From contig WFYJ01000052.1 in NCBI GenBank assembly GCA_015490175.1, positions 10,974 through 74,973 of the forward strand: a stretch of DNA of 64,000 bases, in the 5' to 3' direction. Below the pieces are notes generated by a model that made no database searches, was not told the DNA's origin, and saw only the letters and a list, made by a program, of their open reading frames with translations. Below are positions 1 to 64,000 of this stretch, one piece after another. The stretch is from Saprospiraceae bacterium. Lineage in GTDB: Bacteria > Bacteroidota > Bacteroidia > Chitinophagales > Saprospiraceae. The position numbers were made by a program, and so were the translations under genes. How positions within the stretch are numbered: position 1 is the stretch's first letter; the number at the start of each line of letters is the position of its first letter.

Positions 1-2
1 GG

Positions 3-281
3 GCGCTCCTCTACGAAGGGCTCAAACATTACTTCCTCATCAGTTTCCCGCAACGGGCCGGCGCCCTCCGCGACTTCCTCAACAACGTCCTTGGGCCCGA
101 CGACGACATCACCCGATTCGAGTACACCAAAAAAAACAACCGCGAACGCGGCCCCGCCCTCGTCGGCATCGAGCTGAAACACCCCCAGGACTACGACGCG
201 CTCATCGAGCGCATGGAACGGCACGGCATCAGCTACCAGACACTCAACGACAACCCCATGCTTTTCGAAATGCTGGTTTGA
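3..281 (+). CDS. ilvA: threonine ammonia-lyase (biosynthetic threonine dehydratase), C-terminal regulatory domain; 5' end lies outside the window
   Basis: Frame 3 is open from the window edge to TGA at 279-281. The translation ...FPQRAGALRDFLNNVLGPDDDITRFEYTKKNNRERGPALVGIEL...HGISYQTLNDNPMLFEMLV is a typical IlvA ACT-like C-terminus. Confidence 0.85.
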   Translation, partial: ALLYEGLKHYFLISFPQRAGALRDFLNNVLGPDDDITRFEYTKKNNRERGPALVGIELKHPQDYDALIERMERHGISYQTLNDNPMLFEMLV

Positions 282-512
282 AGCTGGAAGATTTGAGGAT
301 CGAGCGCACTGAAAAAAGTCCGGAAGATCGTTCAGTTACACAGAGCATCCACCGAGCACACACTGAGTTTCAAAGAGTTGCAAAAACTGCGCGCAAACTG
401 CGTCCATCTGCGGCTGAAAGCTGCGGTTTTTGGCTGAGCAATCGAGGAACCGAGGATTTGACAAGAAATTGGTGATCAACAAGAAAAACGCCAAACGCCA
501 AACCCTCAACCA
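282..512. repeat. intergenic mosaic repeat cluster R1 (family-B unit plus (GAACCGAG)n and CCCTCAAC modules)
   Basis: Contains gatttgaggatcgag..ctgaaaaaagtccgg..cagttacacagagc..gagttgcaaaaactgcgcgcaaactgcgtccatctgcggctgaaagctgcggttt..gaggaaccgaggatttgac. The same modules recur at 9876, 17715, 41085, 42395 (reverse), 50505 and 62540. Confidence 0.85.
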
Positions 513-613
513 GCAAAAAAGGCAGTCCGGCACCACGGCCGAACTGCCCTTACCCGACTATGTAATGACTCTGATGCGTTGGCCGCCGCGAATGGCGTGC
601 CGCATCCGGTCGT

Positions 614-1534
614 TTATGCGATGTAGAGTCCACCCGGCGTTTTGCCCGGCTCACTCGTTTCGGCGATGACCTCCTCTTCGTAGAGGAAGCGCACTTTGGC
701 CTTGACGGGATTGCCCACGCCCACCAAGGCTGAGGGCTTGAGGTCTTTCTCACACAGTGCCTTGCACACCTGCACCAGCTCGTCAGTTTTCGGCATGATG
801 CCCGGATGGATGTGATAGTCAATGGTGCCGCCGAAGAAGCCCGACTGGGCCACGTGGTTGAGGATGCCCTGGTAGGTCTGCACGACGGTGGTGGCGAAGC
901 GCTCGTAAGAGTCGAAGCCGATGGCGACCAGCACGTTGCCGTTTTCCTTGTGCTGGCCGATCTGCAGGAACGAGCCGTCGTCGCTCTGTTGCTGGCCTTC
1001 GTTTTCGTCCATGACAGCAATAGCCACGATCTCGCCATCTTCCAGCATGAACAGCGAGGTGGTGATGGGTTCACTCTCGCCCGACTGGTACATCTCGAGG
1101 GCGATATGGCCGAGCCGTTCGATCTGTTCCTGCTGATCGGCATCCACGGCGAGCAGGAAGCCCTGCATGGGAATGGCCACGACGATGGAAGCGGCCCCCA
1201 GCTTTTCCTGAACCTGTTTCATGAAGCCCGGCTCGAGGATGGTCTCGGCGGTGAGCGGGTGATTCTGCACGAAAGCAATCTTGAACCCTTCCACCTCTTC
1301 GACGCCGATGTCGAGATTCAGCTCGCGCAGAGCGGCGAGACTTTCTTCCTCGTATCTGGGCAAGAGCACCTTGAGCTCTTCTTCGCTCTGCGCTTCCAGA
1401 ATGTGTACGTCTTCACCTTCCAGCTTGCCATAGGCTACCACCGGGCTTTGCGGGTGGTCGGCGAGCTGCTGGCGGAAAATGAGGGGATGGTTGGCTGCCC
1501 AGCCGGCTGGCCTGAGAATGGGAATGATGGACAT
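614..1534 (-). CDS. hypothetical protein (acidic, cytoplasmic-looking; family not recognised)
   Basis: The track ORF 614..1576 starts at TTG; the first ATG is at 1534 (MSIIPILRP...). It is a long protein-like ORF with no competing gene, and the other-frame ORFs here look like GC-rich shadows. Confidence 0.6.
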   Translation of the reverse strand: MSIIPILRPAGWAANHPLIFRQQLADHPQSPVVAYGKLEGEDVHILEAQSEEELKVLLPRYEEESLAALRELNLDIGVEEVEGFKIAFVQNHPLTAETILEPGFMKQVQEKLGAASIVVAIPMQGFLLAVDADQQEQIERLGHIALEMYQSGESEPITTSLFMLEDGEIVAIAVMDENEGQQQSDDGSFLQIGQHKENGNVLVAIGFDSYERFATTVVQTYQGILNHVAQSGFFGGTIDYHIHPGIMPKTDELVQVCKALCEKDLKPSALVGVGNPVKAKVRFLYEEEVIAETSEPGKTPGGLYIA

Positions 1535-1666
1535 GAGTAAAGTAAAAATTGATGAAAAAATGGAATTCCGAACCAATTCGAAGTAGTACGATGTCGGAAT
1601 ACAGTTACAACAGTTGGTGCAGATGAGGGTTGTCTTGCTTTCGCAAAAAGAAGGAAAATCTGCGAG

Positions 1667-2821
1667 TTAATGTCCATGCCGGGCCACTTTTTGCGAAAGC
1701 AGCGAGACAATTTCATCGGCCACGCGACGGGCCACGCCCGGCTGTCCGAGCTTTTTGCGCAAAGCGGCATATCCGGATTGCACTTGCGCCAGGCGCTCGG
1801 GATCGAACAACTGATCCAGCTCGGCGGCCGTGCGCGCCGCGTTGAAGTCGTCCTGGATCAGCTCGGTCACCAGCGCCTCACCCATGATCAGGTTGACCAG
1901 CGAGATGTAAGGCACCTTGATCAGTCGCCGGGCAATGAGGTAGGAAAGATAGTTGCCGCGGTAGCACACCACCTGCGGTACGCCGAACATGGCCGTTTCG
2001 AGCGTGGCCGTGCCCGAGGTGACCAGCGCCGCATCAGCTACCGACAGCAGCGGCCACGTCTGGTTGTGCACCAGATGCAGGTTGTCGCTCCGGGCACGCG
2101 CAAAGAATGGCGAGTAGCACTCGGGATCCATGGAAGGAGCGCCCGCAATGACGAACTGTCGGTGGGGCTGGCGCTGCGCCACCTCCAGCATCACGCCGAG
2201 GGCACGCCTGATTTCCTGCTTTCGGCTCCCCGGCAGCAGGGCCACGATGGGTGTATCGGTGTCCAGGCCATGCCTTTCGGCAAATGCCGCCCGGTCGGGT
2301 GCTTGCCCTTCCAGGAAATCGGTCACTTCGTCCACGAGGGGATGCCCGAAATACGACACCTCGATGCCATGACGCGCGTAAAACGCCTGCTCGAAAGGCA
2401 GGATCACGAACATGCGATCGACCGACCGACGGATGGTCGCTACCCTGCCCTCCTTCCAGGCCCACACTTGCGGACTGATGTAGTAGAATACCTTGATGCC
2501 GCGGGCTCTGGCCCACTGCGCCATGCGCAGATTGAAGCCCGGATAGTCGATGAGGATGAGCGCATCGGGCCGAAAGGCGAGGATGTCGCGCTTGCATTTG
2601 GCCATGAGCCTCAGGATGGTCGGCAGGTTGCGCACCACCTCGACGAAGCCCATGAAGGCCGTGTCGCGGTAGTGCACGTCGAGCTGCATGCCCTCGCGCG
2701 CCATCAGGTCGCCGCCCCAGCCGCGCACCCTGGCATCGGGATCGGCCTGGTGCAATCCGCGCACCAGCCACGAGCCGTGCAGGTCGCCAGAGGCCTCTCC
2801 TGCTATGATGTAGTATTTCAT
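1667..2821 (-). CDS. lpxB: lipid-A-disaccharide synthase
   Basis: N-terminus MKYYIIAGEASGDLHGSWLV... and overall length (384 aa) fit LpxB. ATG at 2821. Confidence 0.95.
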   Translation of the reverse strand: MKYYIIAGEASGDLHGSWLVRGLHQADPDARVRGWGGDLMAREGMQLDVHYRDTAFMGFVEVVRNLPTILRLMAKCKRDILAFRPDALILIDYPGFNLRMAQWARARGIKVFYYISPQVWAWKEGRVATIRRSVDRMFVILPFEQAFYARHGIEVSYFGHPLVDEVTDFLEGQAPDRAAFAERHGLDTDTPIVALLPGSRKQEIRRALGVMLEVAQRQPHRQFVIAGAPSMDPECYSPFFARARSDNLHLVHNQTWPLLSVADAALVTSGTATLETAMFGVPQVVCYRGNYLSYLIARRLIKVPYISLVNLIMGEALVTELIQDDFNAARTAAELDQLFDPERLAQVQSGYAALRKKLGQPGVARRVADEIVSLLSQKVARHGH

Positions 2822-2860
2822 GCTTCAATGATTGGAAGTCAGCTCAACCGCCGAGGAGAC

Positions 2861-3160
2861 TCAGAGCAGCTTGCGGCCGTACACCCACATCCACAGCACG
2901 ATGAAGACGAAAGTGGGAAAAACCACTCCGCGCATGGCCTGCCACATGCGTCGCTTCTGAAAGCGCTGCAACAGGATGGCATTCGACGCCAGCGCCACGA
3001 GTGCGATGGTGCGCGCCCTGAAATTTTCCGAAAGGGGGATGCCGGACGTCCATCCGGCCGCATCGAAGGCGGCAAAGAGGCCGTGCAACAACAGGAACAC
3101 GACCACAGGCAGCGCGATGCCTGCAGTCATTCCATAGCCGATCGTGTTGCGTGCAGTCAT
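2861..3160 (-). CDS. small integral membrane protein (about 3 predicted TM helices), unknown function
   Basis: 99-aa hydrophobic ORF. Its ATG (3160-3158) overlaps the surE stop (3159-3157) in an ATGA junction, and it lies between surE and lpxB on the same strand. Confidence 0.55.
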   Translation of the reverse strand: MTARNTIGYGMTAGIALPVVVFLLLHGLFAAFDAAGWTSGIPLSENFRARTIALVALASNAILLQRFQKRRMWQAMRGVVFPTFVFIVLWMWVYGRKLL

Positions 3161-3951
3161 TGGTTGGCAGGTGTGTGAACAATGCTTTTTTCCATGGCCT
3201 TGAGTGCGGGGATGGCCGCATGGACCGTCAGGTCGTGGCCCGAAGGCACCACCGACACGTAACCACGCATCAGGGCTCCCACGTCGGTGTCTTCGCCGTC
3301 GTCATTGCACTCGAAGCGCCCCGTGAGCCAGTAGTACGGCTCGCCCCGCGGGTCGCGCGCCTCCATGAAGTCTTCCACCCATCGCCCCTCGGCCTGGCGG
3401 CACACGCGCAGCCCCTTGATCTGCGACAGCGGCAGTTTGGGCACGTTGACGTTGAGCAGCTTGCAGCCGTCGAGGCCGTGGGCCAGCACCCACTCGACGA
3501 TGCGCGCTGCATAATGGCGGGCCGCCGTGAAGTCGGCATCCCAGCCATAGTCGAGCAAGCTGAAGCCAACGGACGGAATGCCCTCGAGCGAGGCTTCCAT
3601 GGCGGCCGAGAGCGTGCCCGAGTAGAGGATGTTGATCGAGGCGTTGGAGCCGTGGTTGATGCCCGACAGGCAGAGGTCGGGCACGCGATCCTTCAGCACC
3701 ACGTGGCGCGCCAGCTTGACGCAGTCCACGGGTGTGCCCGAACATTCCCAGGCATCGAAGTCCTCGAACACTTCCACCTTGTTGAGGCGCAGCGGTTCGG
3801 CAATGGTGATGGCATGGCCTTGCGCCGATTGGGGCGAGTCGGGTGCCACCACGACAACCTCACCAAACGCGCGGGCCACTTCCACCAGGGCACGCAGGCC
3901 GGGGGCAGCGATGCCGTCGTCGTTGGTGACCAGAATGAGCGGTTTTTTCAT
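3157..3951 (-). CDS. surE: 5'/3'-nucleotidase SurE
   Basis: MKKPLILVTNDDGIAAPGLRAL... and the GINHGSN motif. The true ATG is at 3951; the track ORF extends upstream to 4110. Confidence 0.95.
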   Translation of the reverse strand: MKKPLILVTNDDGIAAPGLRALVEVARAFGEVVVVAPDSPQSAQGHAITIAEPLRLNKVEVFEDFDAWECSGTPVDCVKLARHVVLKDRVPDLCLSGINHGSNASINILYSGTLSAAMEASLEGIPSVGFSLLDYGWDADFTAARHYAARIVEWVLAHGLDGCKLLNVNVPKLPLSQIKGLRVCRQAEGRWVEDFMEARDPRGEPYYWLTGRFECNDDGEDTDVGALMRGYVSVVPSGHDLTVHAAIPALKAMEKSIVHTPANQ

Positions 3952-4097
3952 TTGCTTTCGGGTTGGAAGGCCAAAGATACGGCGATGCCCCGACGATGGG
4001 GTTGCAGGTCCGGCTTCGCTGCGTGTTTGACCAGACGCGAGCGGACAATTGACGCTGCGCTTACAGAAGCCCGGAAGCCAGGCCGTAGTTTCGCGGC

Positions 4098-5147
4098 ATG
4101 AATCACACAAAACGCACGCAACGCGGCCCTGTCGGCGTGCTGCTCGTCAATCTCGGCACACCCGATGAGCCCGGGCGCGGTGCCGTGTACCGCTACCTTC
4201 GGCAGTTCCTTTCCGACCGGCGCGTCATTGACGTGCCCTTTGTACGCCACGTCATCATGCCGCTGTTCGTGGTTCCCTTCCGCGCAGGCGAGAGTGCCAA
4301 AGCCTATCGCAAGCTGTGGACCGCAGCCGGCTCACCGCTCAAGGTGTACGGCGAAGCACTGGCCCGAGGCGTGCAGGAACGCCTCGGCAATGACTTCGTC
4401 GTCGAACTGGCCATGCGCTACCAGCAGCCATCCATTGCATCTGCCATTGACCGCCTGCTCGCCGCCCGCATCCGCCACCTCGTGGTGTTGCCGCTCTTTC
4501 CCCAATATGCCGCCAGCACCACGGCCAGCATCCAGGCCGAAGTGATGCGCGTACTCGAAACCAAATGGTACATCCCGCCCCTCACCATCGCCGACAGCTT
4601 CTTTGACGATCCCGACTTTCTGGCACTGTTCGCCAAAAAAGGGCGCCGGTTCGATCCGGAGCGCTACGACCACGTGCTGTTCAGCTATCACGGCTTGCCC
4701 GAACGCCACCTGACCAAAGCACCGGGTGGCGAAAGCTGCCTCAAAGGCGACTGCTGCGCCCGCATCCATCCGGGCAACCAGTACTGCTACCGCGCGCAAT
4801 GCGCCGCCACCACGCGCGGCATCGCCTCTCTGCTGAACCTCACGCCCGACCGCTATACCATGTGTTTCCAATCGCGTCTGGGGCGCGATCCCTGGCTGCA
4901 ACCCTACACCGAAGACACGGTGCGCCAACTGGCGGCCCAGGGTGCGCGAAGGGTGCTCGTCTTCTGTCCCGCTTTCGTGAGCGACTGCCTGGAAACGACC
5001 ATCGAGATTGGCGAAGAGTACGCCGAAGTATTCAGAGAGGCCGGAGGCCAGCAGCTCGACCTGGTACCTTCGCTCAACGACGATCCGGAATGGATCGACC
5101 TGGTGAGCCGAATGGTGCACCAATGGCTGCCACCAGCCAGATCGTGA
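4098..5147 (+). CDS. hemH: ferrochelatase
   Basis: GVLLVNLGTPDEP N-terminal motif, ...LPLFPQYAASTT..., 349 aa. ATG at 4098. Confidence 0.95.
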   Translation: MNHTKRTQRGPVGVLLVNLGTPDEPGRGAVYRYLRQFLSDRRVIDVPFVRHVIMPLFVVPFRAGESAKAYRKLWTAAGSPLKVYGEALARGVQERLGNDFVVELAMRYQQPSIASAIDRLLAARIRHLVVLPLFPQYAASTTASIQAEVMRVLETKWYIPPLTIADSFFDDPDFLALFAKKGRRFDPERYDHVLFSYHGLPERHLTKAPGGESCLKGDCCARIHPGNQYCYRAQCAATTRGIASLLNLTPDRYTMCFQSRLGRDPWLQPYTEDTVRQLAAQGARRVLVFCPAFVSDCLETTIEIGEEYAEVFREAGGQQLDLVPSLNDDPEWIDLVSRMVHQWLPPARS

Positions 5148-5235
5148 GGCAAGAATTTTCCCTTTTTTCTGATTGAAAATGAAACTCGTGGGTGCCAGAA
5201 GGCGTTGTTGTCCCTGAAAAAATCACAGCCAGGTC

Positions 5236-5265
5236 TTGCAAATCCTGAGAACCGCCTTATCTTTG
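5236..5265 (+). promoter_or_regulatory. Bacteroidota-type promoter for tRNA-Lys (TTG at -33, TAtcTTTG at -7)
   Basis: tatctttg at 5258-5265 matches TAnnTTTG. TTG at 5236-5238 lies 19 nt upstream. The tRNA starts at 5323. Confidence 0.5.
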
Positions 5266-5322
5266 CATCGCCTTTGAAAAAAGGGGGTCACCCAAACGAA
5301 ATTTCAAGGCTGAACACAGGTC

Positions 5323-5396
5323 GACTCCGTAGCTCAGCTGGTTAGAGCACTTGACTTTTAATCAAGGGGTCCTGGGTTCGAATCCCAGCGGAGTCA
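5323..5396 (+). tRNA. tRNA-Lys (anticodon UUU)
   Basis: Folded by hand into a cloverleaf: acceptor GACTCCG/CGGAGTC, D-arm GCTC/GAGC, anticodon stem CTTGA/TCAAG with loop CTTTTAA, T-arm CTGGG-TTCGAAT-CCCAG, discriminator A. CCA is not encoded. Confidence 0.9.
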
Positions 5397-5404
5397 CAAA
5401 TGCG

Positions 5405-5438
5405 AAAGCCGCGTTCGTGATCGAGCGCGGCTTTTTTT
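5405..5438 (+). terminator. rho-independent terminator after tRNA-Lys
   Basis: Stem GCCGCG (5408-5413) / CGCGGC (5426-5431) followed by T7 (5432-5438). Confidence 0.65.
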
Positions 5439-5498
5439 CTTATCCGCCTTTCGGCAAATGACGCCCTTGCCCGGTGCAAGGCAGGTGCGGCTACCACC

Positions 5499-6242
5499 TT
5501 ACATGAACCTGCTGAGAAACTTGATGATGCGATTGACGTTGTAGCGAGCGTAAAGCGCCAGCGCCTTGTCGGCGCTTGCTTTGCCTTCCTCTGCGCGATC
5601 GGCCGCTGCCGCCGCCTCGTTGATATTGGCCGAAATGGCGGAAATGAGCAGGATGCGGCTCTCGGGATAAGGGATGCCGTACTTGCGGGCATACACCAGC
5701 AGGAAGCGGCAGATCTGCACGGCCATCTGGTTGAGGTCCTCCTTGCGAAACTCATCGCGCACCAAAGCGCACGACCGCAAGAACGTGCGATAGTATTCGC
5801 GCAGACAGCGATTGGTCAGCTTGACGGCCAACGTGTAGCGCCCCGCCAGAATGGCGCCGTCGATGCGCCGAAGGTATCGGTTTACTTTTTCGATTTGCTT
5901 TTCCCGCTCGGGCAGATCGGGCAGCCACTCTCCCCTGCCCTCGAGCATCATGCGCAGGTCGAACGTCTCGACCGGAAAGGCAAACTGGAGGTCTTCGCAC
6001 ACCTGGGCCACCACCTTTTTCAGGTCTTCTTCGGGCAGATCGAGCAGCAGGTGATACACGGCATTTGCGGTAAGCTGCTCACCAGGCCGGGGCACCCATA
6101 CACTCGAGTCGAACAGCTCGGGACGCGTCAGGCGAACGAGCGCATACAGGTTGCGCAGCGACCAGTTGGTCTCCGGCTTCCGCTCGGCTTTGCCAACCAG
6201 CTCAACCAGCTTTTCCGCAAGACGTGGCCCGTTGATTTCCAT
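5499..6242 (-). CDS. hypothetical all-alpha-looking protein (247 aa), family not recognised; downstream neighbour of the nuclease-helicase
   Basis: The track ORF 5499..6350 begins at TTG; the first ATG is at 6242 (MEINGPRLAEKLVEL...). The composition is protein-like and I recognise no motif. Confidence 0.6.
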   Translation of the reverse strand: MEINGPRLAEKLVELVGKAERKPETNWSLRNLYALVRLTRPELFDSSVWVPRPGEQLTANAVYHLLLDLPEEDLKKVVAQVCEDLQFAFPVETFDLRMMLEGRGEWLPDLPEREKQIEKVNRYLRRIDGAILAGRYTLAVKLTNRCLREYYRTFLRSCALVRDEFRKEDLNQMAVQICRFLLVYARKYGIPYPESRILLISAISANINEAAAAADRAEEGKASADKALALYARYNVNRIIKFLSRFM

Positions 6243-6403
6243 GCAGTTGAAAATTTTCACAAAGGTACGAACAGCCCATGGACAAATGAACGGTCGTTCA
6301 TTTTTTTTTAACGCCCGAACAGGCCTTTTCGCTGCGAACGATGGGCACAATCAGGCCGTTTTTCGTACGCTGTTGTGTGCATACCGACAAATGCCGACGA
6401 CAC

Positions 6404-9400
6404 TCAAATTTCGACGCGGTGGCAGCGGCGCAGCAGGTCGGCATACAGGCTCTGTGCGCAGAGGATCTCTTCGGCACCGACGACGATCATCTGCTCGCGA
6501 GCACGCGTCACGGCCACATTGAGCTTGCGATCGACACCCTCGTCATTGAGGTGCATGAGCATCTCGAGCTGCTGCAGCGAGTTGGTGCACAGTGAGAGGA
6601 TGATGATGTCGCGGGCGCCCCCCTGATAGCGCTCCACGGTGTCGATGGTCCAGCGATCGGGGTCAAGCCCCCTGTTGCTCAACACGCTGCGTATGGCGGC
6701 GATCTGGGCGCGGTAGGGCGTGATGACACCCAGGCTCGGCATGGCCGCTTCGCTGCCGTACATATCCTTGAGCGTGCGGATGATGCGCCCCACGGCCCGG
6801 GCTTCTGCCTCATTCTGCTTGCTGTTGCCGAATTCGGCGGGCTCGGTGGGGATGAACAGGAGGCGGTGGGTGGCAAGCGCCACAGCGAGGGGATCGTCCT
6901 TTTGCGGCAACGGCCGCTCAAGGGGACAAACCTGGCGCGCATGTCCGGGCACGCCTTCAGGCAGCAACTGCAGGTTGCCCTCATAGAAGGCCTCGTTGGC
7001 GAAAGCCATCAGCTCGGCATGCATGCGTCCCTGGTGGGTGAGTTTTGCGAAAGCATGACGCTGCCCCTTTTGCTGGTAAAGCACGAACAGCCGCTCAAAA
7101 AGCGAATTGCCCAGGTCTTTCAAGCCTATGTGCAAGAGCCGCCCATCCTGCACCCTGGTGAGGTGGCCGGGCTGGCCGACCACCGCCGGCAATTGCTTGT
7201 GATCGCCGATGAGCATGACGCGCTCGAAGCGCGGCAGCAGACCGGCCAGCATGGGTTCGGTGAGCTGCGAGGCCTCGTCGATGATGACGCGCTGGAACTG
7301 CTTCAGCTCGAACAGCTCGGGGCGGTTCATCATCGTGGACACCGTGCTCACGATGATGCGGCGCTCCTGCAACAGTTGCACCAGCTCGGCGCGCGTGCCG
7401 AGAGTCTTGAGGCGCTCGGAAAGCAACTGGCCGTGAAACTTCGGGTCAGTGGCATATTTCGACCCTACGCGCAGGTAACAATCCTCGATCGCCTTGCCTT
7501 CGGGCAGCCATTCCGGCCCGATCTGGTGGATCGCCGTGCAGATCTCATCGACCGCCCGATTGGTGTAGGCCAGCAACATGAAGTGCTCGTCGGTATGGCG
7601 CAGCAGCCAGGCCACCCATGCATGCAGCATCTTGCTCGTCTTGCCGGTGCCGGGCGGCCCCCACAGCAGGAACACTTCGCCGGCCTCGAGGCCCTGGCGA
7701 AACACCTCTTGCTGCTCGCGGGTCAGGCCTTCCGGCGGCTGGATGTCGCCTGCCGGATCGCCCTTGCGCGGAGCACGCCGTCCCAGCCAGAGTGCCCGCT
7801 TGTCCTTGTCCGCTTCCGCAAATGCAAAAAGGCTGCGATACAGCGAAATGAACGAGCTGTCGAGCAGGTCGGGCTCGAGGTTCCAGCGCGCGAACTGATC
7901 GAAGAATTCGGCATTGCTCTGGCGGGCCCGCAATCGCACCTTCACCACGTCGGAACCGGACTCCAGTACCGTGCACTTGAACAACTGATTGGACAGTGGA
8001 TGGCTGTCGGGGCCCGCAATCGGGTACAGCACGGCGATGTCGCCCTTTCGGAAATTGCTCAGCTCGCAGGTGTCTTCAGTTTTTCGGAATGTCAGGACAG
8101 GCTCGTCCTGGTGCACCCGATTCTCGACAATCTCCAGGTCGTTCAGAATTTCGAATCGCTCCTGCTTTTCGCGCAGCGAGGAGAGCCACAGGCTGGCCTG
8201 GCCACTGCGCATGCCCGCCCCATCGGCGCCCATTTTGGCATAGCGGTGCTCGCGCGCGATGAAACTCACGTAGGCCGCAAACCAGCGCTGCTCGATGGGG
8301 TCGAGCTGCTCGAGGGCTCTGGAAAAGCGCGTCAGGTCATTGCGCTGAAAACCGCTGAGGTTGGGGAAGCGATCGGGATGCAGTTTCAGCAGCAGTTGCC
8401 ACAGGCGCTTGAAGTCCTCTTCCCTCTGGTGGGGACGGGGCCGGCTCAGCTCGCGCTCGAGCCGGATGAGGCGGTTGCGTACCTGCAAGGCATCGTACTG
8501 GTGCGTCTCGATGCGCGGGGCGTAGCGCAGGGCCTGATCGTCGAGGCGCGAGTAGAGGATGTAGTTGCGCGGATTGCCGGCACTGCCAAAGGCCGACCTG
8601 ACGAGCAGGTCGTACAGCAGCGTCTGGGTAAAGTGATTGGTATTGAGGCCGTAGGCGTTCGGCCGAAACAGACCGCCACTTTTCAATTCGATGATGGCCG
8701 TCTGGTCGTCGGAAGGGCGATACAGCAGGTCGAGGCGGCCCTGCAACCCATAGATGTGGGAGAAGAAGGTGGGCTCGAGGTAGGCCTTCGCCGGCTCGAT
8801 GCCGTGGTCCGACTCGGGCAATTCCTTCAGGACGTTTTGCAGGTTCAGGAAGTGCGCACCGGCCCTGGTCAGCAATTTTCTAAGTTCTTGATCGCTCATT
8901 TTTGCGAAAGCAAAAGGGTTGAGCAGGAAGAACCCGCGCATGAACTCCTTGTTCCACTCCAGGCTCTGATCAACCACCAGCTCGTCGAGCATATGGTTGG
9001 CCAGGGTACCGAGGATCAGCGCCTCGGAAGTGGATCGGGGCAGGAAACGCCGCACGAGGTGCAACTCGGGCACTACCCCATCGGGCAAAAAGCACTCGGC
9101 TACGGCCGTCACGTCGATGAGGAAATCGGGTTCGAGCACGATGAGGCGTGGGCGCCATACCTCGTCTTCATCTACTACGTCGAGCAGATGGACCACCACG
9201 GGAAACCCGAAGCTGCGTTCGATATCGCGTTGGACTGCCTCGAAGTAGTCTTCATATCGGGCACGCGGCCCCACCCTGACGGTCCGGCCCTCTTCATCAA
9301 TGCCTTGCAAATACCCTTCGCTCACCCTCATCAGCACGAGCCGCGTCCACTCGGCCACGTGCTCGGCGGTGCGGTGCGGCACACTTCGGCTGGCCGGCGG

Positions 9401-9781
9401 CAACTGCTGGTCGAGCGGGGCGGGCACGGGCAATCCGCTCAGATGAGCCACGGCCTCGGCAAAGGCACGTGCGCTTTCCTGCCATTCCTCCTCGCTCCAA
9501 TGGCGTTTCTGTCCCCGTTCGTAGTGTTCCACCTTTCGCCGGAAGCGCTGCACGGCATACTGCAGCCATTCCGGCGTCTCCGTAGCCTGAAAGGCAAAAG
9601 CGATCCGCGAAAAAAGCGTGTAGAAATGCAGGCCCGAATCCTCGGTCATGGCCACGAAGAATCGCCGCATCAGGTCGGCAAGCAGCTCGATGCGCGATGC
9701 CACCGGCAGGTCTTCGGCGACCAGCCTGGTCAGTTTGGCAAAGAAATACCGACCGGTCAGCTCGGCTTTTTGCGGGTTCAC
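6404..9781 (-). CDS. PD-(D/E)XK (RecB/Cas4-like) nuclease fused to an Upf1/Dna2-like SF1B helicase (AAA_11/AAA_12 type), 1125 aa
   Basis: Nuclease motifs: YLEPTF, GRLDLLYRP, AIIELKSG, QTLLYDLL. Helicase motifs: LLWGPPGTGKTS (Walker A), VIIDEASQ (Walker B), LIGDHKQLPAVV, LTHQGRMH, VITPYRAQ, TVERYQGGARDIIILS, LNVAVTRAREQMIVVG. The start at 9781 is GTG, so the N-terminus is uncertain. Confidence 0.9.
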   Translation of the reverse strand: MNPQKAELTGRYFFAKLTRLVAEDLPVASRIELLADLMRRFFVAMTEDSGLHFYTLFSRIAFAFQATETPEWLQYAVQRFRRKVEHYERGQKRHWSEEEWQESARAFAEAVAHLSGLPVPAPLDQQLPPASRSVPHRTAEHVAEWTRLVLMRVSEGYLQGIDEEGRTVRVGPRARYEDYFEAVQRDIERSFGFPVVVHLLDVVDEDEVWRPRLIVLEPDFLIDVTAVAECFLPDGVVPELHLVRRFLPRSTSEALILGTLANHMLDELVVDQSLEWNKEFMRGFFLLNPFAFAKMSDQELRKLLTRAGAHFLNLQNVLKELPESDHGIEPAKAYLEPTFFSHIYGLQGRLDLLYRPSDDQTAIIELKSGGLFRPNAYGLNTNHFTQTLLYDLLVRSAFGSAGNPRNYILYSRLDDQALRYAPRIETHQYDALQVRNRLIRLERELSRPRPHQREEDFKRLWQLLLKLHPDRFPNLSGFQRNDLTRFSRALEQLDPIEQRWFAAYVSFIAREHRYAKMGADGAGMRSGQASLWLSSLREKQERFEILNDLEIVENRVHQDEPVLTFRKTEDTCELSNFRKGDIAVLYPIAGPDSHPLSNQLFKCTVLESGSDVVKVRLRARQSNAEFFDQFARWNLEPDLLDSSFISLYRSLFAFAEADKDKRALWLGRRAPRKGDPAGDIQPPEGLTREQQEVFRQGLEAGEVFLLWGPPGTGKTSKMLHAWVAWLLRHTDEHFMLLAYTNRAVDEICTAIHQIGPEWLPEGKAIEDCYLRVGSKYATDPKFHGQLLSERLKTLGTRAELVQLLQERRIIVSTVSTMMNRPELFELKQFQRVIIDEASQLTEPMLAGLLPRFERVMLIGDHKQLPAVVGQPGHLTRVQDGRLLHIGLKDLGNSLFERLFVLYQQKGQRHAFAKLTHQGRMHAELMAFANEAFYEGNLQLLPEGVPGHARQVCPLERPLPQKDDPLAVALATHRLLFIPTEPAEFGNSKQNEAEARAVGRIIRTLKDMYGSEAAMPSLGVITPYRAQIAAIRSVLSNRGLDPDRWTIDTVERYQGGARDIIILSLCTNSLQQLEMLMHLNDEGVDRKLNVAVTRAREQMIVVGAEEILCAQSLYADLLRRCHRVEI

Positions 9782-9835
9782 CTCTGCAGTTCAATTTTTT
9801 TTTGGCGAAAGCCGGAATATGTACCCGACGCTTTT

Positions 9836-9995
9836 TGACAATGGTCAATGGTCAATGGACTATAGACTTTTTGATCGAGGAACCGAGGAATGAGCCTGCT
9901 GAAAAAAGTCGGAAAATCATTCAGCTATACAGAGCATCCCCTGAGAATGCACTGAGTTTCACAGAGTTGCAAAACCAAACTCTGAACCATAAACT
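9836..9995. repeat. intergenic mosaic repeat cluster R2
   Basis: Contains (CAATGGT)n gacaatggtcaatggtcaatggactatagac, gaggaaccgagg, and ctgctgaaaaaagtcgg..cagctatacagagc..ctgagtttcacagagttgcaaaacc (a partial family-B unit). Confidence 0.8.
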
Positions 9996-10044
9996 TTCCA
10001 GGCTGCCAACTTCAGATACCTGCACGCTACTTTTTTCAGTAGCA

Positions 10045-11199
10045 TCAGGCCTCTTCGCCTCGCAAGATCTGGCGCGAGATGACGAGCTTCTGGATCTCGG
10101 ACGTGCCTTCGCCGATGGTACAGAGTTTGGCGTCGCGGTAATACTTTTCCACCGGGAACTCCTTGATGTAGCCGTAACCCCCAAAAATCTGCACGGCTTC
10201 GTTGGCCACCTGAACGGCTGTTTCGGAAGCGTAGAGCTTGGCCATGGCCGAGATGGTGGTCGTGCGCATGCCGGCATCTTTCCTGGCTCCGGCTTTGCGG
10301 GTGAGCAGCTCGGCAGCCTGAATCCTGGTGGCCATGTCGGCCAGCTTGAACGAGATGGCCTGGAAGTTGGCGATGGGCTGACCGAACTGGTGGCGCTCTT
10401 TCGAGTAAGCTACGGCAGCCTCGTAAGCGCCCTTGGCGATACCTACGGCCAGGGCAGCGATCGAGATGCGGCCGCCATCGAGGATCTTCATGGCCTGGAT
10501 GAAGCCATCGCCCACCTCACCCAGCACCTGGCTCTTGTGGATGCGGCAGTTGTCGAAAATCATCTCGGCCGTTTCCGAAGCACGCATGCCCAGCTTGTTC
10601 TCTTTCTTGCCCGCCATGAAGCCCGGCGTGCCCCGCTCCACGACAAAGGCCGTCATGCCGTGCTTGTCGAGCAGCTCGCCCGTGCGGGCAATGACCACGG
10701 CCACGTGGCCCGACTTGCCGTGTGTGATGAAGTTCTTGGTGCCATTGAGCACGTAGTAGTCGCCATCTTCCACGGCCACGCACTGCATGCGCGCCGCATC
10801 GCTGCCCGTGTTGGGTTCGGTAAGTCCCCATGCGCCGATCCACTCGCCCGATGCCAATTTGGGCAGATAGCGCTGTTTCTGCTCCTCGTTGCCGAACTGA
10901 AGAATATGATTGGTACACAGCGAGTTGTGTGCCGCCACCGACAGACCGATCGAGCCGCAGACTCGGGCAATCTCCTCGATGATGGTGATGTATTCCTGGT
11001 AGCCCAGCCCCGCGCCGCCATATTGCTCGGGCACGAGCACGCCCATGAAGCCGTACTCACCCATGCGGTGAAACAGATCAATGGGGAAATGCTGGGTTTC
11101 GTCCCATTCCATGACGTGTGGGCGGATATACTTTTCTGCAAAATCGCGCGCACTGTCGCGAATCATCGCGAGATTGTCCAACTGCTCGGTAGTAATCAT
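10045..11199 (-). CDS. acyl-CoA dehydrogenase (short/butyryl-CoA dehydrogenase-like)
   Basis: [34 protein letters not shown]..., [14 protein letters not shown], and C-terminal ...[18 protein letters not shown]. The true ATG is at 11199; the track ORF extends to 11550. Confidence 0.95.
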
Positions 11200-11317
11200 T
11201 GCACTTGTTTTGTTGGCATAAAATTCAGGAAGCGGCGTGAAGATAGGCCTCCATCGGCATGGATTGCAAACGGCAGGTCTTCGCGACGCCTGACAAAGCA
11301 AACCCGGCCGGCGGCGC

Positions 11318-12424
11318 TTACCAGCCCAGCAGGCGGCGCAAGCGTGCATGCACCTCGGTATTGTCCATGATGCCGCCGAAGGCCGCAGCCCCCGGTCCCC
11401 ACGCCAGCAGGGGCACCATCGTGGCGGTGTGGCTGTTGGTCGAGAAAGCTTCGACGAGGTGCCCCATGCGCGAAGGAGGAGGGATGGACATGCCGCCCGT
11501 CTCGTGATCGGCCGTGACCAGCACCAGGGTATGGCCGTCCGCTTCCGCAAAATCGAGGGCGGCCCCGATGGCCTGGTCCAGATCCTCTATTTCCCTGACG
11601 GTGAAATGCAGGTCGTTGGCATGGCCGCCCCAGTCGATCTGCGATCCCTCTATCATCAGGACAAAACCCTGCCCGCCCGCACATGTGGAAAGAAAGCGGG
11701 CGCCGAGGGTCGTAGCGCGTGCCAGCCAATTGCGCCCCGTTTCGGCGGCACTCGGATGGTTCCATGCTGCGAACCACGCAAAGCGACTGGCCCTGCGCAT
11801 CTGCGACCACGACAAGGGCCCGTCTTTGAAGGTCCGTACTTTCATGCCCTGCCACCGCAAGCTGTCCTTGAGGTCGGCCCCGTCTTCGCGCTCGACGAAA
11901 TACTTCAGCCCTCCCCCCACGAGGTAATCAACCCCCGAATGGACGATATCGGCAGCGATGTGGAAGTAGCGCGTGCGATGAGCTTCATGCGCCAGGAAGG
12001 CGGCCGGAGTAGCATGCGTCACCGCAGAGGTCACCACCACGCCCGTACACCCTCCGCGCGCCTCCATCTCTTCGAAAAGAGACCGACAGGGGCGGCCCAG
12101 CGAGTCCACCCCCACGGCGTGATTGTAGGTCTTGCAGCCACAGGCAAAAGCGGTGGCGCCCGCCGCCGAATCGGTGATCAGGTTGTCGGCCGAATGGGTT
12201 TTGACCAGCCCCACTACCTGCATGCGCTCGAAATGCATGGGCTTGCGCCTGCTGAAACGCGCTGCCGTCAACTGGGTCAGGCCCATGCCATCGCCAATGA
12301 TGAGGATGACATTGCGCGGCCGCTCGGCAGCCCGCCCTCCAGGCACGGGCCAGACGAAAGCCACGCCACATCCCCATATGGCCAGCGCAAGGAAGTAAAG
12401 ATTTCTTTGCAAAAAATCACTCAT
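11318..12424 (-). CDS. alkaline phosphatase (PhoA family), secreted
   Basis: Signal-like N-terminus, [10 protein letters not shown] and [13 protein letters not shown] (Ser nucleophile region), and GGHAND near the C-terminus. Confidence 0.9.
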
Positions 12425-12476
12425 GAGCCGTCAACTGTTGAAGCAACCCGGTGTTTCCGTTCGTTGTCCCTGAATT

Positions 12477-12689
12477 GGTGGTGTCCTTAAATAGATGATC
12501 GCGCATCCCTGAAATGGACCGGCTGCAAAAAGGTGTTGCGTATAGGGTTTAAAGTTTAAGGTTTAAGGTTTAAAGTTTTTCTTGTTGACTTTCAGTTTTT
12601 TGTCAAATCCTCGGTTCCTCAGCTATTGAAACCGCAGCCTTCGGCCGCAGAAAGTGCAGTCTGAAATCAGTTAATCGGGGACACTACCT
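12477..12689 (+). mobile_element. complete MITE-like unit (family A, about 213 bp) with terminal inverted repeats
   Basis: Left end GGTGGTGTCC (12477-12486) against right end GGACACTACC (12679-12688), 9/10 complementary. Interior: ttaaatagatgatcgcgcatcc..ggaccggctgcaaaaagg, (GGTTTAA)n, ttgtcaaatcctcggttcctc, accgcagccttcggccgcag. The direct repeat CTGAATT flanks it at 12470-12476 and 12690-12696. Related copies lie at 24392, 42159 and 62513 (reverse). Confidence 0.6.
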
Positions 12690-12812
12690 CTGAATTGAAC
12701 CTGTTGGATACAACGGCCGGCCTGTTGAAGCCCGAAAACGATGCATTCATCGAACAATTGTCGCGCGCATCGTGCACAAGGGCACAAATTTGCATCTGAA
12801 AAGCGAAATGCC

Positions 12813-13847
12813 ATGAAAACCCGCACCGCTGCATACGCCCTGATGCTGATTCTGTGCGCAATCGCACATTCGTCGGTCGCCGCACAGGACAAGCCCAGCC
12901 TCATGGACGTGCTCCAGCACGTGGACCTGGCACGCATCGAGGTGCAGGCCGACCTGAGCCGGCTGATGAGCGACATTCAGTCAGCTGAATGGGTGCCCGC
13001 CAGCGTGGTGGTGCGTGCAGGCAGCTTCCGATACACATTCGAGGGCAGGATCCGCCTGCGCGGCCGTTTTCGGCGCATGAACTGCGATTTTCCGCCCCTC
13101 AAGCTCAAAATTCCCAAATCGCAACTGGCCGCTGCCGGCCTCGAGCCCGAGTTCAACGACTTCAAGATCGTCACCCACTGCCTCGACGACCGCTATGCCG
13201 GCAACGCACTCGTCTTGCGCGAATACCTGGTCTATCGGTTCTACAACGCCCTCACTCCCAACAGCTACCGCACCCAACTGGCACGCATGACGTGGGTGGA
13301 CCAGGGCGCCGGCGGCAAGAAGATCCGCCGGTTCGGCTTCCTCATCGAAGACACTGACGAGCTGGCCGCGCGCCTGCACGGTGTGGAAGAAGAGAAGTTT
13401 GGCCTGGCCGGTTCCCGGCTTTCGCCAAACGACACCCGTCTGCTGATGCTGTTTCAGGAACTCATCGGCAATGACGACTGGGACCTGCAGATGGCCCGCA
13501 ACGTCAAATTCATCTACGTGCCCGAACAAAACTGGTACGTGCCGGTGCCCTACGATTTCGACTTCGCCGAGTTCGTGGCCGCCCCCTACGCACGACCCGG
13601 TGCCAAACCCACCCACCTGAGCAGGCACCAATCGCTACAAAACGGCCTGTACCAGAGCCATGTGGCCAGATATTTGCTTGCCAACAAGCAGGTACTTGCC
13701 GAAATCATCAGCTCCAACAGATTCTTGCCCGAATCGGAGAAGGAAACGCTCTTGCTGCGGCTCATGGCGGCCTACAAGCGCCTGGAGCAAAAAGTGCTGA
13801 CACCCGAGGCGCCCGAACAAAAAAAATCCGCAGCAGTTGTGGAATAA
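12813..13847 (+). CDS. secreted hypothetical protein
   Basis: ATG at 12813 gives MKTRTAAYALMLILCAIAHSSVAAQ, a signal peptide. The 344-aa ORF is protein-like and I do not recognise the family. Confidence 0.75.
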   Translation: MKTRTAAYALMLILCAIAHSSVAAQDKPSLMDVLQHVDLARIEVQADLSRLMSDIQSAEWVPASVVVRAGSFRYTFEGRIRLRGRFRRMNCDFPPLKLKIPKSQLAAAGLEPEFNDFKIVTHCLDDRYAGNALVLREYLVYRFYNALTPNSYRTQLARMTWVDQGAGGKKIRRFGFLIEDTDELAARLHGVEEEKFGLAGSRLSPNDTRLLMLFQELIGNDDWDLQMARNVKFIYVPEQNWYVPVPYDFDFAEFVAAPYARPGAKPTHLSRHQSLQNGLYQSHVARYLLANKQVLAEIISSNRFLPESEKETLLLRLMAAYKRLEQKVLTPEAPEQKKSAAVVE

Positions 13848-13912
13848 TAAACTGAAAATCATCGTTGTTCCGACATCACAACCATTGACAGTTTCATACA
13901 CATCCAATTTTT

Positions 13913-13937
13913 GGCCCGGGCAATGCCCGGGTTTTTT
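13913..13937 (+). terminator. rho-independent terminator
   Basis: CCCGGG (13915-20) / CCCGGG (13926-31) hairpin with loop caatg, followed by T6 (13932-37). Confidence 0.6.
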
Positions 13938-14034
13938 GTTGGTCGCTGCAAACAATCGCGCTCAGGCCCATCCTTGCTGCCGACTGTGCCGGCAAGGGAA
14001 AAAATTTCCCGATTCAATTCATTTATTTGCAGCC

Positions 14035-14592
14035 ATGAAAAAGGGCGCATCGTCACGCAAACCGCTGTATTTCGTCGCCACGCTACCACCCTACATGGTA
14101 CGCGAGGAGGTGCACGCCATGAAAAAAGAGATCGCACACACCTGGGGCCCCCGACACGCCCTCAAATCACCTCCTCACATCACGCTCGTCCCTCCATTCC
14201 GCTGGCCGGAACGCGACGAGGAGCAACTCAAGGAAGCACTGCACCGGTTTGCCTGCCACCAGCACAGCTTTCCGGTGGTGCTCGAAGACTTCGGCCGCTT
14301 CGACAAACGCGTCATCTACATCCGCATCCGGCACAATGCCGCCCTGGCTCGCCTGCACTACGACCTCTGCGCCTGGCTCGAACAAAAGGTGCACCTCCAC
14401 TGCAAAGACCGGCGGCCCTTTCGCCCGCACATGACCCTGGCACATCGCGATCTGACCGAGGAGCTGTTTCCCCGAGTGTGGGAAGCATTTGCCGAAAGAC
14501 GATACCAGGCGCATTACACTGCTTCTCACATTGCGCTGCTCAAGCACAACGGCAAATTCTGGGAAATCGAAGCCGAGTATCCGCTTGGATGA
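14035..14592 (+). CDS. 2H phosphoesterase family protein (LigT/ThpR-like RNA 2',3'-cyclic phosphodiesterase / 2'-5' RNA ligase)
   Basis: Two H-x-T-x motifs at the expected spacing (PPHITLVPPF and PHMTLAHRDL). About 185 aa, ATG at 14035. Confidence 0.85.
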   Translation: MKKGASSRKPLYFVATLPPYMVREEVHAMKKEIAHTWGPRHALKSPPHITLVPPFRWPERDEEQLKEALHRFACHQHSFPVVLEDFGRFDKRVIYIRIRHNAALARLHYDLCAWLEQKVHLHCKDRRPFRPHMTLAHRDLTEELFPRVWEAFAERRYQAHYTASHIALLKHNGKFWEIEAEYPLG

Positions 14593-14639
14593 GGGCACGC
14601 GTACGATTTCGGAACTCCCATTTCCTGCCTTCGCTTTTA

Positions 14640-14745
14640 CACTCACTTCACAGGCAGACGCGCTGCCGTGCGTCTCTACCTCAATCTCTCCGTCACTCCT
14701 CACTCCATCACTCTGTCACTCCCTCTCAAAATTCCCGGACCGGAT
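14640..14745. repeat. intergenic mosaic repeat cluster R4
   Basis: Contains ggcagacgcgctgccgtgcgtctctacc (hairpin module), a CT-rich ctcactcc-type tract, and aaaattcccggaccgg. Confidence 0.75.
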
Positions 14746-14786
14746 TGCGCTGGGTACATGCACGCGCACCCCGCCTGCAGGCAAGT

Positions 14787-14824
14787 CTTTCATTTTGAAA
14801 AAAGCGCCCCTTTCAAAATGAAAG
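14787..14824. repeat. perfect 14-bp inverted repeat with a 10-nt spacer
   Basis: CTTTCATTTTGAAA (14787-14800) and TTTCAAAATGAAAG (14811-14824). Confidence 0.8.
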
Positions 14825-14968
14825 GGTCCGGAAGTTCCGGCCAGAGACACATTTTTCAACAATCCCACTCAAAACACTGTGGATCAACAACAAACAGCTT
14901 TGCCCGCTCAAAAGCCGGCACAGGCGGAACGCTATTGGTCATGGCAAAGGCAAACAAACAAATGCGTG

Positions 14969-15091
14969 ATGTGGCAAGTGTGGTTTTTCGGCATTCTGTT
15001 CCTCCTGCTGGCCTGCGCCGGATGGGTGTTCACACTTGCCGACCGGCACGACCGCTCATCCTTTTCCTCAAATAAAAAACGAGAACCATGA
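14969..15091 (+). CDS. possible 40-aa single-pass membrane micro-protein, translationally coupled to the sigma factor gene
   Basis: ATG at 14969 gives MWQVWFFGILFLLLACAGWVFTLADRHDRSSFSSNKKREP. Its TGA (15089-15091) overlaps the sigma factor ATG (15088-15090) as ATGA. No homology evidence is available. Confidence 0.3.
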   Translation: MWQVWFFGILFLLLACAGWVFTLADRHDRSSFSSNKKREP

Positions 15092-15603
15092 CCGCACTCG
15101 AGTTCAATCATTACTTCTCGGAGATGGAACACCAACTGCTTCCCTTCGCCCTGCGCATGACCAAAAATCTGGAAGACGCCCGGGATTTGCTGCAAGAGAC
15201 GGCCATGCGGGCATGGTTTCACAAGGACAAGTTCGAGGCAGGCACCAACTTCAAGGCCTGGGCGACCACCATCATGCGCAACACTTTCATCAACATGTAT
15301 CGCAAAAAGCGCAACCGCGCTACCAGCAGCGAGCCCTCCGACAGCCATGTGTTCATAAACGAGCGCCACGCCACCGACAACGAAGCCCACAGCCACATCA
15401 TGATGGACGAGCTGGCCCGCATTGTGGACAGCATCGGCACTACCTACAGCGTGCCGTTCATGATGTTCTACCGGGGATACAAATACGAGGAAATCGCCGA
15501 GGCGCTCGACATCCCCATCGGCACGGTCAAGAGCCGCATCTTCACCGCGCGTGAGAAGTTGCGCCAGGCCATCCAGCAGCGCTTCCCCGACTTCAAGATA
15601 TAG
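15088..15603 (+). CDS. RNA polymerase sigma-70 family (ECF-type) sigma factor
   Basis: Region 2 (EDARDLLQETAMRAWFHKDKF..FKAWATTIMRNTFINMYRK) and region 4 HTH (YKYEEIAEALDIPIGTVKSRIFTAREKL). Confidence 0.9.
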   Translation: MTALEFNHYFSEMEHQLLPFALRMTKNLEDARDLLQETAMRAWFHKDKFEAGTNFKAWATTIMRNTFINMYRKKRNRATSSEPSDSHVFINERHATDNEAHSHIMMDELARIVDSIGTTYSVPFMMFYRGYKYEEIAEALDIPIGTVKSRIFTAREKLRQAIQQRFPDFKI

Positions 15604-15633
15604 CCCACAAGCCAGTGACTATAGACACCTTCG

Positions 15634-15669
15634 GGTTTCTGTCGCCTCGGCGTGGCAGAAACCTTTTTT
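15634..15669 (+). terminator. rho-independent terminator after the sigma factor gene
   Basis: GGTTTCTG..CAGAAACC hairpin (15634-15663) followed by T6 (15664-15669). Confidence 0.7.
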
Positions 15670-15711
15670 CTTTCGACCTTGCACATCCATCAAGACAGCT
15701 CCCTGTGAGGC

Positions 15712-17658
15712 ATGCCTGAGTCGAACCGTTGGGATACGTGGTCGTCAGCCATCAATGAGCACCTGCATCAGGGTGTGGCTTTCCTGCAGCGCGTCTTCCG
15801 CGAGGTGTGGGAGGAGTTTCGCGCTCCGCTCGTGTTCGTGAAGACCAAAATCAGGCTGGCCCTGCTCATCCTCTTCGGGGCCATTGCGCTGCTGGGTGGT
15901 GTGGGTTCATGGGCGCTCAACAGCATCAGCGAGCAGGCCGTCCAGATGATGGAAGAGAATTACCAGACGATGGCCTACACGCGCGAGATGTCGATGGCCC
16001 TTACCGAGATGGTGCAGGTGGTGGCCTTGCAGCAGAGCACCTCGTCGTTTCGTCGCGTCAACCTGCGCAAGGCATTCGACCGCTTCGAGCGCTATCTGGA
16101 GCTGTTGCGCGAGCAGGTGGCCGAAGGGCAGGAACGCGAACTGCTGCTGCAGGTCGAATCGGGCTTTGCCATGCTGCGCGGCAATTTGCAGGCCTTGCAA
16201 AATACGCGCGACCTGACGCCGCAGGTCTATATCCAGTTGCTCAACCTGCAAGATCTGCTCGAATCGGTCTATCAGCTCAACGAGGCGGAAATCAAGCGCA
16301 AGTCGGCCGAAGTAAAGGCCATGGCCGACCGCGTGTCGCTGTTCATGATCATGCTCGGCCTGGTGTTTTTCATTTTCGCGCTGTTGGCCATGTACTACTT
16401 CCCGCTGTACATCACCCGACCGGTGGCCGAGCTCCACCACGGCATCGAACAGATTGCGGCCAAGAACTACAGCGAGCGGCTGGACATGCCGCAAGCCGAC
16501 GAATTCGGACAGTTGGCACGGGCCTTCAACGAAATGGCCGAGCGCCTCGAGCAATACGAAAAGCTGAACTACGTGCAGTTGCTGGCCGAAAAGCGACGCA
16601 TCGAAACCCTGATCAACGAAACGCGCGATGCCATCTTCGGCATGGACAATGAAGGCATCATCCTGTTCGCCAACCGCGCTGCCCTCGACCTGTTGGGCGC
16701 ACAGGACGAAAACGAAGTGGTCGGGCACCATCCCTCAGCACTCCTCAATCGCTTTCCCCTTACGGAAAAAATTTTTCACGAAATCATTGAAGGCCGCCCC
16801 ATCACTTCCGACATGACCCTGCCCGGCATCGCCCTCGACCAGTCGCAAACGGAGCTCTACTTCAGCAAAGACGTGCTGGTCGTGCACTCGGAAAACGACA
16901 ATGGCAAGTCGCCCTTCGGCTACCTGGTAGTGATGAAGAACGTGACCGAGCTGAAAAAGCAAGACCTGGCCAAAACGCGCTTCATGGCCACCCTCTCGCA
17001 CGAACTCAAAACGCCGCTATCGGCCATCGGCATCTCCTTGCGCCTGTTGCAGGATCATCGCGTCGGCCCCCTCAATGCCGAACAGGAAGAGCTGGTGCGC
17101 ACCATCCATCAAAATGCCTCGCGCCTGCTGCAAATGGTCAACGAAGTGCTCGACATTTCGCGCATCGAAACGGGCAAGGAAGCCTTCGAGCCGGCCGCAC
17201 ATCCGCCTTGCCAACTGGCACGCCAGGCCATCGCGGAAACCCGAACCCTCGCACGCGACCGCAAGGTGCGGTTGACCCTTCAATGCGACACCCACAGCGA
17301 GGTGATGGCCGACGCCCGAAAAACAGTGGCCATCCTGACCAACCTGCTCACCAATGCCATTCGGTACTCGCCCGAAGGCGACACGGTGCACGTGCACGTC
17401 ACGCGCCGCGATGGAGAAATCCTGTTTTCTGTAAAGGATAACGGCCCGGGCATCGCACCCGAAGAGCTGCCACGACTGTTCCAGCGCTACGAAAGACGCA
17501 GGGGCGACCGCACCAGAGGCACCGGCCTGGGCCTGGCCATCTCACGCGAGTTTGCCGAAGGGCAAAACGGTCGTATCGAAGTGCACAGCAGGCCCGGCGA
17601 AGGAAGCACCTTCACGCTCGTACTGCCCACAGCAGCAGAAGGGAGAGGGAGGGAGTGA
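15712..17658 (+). CDS. sensor histidine kinase (TM sensor - HAMP - PAS - HisKA - HATPase_c)
   Basis: H-box ATLSHELKTPLSAI, N-box LTNLLTNAIRYSP, G-boxes VKDNGPGI and GTGLGLAISREF, with HAMP and PAS-like segments upstream. The stop lies inside a (GGGA/GAGT)n microsatellite. Confidence 0.9.
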   Translation: MPESNRWDTWSSAINEHLHQGVAFLQRVFREVWEEFRAPLVFVKTKIRLALLILFGAIALLGGVGSWALNSISEQAVQMMEENYQTMAYTREMSMALTEMVQVVALQQSTSSFRRVNLRKAFDRFERYLELLREQVAEGQERELLLQVESGFAMLRGNLQALQNTRDLTPQVYIQLLNLQDLLESVYQLNEAEIKRKSAEVKAMADRVSLFMIMLGLVFFIFALLAMYYFPLYITRPVAELHHGIEQIAAKNYSERLDMPQADEFGQLARAFNEMAERLEQYEKLNYVQLLAEKRRIETLINETRDAIFGMDNEGIILFANRAALDLLGAQDENEVVGHHPSALLNRFPLTEKIFHEIIEGRPITSDMTLPGIALDQSQTELYFSKDVLVVHSENDNGKSPFGYLVVMKNVTELKKQDLAKTRFMATLSHELKTPLSAIGISLRLLQDHRVGPLNAEQEELVRTIHQNASRLLQMVNEVLDISRIETGKEAFEPAAHPPCQLARQAIAETRTLARDRKVRLTLQCDTHSEVMADARKTVAILTNLLTNAIRYSPEGDTVHVHVTRRDGEILFSVKDNGPGIAPEELPRLFQRYERRRGDRTRGTGLGLAISREFAEGQNGRIEVHSRPGEGSTFTLVLPTAAEGRGRE

Positions 17659-17905
17659 GGGAGTGAGTGAGTGAGTGAGTGAGTGAGTGAGGGAGGGAGG
17701 GAGGTACCAACAGTGCCGGCGCTGCGTCAGTCTGCGGCTGAAAGCTGCAGTTTCAATGAGTGAAGAACCGAGGAACCGAAGAACCGAGGATTTGATTCGA
17801 GAGCCCGCTTCAGTTACACAGAGCGCCACTGAGTACGCACTGATTTTCACAGAGTTGCAAACCCTGAACCCTGAACCCCAAACGCTCAACGCGCAACCAT
17901 CGCAA
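17641..17905. repeat. intergenic mosaic repeat cluster R5, including a (GGGA)n(GAGT)n microsatellite at 17641-17703
   Basis: Contains gggagtgagggagtgagtgagtgagtgagtgagtgagtgagggagggagggagg, ctgcgtcagtctgcggctgaaagctgcag, (GAACCGAG)n gatttga, cagttacacagagc..cacagagttgcaaa and ccctgaaccctgaacccc. Confidence 0.85.
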
Positions 17906-18000
17906 TCGGGTTTTCCGAAAACCACTTCGAAGCGCGCACAAAAAAACGGGCCGCGCGACGCATGGCACGCCACACGGCTCGTTGGCCAGGCAGGCGCTGC

Positions 18001-19143
18001 TCAGAGGTGTTTGAGCAATTCGCGTTCGATGGCGGCCGCGCCGCGCAGTCCGATGGCCACGATCTTGCCTTCGCGATCGATGAGAAACGACTTGGGAATG
18101 GAACGCACCCCGTAAAGGGCCGCTGCCGACGAATCCCATTTCTTCAGGTCGCTCACATGGTAAGGCCATTCGAGGCCGTCGTCTTTGATGGCTTTCACCC
18201 AGCGTTCCTTCGATCGCTGGATGAACTCGTCGAGCTGCTCCTTGCTCTTGAAACGCGCGGCGGTACGGCTGTCCACGCCGTCGAGCGACACGCTGAACAC
18301 GGTGAAGCCGCGATCCTTGTACTTTTTGTACACCTGCACGACGTGCGGATTCTCGCGACGGCACGGACCGCACCAGCTCGCCCAGAAATCGAGCAGGACG
18401 ACCTTGCCGCGCAGGTCGGAAAGGCGATAGATGGTGCCATCGGGCGACGGCAGGGCGATATCGGGGGCAGGCGCTCCGATCCTGATCTTTTCGGCGGCCT
18501 GGCGCTGCAGGGCGCGTTGCTCGAGGCTGCCTATGTACTGGGCAAAGATGGTCGCGTAGTCGCTACCGGGCATCTCCTGCTCCAGGCGTTCGGCGGCCTT
18601 CTTGTAGATGCCCATGAACTGGGGATTGTCGCCCAGCGCCTGCACCGCGAGGTACATGCCCAGCAGCGGATTGGGCCAGGTTTCGACGATCTGTCGTATC
18701 TGGTCGGAAGTGACGGTACGCGCCATGAGCCCCTTGACGGTCTCGATATATTTTTCAGTGTCTTCCGATCCCGACACCTTGTAATCGTAACGCTGCAAGG
18801 TCGTCAGGTCGCCATCGATGCGCACCTTGTCTTCATTGCCGTTGAGGATCAACACGATCTGCTTGGCGCCGATGCGCAGCCGGTAGATGCCCTTGCCCGG
18901 GTGCTCCTTCAGTTCGAAACGGAAGTGGCCGCTGGCATCCGTTTCCGTCTTTTCGAGGGCAAGGATCTGACTGGTGTTGGAAAGCGTGGTGCGGTCGAGA
19001 TGCACACTCAAATTGGGCGCATTGGCAATCTGCCCTTCGATGACGAGTCCGCCCGCAGGGCCGTCGCTACCGCAAGCCACGAACAGAAAGGCCAGGGCGA
19101 ACATCGCAGCCCAGGCGGAAAAGTGTTTCTTCACTACAGACAT
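18001..19143 (-). CDS. TlpA-family thiol:disulfide oxidoreductase lipoprotein (thioredoxin-like, AhpC/TSA fold)
   Basis: The WASWCGPCRRENP active site lies in the C-terminal half. ATG at 19143 gives MSVVKKHFSAWAAMFALAFLFVACGS, a lipobox. Confidence 0.9.
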   Translation of the reverse strand: MSVVKKHFSAWAAMFALAFLFVACGSDGPAGGLVIEGQIANAPNLSVHLDRTTLSNTSQILALEKTETDASGHFRFELKEHPGKGIYRLRIGAKQIVLILNGNEDKVRIDGDLTTLQRYDYKVSGSEDTEKYIETVKGLMARTVTSDQIRQIVETWPNPLLGMYLAVQALGDNPQFMGIYKKAAERLEQEMPGSDYATIFAQYIGSLEQRALQRQAAEKIRIGAPAPDIALPSPDGTIYRLSDLRGKVVLLDFWASWCGPCRRENPHVVQVYKKYKDRGFTVFSVSLDGVDSRTAARFKSKEQLDEFIQRSKERWVKAIKDDGLEWPYHVSDLKKWDSSAAALYGVRSIPKSFLIDREGKIVAIGLRGAAAIERELLKHL

Positions 19144-19173
19144 GGCATTCCTTTTTTCAGGCCAATATTCCAA

Positions 19174-21408
19174 TTATTGCTCCAACACTTGCTCGAGCCG
19201 GGTGTCATACACCTTCTTCCAGTCGGCTACCTGGCCATAATCCTCACCATCGATCAACAGCTCGCCCTCGGTCACCTCACCCAGACGAATAAAGGAAACG
19301 TGATTTCGCGAAAGCAGGTTGAGCAACTGATCTTCCTTGTGCGGACCCACGCTGATGACCACCCTGCTCTGGCTTTCGCCAAACAGGAAAGCATCCTTGC
19401 GGAAGGCCTCCATCGTCTCGATATCGAAGCCCAGGCCGCGCACCATGGCGCTCTCCATCAGGGCGACGAACAGACCGCCTTCCGAAACGTCGTGGGCCGA
19501 TTCGACGAGTCCTTCCCGAATCACCTGCATCAGGAGCTTTTGCAGCTCGTGCTCCTCGATCAGGTCGAACTGAGGCGCAGGGCTGTACTCGATGCCGTGG
19601 ATGAGGCGCAGATATTCCGAGCAGGCGATGTCGTTGGTGACGTTGCCCAGCAGGTAGATGGAATCGCCGGCATGCTTGAAATCCAGCGTCGTGTGCAGGT
19701 CAATGTCTTCGAGCAGGCCCACCATGCCGATGGTGGGCGTCGGATGGACGGGTTCGACGCGATCCTTGAGCACCGTCTGGTTGTAAAAACTCACGTTCCC
19801 GCCCGTGACCGGCGTATCGAATTGCTTGCAGGCATCGCCCATGCCCTTGATGGCATAAACGAATTGCCAATAGACCTCAGGGTTGTAGGGATTGCCAAAG
19901 TTCAGGCAATTGGTGATGGCCAGGGGCCGCCCGCCCGAGCAAACGATGTTGCGCGCCGCCTCGGCCACGGCAATCATGGTACCCTTGTAGGGGTCGGCAA
20001 AGACGTAATGGCTGTTGCAGTCGGTGGTGAGGGCCAAGGCCTTGCGCGTACCCTTGATGCGCACCACGGCTGCGTCGGAAGGCTTGTTGGTGGTCATGGT
20101 GTTGGTACGCACCATCGAGTCGTATTGCTCGTACACCCACCGCTTCGACACGATATCGGGCGACTGGAAGATGCGTTGTGCCACTTCTTTCAGGTCGTCG
20201 GGCACCTCTATCTTGTGCGGGTTGAACTTGCTGATCTCGCGGAAGTAGCGCGGCTTGGTATAGGGGCGCTGATAGACCGGCGCTCCGCCTCCCAGTACCA
20301 ACTCCTCTGCCGGCACATCGGCCACCAACTCGCCATGCATGTAAAACTCGAGGCGCCCCGTATCGGTCACTTCGCCGATCCGGGCACACTCCAGGTCCCA
20401 TTTTTCGAACACTTCGATCAATTCTTGCTCGCGTCCCTTTTCCGCGACAACGAGCATGCGTTCCTGGCTCTCCGACAGCAGGATCTCGAAGGGTTGCATG
20501 TCGGGTTCGCGCGTCGGCACCTTGTCCAGGTCGATGCGCATGCCCGTGCCACTCCTGGCACTCATTTCCGAGGTGGAGCAGGTGATGCCCGCAGCCCCCA
20601 TGTCTTGCATGCCTACGATCGCCCCGGTCTTGATGGCTTCGAGCGAGGCTTCGAGCAGCAGCTTTTCCTGAAAGGGGTCGCCCACCTGCACCGAGGGCAG
20701 ATCATCGGCCGAATCCTCCGTGAGGTCGGCCGAGGCAAAGGTGGCACCGTGAATGCCGTCGCGCCCCGTGCGCGAGCCCACGATGAACACGGGGTTGCCC
20801 GGTCCGTCGGCCCGCGCCGACACCGTCTCGCCTACCCGAACAATGCCCACCGACATGGCATTGACCAGGATGTTCTGGTTGTAACAGGAATGGAAATACA
20901 CCTCGCCCCCGACGGTAGGCACGCCAAAGCAGTTGCCATAGTCGCCGATGCCCTTGACCACGCCTTTGACCAGATGGCGCGTATGCGGGCGCTCCGGATC
21001 GCCAAAACGCAGCGAATTGAGGGCTGCAATGGGTCGGGCCCCCATGGTGAAGATATCGCGATGGATGCCGCCCACGCCCGTGGCTGCCCCCTGATAAGGC
21101 TCGATGGCGGAGGGATGGTTGTGCGACTCGATCTTGAAGGCGCAAGCCAACCCGTCCCCGATGTCCACCAGGCCGGCATTCTCCTCACCTGCCCCGACCA
21201 GCAAGTTTTTCCCTTCGCGCGGCAGGGTTTTGAGCCAGAAAATGGAGTTTTTGTAGGAGCAATGCTCTGACCACATCACCGCGAAAATGCTCAGCTCGGT
21301 AAAGTTGGGCAAGCGGCCCAGTTTTTCCTTGACCATCTCGAACTCCTCTTCGGTGAGGCCGAGCTTGAGCGCTGTGTCGAGCGTTACGGCTGTTCGTACC
21401 TGGGTCAT
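19174..21408 (-). CDS. purL: phosphoribosylformylglycinamidine synthase subunit PurL
   Basis: 744 aa. ...SEHCSYKNS..., [33 protein letters not shown] and the duplicated AIR-synthase-like domains are typical of PurL. Confidence 0.95.
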
Positions 21409-21557
21409 GCAAGAACGATTCGTTTTTCGGGAGGGACGAGACCCGATAACAAGTCAGGACGCACCACGCGGCAGCCCCGATCCCATCAAGCGGCCACAAA
21501 GATACAAACGGATGGCACAGGGATGTGTCCGATACTTACCTGTCTGGCTGCTGCCTG

Positions 21558-22184
21558 TCACTTTATCAAGGCATTGACTACCAACACCAGTAACAGAATC
21601 ACCCACAAAGCGTCCAGAAAATGCCAATACATGGCCAGCAGCCGCAGGCGCAAGCGTTGTTCGGCGTCGGAAAAGAAAACCAATTGATCGGCTTCGGCGC
21701 GCAGCCGTTTGCTGCTTTTGTAGAGGTAAATGCCGAGAAAAGGCAATCCGGCCAACACGTGCAGGAAATGCAGCCCGGACAGGGCATAGAGATACCCCAT
21801 CGAGTTGTTGGCTGCAGGATCGAGCTGCTGCGCAAACAAAAAATACCATGCAACGGCCTGTGCCACCAGAAACAGCGCCGACAACAGGAGCACCCATTTG
21901 AGTTTTTGCAAAAAGGCGGGCGCGTCGTCGTGGCGATACGCTTTGCGCGCCTGCTCCATGGCCCAACTGGCACCCAACAGCAACAGCGTGTTGGGATAAA
22001 AGAGCCAGGGAATATGCACGGCGGGCAGGTCAGCCTGGAACCTGTTGTACACCCACGCCCCCATGATGCCGAGGAACAACATACCAATGGCAGCCATCAG
22101 CAGCACCAGCATCACGTTGTAGGGGTGAAAGGCCAATTGATCGTATTCGCTGGTGGGTACATGCGATTTTCGACTCATAAGCAT
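21558..22184 (-). CDS. cytochrome c oxidase subunit III family membrane protein
   Basis: About 5 TM helices, HFLHVLAGL and WHFLDALWVILL motifs typical of heme-copper oxidase subunit III. Alternative ATG at 22178. Confidence 0.8.
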   Translation of the reverse strand: MLMSRKSHVPTSEYDQLAFHPYNVMLVLLMAAIGMLFLGIMGAWVYNRFQADLPAVHIPWLFYPNTLLLLGASWAMEQARKAYRHDDAPAFLQKLKWVLLLSALFLVAQAVAWYFLFAQQLDPAANNSMGYLYALSGLHFLHVLAGLPFLGIYLYKSSKRLRAEADQLVFFSDAEQRLRLRLLAMYWHFLDALWVILLLVLVVNALIK

Positions 22185-22225
22185 CCTTCTTTACCGGCAC
22201 ACAAAAGTACGTGCATTGGCGTGAG

Positions 22226-22268
22226 CCCAAAAACCAAGCGGGGCTGCGATGGTTCACCGCAGCCCCGC
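22226..22268 (-). terminator. rho-independent terminator (minus strand) downstream of the 56-aa ORF
   Basis: 11-bp stem GCGGGGCTGCG (22238-48) / CGCAGCCCCGC (22258-68). The minus-strand transcript continues with TTGGTTTTT (22228-22237 on plus). Confidence 0.65.
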
Positions 22269-22300
22269 TCCAAGGCAGATCGTTCCGGGATATATGGGGA

Positions 22301-22471
22301 TTACTGTTTGATGATTCCACCACAGGTCTTGACCACGCGCTCCCAGAATCCTTCTTTGGCGCGTTCTTTTCCACCCTCGATCGAGGCCTGACGGCTGCGA
22401 GACAGCTCGCTACCCTGAATCTGCTTGAGCTTTTCCAGCCCCTTCGACTGTTGTTGTTTTTTCTTTCTCAT
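22301..22471 (-). CDS. unannotated 56-aa ORF (below the track cutoff): MRKKKQQQSKGLEKLKQIQGSELSRSRQASIEGGKERAKEGFWERVVKTCGGIIKQ
   Basis: Translated by hand: ATG 22471-22469, TAA 22303-22301. It has its own strong terminator (22226-22268) and sits 217 nt downstream of the LytTR regulator on the same strand. GC3 is about 60% by hand count. No homology evidence. Confidence 0.4.
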   Translation of the reverse strand: MRKKKQQQSKGLEKLKQIQGSELSRSRQASIEGGKERAKEGFWERVVKTCGGIIKQ

Positions 22472-22688
22472 AGTACTTGCAATTTACAAGTGTTTGGAAT
22501 AGTGCTTCACAGGACAATGCTCTGAGGCAAAGGTCGCAAAATTCAGGCCGAAAATGCCACCACCCAAAAACATATTTTTACTGATTATTAATGGGTAATC
22601 TTATTTGAGCGAGTGCGACGGGAATGCCCCGTGTGGCATGACAGCGCAGATTGCGCCCCTCTTTCCCGCGCAAGGTACCCAAACAGGC

Positions 22689-23486
22689 TCAGAATTGGTG
22701 TTTGCCTTCGAGCAATTCGAGCAGTTGGTTTTTTCGCCTTCGCGACACGAGCACCTCTCCCCCGTCTTCCATCAGGAGCGTGGCATCAGCCCGCTGGTAT
22801 CGCTTGACGTGGGCGAGGTTGACAATATGTGCCCGATGCGTTTTGAAAAATCCGACGGAAGGGAGTGCCTCTTCGAACCTGCCGAGGTTTTGCGAAAGCA
22901 CGATGGTGCGAAAATCCTCGCCTTCCTTCACGATCACCTTTGAATAATTGCCATCAGCCTCCACGCGGACGATATGCTGCGGGGCGACAAAGTAAATTTC
23001 CTCCTGGGTGGTGAGGGCCAGTTTCTCTGGCAGCGTTGAAGCGCTTTGCGTGGCGGCCTTTTTCATGGTGTGCAGGCGCTTCTGAATATGGCGCCCACGG
23101 TATTCCGCTGCCCGCTGTACGGCCTCGTTGAGCATTTCCTCCGACACGGGCTTGTTCAGATAGGCGATAGAAGCATACTGACATGCCTTGCGGGTGTATT
23201 CATCGTAGGCCGTGATGAAGATAATCTCGAAATCGACGGGCTTGATGGCCTCCAACAGGTCGAATACCGGGCCGTCGGGCAGGTTGATGTCCAAGAAGAC
23301 GATGTCCGGACGAACGCGCAGCGACCTGAAAGTAGCCGTGGCTTCCTGGATGGTGCCACAAGAGGCAATCAGTTCTACATCGGCCACCGCGATCTTTTGC
23401 TCGATCATCTCTTCGAGCATGTGGCGCGTGCGCAGCTCGTCCTCTACGAGGATGGCTCTGTAATGCGGTTTTTCTGACTGGATCAT
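22689..23486 (-). CDS. two-component response regulator, LytTR DNA-binding family
   Basis: Receiver domain (ILVEDE.., phospho-acceptor context VFLDINLPDG, ..FITAYDEY) and C-terminal LytTR domain (IVRVEADGNYSKVIV..FFKTHRAHIVNLAHV). Confidence 0.9.
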   Translation of the reverse strand: MIQSEKPHYRAILVEDELRTRHMLEEMIEQKIAVADVELIASCGTIQEATATFRSLRVRPDIVFLDINLPDGPVFDLLEAIKPVDFEIIFITAYDEYTRKACQYASIAYLNKPVSEEMLNEAVQRAAEYRGRHIQKRLHTMKKAATQSASTLPEKLALTTQEEIYFVAPQHIVRVEADGNYSKVIVKEGEDFRTIVLSQNLGRFEEALPSVGFFKTHRAHIVNLAHVKRYQRADATLLMEDGGEVLVSRRRKNQLLELLEGKHQF

Positions 23487-23573
23487 TGTTCAAGGGGATT
23501 AATGTGTGGGCCACTAAAGTTAGGCAGAGATTCGCGAATCTACCCCTTTGTGACAGCTTTTTTGGGAAAAAAG

Positions 23574-24377
23574 TCACACCTTCGGTTGTGCCATCGCCAG
23601 AGCCTCCTCGAAAGTGATCTTTGGAAACACCTGAAGCTTGCCACCTACGGTAGCATCGTAAATCTGCCGCTCATCGCGCATAAAATGGTAATTGGCAAGG
23701 TGATAGGAAATCTCCGACCCGTAGAGGTCGGCCAATTGCCAGGGTTGCCCCTTGAAGTATTCGGGGTGGAAGTGATTTTCGTCCTCACCCTCGAGCACCT
23801 GCACCTCGTGTGACTTGCCCTTTTGTTTGAAATTATGATCTACGCCAATAAGAAAAACGCGCTTGAATCCCATAAACCAGGCAATCTGCATGGCTACATA
23901 GGTCACCGTATTGCCTTCGCAAATGGGCTGGGTGATGTCTTCGTAAAAAGACCAGATGTTGAGCGTGTGCAAGTAATACATATGGGGCTTTCGGGGCATT
24001 ACCCCACGCGAGGCGGTCCATGAAAGGAAGATGGGAAAGGGCAAGTTGGGATACACCTCTTTGCTCTGCTCGATGACGAAGGGATTGGTGGCCACCAGAT
24101 AGCTCAGGTTCAGATCCACCTTTTCGAACATCAGGTAAATCTTGTTCAGGCCAAAGGTGTGATACCTCGCCAAGGGGCGCAAGTCCATTTTGTTGAGCGA
24201 AGGGCCGTTGCCGATGATGAAGCAATCCTGCCCACGGTGCATACCCCGAAATCGCTCCAGCCGGCGCGCCTCACGCAAGCGCCACACCAGATAATCGCGC
24301 GCCTCCCTGAGCTTGTGTCCCAGGCCCTTTTTCTCCAACAAATTGACGGTGTACAATGCACCCTGTGGTCTTGCCAT
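23574..24377 (-). CDS. DUF115 / 6-hydroxymethylpterin diphosphokinase MptE-like (Maf-like) protein
   Basis: CFIIGNGPSLNKMDL..., VATNPFVIEQ, GNTVTYVAMQIAWFMGFKRVFLIGVDHNF. ATG at 24377. The upstream part of the track ORF is repeat module DNA. Confidence 0.75.
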   Translation of the reverse strand: MARPQGALYTVNLLEKKGLGHKLREARDYLVWRLREARRLERFRGMHRGQDCFIIGNGPSLNKMDLRPLARYHTFGLNKIYLMFEKVDLNLSYLVATNPFVIEQSKEVYPNLPFPIFLSWTASRGVMPRKPHMYYLHTLNIWSFYEDITQPICEGNTVTYVAMQIAWFMGFKRVFLIGVDHNFKQKGKSHEVQVLEGEDENHFHPEYFKGQPWQLADLYGSEISYHLANYHFMRDERQIYDATVGGKLQVFPKITFEEALAMAQPKV

Positions 24378-24391
24378 TTCTTTCTTTTTAC

Positions 24392-24725
24392 GGTGGTGTC
24401 CTTGAACAGATGATCGCGCATCCAGAGAATGGACCGGCTGCAAAAAGGTGTTGCGTGCAGGGTTGAGGGTTGAGGGTTTAGAGTTTAAAGTTTTTCTCGT
24501 TGACTACCAGTATTTTGTCAAATCCTCGGTTCCTCGGTTCTTCGGTTCCTCGGTTCTTCGGTTCCTCGATGCCTCATCCATTGCAACCGCAGCCTTCGGC
24601 CGCAGATGGACGCAGTTGGCGCACAGCTCGTCCATGTCGATCAGTTGGCACAACTCATGCGCATCTCACGCGCCCGGTCACTCATTCACTCACTCGCTCA
24701 TTCACTCATTCTCTCCCTCACTCGT
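24392..24725. repeat. intergenic mosaic repeat cluster R6 (5' part of a family-A unit joined to other modules)
   Basis: Contains GGTGGTGTCCttgaacagatgatcgcgcatcc..ggaccggctgcaaaaagg, (GGGTTGA)n, gtttaaag, (CCTCGGTT/CTTCGGTT)x5 at 24524-24567, accgcagccttcggccgcag, and (CACTCA)-type tract up to the SDR stop codon. Confidence 0.85.
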
Positions 24726-25452
24726 CCACGTCCTTCAGCACCGAACTGATGCCCCCGTCGAGCATGATGTTGGCGCCATGGATGAAGCCTTCCTGTTCTT
24801 CGGCGAGGAACCAGGCCAGCCGCGCCACGTCTTCAGGCGTGCCGATGCGCTGCACGGGATGGATGCGGCGCAGCTCGTCGAGGGCGTGGGGCTGCCCCTT
24901 GAAGCCGTCGCGCAGCATATCGGTCTCGACGGCGGCCGGGCTGATGCAATTGACGCGCACGCGTCCTCGCAGATCTACGGCCATGGCTTTGGTAAGGGTC
25001 ACCAGCGCTCCTTTCGAGGTGGCGTAGGCCACGAAGCGGGGTTTGGTCAGCGTGTGATGGATGCTGCCGATGTTGATGATGGAGCCGCGACGCGCTTCGA
25101 GACGCGCCAGAAACAGTTTGCAGAGCAACATGGGCCCCGTGAGGTTGACGTTGAGCGTCTCGTGCCAGTCGTCCAGCGTCACGTCTTCGAGATGGTCGAG
25201 GCGTTGCACGGCTGCGTTGTTGATCAGCACGTCGAGCCTGGGCACGAGCTCATCCAGCTCGGCCGTCTTGCGGATGCGGTATTCGGCATTGCGCACGAAC
25301 TCGTGCAAATCGAACCGGATGAAGCGATCGCAGTCGCCCCTGTAATCTTCGTGCTTGTCGAGGCCGTACACGTAGTACCGCCCCTCTCGAAAGCGGCGGG
25401 CAATGGCCGAACCGATGCCGCCCAACACGCCCGTGATCAGTACGTTTTTCAT
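24718..25452 (-). CDS. short-chain dehydrogenase/reductase (SDR) family oxidoreductase
   Basis: MKNVLITGVLGGIGSAIA (TGxxGxxG), NNAA, and an S...YxxxK context (YATSKGAL). ATG at 25452. Confidence 0.9.
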   Translation of the reverse strand: MKNVLITGVLGGIGSAIARRFREGRYYVYGLDKHEDYRGDCDRFIRFDLHEFVRNAEYRIRKTAELDELVPRLDVLINNAAVQRLDHLEDVTLDDWHETLNVNLTGPMLLCKLFLARLEARRGSIINIGSIHHTLTKPRFVAYATSKGALVTLTKAMAVDLRGRVRVNCISPAAVETDMLRDGFKGQPHALDELRRIHPVQRIGTPEDVARLAWFLAEEQEGFIHGANIMLDGGISSVLKDVDE

Positions 25453-25470
25453 GAGCAAAGCGCTTTCAAT

Positions 25471-25531
25471 TCGGTGTAACCGGTGAAATCGGTGAAATCG
25501 GTCAGACGCACTGCCGTGCGTCGCTACCCAA
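25471..25531. repeat. intergenic mosaic repeat cluster R7
   Basis: Three 9-mer units (ggtgtaacc ggtgaaatc ggtgaaatc, 25473-25499) followed by cagacgcactgccgtgcgtcgctacc (7-4-7 hairpin GACGCAC-TGCC-GTGCGTC). Confidence 0.85.
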
Positions 25532-26488
25532 TCACTGCACGTCCAGGAAGCCGAACAGCAGCTCGATGGCCCTGTGGGTAGCCCGGCGCACCGCATCTAT
25601 GGTGTTGGATGCATTGTGCGTGCCGAAAATACACCTTTCGCAGTCCCGCAAGGGCGAATCGGCGGGGAGGGGCTCCTCCTCGAACACGTCGAGCGCGGCA
25701 CTGTGCACCTTGCCCGACTGCAGGGCGGCCACCAGGGCCTGCTCGTCGATGATCGGCCCGCGCGATACGTTCACGATGCGCACGCCATCCTTCATTTTGG
25801 CGAAAGCCGCCGCATCGAGCATGTGGCGGGTCTGCGGCGTCAGGGCGCAGGTAACCACCACGAAGTCGGCCACGCCGAGCTTGCGCGGCCAGATGGCAAA
25901 CGTGTACTTCGTCAACTCCCGCGCCGTGGGGCACACCAATGGGTCATATACCACCACCTTCACGCCATGGGCGGCCAGCCGCCGTGCCGTGTTGCGGCCG
26001 ATATCGCCAAAGCCGATGACGGCCGCCGTTTTTCCCTCGAGGGAAATGCCGGCGGGCTTGGGCCAGCCTCCCTTGCGCACCTCGCGGTCGATGAAAAAGG
26101 TCTGACGCGCCAGCCCGATGACGTAGTGCACCGCGATGTCGGCCACCTCGCCGCCAAACATGCGCGGCGTATTGGCCACCTGGATGCCGTGTTTTTTCGC
26201 CCCTTCGAAATCGACATTGTCCACGCCCACACCCCACTTGACGGCCGCACGCAGGCGGCCGGCCTTGCCTGCGGCAAACACGCGCTCGGTGGCCGGATCG
26301 TCGCCGATGATCCAGCCATCTACCTGTGGCACGAGCCGTTCCAGTTCGGCTTCGGACAGCGTTTGCACGACATCGGGCGTGACCAGCTCGATGCCCTTTT
26401 CTTCGAATACCGGCCTGAACTCGTCTATCAGGCCCAGCATGGGCGGACAGGTGACCAGTACGCGCAAGCGGTCTTCGTTTGCAGCCAT
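25532..26488 (-). CDS. D-isomer-specific 2-hydroxyacid dehydrogenase (phosphoglycerate dehydrogenase-like)
   Basis: MAANEDRLRVLV..., NAD-binding GKTAAVIGFGDIGRNTARRL, ..VNVSRGPIIDEQAL..AALDVFEEEP. ATG at 26488. The 610-aa track ORF is an antisense read-through over the channel gene. Confidence 0.9.
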   Translation of the reverse strand: MAANEDRLRVLVTCPPMLGLIDEFRPVFEEKGIELVTPDVVQTLSEAELERLVPQVDGWIIGDDPATERVFAAGKAGRLRAAVKWGVGVDNVDFEGAKKHGIQVANTPRMFGGEVADIAVHYVIGLARQTFFIDREVRKGGWPKPAGISLEGKTAAVIGFGDIGRNTARRLAAHGVKVVVYDPLVCPTARELTKYTFAIWPRKLGVADFVVVTCALTPQTRHMLDAAAFAKMKDGVRIVNVSRGPIIDEQALVAALQSGKVHSAALDVFEEEPLPADSPLRDCERCIFGTHNASNTIDAVRRATHRAIELLFGFLDVQ

Positions 26489-26581
26489 AAGCTGTATTTT
26501 GGTGAGCGAGGAAAGCAATCCCGTTACAAGGGGACGCGTATTTTGCGGCAGCAAAGGTGACCAATCACAGGCAATAATCAC

Positions 26582-27427
26582 ATGGCCGACTACGACAATT
26601 CCATAAAACGAAGCCCGCTGCAGGAACGGCTGCACGAAATCATTTTCGAAGCCGACACGCCTGCCGGCAAATTGTTCGATGTGGCGTTGCTGGTGGCCAT
26701 CATCGTCTCGGTGATCGTCGTGATGCTCGAGACGGTCCACCCCTTCAACGAGCGCTACCGCCTGTGGCTCGACATCACCGAGTGGACCCTGACCATCCTG
26801 TTCACGCTCGAATACCTGGCGCGGATGTATGCCGTAACCCATCCCGGACGCTACCTCACGAGTTTTTACGGCATCATTGACCTGATGGCCATCCTGCCCA
26901 CTTACCTGAGCGTCCTCATCCCCGGCACCGAGTCTTTCCTCGTCATTCGGGCCTTGCGCCTGCTGCGCGTTTTCCGGATTTTCAAGCTCACGCATTTCCT
27001 CATGGAAGGGCGCCTCATCGTGCGCGCCATGGAAGCCAGCAGGGAAAAAATCACGGTGTTTTTCCTCTTCGTGTTGCTGCTGGTCACCATCCTCGGCTCG
27101 ATGATGTATCTGATCGAAGGCGGCGTCAACCCTGCCTTTTCGTCCATTCCGCGGGCGGTGTACTGGGCCATCGTGACGCTGACCACGGTAGGCTATGGCG
27201 ACATTACGCCCATCACCGGGCTCGGTCAGTTCCTCTCGGCATTCGTGATGATTCTGGGCTACGCCGTGATCGCCGTACCGACAGGCATCGTCACGGCCGA
27301 GCTGGTGCGCCCCGCGCGCAGCACCAACACGCAGGCCTGCCCGGCCTGCGGACGCGACGGCCACGACGACGACGCCCTCTTCTGCAAATACTGCGGCGCT
27401 GCGTTGTACCCGGAATCGGAAGACTGA
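26582..27427 (+). CDS. voltage-gated-type (6TM) potassium channel with a C-terminal CxxC...CxxC zinc-ribbon tail
   Basis: S4-like segment LRLLRVFRIFKLTHF, selectivity filter TTVGYGD, and C-terminal CPACGRDGHDDDALFCKYCG. Confidence 0.9.
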   Translation: MADYDNSIKRSPLQERLHEIIFEADTPAGKLFDVALLVAIIVSVIVVMLETVHPFNERYRLWLDITEWTLTILFTLEYLARMYAVTHPGRYLTSFYGIIDLMAILPTYLSVLIPGTESFLVIRALRLLRVFRIFKLTHFLMEGRLIVRAMEASREKITVFFLFVLLLVTILGSMMYLIEGGVNPAFSSIPRAVYWAIVTLTTVGYGDITPITGLGQFLSAFVMILGYAVIAVPTGIVTAELVRPARSTNTQACPACGRDGHDDDALFCKYCGAALYPESED

Positions 27428-27439
27428 TGCGCTGCCCCA

Positions 27440-28768
27440 CTACTTGCCAATGCCGTATTCTTCGATTTTGCGGTAGAGCGTGGTCAGGCCGATGCCCAAC
27501 AGCCTGGCTGCCTGCGTCTTGTTGCCGCCCGTGTGTTGCAGTACGCGCACGATATGAGCGCGTTCGGCAGCAGCAAGGCTCCAGTCGCCGGGCACGGACC
27601 GCCGGCTGCCGGGCGCATCCAACAGGTCGGGCGTGAGCTCGGCGCCCTCCGCCAGAATGACCGCCCGCTCCATGGCGTTGCGCAGCTCGCGCACGTTGCC
27701 CTTCCATTCCATTTGCATCAGTCTTTCGACAAATGCCTCGCTGAGGGCGGGCACGGGCCGCCGCATGCGCGTGGCGATCTGCTCGGCAAAATGGCGGGCC
27801 AGCAAGGGAATGTCTTCGGGCCGCCGCCGCAGCGGTGGCAGCTCGATGGCAAACACCGACAAACGGTAGTACAGATCGGACCGGAAACGCCCGGCCTCGC
27901 TCTCGGCAGCCAGATCGCGGTTGGTGGCCGCAATGACGCGCACATCCACCCGCGTCTCCCTGGTCTCGCCCACCTTGATGAAGGTGCCCGTCTCGAGCAC
28001 GCGCAAGAGCTTGGCCTGCAGGTCGAGATCCATCTCGCCGATCTCGTCGAGGAAGAGCGTTCCGCCCGATGCTTCCTCGAACAGGCCCTTCTTGTCGCGC
28101 GACGCCCCCGTAAAGGCACCGGCCTTGTGGCCAAACAGCTCGCTCTCGAGCAGATCGCGCCCCAGCGCCGAGCAGTTGATGGCCACGAAGGGCTTGCCCC
28201 GACGCGGACTCTCGTAGTGGATGGCCTGCGCAAAGACCTCCTTGCCCGTGCCCGTCTCGCCCGTCAGCAGAACGGTGGCATCGGTCCGGGCCACCCGGCG
28301 CGCCATCTCGACCGCGGCGCGCAGCGCCGGCGACCGCCCAATGATGTCGTCGAAAGAATGGCGTTGGCCCGCCTGGGCTTCCAGCTCGCGCACCCGGAAC
28401 TGCAGCATCGCCTTTTCGGCGGCCTTGTGCACCAGCGGAATGATGCGGTTGTTGTCGTCGCCCTTGGTGATGTAGTCGAAGGCGCCGTTCTTGATCGCCT
28501 GCACGCCATCCTCGATATTGCCATAGGCCGTCAGCAAGACCACCTCGGCCTCGGGCAAGGCCTTCTTGATTTCGGCCACCAGCTCGACCCCATAGCCATC
28601 GGGCAGCCGCACATCGCTCAGCACGACGTGCGGCTCGAATTTGCGCAAGCGCTCCATACCGCCTCGGGCCGTGGCTTCCTGGGCCACTTCGAAGCCTTCC
28701 AGCTTCAACATGCGCGAAAGCAGCATGCGCAGGTCGTCCTCGTCTTCTATGATCAGCAGGCGGGCCAT
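27440..28768 (-). CDS. sigma-54-dependent Fis-family response regulator (NtrC type)
   Basis: Receiver domain (LIIEDEDD.., VLSDVRLPDG), AAA+ sigma-54 interaction domain (GETGTGKEVFA, GAFTGA, ESELFGH) and a C-terminal Fis-type HTH (QAARLLGIGLTTLYRKIEEYGI). Confidence 0.95.
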   Translation of the reverse strand: MARLLIIEDEDDLRMLLSRMLKLEGFEVAQEATARGGMERLRKFEPHVVLSDVRLPDGYGVELVAEIKKALPEAEVVLLTAYGNIEDGVQAIKNGAFDYITKGDDNNRIIPLVHKAAEKAMLQFRVRELEAQAGQRHSFDDIIGRSPALRAAVEMARRVARTDATVLLTGETGTGKEVFAQAIHYESPRRGKPFVAINCSALGRDLLESELFGHKAGAFTGASRDKKGLFEEASGGTLFLDEIGEMDLDLQAKLLRVLETGTFIKVGETRETRVDVRVIAATNRDLAAESEAGRFRSDLYYRLSVFAIELPPLRRRPEDIPLLARHFAEQIATRMRRPVPALSEAFVERLMQMEWKGNVRELRNAMERAVILAEGAELTPDLLDAPGSRRSVPGDWSLAAAERAHIVRVLQHTGGNKTQAARLLGIGLTTLYRKIEEYGIGK

Positions 28769-28782
28769 ATACTCAAATCAAA

Positions 28783-29191
28783 GTGGTTCGGGAAATCCTG
28801 TGGCAATGGTTGAGGGTTGAGGGTTGAGGGTTTAGAGTTTAAAGTTTAATGTTCAGATTTTCAGATGCTTGCGAAAATGCGGGGCATTTGCTGAAATCCT
28901 CGGTTCCTCCCTCATTGCAACCGCAGCTTTCAGCCGCAGAAGGCGCAGTGCTGACGCAGTTTGCGCAGTGGGTCACTCCTTCACACCATCTCTCTTCTCT
29001 CCATCTCAAAAAATCGTCTGGCGTCTATCGTCAAAAATTCCCGGACAGGCAGACGCACTGCCGTGTCAGACGCACTGCCGTGCGTCACTACCGTTGGACG
29101 CACAGCCGTGCGTCACTACTTCAATCACTCCATCTCTCCTCTCTCATTCACTCATTCTCCTCAGACAGATCGCCTTTCGGCAAATGCCGCC
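28783..29191. repeat. intergenic mosaic repeat cluster R8
   Basis: Contains ggttcgggaaatcctgtggcaatgg, (GGGTTGA)x3, gtttaaag, aaatcctcggttcctc, accgcagctttcagccgcag, CT-rich tracts, aaaattcccggacagg, three consecutive GACGCAC-loop-GTGCGTC hairpin modules (29047-29120), and cactcattctcctcagacagatcGCCTTTCGGCAAATGCCGCC (ends at 29191). Confidence 0.85.
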
Positions 29192-29193
29192 TC

Positions 29194-29613
29194 CTACGAG
29201 CGCGGTACGTGCGTCGTGGCGAAAATGCGCCGGATGCTGTATCGGCCACTGCCATGGGCCATGATGTGCAACACCCCACCGGCAATGGCCAGGTTGCGCA
29301 TGAACATGATGGCCTCGTAGCGCTGCTCCGGCACCGGATCGTTCCACCACGAATGCACGATGAAGGTAACGGGAATCCAGTACAAAAGGACCAGCGTACC
29401 GCCAAATCCTACCCGATAGCCCGTGAGCAGCAGCAGGCCCCCGACCAACAACACGAAGATCGCCCCGGTGAGGAGCAGATCCTGGCCCCCTTCGATGCCG
29501 TAGGAAGCCATCTTCGCCCTGGTCGCCTGGAAGTAGAAAATCGAGTCGTAGGCTTCGTACAGAAAAATGAAGCTCAACAGCACGCGGCCAATGAAGTCCA
29601 GAAGGTCTTTCAT
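29194..29613 (-). CDS. DoxX family membrane protein
   Basis: 139 aa with 4 hydrophobic segments (MKDLLDFIGRVLLSFIFLYEAY...). ATG at 29613. The longer track ORF upstream overlaps the next gene out of frame. Confidence 0.8.
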   Translation of the reverse strand: MKDLLDFIGRVLLSFIFLYEAYDSIFYFQATRAKMASYGIEGGQDLLLTGAIFVLLVGGLLLLTGYRVGFGGTLVLLYWIPVTFIVHSWWNDPVPEQRYEAIMFMRNLAIAGGVLHIMAHGSGRYSIRRIFATTHVPRS

Positions 29614-29630
29614 CTCAAGCAGTTTTTGGT

Positions 29631-31211
29631 TCAATTCGCACGTTCGGTCACCGCTACGCCCAGCCAGCGAGCCACGGCCTGTGCCGTGTTTTGCCCATCC
29701 ATGGCTGCCGAAATGATGCCGCCGGCATAGCCGGCCCCCTCGCCTGCCGGAAAGAGGCCTTCCACCTGCGGGTGCATGCGCGTGTCGGGATCGCGCGGGA
29801 TGCGCACGGGGGCCGAAGTACGGCTTTCCGTAGCAATCACGTTGGCCTCGGCGGTAAAGTAGCCCTTCATTTTTTTTCCAAAAATCCTGACGGCGCGCTG
29901 CAGGCGCCGGTAAATGAAATCGGGCAGCAACTCGTGCACCGGTGCCGAAAACAGCCCCGGAATGTAGGATGCCGGCGGCAAGGTAGTGGACATTCGCCCC
30001 GCCACGAAATCGGTCAGGCGCTGCGCCGGCGCTTTCTGACTGCCGTCGCCGGCCTGAAAGCAGGCTTGTTCCACCGTCCGTTGCAATGCCAGGCCCGCAA
30101 AGACCCCTTCGTGCGCCCACGCCTGCCAGTCCTGCGCGTCGAGGGCCGTCACCGTGCCGCTGTTGGCCCAGGCCGAATCGCGCCGCGACATCGACATGCC
30201 GTTCACGACGATCTCGCCGGGTGCCGTGGCCGCCGGCACCACCAGCCCGCCCGGGCACATGCAAAACGAAAAGACGCCCTTTGCATCCACCTGGCAAACG
30301 AGCTTGTAGCTCGCTGCCGGCAAGTTGGGGTGGCGCGGGCTGTGCTTGTACTGAATCTCGTCGATCAGGGCCTGCGGATGCTCGATGCGCACCCCCAGCG
30401 CAAAGGGCTTGGGCTCGAGGCGAATGCCCTTGCGGTGCAGCAGGTAGTACACATCGCGCGCCGAATGGCCCGTGGCCAGAATCACCGCCTCGGCCGGGTA
30501 TTCCCTTTCGTCGTTGACCACCACGCCGCGCACGCGCCCCTCGCGCACGATCAGGTCGGTGACGTGGTGCCCGAAATGGATCTGCCCGCCGTGATGCAGA
30601 ATGGTTTCCCGAATATTGGCCACCACCTTCGGCAACTTGTTCGAGCCGATGTGCGGGTGGGCATCGATGAGGATATCGGCACGGGCGCCATGCGCTACCA
30701 GCAGCTTGAGCGCCTTGTACACGTCGCCGCGCTTGTGGCTGCGCGTGTACAGCTTTCCGTCAGAATAGGTGCCGGCGCCCCCTTCGCCAAAGCAGTAATT
30801 GCTGTGAGGGTTCACCACGCCAAACTGCTGGATGGCCCGCAGGTCGCGCCGGCGGGCGCGCACGTCCTTGCCTCTGTCGAAAATGACGGGCTTGAGTCCC
30901 AGCTCGAGCATCTCCAGCGCTGCAAAATAGCCCGCAGGACCAGCCCCTACGATGATCACCTCCTTGCCAGCCGACACATCGCGGAATCGCTCGCTCAGCA
31001 CAGGCTCGGGTGCAAACGGCTCGTCGAGCGACACCTCGTAGCGCAAGACGTACACCGGCATGCCCTTGCGCGCATCAATCGAGCGCTTCACCAGCCGCAT
31101 ATGCCGGATTTCTTCATCGGCCAGGCCGAGCTGCCGCGCCACGCGACGACGGTGCTCGCTCAGGTCGTCAATGAGTCCGGGAGCTATCCGGATATCTGCC
31201 TGTCTGATCAT
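29631..31211 (-). CDS. FAD-dependent oxidoreductase (COG2509-type uncharacterised FAD-dependent dehydrogenase)
   Basis: VIIVGAGPAGYFAALE dinucleotide-binding motif, an N-terminal ...KRSIDARK segment and ..GEGAGYAGGIISAAMDG at the C-terminus. Confidence 0.9.
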   Translation of the reverse strand: MIRQADIRIAPGLIDDLSEHRRRVARQLGLADEEIRHMRLVKRSIDARKGMPVYVLRYEVSLDEPFAPEPVLSERFRDVSAGKEVIIVGAGPAGYFAALEMLELGLKPVIFDRGKDVRARRRDLRAIQQFGVVNPHSNYCFGEGGAGTYSDGKLYTRSHKRGDVYKALKLLVAHGARADILIDAHPHIGSNKLPKVVANIRETILHHGGQIHFGHHVTDLIVREGRVRGVVVNDEREYPAEAVILATGHSARDVYYLLHRKGIRLEPKPFALGVRIEHPQALIDEIQYKHSPRHPNLPAASYKLVCQVDAKGVFSFCMCPGGLVVPAATAPGEIVVNGMSMSRRDSAWANSGTVTALDAQDWQAWAHEGVFAGLALQRTVEQACFQAGDGSQKAPAQRLTDFVAGRMSTTLPPASYIPGLFSAPVHELLPDFIYRRLQRAVRIFGKKMKGYFTAEANVIATESRTSAPVRIPRDPDTRMHPQVEGLFPAGEGAGYAGGIISAAMDGQNTAQAVARWLGVAVTERAN

Positions 31212-31230
31212 AGGGCTATACGCACATCAA

Positions 31231-31355
31231 AGCGGTTCGGGAAATTCAGCAGTCAAATCGGTGGAATCGGTACAACGCACTCCATCTCTCCTCACTCCAT
31301 CACTCCATCTCTCCTCACTCCGGTCGTCTCCAGCATCGAAATTCCCCAAACGGGT
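31231..31355. repeat. intergenic mosaic repeat cluster R9
   Basis: Contains ggttcgggaaattc, 9-mers (agtcaaatc ggtggaatc), a CT-rich tract cactccatctctcctcactccatcactccatctctcctcactcc (31277-31322), and gaaattccccaaacgg. Confidence 0.8.
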
Positions 31356-31399
31356 TGAGTATAAATTTCAGGCTTTCGCCAAATTTTGCCCAGCGGGCA

Positions 31400-32560
31400 T
31401 CACTTCACCTGTACCCTTGCCAGTCCTTCTGAAAAATCGCGCGCGTCCAGAAAGTTCGGTCGGATGACCGGCGTTCCGGCAGGATCGATGAAGCCAATGC
31501 CTTCGTAAAACGCCACACGCGCCAGCCCTTCCCGGAAAGGCCATGCCAGACCGTAGTGTGGCGGCGTCACGGCCACTCCGGCCGTGTCGAGGTACCCCCA
31601 CAAGAACTCTTTCATGTAAGGAGCGCGCCCTTCGGCAAAAGGCGCAATCTGATCCCACGTGGGTTCCAGGAGCACCGCTCCCTGTTCGTTCAACAAACCG
31701 AATTTGCCCTGCTCTGCTACGATCCAGCGCCCCGCCGCTCCCCACACCAGGTAGTCCCAGCGCAGCGCGGCCACGAGCCGGCCTTCGCGATCGATCAGGC
31801 CCCACTTGCCGGCGCGCGCTACCGGCGCAAGGCCTTCGTGAAAGTCACCCGCCTGATCCCATTGCGGTTCGATGACCCAGCGACCCTGCAGGTCCACGAA
31901 GCCGATCCGGCCTTCCTTCCGGGCACGGCACAGGCCCGCTTCGGGCAGCCACAACCGTTCGAAAGCAATGGGAATGACCACGGCCCCCGTACGATCAATG
32001 GCGCCGTACTGTCCTCCGGATTGCACCACGGCCAGCCCCTCGTGAAAATGAGTGGCCCGGTCGTACTTCGGCTCCACCACCACGCGCCCCGTCTTGTCGA
32101 GAAAACCGAATCTCCCCTGCCGGGCAACCCGTGCGCGCCCCTCGTGAAAGTCATCTATCTGGCCGGCCCGCGGCGGGATGACCCATGCCCCCGTGCGATC
32201 CACGAAGCCGGTCTGGCCCTCGTAGTCGGTCACGCGCCCGAGTCCTTCCCGGAACGTGTAGGTCGCCTGGTAGCGCAAAGGCACCACGACTCTTCCCTGC
32301 CGGTCGATATAGCCCCAAAATCCACCCTTGCGCACGGCGGCCAAGCCTTCGGCAAATTCGCGGCAATCGTCATACACCGCTTCGATGACCAGTCGGCCTG
32401 TTCGGTCAATATAGCCCCATTTGTTTTCGGCAATGTCGTAATCTTCGTGGAGCGGGGGCAGCGCGTCCTCGGTCCCCTCCCCATCGGGACCGGCATCAGA
32501 CGCACAGCTTGCCATCACTATCAGCAGCAAAAGGGAAAACAACAGACGCATGTCGGGCAT
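31400..32560 (-). CDS. WG-repeat (KWG-type) lipoprotein
   Basis: MPDMRLLFSLLLLIVMASC lipobox, then at least 9 repeats of the type ..WGYIDRTGRLVIEAVYDD..F.EGLA.V.. . Confidence 0.85.
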   Translation of the reverse strand: MPDMRLLFSLLLLIVMASCASDAGPDGEGTEDALPPLHEDYDIAENKWGYIDRTGRLVIEAVYDDCREFAEGLAAVRKGGFWGYIDRQGRVVVPLRYQATYTFREGLGRVTDYEGQTGFVDRTGAWVIPPRAGQIDDFHEGRARVARQGRFGFLDKTGRVVVEPKYDRATHFHEGLAVVQSGGQYGAIDRTGAVVIPIAFERLWLPEAGLCRARKEGRIGFVDLQGRWVIEPQWDQAGDFHEGLAPVARAGKWGLIDREGRLVAALRWDYLVWGAAGRWIVAEQGKFGLLNEQGAVLLEPTWDQIAPFAEGRAPYMKEFLWGYLDTAGVAVTPPHYGLAWPFREGLARVAFYEGIGFIDPAGTPVIRPNFLDARDFSEGLARVQVK

Positions 32561-32574
32561 TTTGGGAAACCAGG

Positions 32575-33294
32575 TCAAATGTCGAAATCCACGGCCTTGC
32601 GCAGGGCGCCCAGCGCTCCTTTCCGATGGAGCCGCTCCCAGGCCTCGCGATCGAAGCTGTAGAGCCTGGCCGGACGGTGCGCCACGCCCTGCTGCTTGCC
32701 CACCTCTTTGAGCAGCCCCGTCTTCAGCATGCGCGCACGGAAATTGCGCTTGTTGAATCCTTCTTTCACGCCCATCACCTTCTCGTAGATCTGCTGCAAC
32801 TGACTGAGCGTAAACTCGGCCGGCAGCAGCTCGAATACCAGCGGCTCGTGGCGCACCTTTTGCCGCAGCTTTTCTACCGCAATGGCAATGATGTCGTCGT
32901 GGTCGAATGCCAGGCGAGGCAACTTTTCGAGCTCGAACCACTCCACGCGCCGGGCATCCGAGCTGGGATGCACCGGATGATCCTCCAGATTGACCAACGC
33001 GAAATGTGCTACGCTCACCACCCTGCCCCGCGGGTCGCGGTCGGGCCGACCAAACGTGTGAAACTGTTCGATATACACATCGCGCACCCCCGTCTCCTCC
33101 TCCAGCTCGCGCAGGGCGGCCGCCTCGATGTCTTCTTCGATGCCGACGAAACCGCCCGGCAACGCCCACTGCCCTATGAACGGCTCATTGGCCCGTTGGA
33201 TGAGCAGCACCTTGAGTTCGGTGCCGGCATCCAGTCCGAAAATCACACAGTCCACCGTCAGCGCAGGGCGGGGATACTCGTAGCAATATGGCAT
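32575..33294 (-). CDS. NUDIX hydrolase with a C-terminal winged-helix domain (NrtR-like)
   Basis: Nudix box GQWALPGGFVGIEEDIEAAALRELEEETGV, and a C-terminal ~90 aa typical of the NrtR family (..FTLSQLQQIYEKVMG..). Confidence 0.85.
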   Translation of the reverse strand: MPYCYEYPRPALTVDCVIFGLDAGTELKVLLIQRANEPFIGQWALPGGFVGIEEDIEAAALRELEEETGVRDVYIEQFHTFGRPDRDPRGRVVSVAHFALVNLEDHPVHPSSDARRVEWFELEKLPRLAFDHDDIIAIAVEKLRQKVRHEPLVFELLPAEFTLSQLQQIYEKVMGVKEGFNKRNFRARMLKTGLLKEVGKQQGVAHRPARLYSFDREAWERLHRKGALGALRKAVDFDI

Positions 33295-33319
33295 AGCGCT
33301 CGGTTTTCTTCATTCAAGA

Positions 33320-34210
33320 TCAATCCGGATCGACCCAGTCGATCCCCTTCTGCAACCAGCTCAGCGTCCGGGCTTCGGGCGAGCCCGGCTCGGGCCGAAA
33401 GTCGTATTTCCATTGGGCGCGCGGCGGCAGACTCATCAGTATCGATTCGATGCGCCCCTGCGTGTCCAGGCCGAACTTCGTGCCCTTGTCGTACACGAGA
33501 TTGAACTCGACATACCGGCCCCGACGCAACTCCTGCCAGTCCTTTTCCCTTTCGGAAAACGGGCGATGCTGGTGCCGCCGGGCCAGCTCGACATATATGG
33601 GCGCAAAGGCCTCGCCCACCGCCCGAACAAAAGCAAACCGTTCCTCCCTTCCGACACCATCTTGGCCCCCCAGCCGGTCGAAGAAAATGCCGCCGACGCC
33701 GCGCGTCTCAGCGCGATGCGGAATGTAAAAATAATCGTCGGCCCATTTCTTGAACCGGGGATAAAAGCTCGTATCGAAACGGTCGCACACCCCCTTCAAC
33801 TGGCGATGGAACCAGCGGGCATCTTCGGGCACCACGTAATGGGGCGTCAGATCGATACCGCCCCCGAACCACCACACGCCATCCTCCAGCTCGAAATACC
33901 GAACGTTCATGTGGATGATGGGCACATGCGGATTGACGGGATGGAGCACGATACTCACACCCGTGGCGAAAAACCTGCCTGCCTCCACGCCCAGGGCACG
34001 CCCGATCTTTTCCGGCAAGGCTCCATGTACGGCAGAAAAGTTGACACCTCCCTTTTCGATGACGTTGCCCTCGATGATGCGGGTGCGTCCACCTCCGCCG
34101 CCCGGCCGTTCCCACGGATCTTCGCGGAACTTTCGGCCATCCAGCGTTTCCAGCTCATGGCAAATGGCATCCTGCAACGCCCGGAAGTATCCTTCAATCT
34201 GCTCTTTCAT
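33320..34210 (-). CDS. hemF: oxygen-dependent coproporphyrinogen III oxidase
   Basis: MKEQIEGYFRALQDAICHELE.., RPGGGGGRTRIIEGNVIEKGGVNFS, WWFGGGIDLTPHYV, RGVGGIFFD. ATG at 34210. Confidence 0.95.
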   Translation of the reverse strand: MKEQIEGYFRALQDAICHELETLDGRKFREDPWERPGGGGGRTRIIEGNVIEKGGVNFSAVHGALPEKIGRALGVEAGRFFATGVSIVLHPVNPHVPIIHMNVRYFELEDGVWWFGGGIDLTPHYVVPEDARWFHRQLKGVCDRFDTSFYPRFKKWADDYFYIPHRAETRGVGGIFFDRLGGQDGVGREERFAFVRAVGEAFAPIYVELARRHQHRPFSEREKDWQELRRGRYVEFNLVYDKGTKFGLDTQGRIESILMSLPPRAQWKYDFRPEPGSPEARTLSWLQKGIDWVDPD

Positions 34211-34578
34211 CGGCTGTGCTGCCTTCTTTCCAGTGCCTCCCTTGCAGCTGCAACCTCCTTTTTGCCACTGCCGACGAACACCTCTTCCCCTGCGACAATG
34301 ACAGGCCGCTTCAAAAAGGTGTATTCCTCCAGGATCAGGCGGCGGTAATCGGCTTCGTCCAGTGACTGCTCGTGCAATCCCAGTGCGCGAAACTTTCTGG
34401 CTCTTCGCGAAAAGAGGGCCTCGTAACTGCCCACCCGCTGGCGCAGCCAGTCGAGGGCCTCGGCCGAAATCGGCTCCTGTTTGATGTCCTGCAATTCGAA
34501 GCCTTCGAGCAAGGGGGCCAGCTCCTTCAGGATCCGCTGGCAGGTGCTGCAAGTGGAAAGAAAAAAGACCTTTTGCAT
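34207..34578 (-). CDS. ArsC/Spx-family (arsenate reductase-like, glutaredoxin-fold) protein
   Basis: MQKVFFLSTCSTCQRILKEL... has the typical N-terminal Cys motif. Its stop overlaps the hemF ATG (ATGA at 34207-34210). Confidence 0.8.
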   Translation of the reverse strand: MQKVFFLSTCSTCQRILKELAPLLEGFELQDIKQEPISAEALDWLRQRVGSYEALFSRRARKFRALGLHEQSLDEADYRRLILEEYTFLKRPVIVAGEEVFVGSGKKEVAAAREALERRQHSR

Positions 34579-34678
34579 GAATCGAAATTTGCGCGTCAGC
34601 AATACCGGCAGGCAGTCATTTCCTTACATGAAAACTGTTAAATGCATTCAGACTTTTTATTTTCACAAAGGGTGCTTT

Positions 34679-34700
34679 CTTTTGCCGGCGCCGGCAAAAG
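34679..34700. repeat. perfect 22-bp palindrome in a divergent promoter region
   Basis: CTTTTGCCGGCGCCGGCAAAAG at 34679-34700, between the ArsC-like start (34578) and the nucleoside phosphorylase start (34771). Confidence 0.85.
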
Positions 34701-34770
34701 TCTGAAATCCTGCCGACACCTGCCCCTACTGCCACCCCTATGTTTCCCTGGCTATTGAACCAATCACGCT

Positions 34771-35643
34771 ATGAAATACTTGAAAGACTCCGAGCTGATC
34801 CTCAACCCCGACGGAAGCATCTACCATCTCAACCTGCTTCCGGAAGATCTCGGCGACATCGTGCTCACCGTGGGCGATCCCAAACGGGTGGAAATGGTGT
34901 CGCGCCATTTCGACCACATAGAGGTCAAAAAGTCGAAACGCGAATTCATCACGCACACGGGCCGGCTGGGACGCAAGCGCATCAGCGTCATCAGCACCGG
35001 CATCGGCCCCGACAACATCGACATCGTCGTCAACGAGCTGGACGCCCTGGTCAACATCGACCTGCGCAATCGCGTGCCGCGCGAAAAGCATCGCTCGCTG
35101 TCCATCATCCGTCTGGGCACTTCCGGCAGCCTGCAGGCCGACATCCATGTGGATGAAGTGGTCGTCTCCGGTTGGGGTGCAGGCTTCGACAACCTGCTGT
35201 TTTTCTATCCTGACTATCCCAAAATACACAATCACGATCTGGCGCGCCTGGTGGAAATGGCGCTCGACAATCAGATCTCGGTCTATACCGTGCAAGGCGC
35301 CGAGCAGCTTTTCCGGCACTTTGCCAGCCGCTTTCGCCATGGCGGCATCACCATCACCAGCCCGGGCTTCTATGGCCCCCAGGGGCGCAGCCTGCGCCTG
35401 GCCAGCATCCTGACCGAAACCCATATCCGCGAACTTCAGCAGTTGCGCTGGAACGACTGGCGCATCACCAATTTCGAAATGGAAACGGCTGCCCTCTTCG
35501 GCTTGTCGCGTCTGCTGGGCCACCAGCCGCTGGCCTGCAACGCCATCCTGGCCAACAGGGCCACCGGCCAGTTCAGCAAGGATCCCTACCGTGCCATCGA
35601 AAGGATGATTGTGCAGGCACTCGAGGCTATCGACAGTTTGTGA
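34771..35643 (+). CDS. nucleoside phosphorylase (PNP/UDP family, uridine phosphorylase-like)
   Basis: LNPDGSIYHLNLLPEDLGDIVLTVGDPKRV.., RLGTSGSLQ, NFEMETAALFGL motifs. Confidence 0.85.
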   Translation: MKYLKDSELILNPDGSIYHLNLLPEDLGDIVLTVGDPKRVEMVSRHFDHIEVKKSKREFITHTGRLGRKRISVISTGIGPDNIDIVVNELDALVNIDLRNRVPREKHRSLSIIRLGTSGSLQADIHVDEVVVSGWGAGFDNLLFFYPDYPKIHNHDLARLVEMALDNQISVYTVQGAEQLFRHFASRFRHGGITITSPGFYGPQGRSLRLASILTETHIRELQQLRWNDWRITNFEMETAALFGLSRLLGHQPLACNAILANRATGQFSKDPYRAIERMIVQALEAIDSL

Positions 35644-35901
35644 ACCGATCGGGCCATGCCCGACGAAAAAGGCGACCTCTAAAGTGAAACATCAGAGGTC
35701 ACCTTGAAAAAACGCTCCGAGAAGGTGTTGGCAACAAATGCCGGAAAGGAAAGAACGAATTTCAAACCGGCAAGGCGGGAAGAACGTTGCCAACGCTTCA
35801 AAGGTAATACATCCGCAGCATTTTGGGAAGGCAAACCCTGTCTCATTCGGGCTTTCAAGGGATCGGCCGGAATTTTTTGAATAAAGAACGTTCAGGCACC
35901 T

Positions 35902-35932
35902 TTGGGCAAATGGCCTGAAGCACGTATCTTTG
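35902..35932 (+). promoter_or_regulatory. Bacteroidota-type promoter for rplU-rpmA
   Basis: TAtcTTTG at 35925-35932, with TTG at 35902-35904 (20-nt spacer). The rplU ATG is at 35976. Confidence 0.45.
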
Positions 35933-35975
35933 CGCACCTTTTGAAAATTTGGTTTCACCAAAAACTCATTGATTC

Positions 35976-36287
35976 ATGTTTGCGATCGTTACCATCGCCG
36001 GTCAACAGTTCAAAGTGAAGGAGGGCGACAAGCTCTTCGTCCACCGGCTGGCAGCCAATGAAGGGGACAAGCTCACCTTCGACGAAGTATTGCTCATCGA
36101 CGACGACGGCAAGGTCGAAGTAGGCACCCCCACCCTCCCCAATGCCAAAGTGGAAGCCGAAGTGCTGGGCCACGTAAAGGGCGACAAGGTCATCGTCTTC
36201 AAGAAGAAACGCCGCAAGGGCTACCGCGTGAAGAAAGGCCATCGCCAACAGTTCACCCAGATCCGGATTGCTTCCATCAAGGCTTGA
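35976..36287 (+). CDS. rplU: 50S ribosomal protein L21
   Basis: MFAIVTIAGQQFKVKEGDKLFVHRL..., 103 aa. Confidence 0.95.
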   Translation: MFAIVTIAGQQFKVKEGDKLFVHRLAANEGDKLTFDEVLLIDDDGKVEVGTPTLPNAKVEAEVLGHVKGDKVIVFKKKRRKGYRVKKGHRQQFTQIRIASIKA

Positions 36288-36319
36288 TCTCATTCTTAAA
36301 TCCGTAAACGCTTTCAATC

Positions 36320-36952
36320 ATGGCACATAAGAAAGGTGTAGGTAGTACCGATAACGGCCGCGATTCCCATAGTAAACGACTTGGCGTCAAGCTCTTCGGC
36401 GGCCAGATTGCCCGTCCGGGCAACATCATCGTGCGTCAGCGCGGCACGCGCTACCATCCGGGCAAAAACGTCTACATGGGCAAGGACTTTACGATCCATG
36501 CCGCCATCGAGGGCGTGGTCACCTTCAAGCGCGGCCGCAAAGACCGCGTGTTCATCCACGTGCTGCCTCTCGAAGAAGTAGCGGAAGTAGCTGCCTCGCC
36601 CGAAGTGGCGCGTCAGGCCAAAAAGGCAGACAAGCCCGCAACCGAAGCACCCAAGGCAGATACGCCTGCCGCCGATGCCCCTGCTGCAAGTGAGGGCGGC
36701 ACCGACGACCTGCGCAAGATCGAAGGCATCGGTCCCAAGATCGCCAGCATCCTCGCCGAGGCCGGCATCGACACGTTTGCCGCGCTGGCCGACACCGATC
36801 CCGAAAAGATCCGCGAAATCCTCGCCGAAGCCGGCAGCCGCTACAAGGTACACGACCCCACCACCTGGCCCCGCCAGGCAGCCCTCGCCGCCGAAGGCAA
36901 GTGGGACGAGCTGGCTGCCCTGCAGGATCAGCTCAAAGGTGGTCGCGAGTAA
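36320..36952 (+). CDS. rpmA: 50S ribosomal protein L27 with a 124-aa C-terminal extension (Ala/Pro/Lys linker + helix-hairpin-helix/H3TH-like domain)
   Basis: The L27 core [29 protein letters not shown]...[12 protein letters not shown] ends near aa 86. It continues in frame with ..[23 protein letters not shown].. and [36 protein letters not shown]... Confidence 0.9.
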
Positions 36953-37035
36953 TCGCGTTCCCCGCCAAAGATTCGGAAAGGACAAAGAAAGCATCCCGCC
37001 GCCGGTGGGGTGCTTTTTTTACACCTGCTTCAGCG

Positions 37036-37203
37036 GGATCGGGAAATTCAATGGCGAACGTGGTTGAATCGGTCAAACCGGTCGAACCGGTGGAATCGGT
37101 GTAATCGGTGTAATCGGTCGAACCGGTTGAATGGGGACAAACGCCCCTCCATCACTCCTCACTCCTCTCTCCTCACTCCCCCACACCACTCACTCACTCC
37201 CTC
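37036..37203. repeat. intergenic mosaic repeat cluster R10
   Basis: Contains gatcgggaaattc, eight degenerate 9-mers (ggttgaatc ggtcaaacc ggtcgaacc ggtggaatc ggtgtaatc ggtgtaatc ggtcgaacc ggttgaatg, 37062-37133), and a CT-rich ctcactcc tract that runs into the stop of the next CDS. Confidence 0.85.
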
Positions 37204-37949
37204 GCGGCGCTGACAAAGCCCAGGTCGCGCCGCTGCACCCATCCTTCCTGGCCATCGGGCAGCACCACCTTGACCCTCTCGCCGATCCGGTCGATCCGCC
37301 GCAGTTCGACCCCTTCCGGCAGAGGGGTCCGTTCGGGAGCTTCCTCGCTGGCCCCCACGCGAGCCAACGTAGCCCGCAACACCACCACATCCGGATGGGC
37401 CGTTTCGAGGCGATAGCGCGTAGCCCCGGCCCCCAGTGCGAGCAACCATATCGCAAGCAGAAGCACGCTCCCCTTCAGCAAAGCCACCCGTCGCGTGCGG
37501 TACCACCCGAAGGCCATGCCCACCAGCAGCCACGACACGACTGTCACGATCACCGCCCATGCCGTGGCACTACACTGTGTTGCGAGGGCTTTCCACCACC
37601 GCGTCAGAAAAAACTCGGGCAAAGGCGGATGCGGGTAGCGGACCCGGCTGCGCGCCAGTTGAAGGTTGTGCCGGATTTCCTTGCTGCGCGGTGCCCACAA
37701 CAGGGCCCGACGGTAATAAAGAATGGCTTCCCCGATTTCGCCTTCCTTCAGCCACGCATTGCCCAGGTTGAAAAACAGCTCGGGTGCACACCAGCCTGCT
37801 TTTTCCAGCGAATCGAGGTATTGGATCCCTTCTTCCCATTCCCCACGATCAAAAGCTTCCATGGCGGCCTGCCAGGCCTCGACGGGCGGCTCAGCCGCTC
37901 CAAGACACAGGGGCAAACACACCAGCCACAACAGAAACTGCCTTTTCAT
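37194..37949 (-). CDS. TPR + SH3b-like domain membrane protein (BatE-like)
   Basis: Signal peptide MKRQFLLWLVCLPLCLGA, TPR-like segment (FNLGNAWLKEGEIGEAILYYRRAL), TM segments, and a C-terminal SH3-like ..RVKVVLPDGQEGWVQRRDL. Confidence 0.7.
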   Translation of the reverse strand: MKRQFLLWLVCLPLCLGAAEPPVEAWQAAMEAFDRGEWEEGIQYLDSLEKAGWCAPELFFNLGNAWLKEGEIGEAILYYRRALLWAPRSKEIRHNLQLARSRVRYPHPPLPEFFLTRWWKALATQCSATAWAVIVTVVSWLLVGMAFGWYRTRRVALLKGSVLLLAIWLLALGAGATRYRLETAHPDVVVLRATLARVGASEEAPERTPLPEGVELRRIDRIGERVKVVLPDGQEGWVQRRDLGFVSAARE

Positions 37950-39766
37950 CTCACCGGCTTTTCTGGTTTGAACAAATCCTCCACCGAACGGGGGCGAGCC
38001 GGATACAGCCACCGGAACCCTTTGAGCTTCAATGATTCATGGTCCGCCTGCTTCATGGGGAGCACCTCCATGACCGGGGCACCGAGAAAATGGATTCCTT
38101 CCACCTCATTGTCGCCAAAGTCCACCCACATCTCGCCGCAGGTGGTCTTGTTTACGCCGATATAGGCGCGATCTTCATCGAGCAAATAGTACACGGCTTC
38201 CGCATTGCCCGCCACGTGCATGCGATAAAGTTCGCTTTCGCGAAAATACGCCTTGATCTGCCGGCCGCGCACCTGATTGAAATACACCTCGTCTTCCGAG
38301 TTGAGGATGAGCGCATCGGGTCGCAACAGCATCCAATCGACGGCCTCTTCGGCCATTTGCATCCAGATCGTATCGGCCGAAAGCTGAGAGGTGTCGGCCC
38401 ACACCACCGGCTGCCCGAAGAACCGAAAAAGGGAATCGCCCGAGAAGTAAGCCAGGCTGTCGCACAGGGCCTGCAAGTCGCTTTTGTACACGCGCACATC
38501 GTACCAGGCCGCCACGTACCGACTGCTGTCCGCAGCCGTCGAATCATCCGGCTGCCACGACATGAGGGTGTCCGCTGCGAGATAGAGCGTGTCGCCGTCC
38601 CACTCTGTGAGAAACAGCGGCCGGCCCATGGCCCCGCCATAGGCCTTCAGATAGCCCGTCTTCTGGTGATAGCGGGCCTCGGCGCAACGGATGGTCCAGT
38701 CTCTTGCCGTATCGCGCCACACCACCGCTCCCCGCGCAATGCCCAAACCCGTGCTGTCGTCGTAATCGATTTGCAGGGCCTGCAGTATGCGCCCCTCGTC
38801 CCAGATCACGGTGGGCCCGCGCGTGGCATAGGTGGCCGTCCGGCCGTAATACCAGACCGTATCGCTGCGGATGGTGCGCTCCGGCTCCACGATACGCACC
38901 TTGCCCACCAGATGCGATCGGTCGGTTTTTTCTTCATACGTGATCCGGTCGGCACGTACCGCACGCTTCCCCTCCCGGATTCGGGCATTTCCCTCGAGGG
39001 AAATGACGCCCTCCCGCGGCCGGTAAAAAATGGAATCGGCCAGGCCTTCTTGCCGCCCTCGGATGAATTGCGGATTGCGCGTAAACGCCCCTTCCCGGGC
39101 GGGAATATCGAACCACCCTCCTTCGCAATAGAGCGCGAGGGTATCGAGGTGAATCAGCGTGGGACCGAGAAATTCCACCCGCCGGCTCTCGGTGAGAAAC
39201 TTCAGGGTGTCGGCACGCAATACGAAATGCGTATCCACCACCACGACACTGTCCTTGAAATAGATGGCGTTTTCATCCACGTAATAATAGCCCCGTTGGC
39301 TGCGCAGGTGAGTGGTGTCGTTGGTGAGCAGAGCGCCGGTGAAGTAATACGCCAGATTTTTCTCAAAGTCGTAATCGAGGCGGGCGGTGAACATCCTTTG
39401 CGGCCCTCGTTCGAGGATCACATCGCCGTAAAGACTTCCCTTCCGCTCGATGCCCGAGTAACGCAGCGAGTCGGCAAAGATGACGAGGCTGTCGCCGTGT
39501 TCGATCATCACGTTGCCCCATGCCGTCAGGTCGGTGCTGTTGCGCAGGACGGCCGAGTCGCAAAACATGCGGGTGCTGTCGTGGCGCAACACGACGTTGC
39601 CCGTAAGGATCACGAGCGTATCCTCGCCTGTCTTTTCGTAGGACAACTCGTCCGACCACTCAATCAGCACCTCGGCCGAGGAAGTGTCGGCGCCGATGTG
39701 TTGCGCCCGGGCAGCATTGGCCATCCACAAAAAGCACAGCGTTGCCAACCAATACAATCGCTTCAT
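37946..39766 (-). CDS. OstA-like (LptA/LptD N-terminal beta-jellyroll repeats) periplasmic/outer-membrane protein
   Basis: Signal peptide MKRLYWLATLCFLWMANAARAQ, then repeated ..GNVVLRHDSTRMFCDSAVL..GNVMIEHGDSLVIFADSLRY.. OstA-type segments. Its stop overlaps the downstream ATG (ATGA at 37946-37949). Confidence 0.75.
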   Translation of the reverse strand: MKRLYWLATLCFLWMANAARAQHIGADTSSAEVLIEWSDELSYEKTGEDTLVILTGNVVLRHDSTRMFCDSAVLRNSTDLTAWGNVMIEHGDSLVIFADSLRYSGIERKGSLYGDVILERGPQRMFTARLDYDFEKNLAYYFTGALLTNDTTHLRSQRGYYYVDENAIYFKDSVVVVDTHFVLRADTLKFLTESRRVEFLGPTLIHLDTLALYCEGGWFDIPAREGAFTRNPQFIRGRQEGLADSIFYRPREGVISLEGNARIREGKRAVRADRITYEEKTDRSHLVGKVRIVEPERTIRSDTVWYYGRTATYATRGPTVIWDEGRILQALQIDYDDSTGLGIARGAVVWRDTARDWTIRCAEARYHQKTGYLKAYGGAMGRPLFLTEWDGDTLYLAADTLMSWQPDDSTAADSSRYVAAWYDVRVYKSDLQALCDSLAYFSGDSLFRFFGQPVVWADTSQLSADTIWMQMAEEAVDWMLLRPDALILNSEDEVYFNQVRGRQIKAYFRESELYRMHVAGNAEAVYYLLDEDRAYIGVNKTTCGEMWVDFGDNEVEGIHFLGAPVMEVLPMKQADHESLKLKGFRWLYPARPRSVEDLFKPEKPVR

Positions 39767-39801
39767 CCCGGTGTGTTCGTCAAATTTGCAAATGCGGCCG
39801 C

Positions 39802-40953
39802 TCAGGCCATTTGTTCCCGCACCAGCTCGGCCACTTCCTGCCCCACCAGTGATCCGATGGCGACCCCCATGCCGCCCAGGCGCACGGCCACGTGGACGCG
39901 TGGGCTCAACGTACGTATGATGGGCTTCTTCTCTTCGCCTACCCCCATGATGCCACTCCACCAGTACTCGGGGGCTATCTTCCTGCCCGGCAATACGACC
40001 TGCTCGAGGATTTCCAGCAAAAACGAGCGAATGCGTTGAGTGGTGCCAAAGGCATCGGTCGTTTCTCCTTCGATATCCAGGTGGCGGCCTCCGCCCAGCA
40101 ACACCCGACCGTCCACATTGCGGAAATACACATACCCTTTGAGGTAGTGAAACGTGCCATCAAAGGGCACCTCGTCCAGCACCGGCGTCACGAGCACCTG
40201 GTTGCGCGCAGGCAGTATGGACAATTCAGGGAGCAATCGGCGCGCAAATCCGTTGGTCGTCACCACCAGATGGCGGGCACGCAGCACGCATCCCGCATTC
40301 GTGGCCACCTCTACCCCATCGCCATGAGGCTGCCAGCCCTCCACAGCCAGGCCGAAGAGCAGGCGGGCGCCTCGCTCCCGGGCCAGACGGATCAGGGCAT
40401 CCATCATCCTGCCCGTATCAATCATGCCTTCGCCATCGGTGTGGATCAGATGACGCACCTGCCCCAGGCCCAAACGTTCGATCGCCTCATCGGCTACGCT
40501 CCAGGTGACTTGCATGCCCGAAATGTCGCGCATGGCCTCATTGAAGGCGTCCATCTTTTCCAGGCAGGCCACCCAGGCAGCTTCGTCCTTCTCGCAAAAG
40601 AGCTCATAACCGCCGGTGGGACGAAATCGGATGGTCTCATCGCCCAGGCGCTGCCGCAAAAGCCGGAGCCCTGCCCACCGCCGAGCCACGAGCTGCCAGG
40701 CCGCGCCTTCCCCCATCCGGGCCATGTCGTCGAGCAGCTCGGTCATGCTCCCGAAACAGGCAAAGCCCGCATTGCGCGTGCTGGCGCCCAACGGCAAAAA
40801 CCCGCGCTCGAGTACCGTCACCTGCAGGTGCGGGTTGGCCTCGAGCAGGGATATGGCAGTGCTCAGTCCGGTAATGCCGCCACCCACGACGAGCACGTCG
40901 CAAGGCGACAGAAAGGTGTTGCGCTCCCAGTAACTCCAGTCCATAGGCTTCAT
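39802..40953 (-). CDS. FAD-dependent oxidoreductase (DAO family, glycine/D-amino-acid oxidase-like)
   Basis: [19 protein letters not shown] dinucleotide motif; 383 aa. Confidence 0.9.
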
Positions 40954-40985
40954 TATCGAGGCCCCAAAGTTATACCCAACGCAAT

Positions 40986-41305
40986 TCGGTTCGGGAATTT
41001 TTGACGATAGTCAATGGACGCCAGACGATTTTTTGAGATGGAGAGAAGAGAGATGGAGTGAGGGAGTGACCAACTGCGCAAACTGCGTCAGTGCTGCGGC
41101 TGAAAGCCGCGGTTTTTGGCAGAGGAACCGGGGAACCGAAAAACCGAGGATTTGACTCAAGAGCCTGCTGAAAAAGTCGAAAAACATTCAGTCACACAGA
41201 GAACCACTGAGCACGCGCTGACTTTCACAGAGTTGTAGACTCAAAACTCCAAACCCTCAACACTACACCCTCAACCATTGCCACAGGATTTCCCGAACCA
41301 CTTTT
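40986..41305. repeat. intergenic mosaic repeat cluster R11
   Basis: Largely the reverse complement of R8/R5 modules: ggttcgggaattt, gatagtcaatgg, gagatggagtgagggagtga, actgcgcaaactgcgtcagtgctgcggctgaaagccgcgg, (GAACCGRG)n gatttgac, cagtcacacagag..cacagagttgtag, ccctcaac.. and ccattgccacaggatttcccgaacc. Confidence 0.85.
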
Positions 41306-41457
41306 TGGGGTACAGGCACTCTTACAAGAGTTTCCACAGGTGCTTGCCCGGTGCCCAAAACGAGTTCATCGGTTGGCGACTCACTTCCCCTTTGAATGGC
41401 TGGGCCGCTACCTGCAAAGCGGGTATCTTTGGCGCCTGAACCAAAAAACGCAAAACA

Positions 41458-41898
41458 ATGATCCAACGCATCCAGACTCTGTATCTGGCCCTTGCCGGAC
41501 TGGGGCTGCTGGGCACCTTTGCCCTGCCCTTTGCCACCAGCGCCGAGGCCGTGGCTACCAGCCAGCTTTTTGCCGACGGCCGATACGACGTGCAAGACCA
41601 TGTGGCCTTGACGATTCTGGCGGGACTGGGAGCTGTAGCTGCCCTTGCGGCCATTTTCCTTTTCAAAAATCGCCCCTTGCAGTTGCGCATCACCGTGTTG
41701 AGCATGGTGACTGCCATACTGCTGCTCGTCGTGGCCATCGTACTCTTTCTCAATGACGCAGGCTCCATGGGCGAGCTGACTCCGCAGGATGGCTGGGGCA
41801 TCGCCCTGCCGGTACTGGCAATTGTGTTCCTGATCCTCGCCCAGCGCAACATCCGAAAAGACGAAGAACTGGTGCGCTCGATGGATCGCCTGCGCTGA
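41458..41898 (+). CDS. DUF4293 family membrane protein
   Basis: MIQRIQTLYLALAGLGLL..., IFLFKNRPLQ, and C-terminal IRKDEELVRSMDRLR. This is characteristic of the Bacteroidota DUF4293 family. Confidence 0.8.
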   Translation: MIQRIQTLYLALAGLGLLGTFALPFATSAEAVATSQLFADGRYDVQDHVALTILAGLGAVAALAAIFLFKNRPLQLRITVLSMVTAILLLVVAIVLFLNDAGSMGELTPQDGWGIALPVLAIVFLILAQRNIRKDEELVRSMDRLR

Positions 41899-41904
41899 GC
41901 TCAG

Positions 41905-42158
41905 GGATTCGTTTGCCGAAAGGCGATTTATCTGAGGAGAATGAGTGAATGAGTGAGTGAGTGGGTGAGTGAAATGCATATGAATCGTGCCAACCGCTCG
42001 ACATGGACGAGCTGTGCGCCAACTGCGCCTTCTTCGGCCGACGGATCAGTTACACAGAGCGCCACCGAGCATGAACTGATTTTCACAGAGTTGTAAACTC
42101 CAAATCCGAAACACCACCCCCTCTCAACCACTGCAACAGGGTTTCCCAAACCATTTTG
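41905..42158. repeat. intergenic mosaic repeat cluster R12a
   Basis: Contains gtttgccgaaaggcgatttatctgaggagaatgagtgaatgagtgagtgagtg (reverse complement of the R8 end module), cagttacacagagcgccaccgag..cacagagttgtaaac, and gggtttcccaaacc. Confidence 0.8.
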
Positions 42159-42610
42159 GGTGGTGTCCTTAAATAGATGATCGCGCATCCCGAAAATGGA
42201 CCGGCTGCAGAAAGGTGAATCGTTGAGGGTTGAGCGTGTAGCGTTGAGCGTTTTTTGCATTGACTATCAGGTGCTTGCTCAAATCCTCGATTCCTGAGCA
42301 CACTGAAAAAAGGTGCCATGGAGAAGCCTGAAGTTTATGATCTTACAGCTGATATTTTGCTTAAATTATTGTAAATCAAATCTTTTTGCGCATCAATTTG
42401 AACGAACCGCAGCTTTCAGCCGCAGATGGACGCAGTTTGAGCGCAGTTTTTGTAACTCTGTGAAACTCAGTGTATTCTCGGTGGGGCTCTGTGTACCCGA
42501 ATAATTTTTCGGCTTTTTTCAGGGGCCTCACCTCGATTCTTCATCCTTCAAACCCGCAGCCTTCGGCCGCAGAAAACGCAGTCTGAAATCAGTTGATCGG
42601 GGACACTACC
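42159..42610 (+). mobile_element. family-A MITE-like unit interrupted by a nested insertion of about 235 bp (AT-rich segment + reverse family-B unit)
   Basis: GGTGGTGTCCttaaatagatgatcgcgcatcc at 42159 and ..cagtctgaaatcagttgatcGGGGACACTACC ending at 42610. The interior at about 42296-42530 is absent from the 12477 copy. It contains the reverse complement of the cagttacacagagc/gttacaaaaactgcgc family-B unit. Confidence 0.55.
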
Positions 42611-42629
42611 GGAACAAAACCGACGACTC

Positions 42630-43616
42630 ATGCTCAGAAGACCAAGGCGCAACCGACAGAGCGCAGCCGTACGTGGCTTGGTGCGCGAGACACAGCTCGA
42701 CACGAGCCATCTGGTGTATCCGCTCTTTCTCGTGGACGGCAAGGATGTGAAGGAAGAGATTCCCTCCTTGCCCGGCAACTACCGCATGTCGCTCGACCAC
42801 ATGCTGCGCGAGATCGGCGAATGCATGGCACTGGGGCTGCGCAGCTTCATCGTGTTTCCGGCCGTGCCCGACGCGCGCAAAGACCGGGAAGCCACCTACA
42901 GCTACGACCCCGACAACTTTTACCTGAAAGCCGCCCGTGCCATCAAGAGGGAATTCCCCGAATGCTGCCTGATGAGCGACGTAGCCATGGACCCCTACAG
43001 CTCCGACGGCCACGACGGGCTGGTGCGCGGCGGCAAAATCCTCAACGACGAGACGCTGCCCATCCTGGCACGCATGGCCGTGGCCCAGGCCGAGGCCGGC
43101 TTCGACTTCCTCGGGCCCTCCGACATGATGGACGGCCGCGTGGGTTATCTGCGCGAAGCGCTCGACGCAGCAGGCTATACCGACACGGGCATCCTGTCCT
43201 ACACGGCCAAATACGCCAGCGCCTTTTACGGCCCCTTCCGCGATGCCCTCGACAGCGCCCCCCGCGCCGAGGCCGACATCCCCGGCGACAAAAAGACCTA
43301 CCAGATGGATCCGGCCAACAAGCGCGAGGCCCTCATCGAAGCCGAACTCGACACCATGGAAGGCGCCGACATGCTCATGGTCAAGCCGGCCCTCAACTAC
43401 CTCGACGTGATCCATTTGCTGAAAAGCGAATTCGAGCTGCCCATAGCGGCCTATCACGTCAGTGGCGAATGTGCCATGCTTATCGCCGCCTGTCGCAATG
43501 GCTGGCTCGATTACGAGCAGGCCATGCCCGAAACCCTGCTCGCCATCCGACGGGCCGGCGCCGACATCATTCTGACCTACTTCGCCAAGGATTTTGCGCG
43601 CATGCAGCAGCGATAG
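42630..43616 (+). CDS. hemB: porphobilinogen synthase (delta-aminolevulinate dehydratase)
   Basis: MLRRPRRNRQSAAVRGLVRETQLDTSHLVYPLFLVDG..., with MVKPAL..YLD and AYHVSGEYAM-like (AYHVSGECAM) active-site regions. Confidence 0.95.
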   Translation: MLRRPRRNRQSAAVRGLVRETQLDTSHLVYPLFLVDGKDVKEEIPSLPGNYRMSLDHMLREIGECMALGLRSFIVFPAVPDARKDREATYSYDPDNFYLKAARAIKREFPECCLMSDVAMDPYSSDGHDGLVRGGKILNDETLPILARMAVAQAEAGFDFLGPSDMMDGRVGYLREALDAAGYTDTGILSYTAKYASAFYGPFRDALDSAPRAEADIPGDKKTYQMDPANKREALIEAELDTMEGADMLMVKPALNYLDVIHLLKSEFELPIAAYHVSGECAMLIAACRNGWLDYEQAMPETLLAIRRAGADIILTYFAKDFARMQQR

Positions 43617-43669
43617 CGTCGCCCGAACCGATGATACCCCCAGAGTGGTCCGGTAAACCTTTGCGCACG

Positions 43670-43785
43670 GGGTGAAATCGGTGGAATCGGTGGAATCGGT
43701 GGAATCGGTCAATTCCCCCAATCAACCAAAGGCACTCCTCACTCCCTCCCTCACTCCGTCTCAAAATTCCAAACCGGATTGGGCC
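43670..43785. repeat. intergenic mosaic repeat cluster R13
   Basis: Five 9-mers (ggtgaaatc ggtggaatc x3 ggtcaattc, 43671-43715), a CT-rich ctcactcc tract, and aaaattccaaaccgg. Confidence 0.8.
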
Positions 43786-43856
43786 GAGCATATTCTCCGG
43801 AAAAACTGCACGCTCAACCTTGCCGCTGGGAGGTGCCGCGCAGCTTTGCGGCAAGC

Positions 43857-43893
43857 AAAAAAAGAGGGCGCCCGACTCACGTTCGGGTGCCCT
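43857..43893 (-). terminator. rho-independent terminator (minus strand) after the sigma factor gene
   Basis: Hairpin AGGGCGCCCGA (43865-75) / TCGGGTGCCCT (43883-93) with one mismatch. The A7 run at 43857-63 is T7 on the minus strand. Confidence 0.65.
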
Positions 43894-43964
43894 TGTTTCT
43901 TTCATGTTCAGGGATCGAAAAAAGGTTTTTCGGGCTTGCGACCACCTGCTCGGCAGGAGCGGAC

Positions 43965-44555
43965 TCAGCCCTCGTGCTGGAGCACGTGCTCCTGCTCGGC
44001 AATCATCTTTCGGATGTTGATGAGTGCATACCGCATGCGGCCCAGCGCCGTGTTGATGCTCACGCGGGTGAGCGCGGCAATCTCCTTGAAACTCATGTCG
44101 GCGTAATGGCGCAGGATGACCACCTCGCGCTGTTCGGGCGGCAGGCGGTCCACCAGCTCGCGCACCTTCTGGTGGGCCTGGCTCTTGATGAGCTGCTGCT
44201 CACCATTGGGTTCCTTGCTGCCCAGCACGTCGAAGATGTCGAACTCTTCGGTGGCGTACATGGTGGGCCGGCGCTTCTTGCGGCGGAAGTTGTCCACGCA
44301 CAGGTTGTAGGCAATGCGCATCACCCACTGGCTGAACTTGCCCTGGTGATTGTATTTGCCCTTGCGCAGCGTGTCCACCACCTTGATGAACACTTCCTGG
44401 AAGATGTCCTCGGCCATGGCCTTGTCCTTGACGAACATGTAGATGGCCGTGTACACCTTGTCCTTGTACCGGTTGAGCAGGGTTTCGAAAGCCTTGTCGT
44501 CGCCATTCAGATAGCGTTCGATGAGCTGCTGGTCGTTCAGCGGCGCAAACTCCAT
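43965..44555 (-). CDS. RNA polymerase sigma-70 family (ECF-type) sigma factor
   Basis: MEFAPLNDQQLIERYLNGDDKAFETLLNRYKDKVY.. (region 2) and ..MSFKEIAALTRVSINTALGRMRYAL (region 4). The track start at 44561 is TTG; the ATG is at 44555. Confidence 0.9.
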   Translation of the reverse strand: MEFAPLNDQQLIERYLNGDDKAFETLLNRYKDKVYTAIYMFVKDKAMAEDIFQEVFIKVVDTLRKGKYNHQGKFSQWVMRIAYNLCVDNFRRKKRRPTMYATEEFDIFDVLGSKEPNGEQQLIKSQAHQKVRELVDRLPPEQREVVILRHYADMSFKEIAALTRVSINTALGRMRYALINIRKMIAEQEHVLQHEG

Positions 44556-44791
44556 AACCAAATCGTTTTTGGATCAATGAGCAATGTGGTACGATTCAGT
44601 GTAGAGTCACGCCGATACGCTATCTGATTTTAAAGGTGAGCAAAAAAGAAAATTCGGTCTCGAATGTGCTTTTTGCAAAGATGAGGCCAAGATAGGAGCT
44701 TCCGCCCAAAAAAATCAAATGAATTGACTCTTTTTTAACAAAAAATGGAGCCGCCCGGCAAAATACGGCATTGAGTCCTCGACGAGGGTAT

Positions 44792-44950
44792 GGTCAAATC
44801 GGTGGAATCGGTGGAATCGGTGAAATCGGTGAAATCGGTGGAATTGGTGGAATTGGTGGAATTGGTGGAATCGGCACTCACTATCCATCGGCAAAAATTC
44901 CCGGACCGGCAGACGCACTGCCGTGCCAGACGCTGCCGTGCGTCGCTACA
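44792..44950. repeat. intergenic mosaic repeat cluster R14
   Basis: Nine tandem 9-mers (ggtcaaatc, ggtggaatc x2, ggtgaaatc x2, ggtggaatt x3, ggtggaatc; 44792-44872), aaaattcccggaccgg, and cagacgcactgccgtgccagacgctgccgtgcgtcgctac. Confidence 0.9.
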
Positions 44951-44958
44951 TCCCAAGA

Positions 44959-45192
44959 TCAGGGTGCGATGGTGTGGAATGCAACGATCTCCACGGGAAT
45001 GCCCCACATGCGCGCCGTGACGGTATCGGGCCGCAGCCGGACTTTGACTTTCACCTTGCGGCCGGGCATTTTGAGCTGTTCGGGCATGTGTAGTGGTTCG
45101 TAGCGCTTTCCATCTGCACCTTCGATGCCCCAGACGCCCATTTCGATGGGTTCGAACACTACCTTTCCCTCGATGGTCTTGACCTGTGCCAT
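44959..45192 (-). CDS. small hypothetical protein (77 aa, beta-rich looking)
   Basis: ATG at 45192 gives MAQVKTIEGKVVFEPIEMGVWGIEGADGKRYEPLHMPEQLK.., a protein-like composition. Family not firmly recognised. Confidence 0.55.
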   Translation of the reverse strand: MAQVKTIEGKVVFEPIEMGVWGIEGADGKRYEPLHMPEQLKMPGRKVKVKVRLRPDTVTARMWGIPVEIVAFHTIAP

Positions 45193-45293
45193 GGCTGTGT
45201 ATTTTTACCGCTGCAAGGTAGCAAACAGGTGCGGGCCCACCCGCTTCCTTCTGCTGCCATTCATTTGCCAACCACGTAAAACCACCCGTTTTC

Positions 45294-47480
45294 ATGAAAG
45301 CCCGAATCCTTTCCCTTCTGCTCGCCATTGCGCTGCCGTTCCAGTTGCTCATTGCCGGCGAGGGCATGTGGCTGCCGCTGCTGCTCAAAGCCCTCAACGA
45401 GGAAGAGATGCAGTCGCTGGGCATGAAGATGACTGCCGAAGACATTTACTCGGTCAATCGCGGATCGCTCAAAGACGCCATCGTCCATTTCGGTGGCTTC
45501 TGCACCGCTTCGATCATCTCGCCCAACGGCCTGCTGCTGACCAACCACCACTGTGGCTATGGCGCCATCCAGGACCACTCCACCCTCGAACACAACTACC
45601 TCGAAGACGGATTCTGGGCACGCAGCCGCGACGAAGAGCTGATGAATCCGGGCCTGACGGCTACGCTCATCGTGCGCATCGAAGACGTGACCGACAAGGT
45701 GCTGCGCGGCGTGACTGCCGACATGAGTCGGGAAGCGCGCCAGTCGCGCATTGACCAGAACATGGCCTACGTACGCGAGCACATCCACAAAGAGGACTGG
45801 CAGGACGTGACGGTCAAGCCGTTCTTTCACGGCAATCAGTACTTTGCCTTCGTCACCGTCACCTACCGCGACGTGCGGCTGGTGGGCGCCCCACCCTCTT
45901 CGATCGGCAAGTTCGGCGCCGACACCGACAACTGGGTCTGGCCGCGCCATACGGGCGACTTTTCGCTGTTCCGCATCTATGCCGGCCCCGACAACCTGCC
46001 TGCCGATCCGTCGCCCGACAACGTGCCGTACCGCCCCAAACACTTCCTGCCCATTTCGCTCGACGGTGTGGAAGAAGGCGACTTCACGCTGGTGTTCGGC
46101 TTTCCCGGCCGCACCAACGAATACCTGCCTGCCGTAGCCGTGGACCACATCGCCAACGGCATCGACCCCACGCGCATCGAGATCCGCGACCTGACGCTCG
46201 AGGTCTGGGACGAAGCCATGCGCGCCGACCCGCAGGTCAAAATCCAGTACGCGAGCAAGTTCGCCAGCCTGGCCAATGGCTGGAAGAAGTGGCAGGGTGA
46301 AGTGCTGGGGCTCAAGAAAACCGATGCCATCGGCAAAAAACGGCGCTACGAAGAGCAGTTTGCCGAGCTGGTGGCCTCGCGCCCCGACTGGCAGGAGCGC
46401 TATGGCCATATCCTGCCCACCTTCGAGCAATTGTATGCCCGCGTCGGCCCGCTCAAAGTGGCCCGGACCCGCTATTACGAGACCGTCACGCGCAACATCG
46501 AGGCCCTGCGCGTGGCCGGCTACCTGCGTCGCCTGGTCAACCTCTGGAAAAACAACGGCCCCGAGGCATATGCCGACTACCGCGATCGCCTGGTCGCATA
46601 CCTCGAAGGGTTTTACAGAAACTACCGGCCCGAGCTCGATCAGCGCGTCTTTGCCCGACAGATGGCCCTGTATTTCGAAAAAGGCGGCGAGCTGCTGGTG
46701 GACGAGGCCGTCCGCAGCCGCCTGACCGCCGCCGGCAACGACTTCAATACCTGGGCGACGGCCCTCTACGCCGGGTCTCTTTTGCCGAAAGGCGAACACC
46801 TGTTGGCACTGCTGCAGCAGGCCGACGGCGAAAAGGTGGTGGCCACCCTCGAGGCCGACCCGGCCTACGCCCTGTTCCTCGACCTCGAACGGCGCTATCA
46901 GGAATCAGCAGGCAAGCCGCTCGAACCGCTGCAAAAGGAAATTGACGAGCTGATGCGCCTGTACATGCGCGCCCAGATGGAAGTGTTCGCCAACAAGCGC
47001 TTCTACCCCGACGCCAATGGCACCATGCGCGTGTCGTACGGCCAGGTGGAAGGCTACTATCCGCGTGACGGCGTGCACTACCTGGCCCAGACCTGGCTCG
47101 AGGGCGTCATGGAAAAATACGTGCCGGGCGACTACGAGTTCGACGTGCCCGAAAAGCTGCGCCAACTGTACGCCCGCAAGGACTACGGCCCCTATGGCGA
47201 AAACGGCCGCATGCCCGTGTGCTTCATCGGCTCGAACCACACCACCGGCGGCAACTCGGGCAGCCCCGCCATCGATGCCCGGGGCAACCTCATCGGACTC
47301 AACTTCGACCGCGCATGGGAAGGCACCATGAGCGACCTGAACTACGACATCCGCCTGTGCCGCAACATCATGGTAGACATCCGTTACGTGCTGTTCATTA
47401 TCGACAAATTTGCGGAAGCGCACTGGCTGATCGAGGAGATGAAGCTGGTGCATCCCAAAAAAGAGCACAGGGGGAAATGA
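45294..47480 (+). CDS. S46 family dipeptidyl-peptidase (DPP7/DPP11-like)
   Basis: Signal peptide, then GEGMWLP, SPNGLLLTNHHCGYG (catalytic His region), and GGNSGSPAIDARGNLIGLNFD (catalytic Ser region). 728 aa. Confidence 0.95.
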   Translation: MKARILSLLLAIALPFQLLIAGEGMWLPLLLKALNEEEMQSLGMKMTAEDIYSVNRGSLKDAIVHFGGFCTASIISPNGLLLTNHHCGYGAIQDHSTLEHNYLEDGFWARSRDEELMNPGLTATLIVRIEDVTDKVLRGVTADMSREARQSRIDQNMAYVREHIHKEDWQDVTVKPFFHGNQYFAFVTVTYRDVRLVGAPPSSIGKFGADTDNWVWPRHTGDFSLFRIYAGPDNLPADPSPDNVPYRPKHFLPISLDGVEEGDFTLVFGFPGRTNEYLPAVAVDHIANGIDPTRIEIRDLTLEVWDEAMRADPQVKIQYASKFASLANGWKKWQGEVLGLKKTDAIGKKRRYEEQFAELVASRPDWQERYGHILPTFEQLYARVGPLKVARTRYYETVTRNIEALRVAGYLRRLVNLWKNNGPEAYADYRDRLVAYLEGFYRNYRPELDQRVFARQMALYFEKGGELLVDEAVRSRLTAAGNDFNTWATALYAGSLLPKGEHLLALLQQADGEKVVATLEADPAYALFLDLERRYQESAGKPLEPLQKEIDELMRLYMRAQMEVFANKRFYPDANGTMRVSYGQVEGYYPRDGVHYLAQTWLEGVMEKYVPGDYEFDVPEKLRQLYARKDYGPYGENGRMPVCFIGSNHTTGGNSGSPAIDARGNLIGLNFDRAWEGTMSDLNYDIRLCRNIMVDIRYVLFIIDKFAEAHWLIEEMKLVHPKKEHRGK

Positions 47481-47621
47481 GGGCTGCGCTCAACCGGGCC
47501 AACCGCAAATGCCTGGCCCCCTCAGGCCGCGGTCGGACAAAGCCAGTACCACGCCTTCCAACGGTCGTCGTTTGAGCCAACTGCGATGTGGATAACACAT
47601 TTCCTTTCAATCATGGAAATC

Positions 47622-47780
47622 ATTGCGAATCTTTGCGTCCCTGATGCTCAGAACAAGCTTTCCGACAAGTCGGAACAGGTTTTGCGTGAGGCTACAGATT
47701 TTTTCAGTGGCCTCATTCCTGAGGCCCCTGAAAAAACCCCAAATCTCACGCAACGATGCTAGGACGCAACGATTCGTAAT
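47622..47780. repeat. long nested inverted repeat (about 160 bp potential stem-loop or MITE) in the AT-rich spacer
   Basis: Outer arms attgcgaatctttgcgtcc (47622-40) and ggacgcaacgattcgtaat (47762-80), 17/19 complementary. Central hairpin TTTTTTCAGTGGCCTCA-ttcc-TGAGGCCCCTGAAAAAA (47699-47736). A half copy (ggacttttttcagtagcctcattcc) lies at about 47875-47900. Confidence 0.7.
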
Positions 47781-47987
47781 ACGTTTTTTGCTTTAATTCA
47801 GCTTGTTATTTATGGTGTTACGCGTCACGCGTTACGATGTCACTGCCTGCCCCGACCAAAGTCGGGGGTGTCACGGACTTTTTTCAGTAGCCTCATTCCT
47901 CAAATCAAAAAACATCCATCGTCTATCGGCCATTGACCATCATCAAAACTACTGAAGCAGGTTGCGGTGGGTAAGATTATGTGTGAG

Positions 47988-49025
47988 ATGCGCAAACGGG
48001 CAATACTTTTATTTGGTGTTCTGTTTCTTTTTGGATGCAAAAAACACTACTCTTTGCTTCATTCAAAAAGCAAATGGATAAAAGCGTATTTTGAGGAGGC
48101 AGCACAGTACCAGGACATCCATGCGCTGTCGTGGTGGAATGAAAATTTTGACGCCACTTTTTTGAAAATCAATTCCGGGAAGCGTTCGCGCAACGCCTAT
48201 CGCGAAGCGGTGGCTTCTGACGTTTACGTTTCGGAATGTATTTTCTCGAACGACAAGCTGGTTCCGCCGCCACAGGGGATGAAGTACATCGCGGCCTTCC
48301 CCGATTTCGGAGGCACGGAAGACCATGTTTCGGAAGCAGCCATACGGGCTTTCGAAGAAGATTGCGGCAAGCCCATTGCATGGGCGTATTTTTCCAACAA
48401 CTGGCTGGACAGCCTTGTCTTCCCCAGACAAGACGTACAGACCATTTTGTCGGCCGGAAAAACGCCATTTATTCGCATCATGTTCCGCAGCGAGTTTGAA
48501 GAAAACAAAAAGGACCCGAGCCTGAATCTGTTGGATGTGATCAATGGGAAACACGATGCAGCAATTGCAGCCTGGGCGAATGAAGCCAGAAACATCCATG
48601 CGCCGCTGCTGGTGGAATTCGGCACAGAAGTGAACGGGCAATGGTTTCCGTGGAACGGGATCTACTACGGCGGTGGCGAACAAGCCCTTTACGGACAACC
48701 CGATTATCCCGACGGGCCTGAAATCTTTCGCGATGCCTACCGGCATCTGATCGCCCTGTGTCGCGCACAGGGAGCAAACAATCTGACGTGGTTTTACCAT
48801 TTCGATGTAAATGACGACCCTGAAGCATGGTGGAACGATCCGACGTATTACTATCCCGGCGACGATTACATCGACTGGATCGGTGTGAGCACATACGGCC
48901 CCATGCAACGGGGCGATGATTACATCGAACCGGCCGAGCGACTTAAGAAGGCACATGATCGCCTGGTGCGCATCTCAAAAAACAAGCCTTACGCCGTACT
49001 GGAATTCGGCATTACCGAGCTGTAG
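47988..49025 (+). CDS. glycoside hydrolase family 26-like lipoprotein (mannanase/endoglucanase superfamily)
   Basis: MRKRAILLFGVLFLFGC lipobox. EFGTEVNGQWFPWNG resembles the GH26 acid/base region and AVLEFGITE the nucleophile region. The 5' half is visibly AT-richer than the flanking genes. Alternative starts: GTG 47967, ATG 47979. Confidence 0.75.
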   Translation: MRKRAILLFGVLFLFGCKKHYSLLHSKSKWIKAYFEEAAQYQDIHALSWWNENFDATFLKINSGKRSRNAYREAVASDVYVSECIFSNDKLVPPPQGMKYIAAFPDFGGTEDHVSEAAIRAFEEDCGKPIAWAYFSNNWLDSLVFPRQDVQTILSAGKTPFIRIMFRSEFEENKKDPSLNLLDVINGKHDAAIAAWANEARNIHAPLLVEFGTEVNGQWFPWNGIYYGGGEQALYGQPDYPDGPEIFRDAYRHLIALCRAQGANNLTWFYHFDVNDDPEAWWNDPTYYYPGDDYIDWIGVSTYGPMQRGDDYIEPAERLKKAHDRLVRISKNKPYAVLEFGITEL

Positions 49026-49107
49026 CGGTCACTCGGCGCTCTGTGCACAAAAAAACCAGCAGGCCCTTGGCTCATTGCCGCAACCTCCCACGCAATCTCA
49101 AAGCCCG

Positions 49108-50142
49108 ATGCAGATCACTTACGAGCAATTGATGCAGCAACTGAAGAAAAAGGAGTACCACCCCGTGTACCTGCTGCACGGGGAGGAACCTTTTTTCATC
49201 GACGAGGTGGTGCGCCACTTCGAAGAGGAAGTGCTCGAACCTCACGAACGCTCCTTCAACCTGACGGTGGTCTATGGCAAGGACACCGACCACCGGCAGG
49301 TGCGCGACGCCGCCACGCGTTACCCCATGATGGCGCCGCGGCAGGTCGTCATCGTCAAGGAAGCGCAGGAGATGCGCGACCTGGGCGAGCTGTTGCCCTA
49401 CGTCCAGAAGCCGGTACCCACGACCCTGCTCGTGCTCGCGCACAAGCACAAGAAGCTCAAGATGAACACGAAGCTGGGCAAGGCGCTCGCCGCCCATGCC
49501 GTGGTCATGGAAAGCAAGCCCCTTTACGAAAACCAGGTGCCCGGCTGGATCAGCTCGTGGATCAAGAGCCAGGGACTCGACATCACGGCCGAGAGCACCC
49601 AACTGCTGGCCGAATACCTCGGCACCGACCTGTCGCGCATCGCCAATGAGCTGGGCAAGCTGGCCCTCAACCTCGAGAAGGGCACGCGCATCGCGCCCGA
49701 ACACATCGAAGCCCACATCGGGATCAGCCGCGAGTTCAACGTGTTTGAGCTGCAACGCGCGCTGGCCCACGGCGACACCGAACGCCTCGGCCGTATCGTG
49801 GCCCACTTCGTGGCCAACCCCGGAAAGCACCCGCCCATCATGGTCATCGCCACCCTCTACAACTTCTTCTCGAAGCTGTACATGTTCCACTTTTTGCGGC
49901 AGCGGCCCGAGAAAGAAGTGCTGCAAGCCATGGGCCTGCGCTCCGGCTGGTTCCTCAAAGACTACAAGGCGGCCGTGCGGCGCTTCCCTCCGGCCCGCGT
50001 CGAGCAGATCATCCATCTGCTCCGCACCTACGACATGAAGGCCAAAGGAGTGGACTTCGGCGGCGGCCCCAATGCCGATGCCGAGCTGCTGCGCGAGCTG
50101 ATGTGGCACATCTGCGAACCCGCCACTACGAAGATGGCCTGA
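49108..50142 (+). CDS. holA: DNA polymerase III subunit delta
   Basis: MQITYEQLMQQLKKKEYHPVYLLHGEEPFFIDEV..FNLTVVYGKD.. is a typical HolA N-terminus. 344 aa, ATG at 49108. Confidence 0.9.
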   Translation: MQITYEQLMQQLKKKEYHPVYLLHGEEPFFIDEVVRHFEEEVLEPHERSFNLTVVYGKDTDHRQVRDAATRYPMMAPRQVVIVKEAQEMRDLGELLPYVQKPVPTTLLVLAHKHKKLKMNTKLGKALAAHAVVMESKPLYENQVPGWISSWIKSQGLDITAESTQLLAEYLGTDLSRIANELGKLALNLEKGTRIAPEHIEAHIGISREFNVFELQRALAHGDTERLGRIVAHFVANPGKHPPIMVIATLYNFFSKLYMFHFLRQRPEKEVLQAMGLRSGWFLKDYKAAVRRFPPARVEQIIHLLRTYDMKAKGVDFGGGPNADAELLRELMWHICEPATTKMA

Positions 50143-50360
50143 ACGACAGCCTATCGGGCCACTAACACCCTGGCATGCACCAGCCGTCCGTCGAGCAACC
50201 GCCCCATCACCATTGACAGGGCACCCGACCCGCCAGATCGCGCCCCGGCAACGCGGCCGGCAAAGCGCTTCAGATCCGGTTGGCTGCTGCCCATTTTGAA
50301 GATTTGCTCAGAATCGCTCGGCCAATGCACCCGATCGTCCATTTTTTCGCAAATTCACCA

Positions 50361-50674
50361 GCGCGAGGAATGGGAGAAATGGGAGATGGAGAGAGAGTGA
50401 GAGAGTGTGTGTGAGTGAGTGAGTGAGTGAGTGAGTGAGCGAGCGCACGAAATTGTACAGTGGTGCCAAACGCTCAACGCTACACGCTCAACCCTCAACC
50501 TTGTCAAAAACTGCGTTCAAACTGCGTGAATCTGCGGCCGAAGGCTGCGGTTTCAATGCGTGAGGAACCGAGGAACCGAAGAATCGAGGATTTGACAAGA
50601 AACTGATAGTCAACAAGAAAAACTTTAAACTTTAAACTTTAAACTTTAAACCCTCAACTCCAAACTCTCAACCC
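50361..50674. repeat. intergenic mosaic repeat cluster R16; ends directly at the ATG of the next gene
   Basis: Contains (GGGAGA/GAGT)n microsatellite at about 50365-50447, cgctcaacgctacacgctcaaccctcaacc, actgcgttcaaactgcgtgaatctgcggccgaaggctgcgg, (GAACCGAG)n gatttgac, ctgatagtcaacaag, (AACTTTA)x4 at 50621-50651, and ccctcaactccaaactctcaaccc followed by ATG at 50675. Confidence 0.9.
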
Positions 50675-52105
50675 ATGCTCCGTTTGCGCTTTTTGCTGTT
50701 CGGCCTCTTCGTGCTCTTTTTGGCGAAAGCCGAAGCCCAGATGACGCCCAAAAAAGAAGCAGCCCTCGCCTCAATCGAGCGACACAGGGAAGCACTGATC
50801 GAATTGAGCGACAAAATCTGGGCTGCCGCCGAGACGGCCTTCCACGAAGAAGAATCGTCGCGCCTGCTGGCCGACTATGCCGAGGCCAACGGCTTTCGCG
50901 TCACGCGCGGCGTGGCCGGCATGCCGACGGCCTTCATCGCCGAATACGGCTCGGGCCGCCCCATCATCGGCATTCTGGGTGAGTTCGATGCACTGCCGGG
51001 CCTGTCGCAAAAGGCCGTACCCCAGAAAGAGCCGCTCGAGCCCGGCGCTGCGGGCCACGGCTGCGGGCACAACCTCTTCGGTGCGGGCAGCCTCGGCGCC
51101 GCCATCGCCATCAAGGAACTCATCGAAGACGGCCGGCTCAAGGGCACCATCCGGTTCTACGGCACGCCGGCCGAAGAGAAGTACTTCGGCAAGCTGTACA
51201 TGGCCCGCGAAGGGCTGTTCGACGACCTGGACGCCTGCCTCGACTGGCACCCCAGCGCCAAAACCAAGGCCAACGTCCAGAGCTCACTGGCCATGGTGGA
51301 CTTCGAAGTGGAGTTCTTTGGCCAGGCCGCACACGCTGCCGGCGACCCCTGGAACGGCCGCAGCGCCGTGGACGGCCTCGAGCTTTACACCACCGGCATC
51401 CAGTACCTGCGCGAACACATCAAGCCCACCGTGCGCATCCACTACCAGATCGAAAAGGCCGGCGACGTGGCCAACGTCGTGCCCGACTACGCGCGCATCT
51501 GGACGCGCGTGCGCGACACCAAACGCGAGGGCATGATGGAAGTCTATGAGCGGGTGAAGCAAATTGCCAAAGGGGCGGCGCTCATGGCCAATGTCGATTA
51601 CAAGATCACGCTGGTGGCCGGCCTGCACGAAGTACTGGTCAACCGCACGGGTGGCGAAGTGCTCCACAAAAACCTCGAATTGCTCGGCCCCATCGAATAC
51701 ACCGATGAAGAAATCGAGTTTGCGAAAGCGATACAACGCGCCACGGGCAAGCCCGAAAAAGGCATTGACGGCTCCATCCAGCCGCTCGAAGAGACGAAGG
51801 AAAACCCGGGCGGCGGCTCTACCGACGTGGGCGACGTGAGCTGGATCGTGCCCGAAATCCGGCTGGGCGTCACTACGGCCCCCATTGATACGCCCTGGCA
51901 CTCGTGGGCCGTGGTAGCCTGTGGCGGCATGTCGATCGGACACAAGGGCATGCTGCACGCTGCCAAAGCCCTGGCCATGACCATCGTGGACCTCATGGAA
52001 AACCCGGATATCCTGCAACAGATGCGCAAGGAGTTCGAAGAAAAACGCGGCGACTACCAGTACAAACCCATCCTGCCCGATGGGCCGCCCCCTATCGGGA
52101 TGTGA
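50675..52105 (+). CDS. M20 family amidohydrolase (AbgB / aminobenzoyl-glutamate utilisation-like), secreted
   Basis: Signal peptide, then ..HEEESSRLLADYAEANGFRV..IGILGEFDALPGLSQ..GHGCGHNLFGAGS.. typical of the M20D/AbgB group. Confidence 0.9.
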   Translation: MLRLRFLLFGLFVLFLAKAEAQMTPKKEAALASIERHREALIELSDKIWAAAETAFHEEESSRLLADYAEANGFRVTRGVAGMPTAFIAEYGSGRPIIGILGEFDALPGLSQKAVPQKEPLEPGAAGHGCGHNLFGAGSLGAAIAIKELIEDGRLKGTIRFYGTPAEEKYFGKLYMAREGLFDDLDACLDWHPSAKTKANVQSSLAMVDFEVEFFGQAAHAAGDPWNGRSAVDGLELYTTGIQYLREHIKPTVRIHYQIEKAGDVANVVPDYARIWTRVRDTKREGMMEVYERVKQIAKGAALMANVDYKITLVAGLHEVLVNRTGGEVLHKNLELLGPIEYTDEEIEFAKAIQRATGKPEKGIDGSIQPLEETKENPGGGSTDVGDVSWIVPEIRLGVTTAPIDTPWHSWAVVACGGMSIGHKGMLHAAKALAMTIVDLMENPDILQQMRKEFEEKRGDYQYKPILPDGPPPIGM

Positions 52106-52222
52106 TGGGATGAGGGCGAGAATCGGCGAAGGAGGGACACCAGCACAGCTGATGCACCGATTCCGCCGCTTCCGCCAGTGGCACCGATTGCACCGTGAAA
52201 ATCCTCAACCATTCCCACCCCC
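52106..52222. repeat. degenerate repeat remnants (cluster R17)
   Basis: Contains caccgattccgcc..caccgattgcaccg (reverse 9-mer units) and cctcaaccattcc. The match to the other clusters is weak. Confidence 0.35.
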
Positions 52223-55200
52223 TCATCGCAGGAGCGTCACCTCGCCCTTCAGCAGCTCGTCGCGCCCGTTGAAGCGGTAGGTGAGTTGCCAGACGTACAC
52301 GTCGGAAGGTGCCGGTTTGCCGTTTATGGTGCCGTCCCACGACGGGTTGGCGGCATTGTCGAAGACCACCTGTCCCCAGCGGTTGTAGATGCGGAAATCG
52401 ACGATTTCGATGGCCTCGGAATAGATCACCTCGAAGCGGTCGTTGAGGCCGTCGCCATTGGGCGTGAACAGGTTGGGCAGCTCGATCGTCGCCTGGCGCA
52501 CCACCACCGGAATTTTCACCTCGCCGCTACAGCCGTACTGGTCGTGCACCAGCAGCGTGAACACCAGTTGCACGAAGTCGGCCTCCACTTCGGGCGCCAC
52601 CAGTTGCAGCATGGGTACGATGGTCACGCCCAGCGGCTGGCCCTCACTGTCGAGCCAGGTGTACTCGGGGCCGGCCAGCACCTCCGGCGTCGTATATCCG
52701 TGCAGTTCGAAGGCCTGCCCCTCGAAGACGGTGTCGGGAATGGCCACGGCACTGTCGAGACTGAAGGGCGAGATGAGCTGCACCCAGACCGAGTCTTCCA
52801 CCACGCCGCAAGGCGTGAGCAACTGAACGGTATAGAGGGTCGATGCGGTCGGGCTGACGACCACCTGCTGACCGAACAGGCTGTCGGGCAGCCAGAGGTA
52901 TTCGCCTTCCGGCAAACTGGATGAGGCCTCCAGCAGTACAGCCTCGCCCCGGCAAATATTCTGGTCGGGGCCCGCGTCCACCGTGGCCTCGTCAGCGATG
53001 TGGACGGTGACGGTGTCGCGCAGCGGCGCACAGCCCGGATAGCTGATTTCCAGATAGTACGTGGTGGTCGTAAGGGGCTGCACCACCGGCGCCGGACTAC
53101 TGGACTGGAAGGTGCCGTTCGAGGCCGTCCAGTGGTACAGGTAAGTCGTGTCGGGCGCCAGGTTGAGCGCCACCTGCTCGCCCATACAGATCACCGGATC
53201 CTGTGGCAGTTGCCATACGGGCACGGGCAGCACCACCACCTCCGCTTGCGCGGAATTGGGGCAGCCGTTCACTTCGGCCTCGACGGTGTAGGTGGTGGTC
53301 TGCGCGGGCGTGGCCACCGGATCGGGGCAGTCGGTGCAGCTCAGCCCGTCGGGCGGCGACCAGCTCAGGCTGGCCGGCTCACTCGTGCTCACCTGTAGTT
53401 GGATGCTCTCGCCCGGACACAGCTCGGGCTGTTGCGGGCTCACTTCGACCTGCACGAGGGGCTGCACCTCGACGAGGGCCGTGCTGGTGTCCACACAGAA
53501 ACCATTGCGCGCGATGCGCAGGTAGCGGGTCGTCGTATCGGGCTGCACCACGAGGTGATACAGGCTGTCGGGTGACTGCTGTCCGTTGAGGGGCAGCCAC
53601 TGGAATTCGAGGTCCATGAAGTGCGCCGGCTCGTACAGGGGCGACTGGAGGACGACCATTTGCCCCTGGCAAATGAGCGTGTCGGCCGGCACGATGGCCA
53701 TATTTTGCGGAAGCGAATCCACACCGATGAATACCGAATCGAAGCGCACGCATGCATCGGTCTGTGCTTTCGCAAAATACCACCCGGTGCCTTCCGGGAT
53801 CAGCACTGCCGTGGTGGCTGCGGTATCGATCAACAGGTGGTCGGGAGGGAAGATCCATTCCAGTACCGCATCGGCCGGAAAGACATTTGCCGAAAGGCGG
53901 AGCGTGTCGCGGCTGCAATGGCCCAGCGTGTCGGGCAGGCCCAGATCGACCTGGATGGCCGAGACGGTCACCTGCACCGTATCGCGCACGGCACACGCCT
54001 GGCGCTGCGCCGTCAGCACGTATTCGGTCGTGCCGGCAATCGGGAAGGCCACGGTGTTGGGATCGCCCGGGTCGTCGAGCCCCACCTGCGGCGACCACGA
54101 GTAGGTGACGTCGGCCTCGGGCGTCAGCTCCGACAGCACGACCGGATAGCCCTCGCACACCGTCGTGTCGGGCGCTACGGCTATTTGCGGCAGCGGCACC
54201 ACCTCGACGCGCACGCTGTCGGTTGCGGGCAGGGGACAAGTGCCGTTGGTGGCCGTCACGTAGTAGGTGGTCGTGGCTGCCGGCGTCACGATCGGGTTCG
54301 GCTCGTTGGAACTGAACCCTGCCGGCACCGACGACCACTCGAGCGCAACGTCCGGCGCGGCCGCCCCACCGATGGCGAGGCTCTGCCCCGCACAGATGGA
54401 CGTGTCGGGCACCACCTCGAACTGAGGAGCCTGCTGCGGCAGCACCGTCAGCACCATCTCGTCGGTAAAGCTGCAAGTGGGACCGATGGCCGTGACGGTA
54501 TAGGTGAAGGTGCCGGGCTGCGTGGCCGTAATGACGGGGTCGGGGCAGTCGGTGCAGCTCAGCGTGCCGGCAGGTCCCTGCCACAGCCAGCTCAGGCCGG
54601 CAAAGCTGCTACCCGCCACGACTTGGATGTCTTCGCCGAGGCAGACCGTGCGGTCGGGGCCGGCATCGGCCGTGAGCATGTGGACGGTCACGGGCAAGGT
54701 GTCGGCCTGGCAGATGCCGTGGATGGCCACGTGATAGGTGGTCGTTTCGCTGACCGTCGCCACGGGATCGGGGCAATAGATGCAGCTCAGGCCGTCGGGC
54801 TCGAGCCACTCGTAGTATTCGCCGCCGCTGGCAAACAGTTGGGCCGGCTCGCCCGGACAGACCACCGTGTCGGGGCCGGCCTGAAAGTCGGGCGGGAGGG
54901 CATCGAGCACGCCGGGTGTGGTCGCACTGAAGTCAATGGCCACCGCCCCCGACACGATGTTGCCGCCCCAGTCGTTGACCAGCACCAGATACACCTCGCC
55001 CTGCTGCACCGGCAGGGTGGCCACGAAGTCGTCGCCGCCGGCGTCCTCGCATTCGTCGGTGACCGCGAGGCCGGTGACGGGATGCACGTCGGCCAGGCCC
55101 GTAGGATCGGCGCCGGCGGCATACGAGCTGCGGATGGGCGCGTTGTTGAGGGCGTAGTCGCAGGCAAAGGCGATGTCGGGCAACGGGCCCCAGATCTGGA

Positions 55201-56740
55201 AATCGACGTCGGAGGCTTCGGCAGGGTTGTCCGCCTGCATCGTGAAGCCGAACTTGCCGTCGGCCTGCGCTTCGAACCAGAAGAAAGTGTAGTTGAGCGG
55301 AAAGAAGGTGCCCCAGCAGCCGATGTTCACCTCGGGATTGATAAAGTCGGGATCGCCCTGTCCGGGCCCTACGGTGATGACCGCCGGCAGTGCGCCACAG
55401 CCGTTGAGCGAGAGCGCATTTTCGCAATCGGCAGCCGAGGGAAAGACGATCGGACAGTCGGCATGGTCAATGATGATGCCGAAAGGCGTGCAACTGGAAG
55501 CGTTGTCCACTACGATGTAGTAGGTGCCGGGCGCTTCGAGGAAGGCCGAGTTGATGGCCGGATCAATTTGGCCGAAGCCGCCGCCCGCCTGGGCGATGCA
55601 TTCGGTGGCGGCATTCGGGCAATCGGCATAGACGGCCAGGCCGGTGGCATCGAGCGTGCCCAGAAGCCGCACCGAGATGCATTCCTGCCCGGGCGACTCG
55701 TAAGCGAATACGTAGTCTTCGCCGCCGAGCCAATTGTTGGAATTGCAGGGCCCGTCGGCCACCGAGTTGCCGGCAAAGCAGGTGCTCAGTCCGCTCATGG
55801 CAAATGGCAGCGAAGGCACCTCGACCGGCTCGGCACACGACACGATGGGCGGCACATCGCATTCGACGGGTGCGCAGCTCCACTCCATCTCGAAGCCGCT
55901 CTCGGTAACCGAGCCGTCGGAAGTGAACTGCAGCGTGACGCAACTGCTGTTGACGGAAATTTCGAAATCGTTGCCCGAGCCGTCGAGCGCATACACCTGC
56001 GGACTCGTCACATCGGGACCGGCGAAGATGTTGAGCACATCGAAGCCGTCTTCGATCGAATAGTTGGCAAACGAGAGCGTGATGCACTCGGTATAGTCCT
56101 GTGGGCAAATGGTGAAGGTCAGGTTTTCGCCGCTGCCGTAGTCGGCATCGGGGCCGCCCGAGTCGTAGAGCGTGCCGGTACACGTTTGCACCATGGACAC
56201 ATCGCCCATGTTGATCGCAGGCACGTATTCCGCGACACAGAGCTGAAAATCTCCCCAGTTGGGCGTGGCCGAGGCGCTGTAGTCGTTGATGCGCAGAAAA
56301 TAGGTGATGCCGGGCGTGAGGCCCAACAGGTCAATTTTGACGGAAGTGGCGCCTGCATCGCTGGTGGCACAGGCCAGCTCCTGCAGACCGTCGAGCACGC
56401 AGTCGCCGCGATAGACGGCCACCTGCGGCTGCACGATGCCATCGGGGGCGCCTGTCCCCGTGACGGTCACCGTGAAGTCGAGCACGCTGCCGTCAGCCGG
56501 CACGGTGAAGCTGAACCACACGTCGCGCGGCACCACGCCGCTGTTGAAGCAAGCCGGAATGTTGTAGTCGGGATTGCTGAAGACGGTGCTCTGCGTGGCG
56601 CCCACGTTGGTAAAGGTGTCGGTGGGACAGACGGGCGCCTCGCCCAGAGCGATAAGGCCGGCGCAGTCGTCGTTGGCGGGCTGAGCCGATACCAGCGCGG
56701 GCAGCAGGAAAAGCAACAAGAAGACAGGGGCAGATTTCAT
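52223..56740 (-). CDS. large secreted adhesin-like protein with a T9SS type-B (gliding-motility-associated) C-terminal sorting domain
   Basis: Signal peptide MKSAPVFLLLFLLPALVSAQ. CUB-like segment (GENLTFTICPQD..DGFDVLNIFAGPD). Many Ig-like modules end in ..LSCTDCPDPVATPAQTTTYTV... C-terminus: LPNLFTPNGDGLNDRFEV..YNRWGQVVF..WDGTINGKPAPSDVYVWQL... Confidence 0.9.
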   Translation of the reverse strand: MKSAPVFLLLFLLPALVSAQPANDDCAGLIALGEAPVCPTDTFTNVGATQSTVFSNPDYNIPACFNSGVVPRDVWFSFTVPADGSVLDFTVTVTGTGAPDGIVQPQVAVYRGDCVLDGLQELACATSDAGATSVKIDLLGLTPGITYFLRINDYSASATPNWGDFQLCVAEYVPAINMGDVSMVQTCTGTLYDSGGPDADYGSGENLTFTICPQDYTECITLSFANYSIEDGFDVLNIFAGPDVTSPQVYALDGSGNDFEISVNSSCVTLQFTSDGSVTESGFEMEWSCAPVECDVPPIVSCAEPVEVPSLPFAMSGLSTCFAGNSVADGPCNSNNWLGGEDYVFAYESPGQECISVRLLGTLDATGLAVYADCPNAATECIAQAGGGFGQIDPAINSAFLEAPGTYYIVVDNASSCTPFGIIIDHADCPIVFPSAADCENALSLNGCGALPAVITVGPGQGDPDFINPEVNIGCWGTFFPLNYTFFWFEAQADGKFGFTMQADNPAEASDVDFQIWGPLPDIAFACDYALNNAPIRSSYAAGADPTGLADVHPVTGLAVTDECEDAGGDDFVATLPVQQGEVYLVLVNDWGGNIVSGAVAIDFSATTPGVLDALPPDFQAGPDTVVCPGEPAQLFASGGEYYEWLEPDGLSCIYCPDPVATVSETTTYHVAIHGICQADTLPVTVHMLTADAGPDRTVCLGEDIQVVAGSSFAGLSWLWQGPAGTLSCTDCPDPVITATQPGTFTYTVTAIGPTCSFTDEMVLTVLPQQAPQFEVVPDTSICAGQSLAIGGAAAPDVALEWSSVPAGFSSNEPNPIVTPAATTTYYVTATNGTCPLPATDSVRVEVVPLPQIAVAPDTTVCEGYPVVLSELTPEADVTYSWSPQVGLDDPGDPNTVAFPIAGTTEYVLTAQRQACAVRDTVQVTVSAIQVDLGLPDTLGHCSRDTLRLSANVFPADAVLEWIFPPDHLLIDTAATTAVLIPEGTGWYFAKAQTDACVRFDSVFIGVDSLPQNMAIVPADTLICQGQMVVLQSPLYEPAHFMDLEFQWLPLNGQQSPDSLYHLVVQPDTTTRYLRIARNGFCVDTSTALVEVQPLVQVEVSPQQPELCPGESIQLQVSTSEPASLSWSPPDGLSCTDCPDPVATPAQTTTYTVEAEVNGCPNSAQAEVVVLPVPVWQLPQDPVICMGEQVALNLAPDTTYLYHWTASNGTFQSSSPAPVVQPLTTTTYYLEISYPGCAPLRDTVTVHIADEATVDAGPDQNICRGEAVLLEASSSLPEGEYLWLPDSLFGQQVVVSPTASTLYTVQLLTPCGVVEDSVWVQLISPFSLDSAVAIPDTVFEGQAFELHGYTTPEVLAGPEYTWLDSEGQPLGVTIVPMLQLVAPEVEADFVQLVFTLLVHDQYGCSGEVKIPVVVRQATIELPNLFTPNGDGLNDRFEVIYSEAIEIVDFRIYNRWGQVVFDNAANPSWDGTINGKPAPSDVYVWQLTYRFNGRDELLKGEVTLLR

Positions 56741-56806
56741 GAGGCAGCACATTTATTCTGCCCCAATTTCCGCACAGTACACAGTCCGTGCAAATCAGGC
56801 TGCCCT

Positions 56807-57478
56807 TTATGGCAGCGGGCTGTCATTTTTTATCAGCCCGAGCCGCCAGCCCAACCATGCCGGGCCGCGCCATCTGGCAAAAGCCCACCTCACAGCAATG
56901 CCGATACCCACGCCTGGCACACTGCCTGCCACGACGTCTTGGAGAAAGTGCTGGGCCAGATAGATGCGCGACACGCCTACCAGCAGCGCCAGCAGGAAAC
57001 ACAGCACCTGCCACCACGCACGCCGGCTTCCCCACAGGGCTGCCAGCGTGAACAGCGCAAAGGCCGACATGGTGTGGCCTGAAGGAAAGGAGGTGGCCCC
57101 TGTATAGACCTGCACGCCGTCCACGAGCGTCAGCACGTCGTCGGGACGCATCTTCTGAAACCAGACGAAGGGCCGATCATGCGCAAAAAGGAGTTTCAGC
57201 ACCACACTGACCAGGCTCACCACCACGCCCGCTACCGGCAACGAAGCCGCAGCGCGCAATGAGCGAAAAGCAAGGATCAGGCCGACCACCACGTAAGCCA
57301 CGGGCTCGCCCAGCTTCGTGCCCCACGCGAACAGGTGATTGGCCCAGGGAGTCCGGTGTTGCGAGAAAAACCACACGGCATCGCCCTGGTCGAGGATCCC
57401 CATCAACGCAAAGCCTGCCAGCCATGCCAGAAAAACGAGGAAAAAAAAGAGCTTGTGCCTGCGCAAAAGTGCGATCAT
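56807..57478 (-). CDS. PAP2 superfamily phosphatase (undecaprenyl-diphosphatase/lipid phosphatase-like)
   Basis: Membrane protein with KLLFAHDRP, SFPSGHT and SRIYLAQHFLQDV (the three PAP2 motifs). Confidence 0.9.
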   Translation of the reverse strand: MIALLRRHKLFFFLVFLAWLAGFALMGILDQGDAVWFFSQHRTPWANHLFAWGTKLGEPVAYVVVGLILAFRSLRAAASLPVAGVVVSLVSVVLKLLFAHDRPFVWFQKMRPDDVLTLVDGVQVYTGATSFPSGHTMSAFALFTLAALWGSRRAWWQVLCFLLALLVGVSRIYLAQHFLQDVVAGSVPGVGIGIAVRWAFARWRGPAWLGWRLGLIKNDSPLP

Positions 57479-57644
57479 AAAGCCGAATTTTCAGGCGGCC
57501 AAGATACGGGGCCGCTCGCGACAATCCGGGCAGCCCGGATCAGGCATGTCGGGGGTGCGCCCCGAATCAGCCTCAGCCGCTGGCACAATGATCGAAATTC
57601 CCTTACTTCACCCATCCAGGATCGCATCGCACAAACCCACTACC

Positions 57645-59600
57645 ATGGCAAACCGACGCAAGCACAGGGCCCAGCGCAAGGGCGCCGTTTCCCGAAAGGG
57701 AAAGAAAAAAACCGGGAAAACACTTTTTCCGGCGCACTTCTGGCGCCGCTGGGCCCTGCCGGGCCTGGCAGTGTGCGCGCTCGGCCTGAGCCTGTACCTG
57801 CAGACCATCCGTTTCGACTACAACCTCGACGACAAGCTGGTCATCACGCAGAACGAGTTCACGAAGAAAGGGCTGGCCGGCATTCCCGACCTGCTGTTCA
57901 AGGAGAGCTTTTCGGGCTTTCCGGGCTACAATCCCGACCTGATCGCGGGGGCGCGCTACCGCCCCCTGTCGCTGGTCACCTTTGCCATCGAATACGAGCT
58001 TTTCGGGCTGCGCCCCGATATCAGCCACTTCGTCAATGCGCTGCTCTACGCCCTGACGCTGCTGGTGGTGCTGCGCGTTCTGGTGATGTTTCTGCCGGCA
58101 AAGGGCAGCCCCTGGCTGTCGGCGGCCTTTGCCGGGGCCGTCCTTTTCGCGCTGCATCCCGTCCATACCGAGGTGGTGAGCAATATCAAGGGGCGCGACG
58201 AGCTGCTGGCCCTGTTCTTTGCGCTGGGCGCACTTTACTATTCGCTGCGCCATGCGGCCACCAGGCGCCGGCTGCCCCTGGCCAGTGCGGCTATGTTGAT
58301 GTTTCTGGGCATGATGTCCAAAGAAAATGCCATCACTTATATGGCCGTGGTGCCGCTGGCCCAGTTCGTGCTGCTGCGGGCCTCGTGGCGCACCATGATG
58401 CGCACGGTGGCCGTTCTGGCCCTGCCCGTACTGGCCTACCTGTGGCTGCGCATCGAGGCCGTGGGTTACCTGTTCAACCCCGATGCCCCCGTGCAGTCGC
58501 TCATGAACAACCCCTTCCTCGAAGCCACGCTCGAAGAGCGCATGGCCACCATCATCTACACGCTGGGGCTGTACGTCAAATTGCTGTTCTTCCCCCACCC
58601 GCTCACGCACGACTACTACCCCTACCACATTCCGCTCATGCACTGGACCGACTGGCAGGTGTGGCTGTCACTGGTCCTGTACGCAAGCATGACGTGGTGG
58701 GCCCTGCGCACGCTCCCGCGCCGTACGGTGCCGTCCTTTGCCATCCTGTACTTTCTGGCCACCCTATCCATCGTGTCCAACATTCTGTTCCCCGTCGGCA
58801 CCTTCATGAACGAGCGCTTCCTCTACATGCCCTCGCTGGCATTTCCGCTCTTTTTCGGTTGGTTTGCCTTTCGGCAAATGCCGCCATGGCTGGCTCGCTA
58901 CCAGCCTGCTTTCGCAAAATGGAGCCCGCTGCTGCTCAGTGCCGCCTTCGCGCTGGGCTTCGCCTGGAAATCGCTGGAGCGCATCCCCGCCTGGCGCAAC
59001 GAGTACACCCTGAACAAGGCCGCCATCGAGGTCTCGAAAAACTCGGCCCGCGCCAACACCTTCTATGCCTACACCCTCTACCGCATGGCCGTGGACACTG
59101 CCGACATCGAGGCCAAACGCCGGCTCATCGCCGAAGCCGAACCACATGTGGACAAAGCCCTGTCCATCTATCCGCAATATTCCGACGCCTTGCGCACCAA
59201 GGCCGGCATCCGCGCCCTCTACTACCAGCTCGACGGCAATCTCGACCAACTGCTGGCCGACTTCGCCGAAGTGGCGCGCAAAGGCTGGGTGGATTTTCTG
59301 GATACCTACATGAAATACCTCAATGGCCGTGCACCCGCCGAAAAGTTGATCCCGTTCTACCACAAGGTGGGCTACGAGATCTTTTTCCGCGAAAAAGGCG
59401 ACCTCGCGCACGCCATACAGTACCTGCAAATGGGCCTCGAACTCGAGCCGCAAAACCCGCAACTGCTCAAGGACCTCGCATTGGTCCATGCCCGGTCGGG
59501 CAATGCCCGACTGGCGCTGCAATACGCCCAGGCGGCCCTCGCAGCCAATCCCGACGACGCGGAGCTGATCGAGCTGCTGCAACAGACAAATGGACAGTAA
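57645..59600 (+). CDS. polytopic membrane protein with C-terminal TPR repeats (DUF1736 / TMTC-like putative glycosyltransferase)
   Basis: ATG at 57645 (MANRRKHRAQRKG...). About 10 TM segments with ..YNLDDKLVITQNEF.. and ..HPVHTEVVSNIKGRDELL.., then TPR-like repeats. Confidence 0.8.
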   Translation: MANRRKHRAQRKGAVSRKGKKKTGKTLFPAHFWRRWALPGLAVCALGLSLYLQTIRFDYNLDDKLVITQNEFTKKGLAGIPDLLFKESFSGFPGYNPDLIAGARYRPLSLVTFAIEYELFGLRPDISHFVNALLYALTLLVVLRVLVMFLPAKGSPWLSAAFAGAVLFALHPVHTEVVSNIKGRDELLALFFALGALYYSLRHAATRRRLPLASAAMLMFLGMMSKENAITYMAVVPLAQFVLLRASWRTMMRTVAVLALPVLAYLWLRIEAVGYLFNPDAPVQSLMNNPFLEATLEERMATIIYTLGLYVKLLFFPHPLTHDYYPYHIPLMHWTDWQVWLSLVLYASMTWWALRTLPRRTVPSFAILYFLATLSIVSNILFPVGTFMNERFLYMPSLAFPLFFGWFAFRQMPPWLARYQPAFAKWSPLLLSAAFALGFAWKSLERIPAWRNEYTLNKAAIEVSKNSARANTFYAYTLYRMAVDTADIEAKRRLIAEAEPHVDKALSIYPQYSDALRTKAGIRALYYQLDGNLDQLLADFAEVARKGWVDFLDTYMKYLNGRAPAEKLIPFYHKVGYEIFFREKGDLAHAIQYLQMGLELEPQNPQLLKDLALVHARSGNARLALQYAQAALAANPDDAELIELLQQTNGQ

Positions 59601-59686
59601 AGCCTGGCCGGACACAAAAAAGCAAGGCCCGAGGCCTTGCCGAAAATTGAAAAAAGGCTAATGGTAATCTTTCAGACGCGCCGCCC

Positions 59687-60157
59687 TCAGGAAAGGGAAA
59701 CAGAATTGGAACGTTTCCCGGCCCGACGTCGGCGAATCATCTCTTTGAGCCCGGGATCGTCATATACCCACGAAAGCGCCTCTGCGAGTTCCGGAACAGA
59801 CTCGGCATGGTGTACGGGCAAGTTGATGATGCCATTCCACACGCCCGGCTTGCGCGCCGACACGGCCGTCAGCACGACCCCCTCCTCACGGGCCAGAGGG
59901 GGAAGCGCATCGGGATCCAATGCCAGCCACAGGTCGGGCCGCAGGTCGCCGTGCTCCAGTTCATCGGAATAGAGGCTTACAGATGGAATGTGCATCTCGG
60001 GCATCGGGATGTCCCGCCCGGATATCACCCAGTTCACCTTCAATCTTTTTCTTCGACCCGGACTGAGTGCCTCGTAAAAGCGCTCCACGGCGCTTACGGC
60101 CGTGCGGTTCTGGCTGGGGGAAGCACCCAATACCACAGCAAGCACTGTTTCTCTCAT
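59687..60157 (-). CDS. hypothetical protein (156 aa)
   Basis: The track ORF starts at GTG 60202; the first ATG is at 60157 (MRETVLAVVLGASP..). It is more protein-like than the antisense ORF 59807..60352, and I recognise no family. Confidence 0.45.
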   Translation of the reverse strand: MRETVLAVVLGASPSQNRTAVSAVERFYEALSPGRRKRLKVNWVISGRDIPMPEMHIPSVSLYSDELEHGDLRPDLWLALDPDALPPLAREEGVVLTAVSARKPGVWNGIINLPVHHAESVPELAEALSWVYDDPGLKEMIRRRRAGKRSNSVSLS

Positions 60158-60487
60158 AACACCTCTGAATGTGGGGGCAATCCAGAGATCACCTCGGTTC
60201 ACCGCCGAAATACTCGGCCGGATGCTGTTTGTGCGGGATTACAATTTGTCGGAAGGAAAACGGAGGCCGATGGACCTGGTTGTTATTGCATAGCAAATAC
60301 AATTATTAGTATTTTTTTGAATAAATTTTTCTTCAATCCGCTTTGTTTGTGACAACAAAACCACAACCATATCACTCAAAAAAATATCCGATCAAAAACC
60401 AAACACCTGAATATCACTAAATTACAAAGCAACTGTCATCAATAGGCCGGATGTTTTCCCGGCCCGACATCCATCCGGGTTCAGTTT

Positions 60488-60533
60488 GGTGACAAATGTC
60501 ACCCTGCAGCAAACATCACAATCGTTAGATTTG
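60488..60533 (+). promoter_or_regulatory. candidate promoter with an overlapping palindromic operator upstream of the beta-barrel/FMN-binding gene pair
   Basis: Perfect 7-2-7 palindrome GGTGACAAATGTCACC (60488-60503). A TAgaTTTG -7 box lies at 60526-60533 and the ATG at 60601. A second GTGACA-containing quasi-palindrome gtttgtgacaacaaaac lies near 60343-60359. Confidence 0.4.
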
Positions 60534-60600
60534 CGGCATGATTTATTTTGACTAAGTCTAAATAATGCTTGCATTCAACAAATCGAAAAACTGAGATCCA

Positions 60601-61815
60601 ATGAGAGGGAAAACGCTACTGGTAGTTGTACTCGGTTTTTTGCCGTTCTGCGTGGAGGGAGTGCTGGCCCAGGCCACGGACAGCATTCAGGGCTACATTT
60701 ACTTCAACACGGCGGAGCGACTGCTGCGCACCCGGGGCAATCTGAAGATCGGCGGGTATGGCGGGCCGCATTACAACCAGCCGCTGTCGGGTAGCACGCG
60801 GCGTCAGGGCATACTGGACGTGCACCGCTTCATCATGCTGATGGGCTACCAGTTCGACAAGCGCACGCAGTTCATCACCGAGATGGAGTTCGAGCACACC
60901 AACCAGGTGTATGTCGAACAGGCCTTTCTGGAATACCGCGTAAACCGGGGGCTCAGCCTGCGGGGCGGTCTGGTGCTCATTCCGATGGGCATCATCAATC
61001 TGTATCACGAGCCCGTGGTATTCAATGGCGTAGAGCGGCCATTGCTGGATGCCTACCTTGTGCCCAGCACCTGGCGCGAGATCGGTCTGGGTGTTTCGGG
61101 GCTGGTTTTGCCGCTTTCGATCAAGTATCAGGCATATGTAGTCAATGGTTTCAAGAGCTTCGACGGGCAGGCCACCATTGGCGGGGCCACCGGCCTGCGC
61201 AACGGCCGGCAGAATGCGTCGAATGCTTTTGCCTATACGCCCAACTTTACCGGTCGTGTGGAGTACTTCGGACTGCGCGGGCTCAACCTGGCGGTTTCCG
61301 GATATTTCGGTCCTACCCAGAGCACGCTGTACGAAGGACTGCCCCGGGCCGATGAGGCGGCCCGGGCACGTGCCGACTCATCGGTCGTGGGCGTGCGCAT
61401 GCTCGGCTTCGATGCCCGCTACAGCTACAAGGGGCTCAAGCTGATGGGACAGGTGTACTACACCAGCCTGACGAACACGAAAGCGTACAACGCCTTTACC
61501 GCCGACAAAAACGGCGGCAACCTGGGCAAAGCCATGTTCGGCTACTTCGTAGACCTCGGCTACGACCTGTTGCGCACGGCCGATACCGACAAGCAGCTCA
61601 TCGCTTTCGTGCGCTATTCCAACTTCGACACCCACTTCAAGGTGGACGAGCTACTGAGCGCCAACCCCGCCTACGACCGCACGGTGATCACCACGGGCCT
61701 GACGATGTTCCTCACGCGCGGCGCCAACGTCAAGGCCGACGTGCAGTGGCAAACGGACGAAAGCACCGATGAATGGCAAACGACCTTCAACACCGGTTTC
61801 GGCATCATGTTCTGA
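60601..61815 (+). CDS. outer-membrane beta-barrel (porin-like) protein
   Basis: Signal peptide, alternating beta-strand pattern and a C-terminal ..FNTGFGIMF aromatic terminus typical of OM barrels. Confidence 0.75.
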   Translation: MRGKTLLVVVLGFLPFCVEGVLAQATDSIQGYIYFNTAERLLRTRGNLKIGGYGGPHYNQPLSGSTRRQGILDVHRFIMLMGYQFDKRTQFITEMEFEHTNQVYVEQAFLEYRVNRGLSLRGGLVLIPMGIINLYHEPVVFNGVERPLLDAYLVPSTWREIGLGVSGLVLPLSIKYQAYVVNGFKSFDGQATIGGATGLRNGRQNASNAFAYTPNFTGRVEYFGLRGLNLAVSGYFGPTQSTLYEGLPRADEAARARADSSVVGVRMLGFDARYSYKGLKLMGQVYYTSLTNTKAYNAFTADKNGGNLGKAMFGYFVDLGYDLLRTADTDKQLIAFVRYSNFDTHFKVDELLSANPAYDRTVITTGLTMFLTRGANVKADVQWQTDESTDEWQTTFNTGFGIMF

Positions 61816-61876
61816 TCACCTCCGGGCGGGAAGCGAGCATGCAGCAGGGTGCTTCCCGCCGCAAATATTTCCCGCT

Positions 61877-62488
61877 ATGAATCGCATCCTCCTGGCCTTT
61901 TCTGCACTGGTATGGGTGTCTGCCAGCTACCTCATCCAGGACATCAACTACCGCCCGCGCCTGTTGCTCAAGGTACTGAAAAAGTACGACGTGCCGGGCT
62001 TTGAGGCACTGCAGCCTCTCCCCGTACCGCACTACGGCCCCACACCGGGCAAGTACTTTGAGATCCGCACGCCCGAATCGGAAGTGCGCTACGTGTACGT
62101 AGGGCGCGTGAACAGTTGCCGCACCGGCGGCTGCAATGAGCCCGACAAACCGATCGATCCCGGGCAACTGGAAAGCGAATTTTTTGACTATTTCCTGCTC
62201 TTCGACGAAACGGTACACGTGCGCGCCATCCGCGTGTACAACTACGAAGCCAGCTACGGCTACGAAATCACCGCGCCCGGCTGGCTCCGCCAGTTCCTCG
62301 GCTACGACGGAACACGCGAACTGATCGTCGGAAAGGATGTCGATGCCATCACCGGCGCTACCGTGTCGGTCTATGCCATCACGGCCGACGTCGAAACCAG
62401 AACACGGCAGTTGCAAGAGTGGCTGGAGAAGAACCGCCAGCCCACCGTAGATTCATCGGCGGCAGACGGTGAAGAAAAGGTACATTGA
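61877..62488 (+). CDS. FMN-binding domain protein (membrane-anchored)
   Basis: ATG at 61877 (MNRILLAFSALVWVSASYL, an anchor). VDAITGATVSVYAIT is the FMN_bind covalent-flavinylation-type motif. Confidence 0.8.
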   Translation: MNRILLAFSALVWVSASYLIQDINYRPRLLLKVLKKYDVPGFEALQPLPVPHYGPTPGKYFEIRTPESEVRYVYVGRVNSCRTGGCNEPDKPIDPGQLESEFFDYFLLFDETVHVRAIRVYNYEASYGYEITAPGWLRQFLGYDGTRELIVGKDVDAITGATVSVYAITADVETRTRQLQEWLEKNRQPTVDSSAADGEEKVH

Positions 62489-62512
62489 CCAGTGGGCAAG
62501 CTGTCAGCAAGG

Positions 62513-62734
62513 GGTAGTGTCCCCGATCAACTGATTTTAGACTGCGTTTTCTGTGGCCGAAGGCTGCGGTTTCAATGGATGAGGAACCGAGGAACCGAGG
62601 ATTTGAGGATTTGAGCAAGCACCTGATAGTCAATGCAAAAAACGCTCAACGCTACACGCTCAACCCTCAACGATTCACCTTTCTGCAGCCGGTTTATTCT
62701 CGGGATGCGCGATCCTTTATTCAAGGACACCACC
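62513..62734 (-). mobile_element. complete family-A MITE-like unit (reverse orientation), 20 nt upstream of murF
   Basis: GGTAGTGTCCccgatcaactgattttagactg.. at 62513 and ..ggatgcgcgatcctttattcaaGGACACCACC ending at 62734. The interior has the same module order as the 12477 unit, reverse complemented. Confidence 0.6.
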
Positions 62735-62753
62735 TTGCCCTACCTTTGCAGCC

Positions 62754-64000
62754 ATGCCCTATCGCATACGTACCATAGCCGAGGTGATTGGCGCCGAGGT
62801 GTTGCAGATGCCGCACCCCGAAGCCGAGGTGTCCCACCTGCTGCTCGACAGTCGGCAGGTGGTGTTTCCGCGCGTTTCGCTCTTTTTTGCGTTGCGCGGG
62901 CGGCGCCTCGACGGACACGACTTCGTGCAGGAGGCCTGGCAGCAGGGCGTGCGCCACTTCGTGGTGGAGCGCCTTCCGGCAAATGCCACCCTGACGGGTG
63001 CCACCATCCTGCGCGTGTCCGACGCGCTGGCGGCGCTCCAGCAACTGGCCGCCTGGCACAGAAGCCACTTCTCGATGCCGGTGGTGGGCATCACGGGCAG
63101 CAACGGCAAAACCATCGTCAAGGAATGGCTCTACCAGTTGCTGCATCCTTTCGTGCAGGTGGTGCACAACCCGCGCAGCTACAACAGCCAGTCGGGCGTG
63201 CCCCTTTCCGTCTGGCAGCTCGACGCGCGCCACGAGCTGGCCATCTTCGAGGCGGGTATTTCCCGGAAGGGCGAGATGGAGCGGTTGGCCGCCATCATCC
63301 GGCCCACCATCGGTCTGTTTACCACGCTGGGGCCTGCCCACGACGAAGGGTTTGCCGACAGGCAGGAGAAGTTGAGGGAGAAGCTGAAGCTCTTCGCGAC
63401 GGCCGAGCTGATCGTCGCCTGCCGCGACCAGCAGGAGGTGTGGCCGGTGCTGCAGGAGCAGTTTGCCGACAGGCGTCTCTTCTCGTGGTCGCGTACCGAG
63501 ACGGCGGCCGATATGCTGGTGGTGCACGAAGAGGTGTGCGACCAGCACACCCGTCTGCGGGTGCGCCTGCCGGGCGGCATGGTCGGGCTGGAGGTGCCTT
63601 TTGCCGACAGGGCCAGTGTGGAAAATGCGCTGCACTGCCTGGCGCTGTGTGTCGTGCTGGGATATGTCACGCCCGAGCTGGTGGGCCGCTTCGCTCGTCT
63701 GGAGCCGGTGGCCATGCGCCTCGAACTCAAGGAGGGTGTGCAGCAGTGCCTGGTCGTCAACGACAGCTACAATGCAGACCTGGGGTCGCTGGCCATCGCC
63801 CTTCAGTTTCTGGAGCAGCAGGGCAATCGGCCTCGCCGCACACTCATCCTGTCCGACATCCTGCAGAGTGGGCGCAACGCAACGGTGCTCTACCGCGACG
63901 TGGCCCGTCTCGTGGCCGGCCACGGCATCGACCGTTTTGTTGGTGTCGGGCAGGCGGTGCGGGCCGCAGCGACCCATTTGCCGAAAGGCATGGAGACGGC
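62754..64000 (+). CDS. murF: UDP-N-acetylmuramoyl-tripeptide--D-alanyl-D-alanine ligase (probably the N-terminal half of the MurF-alanine racemase fusion common in Bacteroidota); 3' end outside the window
   Basis: Translated by hand from ATG 62754: MPYRIRTIAEVIGAEVL...FFALRGRRLDGHDFV...VVGITGSNGKTIVKEW...SYNSQSGVPLS.., open to the window end. It is not in the ORF track because no stop is reached. Confidence 0.9.
   Translation, partial: MPYRIRTIAEVIGAEVLQMPHPEAEVSHLLLDSRQVVFPRVSLFFALRGRRLDGHDFVQEAWQQGVRHFVVERLPANATLTGATILRVSDALAALQQLAAWHRSHFSMPVVGITGSNGKTIVKEWLYQLLHPFVQVVHNPRSYNSQSGVPLSVWQLDARHELAIFEAGISRKGEMERLAAIIRPTIGLFTTLGPAHDEGFADRQEKLREKLKLFATAELIVACRDQQEVWPVLQEQFADRRLFSWSRTETAADMLVVHEEVCDQHTRLRVRLPGGMVGLEVPFADRASVENALHCLALCVVLGYVTPELVGRFARLEPVAMRLELKEGVQQCLVVNDSYNADLGSLAIALQFLEQQGNRPRRTLILSDILQSGRNATVLYRDVARLVAGHGIDRFVGVGQAVRAAATHLPKGMET

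Follow-up and report, generated by a model that had tools for sequence, protein, structure and literature searches.

Cyanobacteria carry intergenic tandem arrays of heptanucleotides (STRR), and small dispersed repeats are seen to insert into other repeats. Mobilisation of the HUH/IS200 type (IS200/IS605 family), and of REP sequences, is not known to make a target duplication. The BrickBuilt MITE of Porphyromonas gingivalis is built from a leader, a spacerless internal tandem array of one 23-nt brick, a tail and small inverted-repeat ends; it is always intergenic and species-restricted, is present in 19 copies per genome, and has reported promoter activity (PMC4596501). CGTC-tagged REPs combine a stem of 8-9 bp that has CGTC at one of its ends with a loop of 4-5 nt and a CCA tail, and are the only type reported in Bacteroidetes, GTAG repeats having been reported in Proteobacteria, Cyanobacteria, Chloroflexi and the PVC group (PMC3733652). 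The intergenic mosaic elements of Neisseria (NIMEs) are segments bounded by 20-bp dRS3 repeats of the CGTC type (as cited in PMC3733652). Here we describe repeat clusters in the Bacteroidota that share features with several of these systems.

Repeat clusters in the intergenic DNA of a Saprospiraceae genome

We analyzed a 64-kb stretch of DNA from a bacterium of the family Saprospiraceae, hereafter the window. Self-BLAST found dispersed repeats almost only between genes, in 17 clusters; an extra locus (47680-47895) was recognized by direct reading of the sequence, which brings the total to the 18 loci proposed in the initial annotation. The 14 modules listed there were all present in the window, in either orientation as described, and the self-BLAST agreed with the repeats being dense and intergenic. 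The estimate that about half of the gaps are built from modules was slightly generous: among the 41 spacers of at least 30 nt, 17 contained modules (41%). Tandem (11 of 27), convergent (4 of 7) and divergent (2 of 7) junctions were all occupied, consistent with the earlier description. In total, module DNA amounted to approximately 3.95 kb of 9.6 kb of spacer, that is 41% of the spacer DNA and 6% of the window. The clusters are as follows.

Cluster 1, 309-511, minus strand: between convergent genes; F3 (309-330), F (331-384), E2 (385-404), E1 hairpin (407-428), D (440-461), then C' and a short 7-mer array
Cluster 2, 9839-10047, no strand assigned: (CAATGGT)3 at 9839-9858, D' units, and an F3-type element (9891-10047) with ends TGAGCCTGCTGAAAAAAG ... 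CTTTTTTCAGTAGCATCA, overlapping the stop codon of an acyl-CoA dehydrogenase gene
Cluster 3, 12470-12696, plus strand: A..T MITE (12477-12689) made of A, 7-mer array, C, D, E1 and T, with TIR GGTGGTGTCC / GGACACTACC
Cluster 4, 14655-14743, plus strand: H (REP-like hairpin), CT-rich G array, J' end (AAAATTCCCGGACCGG)
Cluster 5, 17640-17877, minus strand: (GAGT)n, encoding the final codons and the stop of a histidine-kinase gene, E1, 8-mer D array, F, 7-mer array
Cluster 6, 24392-24723, plus strand: A, 7-mer array, C, D (six 8-mer units), E1, E2, (TCACTCAT)n, filling the SDR-to-MptE spacer
Cluster 7, 25466-25528, plus strand: 9-mer I array, then H hairpin
Cluster 8, 28768-29191, plus strand: J..J' composite (28780-29049: J, 7-mer array, D, E1, E2, G, K, J'), three H hairpins head-to-tail (29050-29119), then G array; splits the junction between DoxX and a sigma-54 activator and abuts the activator start codon
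Cluster 9, 31217-31350, plus strand: J, with its end 5 nt from the start codon of a FAD-protein gene, 9-mer I units, CT-rich G array, J'-like end
Cluster 10, 37036-37203, plus strand: J-like end, (GGTSGAATC)n of about eight units, CT-rich G array; downstream of the L27 terminator
Cluster 11, 40968-41319, minus strand: complete J..J' composite in reverse orientation (J, K', G', E2', E1', D', F3/F, 7-mer array, J'), with a perfect TIR core GGTTCGGGAA / TTCCCGAACC at 40988-40997 and 41290-41299
Cluster 12, 41905-42158, minus strand: small GCC-GAAA-GGC hairpin, (GAGT)n-like array, F, 7-mer units, J'-like end
Cluster 13, 42159-42610, plus strand: 452-nt A..T element with a nested F3-type element (42295-42530)
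Cluster 14, 43663-43775, plus strand: (GGTGGAATC)4, G array, J'-like end; between the ALAD stop codon and a conserved terminator
Cluster 15, 44792-44949, plus strand: (GGTGGAATC)9, J' end, two H hairpins; inserted 3' of a gene of 77 aa
Cluster 16, 47680-47895, no strand assigned: F3-type element (47720-47895) with a 17-nt TIR, and the tail of a second copy just upstream
Cluster 17, 50365-50674, minus strand: (GAGT)n, 7-mer array, E2, E1, D array, C, and a long 7-mer array ending at the ATG (50675) of an M20 peptidase gene
Cluster 18, 62513-62734, minus strand: complete A..T element, reversed (T', E1', D', C', 7-mer array, A')

The repetition was far above chance. E1 (AACCGCAGCYTTCRGCCGCAGA) had 10 matches with up to three mismatches, against 0.00 in 100 shuffles, D (CAAATCCTCGGTTCCTC) had 9 against 0.04 in shuffled sequence, and H with its GTAG tag was found in 4-5 copies (4 with up to one mismatch) against 0.00. 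Each module is present in 4-10 copies in 64 kb and the elements are non-coding and 110-450 nt long, a size and copy number typical of MITEs. TRF identified tandem arrays of period 4, 7, 8 and 9. We discarded a CRISPR array (repeats of 23-50 nt with unique spacers), given these periods of 4-9 nt without spacers.

Three terminal frames share one internal core

The composites are bounded by three terminal inverted repeat (TIR) frames, so that F3, J and A/T all display this hallmark of MITEs: A/T (TIR GGTRGTGTCC), J/J' (TIR core GGTTCGGGAA) and F3 (TIR TGAGGCCNCTGAAAAAA). The F3 TIRs are 17-18 nt long with 83-88% complementarity, and J has a perfect 10-nt core. In the window, which contains four complete A/T copies, the A/T repeat is short (10 nt, 9/10 complementary); it reaches 15 nt at 93% in a contig from a relative (L020). 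All three frames enclose a common core, in which a linker (C or F) joins a polar 7-mer array to an 8-mer array, followed by the E1 hairpin and, in some copies, E2. The J frame has in addition an alternative cassette of a 9-mer array plus a CT-rich array.

Although the modules had been described as a shuffled kit, in changing order, we found order and relative orientation to be strongly constrained. D is adjacent to E1, in constant order and relative orientation, in all nine loci; the order from E1 to E2 is constant wherever both are present; and the 7-mer array has the polarity GGGTTGA > GAGTTTA > AAGTTTA in every copy, including those of relatives, which indicates that the arrays were copied together with the element. 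The loci are collinear fragments of TIR-bounded composites nested in each other. One internal core in three TIR frames is not what simple deletion derivatives of three different insertion sequences would be expected to show, and recombination or nesting must be invoked.

A documented insertion, and nesting of elements

The A..T element at 12477-12689 is flanked by CTGAATT on both sides (12470-12476 and 12690-12696), a 7-bp target-site duplication (TSD), and four contigs of relatives (L013, L014, L015 and L016) have in the orthologous spacer an empty site with a single CTGAATT. This element is therefore an insertion of textbook MITE type. Its A and T termini pair with each other in the predicted fold. 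The combination of a TSD and an empty site elsewhere was found for this copy alone: the other three of the four complete A/T copies in the window showed no 7-bp duplication, and no clear TSD was seen at the J and F3 frame copies in the window.

Nesting was directly visible in cluster 13, in which the F3-type element, with an 18-nt TIR (TGAGCACACTGAAAAAAG / CTTTTTTCAGGGGCCTCA), lies inside the D array of the A..T element. The same arrangement of F3-type within A..T is also present in two contigs from relatives (L020 and L015).

REP-like hairpins

The initial annotation had implied that the repeats lie outside the REP, BIME and MITE kinds. This is contradicted for one composite by the MITE insertion (TIRs, 7-bp TSD and empty sites), and also for H, a REP-like hairpin with a GTAG tag. 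Its minus-strand sequence, GTAG-N-GACGCAC-GGCA-GTGCGTC, has the 5' GT[AG]G expected of a REP at the base of a hairpin with 7 paired bases and the loop GGCA, and folds as DNA with a dG of -8.5 kcal/mol (z -3.5). The inverted doublets of REPINs are absent, all H copies being on the same strand, head-to-tail. Folding of E1 is confined to one strand (-4.8 vs -1.6 kcal/mol), and E1 is the only module whose structure is conserved across copies, with G.T wobbles, a compensatory UA/CG pair (9 vs 6 of 15 copies) and 96.7% of cells paired. We considered E1 as a CGTC-tagged REP (PMC3733652) and rejected this assignment: the stem has 8 bp, but the loop is a 3-nt GAA, the tail is TT(T/G), and the CGTC upstream is variable in sequence and distance.

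These hairpins raise the possibility of a REP/BIME-type system, in which a RAYT (TnpA-REP, an HUH tyrosine transposase) would act on single-stranded DNA, with H, E1 and the A/T termini as substrates and the mosaics as BIME-like arrays. The tagged stable hairpin of H and its 4-5 copies (none expected), the one-strand folding and compensatory change of E1, the GTGG or GTAG in both A/T termini, and the RAYT subclasses 2.4 and 2.6 reported as common in Bacteroidetes (PMC6006769) all fit such a system. We nevertheless regard it as unlikely. The A..T element is no more structured than its shuffles (z -0.3 and +0.1), and is thus not a REPIN-like long hairpin; H is repeated head-to-tail, without inverted doublets; most modules (arrays, C, F, K) are non-palindromic; and no Y1_Tnp domain was present in the tested ORFs of the window. 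Moreover, whereas REPs insert without target duplication, as does the HUH/IS200 type, the single documented insertion, that of an A..T composite, has a duplication of 7 bp.

Distribution and turnover among relatives

The initial annotation had asked that assembly artefacts be excluded; on that view the clusters would be chimeric joins of repeat-rich reads, produced in assembly or scaffolding. In its favour, short-read contigs of relatives end at clusters or contain N-gaps there. Breaks at the clusters, seen in short-read contigs of other assemblies, are also what dispersed repeats present in many copies would cause. Moreover, an independent metagenome scaffold from ENA (L011) is collinear with positions 2813-23846 at 99.9% identity, running through four clusters with no Ns; a second independent scaffold (L001) agrees at 99.8% over five further clusters, although an N-gap interrupts its 9-mer array at 44800; and the unique flanks of the clusters are orthologous to sequence from relatives. 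An assembly artefact is thus extremely improbable.

The repeat set is specific to one genus-level lineage of Saprospiraceae (Bacteroidota). Three close relatives (GCA_054032755.1, GCA_964401445.1 and GCA_966194585.1) have the same modules, either at other loci or, at the same loci, in different combinations, and more distant relatives have short, nearly repeat-free spacers (e.g. 28-117 nt vs 425 nt). Modules are present, absent or replaced from one relative to another. The spacer of cluster 2 has 263 nt in the window and 89 nt in L013, that of cluster 6 has 39 nt in L018, and that of cluster 8 has 425 nt in the window, 78 nt in L020 and 28 nt in L017. Cluster 15 is absent from L009 and L007, and the sites of clusters 14 and 17 are occupied by different modules in L010 and by a different composite in L021, respectively. 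Array length is also polymorphic: the (GAGT)n of cluster 17 differs by one unit between the window and the 99.8%-identical contig L001, which has the extra GAGT, and the I array of cluster 7 has 3-4 units in the window and about eight in the orthologous copy in L020. We attribute these differences to slippage of short-period arrays.

The same comparison bears on whether the modules are instead immobile signals with a regulatory or structural role for the host (promoters, terminators, 5' leaders, protein-binding sites or small-RNA genes) under selection locus by locus. Composite ends do adjoin start codons (directly for those at 50675 and 28768, 0 nt apart, and at 5 nt for the one at 31211), and in the distant relative L017 a heptamer array abuts the start codon of DAO; in addition, E1 shows strand-specific pairing with compensatory change, and in 4 of 5 tandem junctions the strand on which it folds is also the sense strand for the genes on either side. 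Still, the same genes in relatives have no modules, or quite different ones, indicating that no module is required for its gene. Together with the insertion with TSD at 12477-12689, the lack of any Rfam match for the clusters and the restriction of structural conservation to E1, this makes host signals a very unlikely explanation. A scan of one 20-kb stretch neither identified E1 as an intrinsic terminator nor showed any enrichment of sigma-70-like promoter sites, which also argues against them.

Searches for a mobilising enzyme and for known families

In agreement with the initial annotation, Pfam and NCBIfam searches of the tested ORFs of the window detected no domain of a transposase, RAYT or integrase. 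Neither the window nor approximately 230 kb of related loci yielded a transposase with matching ends. The earlier failure to recognize a described family also stood: Rfam covariance models matched only a tRNA-Lys gene, both at gathering thresholds and at E<=1; BLAST gave no match of the repeats to plasmid and phage sequences; and exact-match scans with two modules returned nothing genuine from GTDB species representatives, metagenome contigs and IMG/VR.

Proposed origin of the clusters

Taken together, the clusters are probably piles of lineage-specific, MITE-like non-autonomous composites (approximately 110-450 nt) and REP-like hairpins. The families are new, but their kind is known: nested MITEs and REP-like hairpins, that is, bacterial "junk" DNA rather than a new type of system. 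We suggest that a transposase encoded elsewhere in the genome, presumably a DDE-type enzyme working by cut- or copy-and-paste, would move the elements in trans, making the 7-bp target duplication. The elements would land in intergenic DNA, preferentially within earlier copies (F3-type in 8-mer arrays), and nesting, partial deletion and recombination would then produce the mosaic, while the internal short-period arrays would change in length by slippage. The elements may still be active, and may affect the expression of neighbouring genes. Several observations weigh against this origin: the search of the window and the related loci gave no transposase with matching ends, a TSD is visible at only one of the four complete A/T copies and at no J or F3 copy, the A/T TIR is short in the window, and one core occurs in three TIR frames.

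We also considered, as an unlikely extension, that the composites are not inert MITEs and constitute a self-nesting system with consequences for the host. The arrays of 7, 8 and 9 nt could be landing pads, derived from iterated target duplications or excision footprints and recruiting the next element. Their periods match the single 7-bp duplication seen, as well as the usual TSD range of DDE transposases, and F3-type elements do sit inside 8-mer arrays, with 8-mer units on their flanks. Directly at start codons, the native 5' leader has repeatedly given way to outward ends, namely the J end and the A/T-rich 7-mer array; if the extension were true, these ends would be a portable leader or promoter set for the lineage, and E1, as a strand-specific hairpin, would exert its effect in RNA.

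Comparison with known systems

REP, REPIN and BIME sequences with RAYTs, known from E. coli and Pseudomonas (PMC3733652, PMC6006769, PMC3116915), share with H the 5' GTAG at the hairpin foot, and BIMEs, like our clusters, are intergenic mosaics of hairpins and other short motifs whose families are lineage-specific. Here, in contrast, H forms direct repeats with a stem of only 7 bp, the tested composite makes a TSD, and no RAYT was found in the tested ORFs of the window. NIMEs (dRS3/RS arrays) are likewise large intergenic mosaics of several interleaved repeat families; our clusters are set apart, by description and by the lack of an Rfam match, in having TIR-bounded units, one TSD and tandem-array interiors. 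The cyanobacterial STRR and small dispersed repeats also comprise heptamer arrays and tiny mobile repeats that insert into repeats, but they belong to another phylum and have other unit sequences, whereas here the heptamer arrays are internal to TIR elements and have constant polarity.

Bacterial MITEs such as the Correia element of Neisseria and the cyanobacterial Nezha are likewise small, non-coding, multi-copy and intergenic, with TIRs, TSDs (here in one copy), presence/absence between close relatives, and nesting. They usually have common ends and a varying interior, while here three TIR frames enclose one internal core; polar arrays of period 7, 8 and 9 make up most of the interiors; no sequence similarity turned up in the collections searched; and no cognate transposase was found in the window or in the related loci. 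Compared by description, BrickBuilt shares with the elements reported here the phylum, the MITE layout, the intergenic location and a restricted distribution, and its reported promoter activity is relevant to the composites that abut start codons; our elements have several array types (4, 7, 8 and 9 nt) as well as hairpins, nest within each other, and make up approximately 41% of the spacer DNA of the window.

Intergenic repeat clusters

The window, with a G+C content of ~60%, comes from the chromosome of a member of the Bacteroidota. Among other proteins it encodes a CHU_C/type-IX-secretion protein, a peptidase S46, a DUF4293 protein, LpxB and an OstA-like protein (Pfam), and for three of its proteins the closest named homologues came from Saprospiraceae MAGs. 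We read 64 kb of this genome and ~230 kb from relatives, whose contigs carry L-numbers here. Near-identical DNA was found in L001 and L011, from an ENA metagenome assembly, and in the Logan contig L012. The metagenomes ERZ23495399 / SAMN12239309 and SRR10312489 contain this species. The sole Rfam or ARAGORN match in the window was a tRNA-Lys(TTT) gene (5323-5397), whose spacers carry no modules.

The initial annotation had described 18 spacer loci built from fourteen short modules. Self-BLAST of the window recovered 17 clusters, to which reading of the sequence added 47680-47895; all fourteen modules were found, and the dispersed repeats lay, as claimed, almost exclusively between genes. Modules E1, D and the GTAG-tagged hairpin H had 10, 9 and 4 copies, against 0.00, 0.04 and 0.00 expected in shuffled sequence, and TRF confirmed arrays of period 4 (GAGT), 7 (GGGTTGA, GTTTAAA and CAATGGT), 8 (CCTCGGTT, CTCACTCC) and 9 (GGTGGAATC). 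Using a gene map made from Pfam hits and the gene calls of related contigs, we counted modules in 17 of the 41 spacers of at least 30 nt (tandem 11/27, convergent 4/7, divergent 2/7); they make up 3.95 kb of 9.6 kb of spacer DNA (41%), or ~6% of the window. One convergent spacer counted as repeat-free, between the M20 and CHU genes (52150-52215), holds weak 9-mer-like units (CACCGATTC) and one 7-mer unit; the orthologous spacer in L021 has hairpin/TCTCAAC arrays instead.

The clusters are not due to one assembly: L011 is collinear with window 2813-23846 through four of them, at 99.9% identity and without Ns. Short-read contigs of other assemblies begin or end at clusters (L001 starts at window 42586, L012 covers 12690-17678, and L010, a 2.1-kb contig, ends in modules), as expected of high-copy repeats. 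This explains the poor assembly of genomes from this uncultured Saprospiraceae lineage, and the sequence signatures of the clusters can be used for masking or scaffolding.

Module order and element frames

When the consensus modules were mapped back onto the window, their order and relative orientation proved to be constrained, not shuffled as the initial annotation had proposed. D was followed by E1 in the same orientation at 9 of 9 loci, and E1 by E2 or T; a 7-mer array leads through a linker, C or F, to D. The polarity of the 7-mer array was the same in every copy, those of the relatives included (GGGTTGA, then GAGTTTA, then AAGTTTA toward C), so the arrays were inherited with the element and not made afresh at each locus. 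Composite elements with three kinds of terminal inverted repeats (TIRs), named after their end modules, account for the loci.

Table. Element frames (window coordinates unless a contig is named)
A..T frame: A, 7-mer array, C, D, E1, T; TIR GGTRGTGTCC; ends GGTGGTGTCC / GGACACTACC; copies at 12477-12689, 62513-62734 and 42159-42610
A..T-type copy without the T end: starts at 24392
J..J' frame: ends TATACNCAA..GGTTCGGGAAAT; perfect 10-nt core GGTTCGGGAA / TTCCCGAACC
J..J' interior 1: 7-mer array, C or F, D, E1, E2, CT-rich array, K; 28780-29049 and 40968-41319
J..J' interior 2: 9-mer array and CT-rich array; 31229-31350, 37036-37203 and 43663-43775
F3-type frame: TIRs of 17-18 nt, TGAGGCCNCTGAAAAAA / TTTTTTCAGNGGCCTCA; 42295-42530, 47720-47895 and 9891-10047; further copies in L015 and L020

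The A..T copy in L020 has TIRs of 15 nt with 93% complementarity, and the termini of the A..T element pair in the fold. Similarity between the J and J' ends extends, by eye, ~20 nt further outward beyond the 10-nt core. The J and F3 boundaries were set by TIRs and by comparison of copies. Modules 11 and 13 of the initial annotation are the two ends of the J..J' frame, and module 8 is the F3 TIR. The elements are also nested: the F3-type element at 42295-42530 lies within an 8-mer array of the A..T element at 42159-42610, an arrangement that recurs in L020 and L015. The H hairpins come after J' ends, in one to three head-to-tail copies.

All H hairpins (14655, 25503, 29050-29119, 44910-44949) and all 9-mer arrays (module I; 25473, 31251, 37062, 43671, 44792) were found in the same orientation on the + strand, which shows a C>G skew throughout the window. 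This may reflect a bias relative to the direction of replication or transcription.

Insertion and turnover in related genomes

The cleanest insertion was found in the spacer between an alkaline-phosphatase gene and the next gene. The site is empty (...GTTGTCACTGAATTACACC...) in L013, L014, L015 and L016, which come from two related assemblies and two Logan runs and whose proteins are 87% identical to those of the window; the window reads ...GTTGTCCCTGAATT, then an element GGTGGTGTCC ... GGACACTACCT, then CTGAATTGAACC... The insertion is 213 nt long, with TIRs and a 7-bp target-site duplication (TSD). No convincing TSD was found for the other A/T, J and F3 copies, and three of four complete A/T copies have none. 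Other spacers, which differ in length between the window and its relatives, point the same way at lower resolution.

Table. Spacer lengths in the window and in relatives
DoxX to sigma-54 activator: window 425 nt; L020 78 nt, L017 28 nt, L018 117 nt
Helicase to acyl-CoA dehydrogenase: window 263 nt; L013 89 nt
SDR to MptE: window 339 nt; L018 39 nt

In close relatives (assemblies GCA_054032755.1, GCA_964401445.1 and GCA_966194585.1) the same module families recur, either elsewhere or at the same place in other combinations. Where the window has a J / 9-mer composite, L020 has an A..T element of 397 nt that contains a nested F3 element and lies 16 nt upstream of a FAD-protein gene; upstream of the M20 gene, the composite in L021 differs from that of the window; L013 has 9-mer, 7-mer and CT-rich arrays at the window's site of H, CT-rich module G and J'; and both sides of the ALAD gene in L010 have E-like and 7-mer modules with a new array in which hairpins and GATGTTGAGA take turns. 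Such mini-arrays, made of short G+C-rich hairpins interspersed with this direct repeat (TCTCAAC on the other strand), are a module type that we did not see in the window (L010 1-230 and 1549-1650; L021 2030-2080; L020 250-330). In the more distant L007, L008, L018 and L019 (49-51% G+C), and in L009 and L017, modules were absent from the regions examined, the one exception being a C'-like stretch and heptamer array adjoining the DAO start codon in L017.

Slippage alters the arrays too: the (GAGT)n array differs by one unit between the window and the 99.8%-identical L001, and a 9-mer array with 3-4 units in the window has an orthologue of ~8 units in L020. An apparently longer 9-mer array in L001 was rejected as a polymorphism, being an N-gap in the scaffold.

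Spacer turnover among congeners is thus very fast, the same spacer holding different composites by species. That the modules are purely regulatory in origin and were never mobile is contradicted by the orthologous sites, which are empty or differently filled; elements may still have been exapted, given that composite ends touch start codons.

Contacts with genes

Composite ends adjoin the start codons at 50675 and 28768 with no gap and the one at 31211 with a gap of 5 nt; in relatives they do so at the DAO gene of L017, the FAD gene of L020 and the M20 gene of L021. More broadly, elements finish 0-16 nt upstream of the start codons of several genes in three genomes, be it with a J end, an A end or an A/T-rich heptamer array (window 50620-50677, 28766-28800 and 31209-31250; L017 1233-1280; L021 480-525; L020 4025-4053), suggesting that elements supply or replace 5' leaders. 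By eye, no Bacteroidota-type promoter motif was evident at these ends. The idea that J is a promoter motif native to its neighbouring genes was rejected, since it is missing upstream of their orthologues in L017, L018 and L020. A bolder reading, in which repeated target duplications built the arrays as self-made landing pads and the element ends serve as portable 5' leaders, seems to us rather unlikely.

At 3' ends, a (GAGT)n array (17640-17703) overlaps a histidine-kinase gene (15712-17658) and encodes its last residues and stop (..AAEGRGRE*, against ..VAVEE* in L013), and the stop codon of the acyl-CoA dehydrogenase gene (10045-10047) falls within the right TIR (10030-10047) of an F3-type element (9891-10047). 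In L008, L009 and L010 the ALAD gene is immediately preceded by yidD; tblastn did not find yidD anywhere in the window, which has a 731-nt repeat cluster (41899-42629) at that position. The genome may therefore have lost or relocated yidD in a process linked to the repeats. In L010 the N-terminal part annotated for yidD is a translated heptamer array, suggesting an over-called start.

Arrays thus run up to start codons and, in one gene, include the stop codon, and one operon junction, of 28-78 nt in relatives, has grown to 425 nt. Bacteroidota have atypical promoters and translation starts. Together, the fast turnover and the arrays at stop and start codons make this lineage a natural test bed for MITE insertions rewiring expression in the phylum.

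Hairpins E1 and H

E1 is predicted to fold on the CTGCGG strand only, as an 8-bp stem with a GAA loop (DNA dG -4.8 kcal/mol, z -2.2; complement strand -1.6 kcal/mol, z +0.2). Across 15 copies from four genomes, pairing holds in 96.7% of cells and falls to 29-53% under every register shift. The stem is closed by U-A in 9 copies and by C-G in the other 6, and three more single-side changes keep pairing (G.U to G-C, U.G to U-A and C-G to U.G). The strand-limited fold and these changes indicate that E1 is a strand-specific single-strand structure, acting as either RNA or ssDNA. E1 was dropped as an intrinsic terminator, a consensus scan of 24000-43999 (20 kb) having made no call on it, and of a larger conserved RNA over E2-E1-D only the E1 stem and a weak 4-bp E2 stem were supported. 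A small hairpin, TTTGCC-GAAA-GGCAAA, recurs just 3' of stop codons in this genome (29165-29191, 41905-41945) and in distant relatives (L013 2883; L018 about 9960); it is perhaps a terminator-like motif shared across the family and distinct from the mobile modules.

H reads GTAG-N-GACGCAC-GGCA-GTGCGTC on the minus strand (-8.5 kcal/mol, z -3.5). In the canonical definition a REP is a stem-loop with a 5' GT[AG]G at its foot (PMC3733652, PMC6006769), and H agrees in this GTAG-plus-hairpin feature; the inverted doublets typical of REP/REPIN were not found for H. The A..T element was rejected as a REPIN-like long hairpin (z about 0). A 2013 survey did not report GTAG-type REPs for Bacteroidota (PMC3733652); a REP-like hairpin of this type is now seen in the phylum.

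Proposed mode of movement

We consider it likely that the clusters are accumulated non-autonomous TIR elements. A DDE-type transposase encoded elsewhere in the genome would mobilise them in trans, into spacers and into one another, and deletion, recombination and array slippage would later remodel them. This MITE reading draws on what was shown: TIRs, nesting, array slippage, turnover within a restricted lineage, and one TSD whose site is empty in relatives. We infer the DDE-type class from the 7-bp TSD, because HUH/IS200-type and REP mobilisation are not known to make one; we also infer that all three frames moved in the same way and that the elements are still active. Mobilisation of hairpins by a RAYT (TnpA-REP), which H brings to mind, is very unlikely to explain everything, and a RAYT-type component separate from the composites is plausible for H alone.

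Three points weigh against the MITE reading. Three of the four complete A/T copies have no TSD. No transposase was found in the window or in the relatives' loci read: the ORFs tested in the window showed no transposase, RAYT or integrase domain, in line with the initial annotation; unannotated ORFs beside clusters, in window and relatives, had no transposase domain; and no TIR pair encloses a long ORF in the ~300 kb of sequence. One core common to three TIR frames requires recombination, or nesting followed by deletion.

Relation to known repeat families

The impression that the modules belong to no described family stands for sequence membership. Rfam gave no match to the clusters at E<=1, and BLAST of a 706-nt multi-module stretch gave none in plasmids and phages. 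In exact-match scans, the A1 pattern had no match in GTDB representatives, metagenome contigs or IMG/VR; the E1 pattern had none in IMG/VR and, among the matches listed for GTDB representatives and metagenome contigs, only chance ones within unrelated coding sequence; the D pattern had none in IMG/VR. It does not stand for kind: the system works like bacterial MITEs, and H shares the GTAG-hairpin feature of REPs. As families the clusters are new; their kind is already known. Their mosaic look recalls the BIMEs of E. coli and the dRS3/RS mosaics of Neisseria (PMC3733652), and the elements resemble the BrickBuilt MITE of P. gingivalis, of the same phylum, an intergenic element with promoter activity, in which a tandem array lies between a leader and a tail with small inverted ends (PMC4596501). 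Unusual are the density (41% of spacer DNA), the single internal core within three TIR frames, the polar arrays of period 7, 8 and 9 inside elements, and the insertions directly at start codons. To a specialist the case is a nice one but no surprise, and it leaves the general picture of bacterial repeats unchanged.

Follow-up and report, generated by a model that had tools for sequence, protein, structure and literature searches.

The word described here, an element of 13-20 nt that recurs throughout the genome of a member of the Saprospiraceae, has its closest described counterparts in the uptake sequences DUS (Neisseriaceae) and USS (Pasteurellaceae). These are hyper-abundant short words present about once per 1-2 kb on both strands, in genes in all frames as well as in spacers; they are randomly scattered, conserved beyond codon needs, scarce in foreign islands and lineage-specific, with dialects among related genera. 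A second counterpart is HIP1 (GCGATCGC) of cyanobacteria, which is hyper-abundant in coding and non-coding DNA with conserved synonymous sites (PMC5861425), and whose long obscure function is now tied to transformation and horizontal transfer (bioRxiv 10.1101/2024.09.10.611283; PMC13756078). The mini-hairpin DNA of Hirao and colleagues, d(GCGNNAGC) or d(GCGNAGC), combines a C-G closing pair with a GNNA or GNA loop (PMC13037366); the mini-hairpin CGGCGAAAGCCG melts at 89 C, is nuclease-resistant and binds SSB poorly, and in nature such DNA is known from single-strand initiation sites and from hairpin promoters (PMC13037366). REP/BIME elements with RAYT are short hairpin repeats with hundreds of copies and a conserved 5' flank beside the hairpin, and Chi and KOPS are over-represented chromosomal words, Chi being read on single-stranded DNA.

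The Saprospiraceae word shares these traits with the respective systems and departs from each of them. Unlike DUS and USS it forms a family whose stems covary and whose fold is conserved besides the letters; copies with one mismatch are far less frequent, no member of the type IV pilus ATPase family is present, and the phylum is Bacteroidota. In Haemophilus, by published counts, one-mismatch copies are more frequent than here, which weighs against a tag of the uptake-sequence type. Whereas HIP1 is one perfect duplex palindrome containing sites of known methylases, the word tolerates many stems and, with its TTT flank and G...A loop, lacks symmetry. The mini-hairpin sequences GGCGAAAGCC and GCGAAAGC are literally present in it and one genus uses a GAA triloop; known mini-hairpins, however, occur singly, in the origins of phages or plasmids, while the word has thousands of chromosomal copies and adds an obligatory TTT and a third loop position of A or C. 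REPs are extragenic, longer (20-40 nt) and dependent on the Y1 (RAYT) transposase, whereas the word is 78% intragenic and made by substitution, and Y1_Tnp is absent from the genomes G000 and G001. Finally, Chi and KOPS are words of 5-8 nt with modest excess and leading-strand skew, in contrast to the unskewed word of 13-20 nt with its >300-fold over-representation.

A word family defined by its fold

The core GCCTTTCGGCAAA (13-mer), which holds most of the information, occurs 876 times in the 4.14-Mb genome where Markov models of orders 1-5 predict 0.35-2.5 copies, and the 15-mer GCCTTTCGGCAAATG is with 391 copies the top-ranking 15-mer genome-wide. The reversed-pattern control gave 0-8 matches, and one-mismatch variants of the core, loop positions excepted, have 0-3 copies each. 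The whole family comprises 2,377 sites, one per 1.74 kb, and reads on the strand opposite to the word as first noticed 5'-W-TTT-[N2 N1 C]-G-N-(A/C)-A-[G N1' N2']-R-R-A.

The stem varies as a pair. Specifically, GCC/GGC (876 copies), GGC/GCC (388), TGC/GCA (190) and CCC/GGG (63) are common, while mixed, non-matching stems have 0-3 copies each against hundreds for matched ones, and all eleven stem types with at least five copies are complementary. Watson-Crick pairing holds at the inner position in 1,859 of the 1,900 CTTTCG...AAA sites (912 expected) and at the outer position in 1,631 (976 expected); without the AAA flank, pairing drops to chance level. In this genome the enrichment is limited to 4-nt loops, with the preference GAAA >> GGAA > GCAA > GACA ~ GGCA, the third position being restricted to A or C and GAGA showing no enrichment. 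TTT lies directly 5' in 876 of the 920 copies of GCCGAAAGGC, and in the R-R-A tail 3' of the hairpin A and G are favoured and C is depleted. This preference fits pairing to the TTT, including T.G wobble, on the GNMA strand only, and such pairing cannot be separated from a simple purine preference; no extension of the helix beyond R-R-A/TTT was found. Nearest-neighbour folding gives the hairpin only -2 to -5 kcal/mol, extra stability being a claim of the literature, and the predicted C-GNNA-G and C-GNA-G folds match the sequence class of "extraordinarily stable mini-hairpin DNA".

Our data show that the defining unit is a mini-hairpin on one strand, in which TTT is joined to a stem of 3 bp with a C-G closing pair, a loop of four nucleotides (G-N-(A/C)-A) and a weak tail, R-R-A. 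The sequence-only reading had taken one identical 14-20-mer as the unit; this is the commonest member of a family set by structure, and the hairpin GCC-TTTC-GGC that it recognised in the core proved to be the key feature. The covarying stems, the restricted loop and the obligatory TTT/AAA flank speak against a word of fixed double-stranded sequence, the type to which DUS and USS belong, and likewise against a simple architectural-protein site.

Sites in the 64-kb window

The window, i.e. the whole 64-kb stretch that was analysed, contains 31 family members, each given here on the strand that reads stem-TKNC-stem-AAA, the GNMA hairpin strand being the opposite one. The exact 20-mer GCCTTTCGGCAAATGCCGCC is present three times on the plus strand, as had been observed, at 2272..2291, 29172..29191 and 58866..58885 (one position beyond the start of 58865 first given), and three further copies carry 1-3 mismatches (0.02 expected). 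The 14-mer occurs exactly six times, at 2273, 5447, 29173 and 58867 (+) and at 53884 and 63975 (-), and twenty copies lie within two mismatches (0.97 expected). Near copies had been placed correctly at 14486 and 46779, while those given as 62966 and 41911 lie at 62971 and 41910.

The 2272..2291 copy is antisense within lpxB (1667-2821(-), PF02684, as called before) where the peptide shows no conservation across other Bacteroidota; its 13-mer is identical in G002 (a sister species, 85% identity) and G001 (the second comparison genome), the flanks having diverged. The 29172..29191 copy is intergenic, directly past the stop codon of a DoxX-like ORF, and the third lies in the gene at 57339-59600(+), for which the label TMTC-like is reduced to TPR repeats and a sub-threshold PF08409 match. 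Of the other sites with the commonest stem, GCC-TTTC-GGC-AAA, the one at 5446..5458(+) is intergenic and 3' of tRNA-Lys (5323-5397) and its terminator, in agreement with the first description, 41912..41924(-) is intergenic by our gene calls, and 46781..46793(-) is antisense in a peptidase S46 gene and identical in G002 and G001. Two more, 53886..53898(-) and 63977..63989(-), correspond to the copies noted at 53884-53897 and 63975-63988 and lie, respectively, in the T9SS adhesin gene (52223-56752(-), where CHU_C, Ig_7 and PKD domains bear out the call) and in the gene at 62754-end(+), which had been called murF and is confirmed as a Mur ligase.

TGC-TTTC-GCA-AAA is found directly past the lpxB stop (1636..1648(+), intergenic, one stem mismatch in the G002 orthologue), in lpxB in sense orientation (1689..1701(-), identical in G002), twice in the 1125-aa ORF 6404-9781(-) (7043..7055(-) and 8900..8912(-)), in ORF 22689-23486(-) (22888..22900(-)), in the adhesin gene (53765..53777(+)) and 41 nt 3' of the 58866 copy (58907..58919(+)). 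GGC-TTTC-GCC-AAA occupies 9801..9813(-) and 31371..31383(+) (both intergenic), 13417..13429(+) in ORF 12741-13847(+), 19371..19383(+) in ORF 17962-21270(+) (identical in G001), 25796..25808(-) in ORF 25532-27364(-) and 50719..50731(-) in ORF 50675-52105(+). Further stems are CGC-TTTC-GCG-AAA (38233..38245(+), coding), CCC-TTTC-GGG-AAA (57688..57700(-), TPR protein gene) and the rare GTC-TTTC-GAC-AAA (27721..27733(+)) in the sigma-54 activator gene 27440-28768(-).

Other loops occur in TGC-TGCC-GCA-AAA (26541..26553(-), GGCA on the hairpin strand), GCC-TGCC-GGC-AAA (26659..26671(+)) and, in the adhesin gene, GCC-TTCC-GGC-AAA (52904..52916(+), loop TTGC in the G002 orthologue) and CGC-TTCC-GCA-AAA (53703..53715(-), identical in G002 and G001, the hairpin strand having a T.G wobble). 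The Mur ligase gene carries GCC-TTCC-GGC-AAATGCCACC (62971..62990(+)), CCC-TTCC-GGG-AAA (63259..63271(-), loop TTTC in G002) and two copies of GCC-TGTC-GGC-AAA (63351..63363(-) and 63462..63474(-)). A decayed copy in a LigT-like gene, GTC-TTTC-GGC-AAA (14481..14500(-), one stem mismatch), is perfect in G002 and G001 and was therefore lost here.

Distribution and conservation

The sites are Poisson-scattered (5-kb bins, mean 2.90, variance 3.09), and 86% have unique flanks, which excludes repeat clusters as the source of the excess over Markov expectation (876 against 0.35-2.5). Coding DNA holds 78% of the sites, in all frames and balanced between sense (913) and antisense (934). Site density climbs 4-6-fold with GC, where composition predicts the reverse, and motif-free low-GC islands include a Cas3 locus and an island of an MmeI-like methyltransferase with a transposase; recently acquired islands are poor in the word. 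No phage contig carried more than two family sites in the stretches examined, an observation that speaks against a self tag.

In G002, 140 of 175 sites (80%) are retained against a baseline of 21% for unchanged 13-mers, and in G001 33 of 115 against 2.7%. Third-codon divergence is 0.110 inside sites and 0.277 outside in G002 (2.5 times slower inside), and 0.275 and 0.499 in G001. Strong DNA-level constraint thus holds the word in place, as had been proposed from the use of different frames: six frames are used, the peptide at the LpxB site is unconserved and synonymous positions in sites evolve slowly. The word originated through base substitution in existing genes and spacers, without insertions. 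All 21 retained-but-changed orthologous sites differ in the loop only; among the orthologous sites compared, none showed a compensatory stem switch, so stem identity counts and not pairing alone. Set beside a self-tag reading, stems without such switches are an observation against it.

Of 80 genera in one family, about a dozen show clear enrichment and several more a weaker excess, while the word is at background level in 139 genomes from 25 other families. Dialects differ between genera in stem and loop length; for example, G009 uses a GAA triloop, and G048 combines GC and CC stems with loops of GCAA or GAAA. As a DNA signal, the word spans the genome and is specific to its lineage; the original observation was confirmed and had been understated, its likeness to uptake sequences and to HIP1 holds, and its interpretation is supported in part.

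How the word may be read

A chromosome-maintenance site selected locus by locus seems rather unlikely. On transiently single-stranded DNA the mini-hairpin would exclude SSB and may recruit primase, a factor for restart or for RecA loading, or a helicase-nuclease regulator of the Chi type; hairpins of the same class, which bind SSB poorly, are found at primase/RepB' single-strand initiation sites and as phage N4 hairpin promoters (PMC13037366). The very strong purifying constraint, with decayed copies almost absent, and a spacing of about 1.7 kb, on the scale of Okazaki fragments or Chi, are consistent with this. However, on GC-skew-oriented contigs of the fragmented assembly the word has no replication-strand bias (115:117), whereas the KOPS-like octamer GGGCAGGG is skewed on the same contigs (114:49, 70%). 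A signal of core replication or repair would also not be expected to be abundant in only a minority of one family's genera, and the Chi and KOPS words are generally known to be short and modestly over-represented.

Unlikely, too, is the footprint of a selfish or mutational process without benefit to the cell. A hairpin-specific nuclease or short-patch repair enzyme (cf. Vsr shaping CCWGG words) might produce it, or template switching at very stable loops might perfect the stems, and both the patchy genus distribution, resembling that of an accessory gene, and the perfect stems with almost no near-misses point this way. So do lineage-specific sites, in which 4-9 of the 13 positions are often changed relative to the orthologue amid conserved flanks; these clustered differences nevertheless fit neutral decay following loss, since third-position divergence is 28-50% and in 5 of 9 cases the outgroup agrees with the motif state. 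Template switching, moreover, leaves the obligatory TTT, the restricted loop and the preferred stems unexplained and predicts stem switches (0 of 21 changed-but-retained sites); no candidate enzyme emerged, and the RAYT/IS200-type Y1 transposase family is missing from G000 and G001.

The architectural-protein site suggested earlier, at which an abundant nucleoid-associated or regulatory protein would bind the duplex, is very unlikely. High copy number on both strands, mild enrichment in spacers (21% of sites against about 17% of DNA) and near gene ends, and the orientation bias upstream of genes (108:57 within 60 nt of called starts) would suit it, but a dimer tolerating GCC, GGC, TGC and CCC half-sites should accept mixed ones, which are all but absent, and the element is asymmetric and mostly intragenic in every frame. 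An RNA-level GNRA-type tetraloop in transcripts, for all its GAAA, GGAA and GCAA loops and apparent tolerance of T.G (U.G) wobble, is hardly credible given balanced gene orientation, enriched non-GNRA loops (GACA, GGCA) without GAGA, and a 3-bp stem marginal for RNA function.

Pilin binds the known uptake sequences as fixed double-stranded words, and the genus lacks the PilB/PilT-type ATPase family on which classical uptake systems depend; both count against a self tag, and the latter makes a ComP-type pilin receptor unlikely. ComEC and DprA genes are intact, a permissive gene content that nevertheless says little because both are nearly universal. In Riemerella, also of the Bacteroidota, transformation was found to need ComEC, DprA, ComF and RecA together with proteins unrelated to known uptake machinery, and pilus genes were not among the hits (PMC8459023).

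With eleven complementary stems and mixed stems near-absent, the signal is, judging from sequence, most likely read in single-stranded DNA as a fold and not as a fixed sequence. Tentatively, as our preferred reading and at a probability of roughly 40%, we suggest that the word is a putative "self" tag of the lineage, a single-stranded DNA mini-hairpin kept by recombination-linked drive or selection. A putative protein would bind TTT plus hairpin while the DNA is single-stranded, possibly during entry of the strand via ComEC and its handling by DprA and RecA, so that the word would act in DNA exchange or recombination through its fold and a type IV pilus would not be required. Favouring DNA that bears the fold would then both spread the word by molecular drive and keep it, as with the uptake sequences of Neisseria and Haemophilus.

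A hyper-abundant word defined by its ability to fold

The genome that holds the window (G000) is a 4.14-Mb draft of 291 contigs with 60.2% G+C, in which the window corresponds to C52:10974-74973. Its commonest 15-mer, GCCTTTCGGCAAATG, is present in 391 copies, and the 13-mer GCCTTTCGGCAAA, which represents a sharper core, in 876 copies, as compared to the 0.35 to 2.5 copies expected under Markov models of orders 1 to 5. Changing one base of the 13-mer gives words with 0-3 copies, except at two loop positions, where the variants TTCC, TTGC and TGTC number 169, 88 and 46, respectively; the next commonest related words are GGCTTTCGCCAAA (388 copies) and YGCTTTCGCAAAA (311). Counting all copies with a perfect 3-bp stem (family sites) gave 2,377 sites, or one per 1.74 kb. 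The flanks are random past approximately 10 nt on both sides of the word, and 86% of the 2,370 sites with full flanks show no flank similarity to any other site, hence longer repeats do not account for the abundance. Markov expectations, shuffles, reversed-pattern controls and flank uniqueness rule out chance, codon usage and repeat clusters as explanations; the sequence-only reading had proposed to judge the motif by its Markov expectation and by its abundance outside repeat clusters, and the excess stands on both counts. A literature search for the motif string returned no relevant paper. Other abundant words in G000, i.e. AACCGCAGCCTTCGGCCGCAGA (≈240 copies), CTCTGTGAAAATCAGTG (≈215), GAGGAACCGAAGAACCGA (≈190) and tandem runs of GTTTAAAGTTT, are unrelated to the hairpin word and probably belong to intergenic repeat modules, with examples of this type at 12470-12696 and 42159-42610 in the window.

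In the window there are 31 family sites. The exact 20-mer first reported, GCCTTTCGGCAAATGCCGCC, is indeed present three times, starting at 2272, 29172 and 58866 (the last one base off the original position), together with three further copies at 1-3 mismatches (0.02 expected from shuffles), and the six exact copies of the 14-mer core were recovered, the number of copies at two mismatches or fewer being 20 (0.97 expected from shuffles). The assigned gene contexts are mostly right: lpxB and the T9SS CHU_C adhesin hold, the Mur ligase is read in the plus-strand frame from 62754, and the copy at 5446 does lie 3' of tRNA-Lys and its terminator, whereas the "TMTC-like" gene has only TPR repeats and a sub-threshold match. 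Long ORFs overlap in different frames at 57335-59650 and 57339-59600, and at 62633-64000, 62721-63998(-) and 62754-63998; protein family matches are confined to 57339-59600(+) (TPR, weak TMTC_DUF1736) and 62754-end(+) (Mur ligase), the remainder being shadow ORFs of the kind usual in 60% G+C DNA. The tRNA-Lys terminator stem (5400-5445) starts with GCGAAAGCCGCG, which contains the mini-hairpin word GCGAAAGC without the TTT handle.

The notion of one identical 14-20-mer as the unit had to be abandoned in favour of a hairpin family with many complementary stems. On one strand (the GNMA strand) the word reads TTT followed by a 3-bp stem closed by a GNNA-type loop, and on the other stem-TKNC-stem-AAA. 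Pairing was scored from a table of the flanking dinucleotides at all 1,900 CTTTCG sites that are followed by AAA. Watson-Crick pairs make up 1,859 of the inner pairs, where the marginals predict 912, and 1,631 of the outer ones (976 predicted). Eleven complementary stem types have at least five copies each, mixed stems (e.g. GCC with GCC) have 0-3, and CTTTCG sites without AAA pair at chance level. The GCC-TTTC-GGC hairpin pointed out earlier in the core is thus one instance of what defines the word family, namely its ability to fold. With respect to the loop, only 4-nt loops are enriched in G000, with the order GAAA >> GGAA > GCAA > GACA ~ GGCA > GTAA on the GNMA strand. TTT stands directly 5' of GCCGAAAGGC in 876 of 920 cases, and the GNMA-strand consensus is g-G-G-y-n-n-Y-W-TTT-[G S C]-G-N-A-A-[G S C]-R-R-A-a. 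Among the three bases 3' of the stem, A and G are preferred and C is avoided, the pattern expected if they pair with TTT (including T.G wobble) and sensible on the GNMA strand alone; this is suggestive only, since TTT is invariant and no covariation can be read there. Extension of the helix beyond TTT.RRA is ruled out by the absence of covariation between positions -1 and +16. Nearest-neighbour DNA folding of the word gave -2 to -5 kcal/mol, a model that does not cover this special loop class.

Placement in the genome and conservation among congeners

Using our own simple codon-usage gene caller (2,630 genes, 83% coding), 1,847 sites (78%) were placed in coding sequence, 913 sense and 934 antisense and in all six frames, while 503 are intergenic, a mild excess. 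On 40 GC-skew-oriented contigs the main word is distributed 115:117 between strands (fragmented assembly, GC skew as proxy). A skew would have shown, since on the same contigs (≥20 kb, clear GC skew) GGGCAGGG, a polar word resembling KOPS (GGGNAGGG), is distributed 114:49, i.e. 70% on the G-rich strand. The missing skew argues against Chi, KOPS and lagging-strand priming, and sets the word apart from ssi/primase signals, as it is not confined to the lagging-strand template. Sites are scattered in a near-Poisson manner (mean 2.90 and variance 3.09 per 5-kb bin), and in the densest cluster, six sites in 1.5 kb, orientations and variants are mixed. From approximately 0.8 per 5 kb in DNA of less than 55% G+C, the density climbs to 4.4 above 64%, while base composition alone, by our calculation, predicts a slight fall with G+C. 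Two low-GC stretches outside the window, C255:218-10789 and C29:2562-13503, each longer than 10 kb, are free of the motif; one has a Cas3 (HD plus helicase) locus and the other an MmeI-like methyltransferase adjoining a DDE transposase with DUF4277, and therefore accessory DNA lacks the word. Bacteroidota promoters have TTTG as -33 element. Among intergenic sites within 60 nt upstream of called starts (rough start calls), the TTTG...GNMA strand is the sense strand in 108 cases vs 57, a bias that may reflect co-option of TTTG as this element.

Approximately 350 kb from each of two other species of the genus, G002 (the closer) and G001, were aligned to G000. At 84.7% identity to G002, 140 of 175 sites are retained, 125 of these identical and 15 with a change only in the loop, against a baseline of 21.2% unchanged 13-mers; at 72.8% identity to G001, the corresponding numbers are 33 of 115 (27 identical, six with a loop-only change) and 2.7%. 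Third-codon-position divergence is 0.110 inside vs 0.277 outside sites for G002, and 0.275 vs 0.499 for G001. At non-coding positions it is 0.066 inside and 0.175 outside for G002, while for G001 the difference (0.249 vs 0.273) is negligible. All three species share the lpxB copy letter for letter despite diverged flanks, and forty other Bacteroidota show no conservation of the corresponding peptide. Protein-level conservation, which the sequence-only reading had named as the outcome that would count against it, is ruled out for LpxB by this and generally by the third-codon-position constraint, and its view that conservation acts at the DNA level is borne out.

Where orthologous sites were displayed as alignments, sequences with and without the motif have equal length (gaps inside the 13-mer being unscored), and this, together with random and 86% unique flanks, rules out MITEs or mobile insertion. 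No orthologous site switched stem between species in either comparison, so stem identity matters besides pairing. In roughly half of the lineage-specific sites, 4-9 of the 13 positions are changed relative to the orthologue, within fairly conserved flanks; decay after loss fits this better than patch-wise writing of sites, given the neutral third-position divergence of 28-50% and an outgroup polarity of five losses, two gains and two ties.

Spread and dialects in Saprospiraceae

Judged by LpxB, the best named relatives are uncultured Saprospiraceae and a MAG of Haliscomenobacter (60% identity). Across the three species of the genus the 13-mer has 876, 754 and 278 copies. Among 80 of the roughly 90 genera of the family, the tetraloop hairpin pattern is in clear excess in about a dozen (e.g. 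443, 218, 199 and 157 copies; controls 0-10) and in weaker excess in several more, most being at background, and in 139 genomes from 25 other families of the order the word is at background. The GC-stem form picks out the same genomes (702 copies in G048, 522 in G000 and 192 in G077), and ATTTG[C/T]GNAAGC, the GC-stem dialect of the hairpin family, has 131 copies in G000. The unrelated word TACTGAGGGG, carried by other clades of Saprospiraceae, has no copy in G000.

Dialects were read from 200-kb samples of four other genera with 37-43% G+C. The hairpin element is among the top words in all four, with different preferences: TTT-GGC-GAAA-GCC in G077 and G061, TTTT-GC/CC-GCAA/GAAA-GC/GG in G048, and the triloop forms TTT-CCC-GAA-GGG and TTT-ACC-GAA-GGT in G009 (38% G+C; L121-L130), where the triloop pattern has 358 copies vs 27 for the control. 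Covarying stems, and related genera with other stems or even a triloop for a tetraloop, point to recognition of single-stranded DNA.

Comparison with known signals and possible role

As a signal at the DNA level, the word is strand-symmetric, evenly scattered, strongly constrained and lineage-specific. To our knowledge, the only hyper-abundant words tied to function are DUS and USS, in two proteobacterial families, and tentatively HIP1 of cyanobacteria. As with DUS and USS, the hairpin word is hyper-abundant genome-wide, on both strands, in all gene frames and in spacers, and has dialects among related lineages; like HIP1, it is conserved beyond codon constraint. The likeness to uptake sequences and iterated palindromes suggested earlier therefore holds for genomic behaviour, but not for the fixed linear duplex sequence (eleven complementary stems, with mixed ones nearly absent), the perfect duplex palindrome (the loop is asymmetric and TTT one-sided) or the pilus ATPase. 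A search of G000-G002 with the PilB/PilT/T2SSE ATPase profile (PF00437), the profile that stands here for the type IV pilus or competence pseudopilus ATPase (PilB/PilT/ComGA), gave only sub-threshold P-loop matches, which rules out classical pilus-dependent uptake and places the word outside the DUS/USS systems; this applies to the pilus and not to DNA uptake as such. Of the com/pil genes that the sequence-only reading wished to see, ComEC and DprA are intact in G000; being nearly universal, they permit the idea of transformation. In a transposon screen of Riemerella, also of the Bacteroidota, natural transformation needed ComEC, DprA, ComF and RecA as well as a helix-hairpin-helix protein and a beta-barrel outer-membrane protein, and pilus genes were not among the hits (PMC8459023). 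What is new, apart from the missing pilus, is the hairpin definition, the stem and loop-length dialects and the phylum: behaviour like that of DUS, USS and HIP1 is now seen in Bacteroidota, with the fold conserved as well as the letters.

In its C-G closing pair, GNNA/GNA loop and short G+C stem the word agrees with the GCGNNAGC / GCGNAGC class of mini-hairpin DNA. These "extraordinarily stable mini-hairpin DNA" elements of Hirao and colleagues, C-GNNA-G or C-GNA-G with short G+C stems, include CGGCGAAAGCCG with a Tm of 89 °C; the folds are nuclease-resistant and bind SSB poorly, and they are known from the single-strand initiation sites of primase and RepB' and from hairpin promoters of phage N4 (PMC13037366). 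A signal read in single-stranded form would be the simplest account of the word, since many complementary stems occur and mixed ones are absent. The best fit would be a process indifferent to strand that favours resident over foreign DNA. We put at roughly 0.4 the probability that the word tags "self" DNA in its single-stranded state during exchange or recombination and is kept by drive plus selection. Phages are rejected as carriers of such a tag, as the 81 IMG/VR loci matching the 15-mer have only 1-2 family sites each in the stretches retrieved, the chance level.

A broader proposal is possible rather than probable: the word might be a genome-wide "self" signal recognised by its shape, the first of its kind, in which a putative Saprospiraceae hairpin-binding protein reads a single-stranded mini-hairpin and its TTT handle during transformation independent of a pilus, during recombination or in telling self from non-self. 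Dialects in stem and loop length would then have the role, between genera, that sequence dialects have for DUS.

A chromosome-maintenance site, selected at each locus separately, is unlikely. Slightly less likely again is that a selfish or repair enzyme left the word as its footprint. REP/RAYT elements are ruled out, since G000 and G001 have no member of the Y1 (RAYT/IS200) transposase family (PF01797) and, in contrast to the extragenic REPs, most hairpin-word sites are inside ORFs. A polar replication or repair role is unlikely because the word is unskewed and abundant in some genera only. A protein site read in duplex form is improbable. Finally, an RNA element is highly improbable, as the sites are balanced in their orientation relative to genes, and as enrichment extends to GNCA loops but not to GAGA, the sole GNGA loop counted.

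If the fold of a single-stranded "self" tag is what is read, compensatory stem mutants would work and stem-broken ones fail, and a TTT-hairpin oligonucleotide, e.g. 5'-CATTTGCCGAAAGGCAA, is a simple bait for the putative reader protein. If the word does mark "self" for exchange or repair, gene flow in this abundant aquatic and wastewater family would have a built-in kin preference, and the word would provide a practical handle for transforming Saprospiraceae.

Follow-up and report, generated by a model that had tools for sequence, protein, structure and literature searches.

Introduction

Bad of Geobacillus stearothermophilus is a monomeric, DNA2-like protein in which a RecB-family nuclease at the N-terminus is joined to an SF1B helicase at the C-terminus; no physiological role has been assigned to it (PMC7430649). 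Its Fe-S cluster is held by four Cys residues, the signature by which it was identified, and proteins of the Bad type were described as few in number and sporadic; they were recorded from Firmicutes and Proteobacteria, and a second class of them from Mycobacteria (PMC7430649). Bad was the only biochemically characterised bacterial enzyme of this architecture found in the literature searched. The structures of mouse Dna2 (PDB 5EAN, 5EAW and 5EAX; PMC4716839) lead from an N-terminal region through a RecB-type PD-(D/E)XK nuclease and a stalked beta-barrel to the SF1B domains 1A and 2A; this enzyme also has a four-Cys Fe-S cluster.

The window analysed here is a stretch of 64,000 nucleotides from contig WFYJ01000052.1 of a Saprospiraceae bacterium. 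A sequence-only reading had noted in it a pair of genes, encoding a nuclease-helicase of 1125 aa and an unrecognisable 247-aa protein, between tRNA-Lys and a repeat cluster, and had considered either a housekeeping Dna2-like repair role or a role in defence. Both ORFs, the motifs quoted, the tRNA-Lys gene, the 161-nt gap and the palindrome with its T9 run were all found where that reading had placed them (Table 1). An ORF of 990 aa at 6866–9838 (+) was discarded as a high-GC shadow antisense to the helicase gene, its apparent homologues being all antisense to orthologues of that gene.

Table 1. Features of the nuclease-helicase locus (positions in the window).
Feature	Position	Strand	Remarks
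tRNA-Lys(UUU)	5323–5397	+	strong hairpin terminator downstream, 5404–5435
247-aa all-alpha protein gene, function unassigned	5499–6242	−	ORF, ATG start; longest version from TTG at 6350, 283 aa
Intergenic gap, helicase gene to 247-aa gene	6243–6403	−	161 nt
Dna2-like nuclease-helicase gene	6404–9781	−	ORF, 1125 aa, GTG start
SF1B (Upf1/Dna2-type) helicase core, aa 688–1120	6422–7720	−	Pfam AAA_11 + AAA_12; mouse DNA2 180 bits
Nuclease catalytic core, aa 336–390	8611–8776	−	E336, D351, E365-x-K367, Q386-x3-Y390
Acyl-CoA dehydrogenase gene	10045–11550		
Alkaline phosphatase gene	11318–12424		

Results and Discussion

Domain Architecture and Fold of the 1125-aa Protein

The protein starts with a helical N-terminal part and a beta-rich part (aa 1–216), followed by a PD-(D/E)XK nuclease domain (about aa 217–540), a beta-barrel with stalk (about aa 546–665; strands at 546–637 and helices at 642–665 in the AlphaFold model) and a C-terminal SF1B helicase with Walker A at aa 708–715 and DEAS at 835–838. 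A RecB-family nuclease thus precedes the helicase within one polypeptide, with the barrel and stalk between them as in the Dna2 domain arrangement. The nuclease motifs YLEPTF, GRLDLL, IIELK and QTLLY lie at aa 334, 348, 363 and 386, and the helicase motifs GPPGTGKT, IIDEASQ, LIGDHKQLPAVV and VITPYRAQ at aa 708, 833, 857 and 1019, respectively. In an alignment of 39 homologues (42–83% identity) the RecB-type nuclease residues E336, D351, E365, K367, Q386 and Y390 were invariant, as were the Walker A, DEAS, Q and R motifs of the helicase, the ATPase motifs being intact.

The helicase half matches Pfam AAA_11 and AAA_12, and in a profile search of PDB sequences its best match was DNA2 (180 bits, profile positions 666–1106), against 123 bits for Upf1. 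The profile of the nuclease domain had no match among PDB sequences, even at E 10. Sub-threshold Pfam matches to PF08696 (Dna2, about aa 213–281) and PDDEXK_1 (about aa 338–436) were weak and collinear, in the expected order, and PDDEXK_1 matched 19 of the 39 family members. Several homologues carry the label "Dna2" at JGI.

The AlphaFold (AF2) model of the 1125-aa protein had a pLDDT of 87.8 and a pTM of 0.87. The best Foldseek matches in the PDB were the mouse Dna2 structures 5EAW, 5EAN and 5EAX (E 1.6e-42), and the superposition spanned the whole chain, with 1105–1118 aligned columns and TMq 0.63/TMt 0.67; for 5EAW, the predicted model aligned over 1106 columns at TM 0.63–0.67. The runners-up, Ighmbp2 and Upf1, covered the helicase and nothing else. 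The earlier comparison with Dna2 therefore holds, Dna2 being the top match both in structure and in PDB sequence, and as judged from the predicted model the protein is a bacterial Dna2-type nuclease-helicase. The four-part anatomy proposed before stands for the nuclease, the beta-rich insert and the SF1B helicase, but not for an N-terminal module of about 330 aa of unknown function, as in the model this region forms part of the Dna2-like architecture.

Absence of the Fe-S Cluster Ligands

Dna2/Bad-type enzymes have four conserved Cys for a 4Fe-4S cluster across the nuclease domain. In the 1125-aa protein C230 is the sole Cys of this domain, and the Cys triad of the Dna2/AddB/Cas4 cluster was not found in the protein. 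After the QxxxY motif each of the 39 family members has 0–1 Cys. The Cys positions and this family-wide check bear out the previous remark that no Cys cluster for an Fe-S centre was visible. C230 is conserved in 95% of family members and may be what remains of the first cluster ligand.

Distribution and Neighbourhood

The part comprising the N-terminal region, nuclease and barrel was present in 291 of 301 Saprospiraceae genomes and in 151 of 154 genera (97% and 98%), nearly always in single copy; the source genome has one copy. Since the ten genomes without the gene include some that are 100% complete, the gene is dispensable in some lineages. Identity drops with taxonomic distance, from 56–84% within the genus to 31–49% within the family and 26–35% in other families. 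As the gene is single-copy in nearly every genome of the family, the protein most likely belongs to the housekeeping machinery of DNA maintenance and not to an anti-phage system, so that of the two roles first considered the repair role is favoured. The sequence-only reading had named, as evidence against a defence pair, a universally conserved single-copy helicase in a syntenic, non-defence neighbourhood without linkage to the 247-aa gene; what we see is a near-universal single-copy orthologue in non-defence surroundings, unlinked to the 247-aa gene outside the genus.

The neighbouring genes are housekeeping genes that differ from clade to clade and keep their synteny within a clade; a block of about 17 kb around the nuclease-helicase gene is syntenic within the genus, and from genus to genus the non-defence neighbourhood changes. 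When the ORFs lying up to 8 kb to either side of 14 orthologues were compared all against all, no conserved partner gene emerged. A family of about 210 aa occurred in 4 of the 14 loci, in convergent or distant position. Some relatives carry a Peptidase_C14-EAD11 gene near the nuclease-helicase gene.

The tRNA-Lys gene shows no sign of being an integration target. Neither a duplicate of its 3' end, as had already been remarked, nor an integrase or a GC shift was seen in the window, and the GC content of the nuclease-helicase locus is ordinary. The features of tRNA-linked defence or mobile islands, namely patchy presence, an integrase or att repeat and defence neighbours, are thus lacking, and with no boundary, an unduplicated tRNA 3' end and housekeeping neighbours the island reading is not sustained. 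The repeat cluster said to flank the pair is separated from it by the acyl-CoA dehydrogenase and alkaline phosphatase genes, the nearest repeat-like elements being at about 12470–12700 and 14650–14800; right beside the pair there were chance-level short repeats and nothing more.

On these grounds it is likely that the nuclease-helicase gene belongs to the vertically inherited core of the Saprospiraceae and encodes a stand-alone Dna2-type enzyme, with the 247-aa gene as an unrelated neighbour.

The 247-aa Neighbour and Alternative Readings

The 247-aa protein, called unrecognisable at the outset, had no match in Pfam, NCBIfam, PADLOC, PHROGs or the PDB; its model (pLDDT 63) was confident over aa 1–100 alone and gave nothing in Foldseek at E < 1. 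In the direction of the genes, an A9 run is followed in the gap by the palindrome TGAACGACCGTTCA and, about 20 nt before the ATG, by TAccTTTG (on the + strand, palindrome at 6287–6300 and T9 run at 6301–6309). This element, conserved as TAnnTTTG in the three species of the genus, fits the −7 element of the published Bacteroidetes promoter consensus, and the 247-aa gene seems to be served by a Bacteroidota-type promoter of its own. A functional pair within the genus, co-transcribed or interacting and recently acquired, would agree with the shared strand, with the adjacency in all three species (gap 70–161 nt) and with the lack of a canonical terminator between the two genes on the gene strand. 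Such a pair is nevertheless improbable, given the promoter-like element. Moreover, adjacency is confined to this genus and, with synteny there extending over all of the roughly 17-kb block, is uninformative. Homologues with 37–41% identity in other Saprospiraceae follow FTHFS and CbiA/AAA_26 genes and not the helicase gene, the downstream gene differs in each of 12 other genera, and a profile of the 247-aa family matched the same-genus loci alone. The 247-aa gene is a lineage-restricted, unrelated neighbour, to all appearance separately promoted, and belongs to no conserved system; the two-gene reading is not supported.

An anti-phage or anti-plasmid nuclease-helicase of the Nhi or Mokosh type, in a single- or two-gene system on a tRNA-Lys-linked island, is very unlikely. 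Nhi and Mokosh helicases share the composition of nuclease plus Upf1-like helicase, the pair adjoins a tRNA gene, the peptidase gene mentioned above is close by in some relatives, the PADLOC MkoA models matched at E 4e-57, and the NCBIfam models PLuB_AAA (the best NCBIfam match) and ProA scored 233 and 66 bits. These matches, however, extend over no more than the barrel region or the generic core of SF1B helicases: MkoA and MkoC matched aa 786–1110 of the helicase core alone, PLuB helicase-like (NF040671) aa 536–1120, and Nhi, at an insignificant 10.8 bits (E 0.033), 30 residues around Walker A. PLuB_AAA and ProA fall far under their cut-offs of 999 and 1500 bits, and no description of PLuB was found in the literature searched. 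A full-length MkoA/MkoC match was not obtained, and the scanned neighbouring genes had none of the PLD domains expected of a Mokosh partner. Membership of a defence system was rejected on the partial, helicase-only, sub-threshold matches from PADLOC, NCBIfam and PHROGs; no phage-family or viral full-length relatives were found, no island marks or conserved partner accompany the gene, and its distribution is near-universal whereas defence genes are patchy. An enzyme of RNA processing or decay is also unlikely, although the nearest helicase relatives after Dna2 are the RNA or RNA/DNA helicases Upf1, Ighmbp2, Sen1 and SETX, and TIGR00376 (IGHMBP2 family) scored 161 bits. Against it, Dna2 ranks first in sequence and structure and is alone in covering the whole chain, and to our knowledge RecB-type PD-(D/E)XK domains with QxxxY are DNA nucleases in every characterised case.

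Proposed Mechanism and Significance

For the Dna2-type enzyme preferred here, the fold match is our basis for inferring whether DNA or RNA is the substrate, the polarity and the threading; the role in the cell is likewise inferred. By analogy with mouse Dna2 and Bad, a free 5' ssDNA end would thread through the PD-(D/E)XK nuclease and the beta-barrel with stalk to reach the SF1B motor, which would translocate 5'→3' driven by ATP. The nuclease would cut the threaded strand endonucleolytically, and 5' flaps or overhangs would thus be trimmed at replication or repair intermediates. In Dna2, AddB, Cas4 and Bad a 4Fe-4S cluster braces the nuclease domain; here all this would proceed in its absence. 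The source genome has separate genes for AddA-like (1114 aa) and AddB-like (933 aa) proteins, which probably take care of end resection; a complementary distribution with AddAB was dropped, both being present.

We see an even chance that the Saprospiraceae proteins form a hitherto undescribed clade of bacterial Dna2 homologues that have no Fe-S cluster but the full eukaryotic architecture, are encoded by a family-wide core genome-maintenance gene and are also conserved in several further lineages of Bacteroidota. In that case neither the fold nor the mechanism of Dna2 would require the cluster, a Dna2-type pathway of 5'-flap and 5'-end processing would run beside AddAB in these bacteria, and the clade could serve as a simpler, oxygen-insensitive model of Dna2-type threading nuclease-motors. 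For annotation, the gene should be called Dna2-like nuclease-helicase instead of "AAA family ATPase" or "DEAD/DEAH box helicase", and both it and its 247-aa neighbour should be left out of counts of defence systems.

Comparison with Known Systems

With Mokosh MkoA/MkoC, Nhi, PLuB and ProA the protein shares the SF1B Upf1-like helicase core, and with PLuB_AAA also the pre-helicase region of aa 536–690; it differs from them in that the matches are limited to the C-terminal half, well below curated cut-offs, their partner genes are missing here and the gene is distributed as a core gene. AddAB and RecBCD likewise couple a RecB-family nuclease (E, D, ExK, QxxxY) to an SF1 motor, but in AddA and RecB the helicase is SF1A (UvrD-like), the nuclease is C-terminal and the enzymes work as heteromers. 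Mouse Dna2 has the same order of domains over the whole chain, at a sequence identity of just 19%; its Fe-S cluster has no counterpart in the 1125-aa protein, whose N-terminal 200 aa or so are lineage-specific. RPA is missing from bacteria, and the bacterial gene, absent from some genomes of the family, is probably non-essential there. Bad, compared by its published description, differs in its Fe-S cluster. Bad-type proteins, defined by an Fe-S nuclease domain, were few and sporadic in the earlier description (PMC7430649), whereas the Saprospiraceae clade combines the full Dna2 architecture without the cluster and is near-universal in one Bacteroidota family.

Results and Discussion

Identity of the 1125-aa Protein

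The ORFs, the quoted motifs, the tRNA-Lys gene and the 161-nt gap with its palindrome and T9 run, all described in the sequence-only reading, were found in place.

Features of the nuclease-helicase locus and motifs of the 1125-aa protein
Feature	Position	Strand	Details
tRNA-Lys(UUU)	5323-5397	+	strong hairpin terminator after it
247-aa protein gene	5499-6242	-	ATG start
Gap between both genes	6243-6403		161 nt; palindrome 6287-6300; T9 run 6301-6309
Promoter-like stretch upstream of 247-aa gene	within 6243-6403		TACCTTTG
Dna2-like nuclease-helicase gene	6404-9781	-	1125 aa, GTG start
1125-aa protein, nuclease motifs	aa 334; 348; 363; 386		YLEPTF; GRLDLL; IIELK; QTLLY
1125-aa protein, helicase motifs	aa 708; 833; 857; 1019		Walker A; IIDEASQ; LIGDHKQLPAVV; VITPYRAQ

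Pfam analysis of the 1125-aa protein detected the SF1B helicase only (AAA_11 and AAA_12, aa 688-1104). In an alignment of 39 homologues (42-83% identity) residues E336, D351, E365, K367, Q386 and Y390 were invariant, as were all the helicase motifs. PDDEXK_1 was assigned in 19 of these 39 members and PF08696 (Dna2) in five, and the excised nuclease region matched PF08696 (about aa 213-281) and PDDEXK_1 (about aa 338-436) collinearly, both below threshold. The family profile searched against PDB sequences gave mouse DNA2 as the top match (180 bits; Upf1, 123 bits), and some homologues are already named Dna2 in the JGI automatic annotation.

The AlphaFold2 model of the protein was confident (pLDDT 87.8, pTM 0.87), and Foldseek ranked three crystal structures of mouse Dna2 at the top, over 1105-1118 aligned columns (E 1.6e-42; TM 0.63 by query and 0.67 by target). 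All later matches (Ighmbp2, Upf1, Sen1 and nsp13) covered the helicase half only, and those from the viral structure library were to the helicase only. The comparison with Dna2 made from the sequence is thus borne out by both the profile and the structure search. Since the superposition on Dna2 is full-length, the N-terminal region, present as described but taken to be of unknown function, is the N-terminal part of a Dna2-type nuclease module, and the beta-rich insert, rightly noted, is a Dna2/Upf1-type beta-barrel.

The CX2CX5C triad of Dna2, AddB and Cas4 sits after the QxxxY motif. Among the 39 homologues 0-1 Cys per member follows this motif and no conserved Cys cluster was found, in agreement with the lack of an Fe-S cluster already remarked in the nuclease; the nuclease domain of the 1125-aa protein holds a single Cys, C230. 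The Fe-S Cys signature of the Dna2-type nuclease has been described (PMC7430649).

A 990-aa antisense frame (6866-9838, + strand) lies opposite the helicase gene. It was rejected as a gene, being a high-GC shadow ORF of which every "homologue" is antisense to an orthologue.

Distribution and Genomic Neighbourhood

The named sources of homologues were relatives of Lewinella, Phaeodactylibacter and Haliscomenobacter (Saprospiraceae), and the full-length protein was present as one copy, with 31-84% identity, in 23 of the 25 Saprospiraceae genomes sampled first. A family census with aa 1-680 as the query, the generic helicase being left out, detected the gene in 291/301 genomes and 151/154 genera, almost always single; the genome studied here has one copy. 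Phylum-wide, 30 of 301 genomes were positive, grouped in several other families in which about aa 200-675 and the helicase are conserved. Among 1.8 billion representatives, about 1150 clusters (50% identity) matched the N-terminal 680 aa, and the 150 matches listed were mostly 1000-1170 aa long, the rest being fragment-like, plus one of 1425 aa. Identity drops with taxonomic distance and the GC content is unremarkable. By this pattern the Dna2-like gene is a vertically inherited core gene and not a defence gene.

Many other Saprospiraceae possess a second SF1B helicase (about 640-650 aa, IGHMBP2-like) with about 30% identity to the helicase half; no such paralogue was found in the genome studied here at E <= 0.001.

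The neighbours in the window are housekeeping genes (LpxB, SurE, ferrochelatase, tRNA-Lys, acyl-CoA dehydrogenase and alkaline phosphatase, and further LigT-like phosphoesterase, sensor kinase and PurL), a block syntenic in both other species of the genus and in 0/12 other genera. All-against-all ORF comparison revealed no conserved neighbour of the Dna2-like gene, and the annotated contexts in seven other genomes were non-defence, with clade-level synteny of their own. There the order is Peptidase_C14-EAD11, ECF sigma/FecR/TonB receptor, helicase, epimerase and BatA.

In Phaeodactylibacter-like relatives the Dna2-like gene has a syntenic neighbour that combines Peptidase_C14 (caspase-like) with EAD11 (loci L038, 5876-6997; L041, 253-1650; L043, 188-1585; locus-internal coordinates). 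The two genes adjoin directly in P. luteus, 3 nt apart; in the other cases the ECF sigma/FecR/TonB receptor cluster lies between them. The arrangement probably reflects synteny at the level of the clade and no functional tie, but EAD domains are characteristic of conflict systems. In one Lewinellaceae MAG the gene for a 230-aa DUF3843 protein (locus L039, 10377-11069) begins 1 nt past the helicase stop and may be co-transcribed with the helicase gene, an arrangement not seen in the other loci examined.

The longest acyl-CoA dehydrogenase ORF (10045-11550, - strand), 501 aa when read from a TTG codon, probably reaches too far upstream: Pfam domains are recognised from about aa 128 onwards, and the alignment with a same-genus relative opens at aa 118. 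The true start likely lies about 115 codons downstream, so that most of the overlap with the alkaline phosphatase ORF would be gone.

The 247-aa Gene

Just 13 cluster-level relatives of the 247-aa protein were found, all from Saprospiraceae where the organism is named. Those outside the genus do not adjoin the helicase gene; they follow FTHFS and a CbiA/AAA_26 gene, with UvrA and PriA close by. The family profile detected the protein in same-genus loci only. The protein model was confident for aa 1-100 only and matched no known fold. Within the gap, TAccTTTG stands about 20 nt before the ATG, after the A9 run and the palindrome, and this element is kept as TAnnTTTG in 3/3 species of the genus. 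It fits the Bacteroidetes -7 promoter consensus, so the 247-aa gene is likely transcribed separately from the helicase gene.

Both genes have an A8-9 run and then T(T)GAAC shortly upstream of the start (9790-9860 and 6243-6310; gene-strand sequences aaaaaaaaattgaactgcagagGTG and ttttcaactgcATG), and AACTGC immediately precedes both start codons; this likeness may be due to chance. The mini-repeat CCATTGA occurs three times at 9839-9858.

Role and Comparison with Known Systems

The sequence-only reading had also considered the two genes as a defence or island pair of the Nhi or Mokosh type. The PADLOC models MkoA, MkoC, PDC-S37 and DpdJ and the NCBIfam models PLuB_AAA, ProA and Hhe did match the Dna2-like protein, but in the helicase core or the barrel plus helicase only; PLuB_AAA scored 233 bits where its cut-off is 999, the Nhi model reached E 0.033, and the PHROGs search gave no match. 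With these partial matches and the core-gene distribution, a defence role is very improbable, and the two-gene framing finds no support either. The tRNA 3' end is not duplicated in the window, and the "repeat cluster" does not adjoin the pair, since the acyl-CoA dehydrogenase and alkaline phosphatase genes intervene before the nearest repeat-like elements.

With Dna2 (PMC4716839) and Bad, the bacterial DNA2-like helicase-nuclease of Geobacillus stearothermophilus (PMC7430649), taken as models, a 5' ssDNA end would reach the SF1B motor by threading through the nuclease domain; the motor would travel 5'->3' and the nuclease would trim the threaded strand, by which 5' flaps or overhangs would be processed. 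The same genome also encodes AddA-like and AddB-like proteins, and the Dna2-like enzyme is therefore not the sole resection machine; Bad is described as having no established physiological role (PMC7430649).

The protein is of a kind already known, the Dna2 and Bad-type nuclease-helicases. The Fe-S cluster, a defining feature of those enzymes, is however absent in the Saprospiraceae clade, where the whole Dna2-like fold is kept. Bacterial Dna2-like proteins have been described as "few and sporadic" (PMC7430649), whereas nearly all genomes of one bacterial family carry the gene described here. This distribution, the missing Fe-S cluster and the retention of the fold are the three new points.
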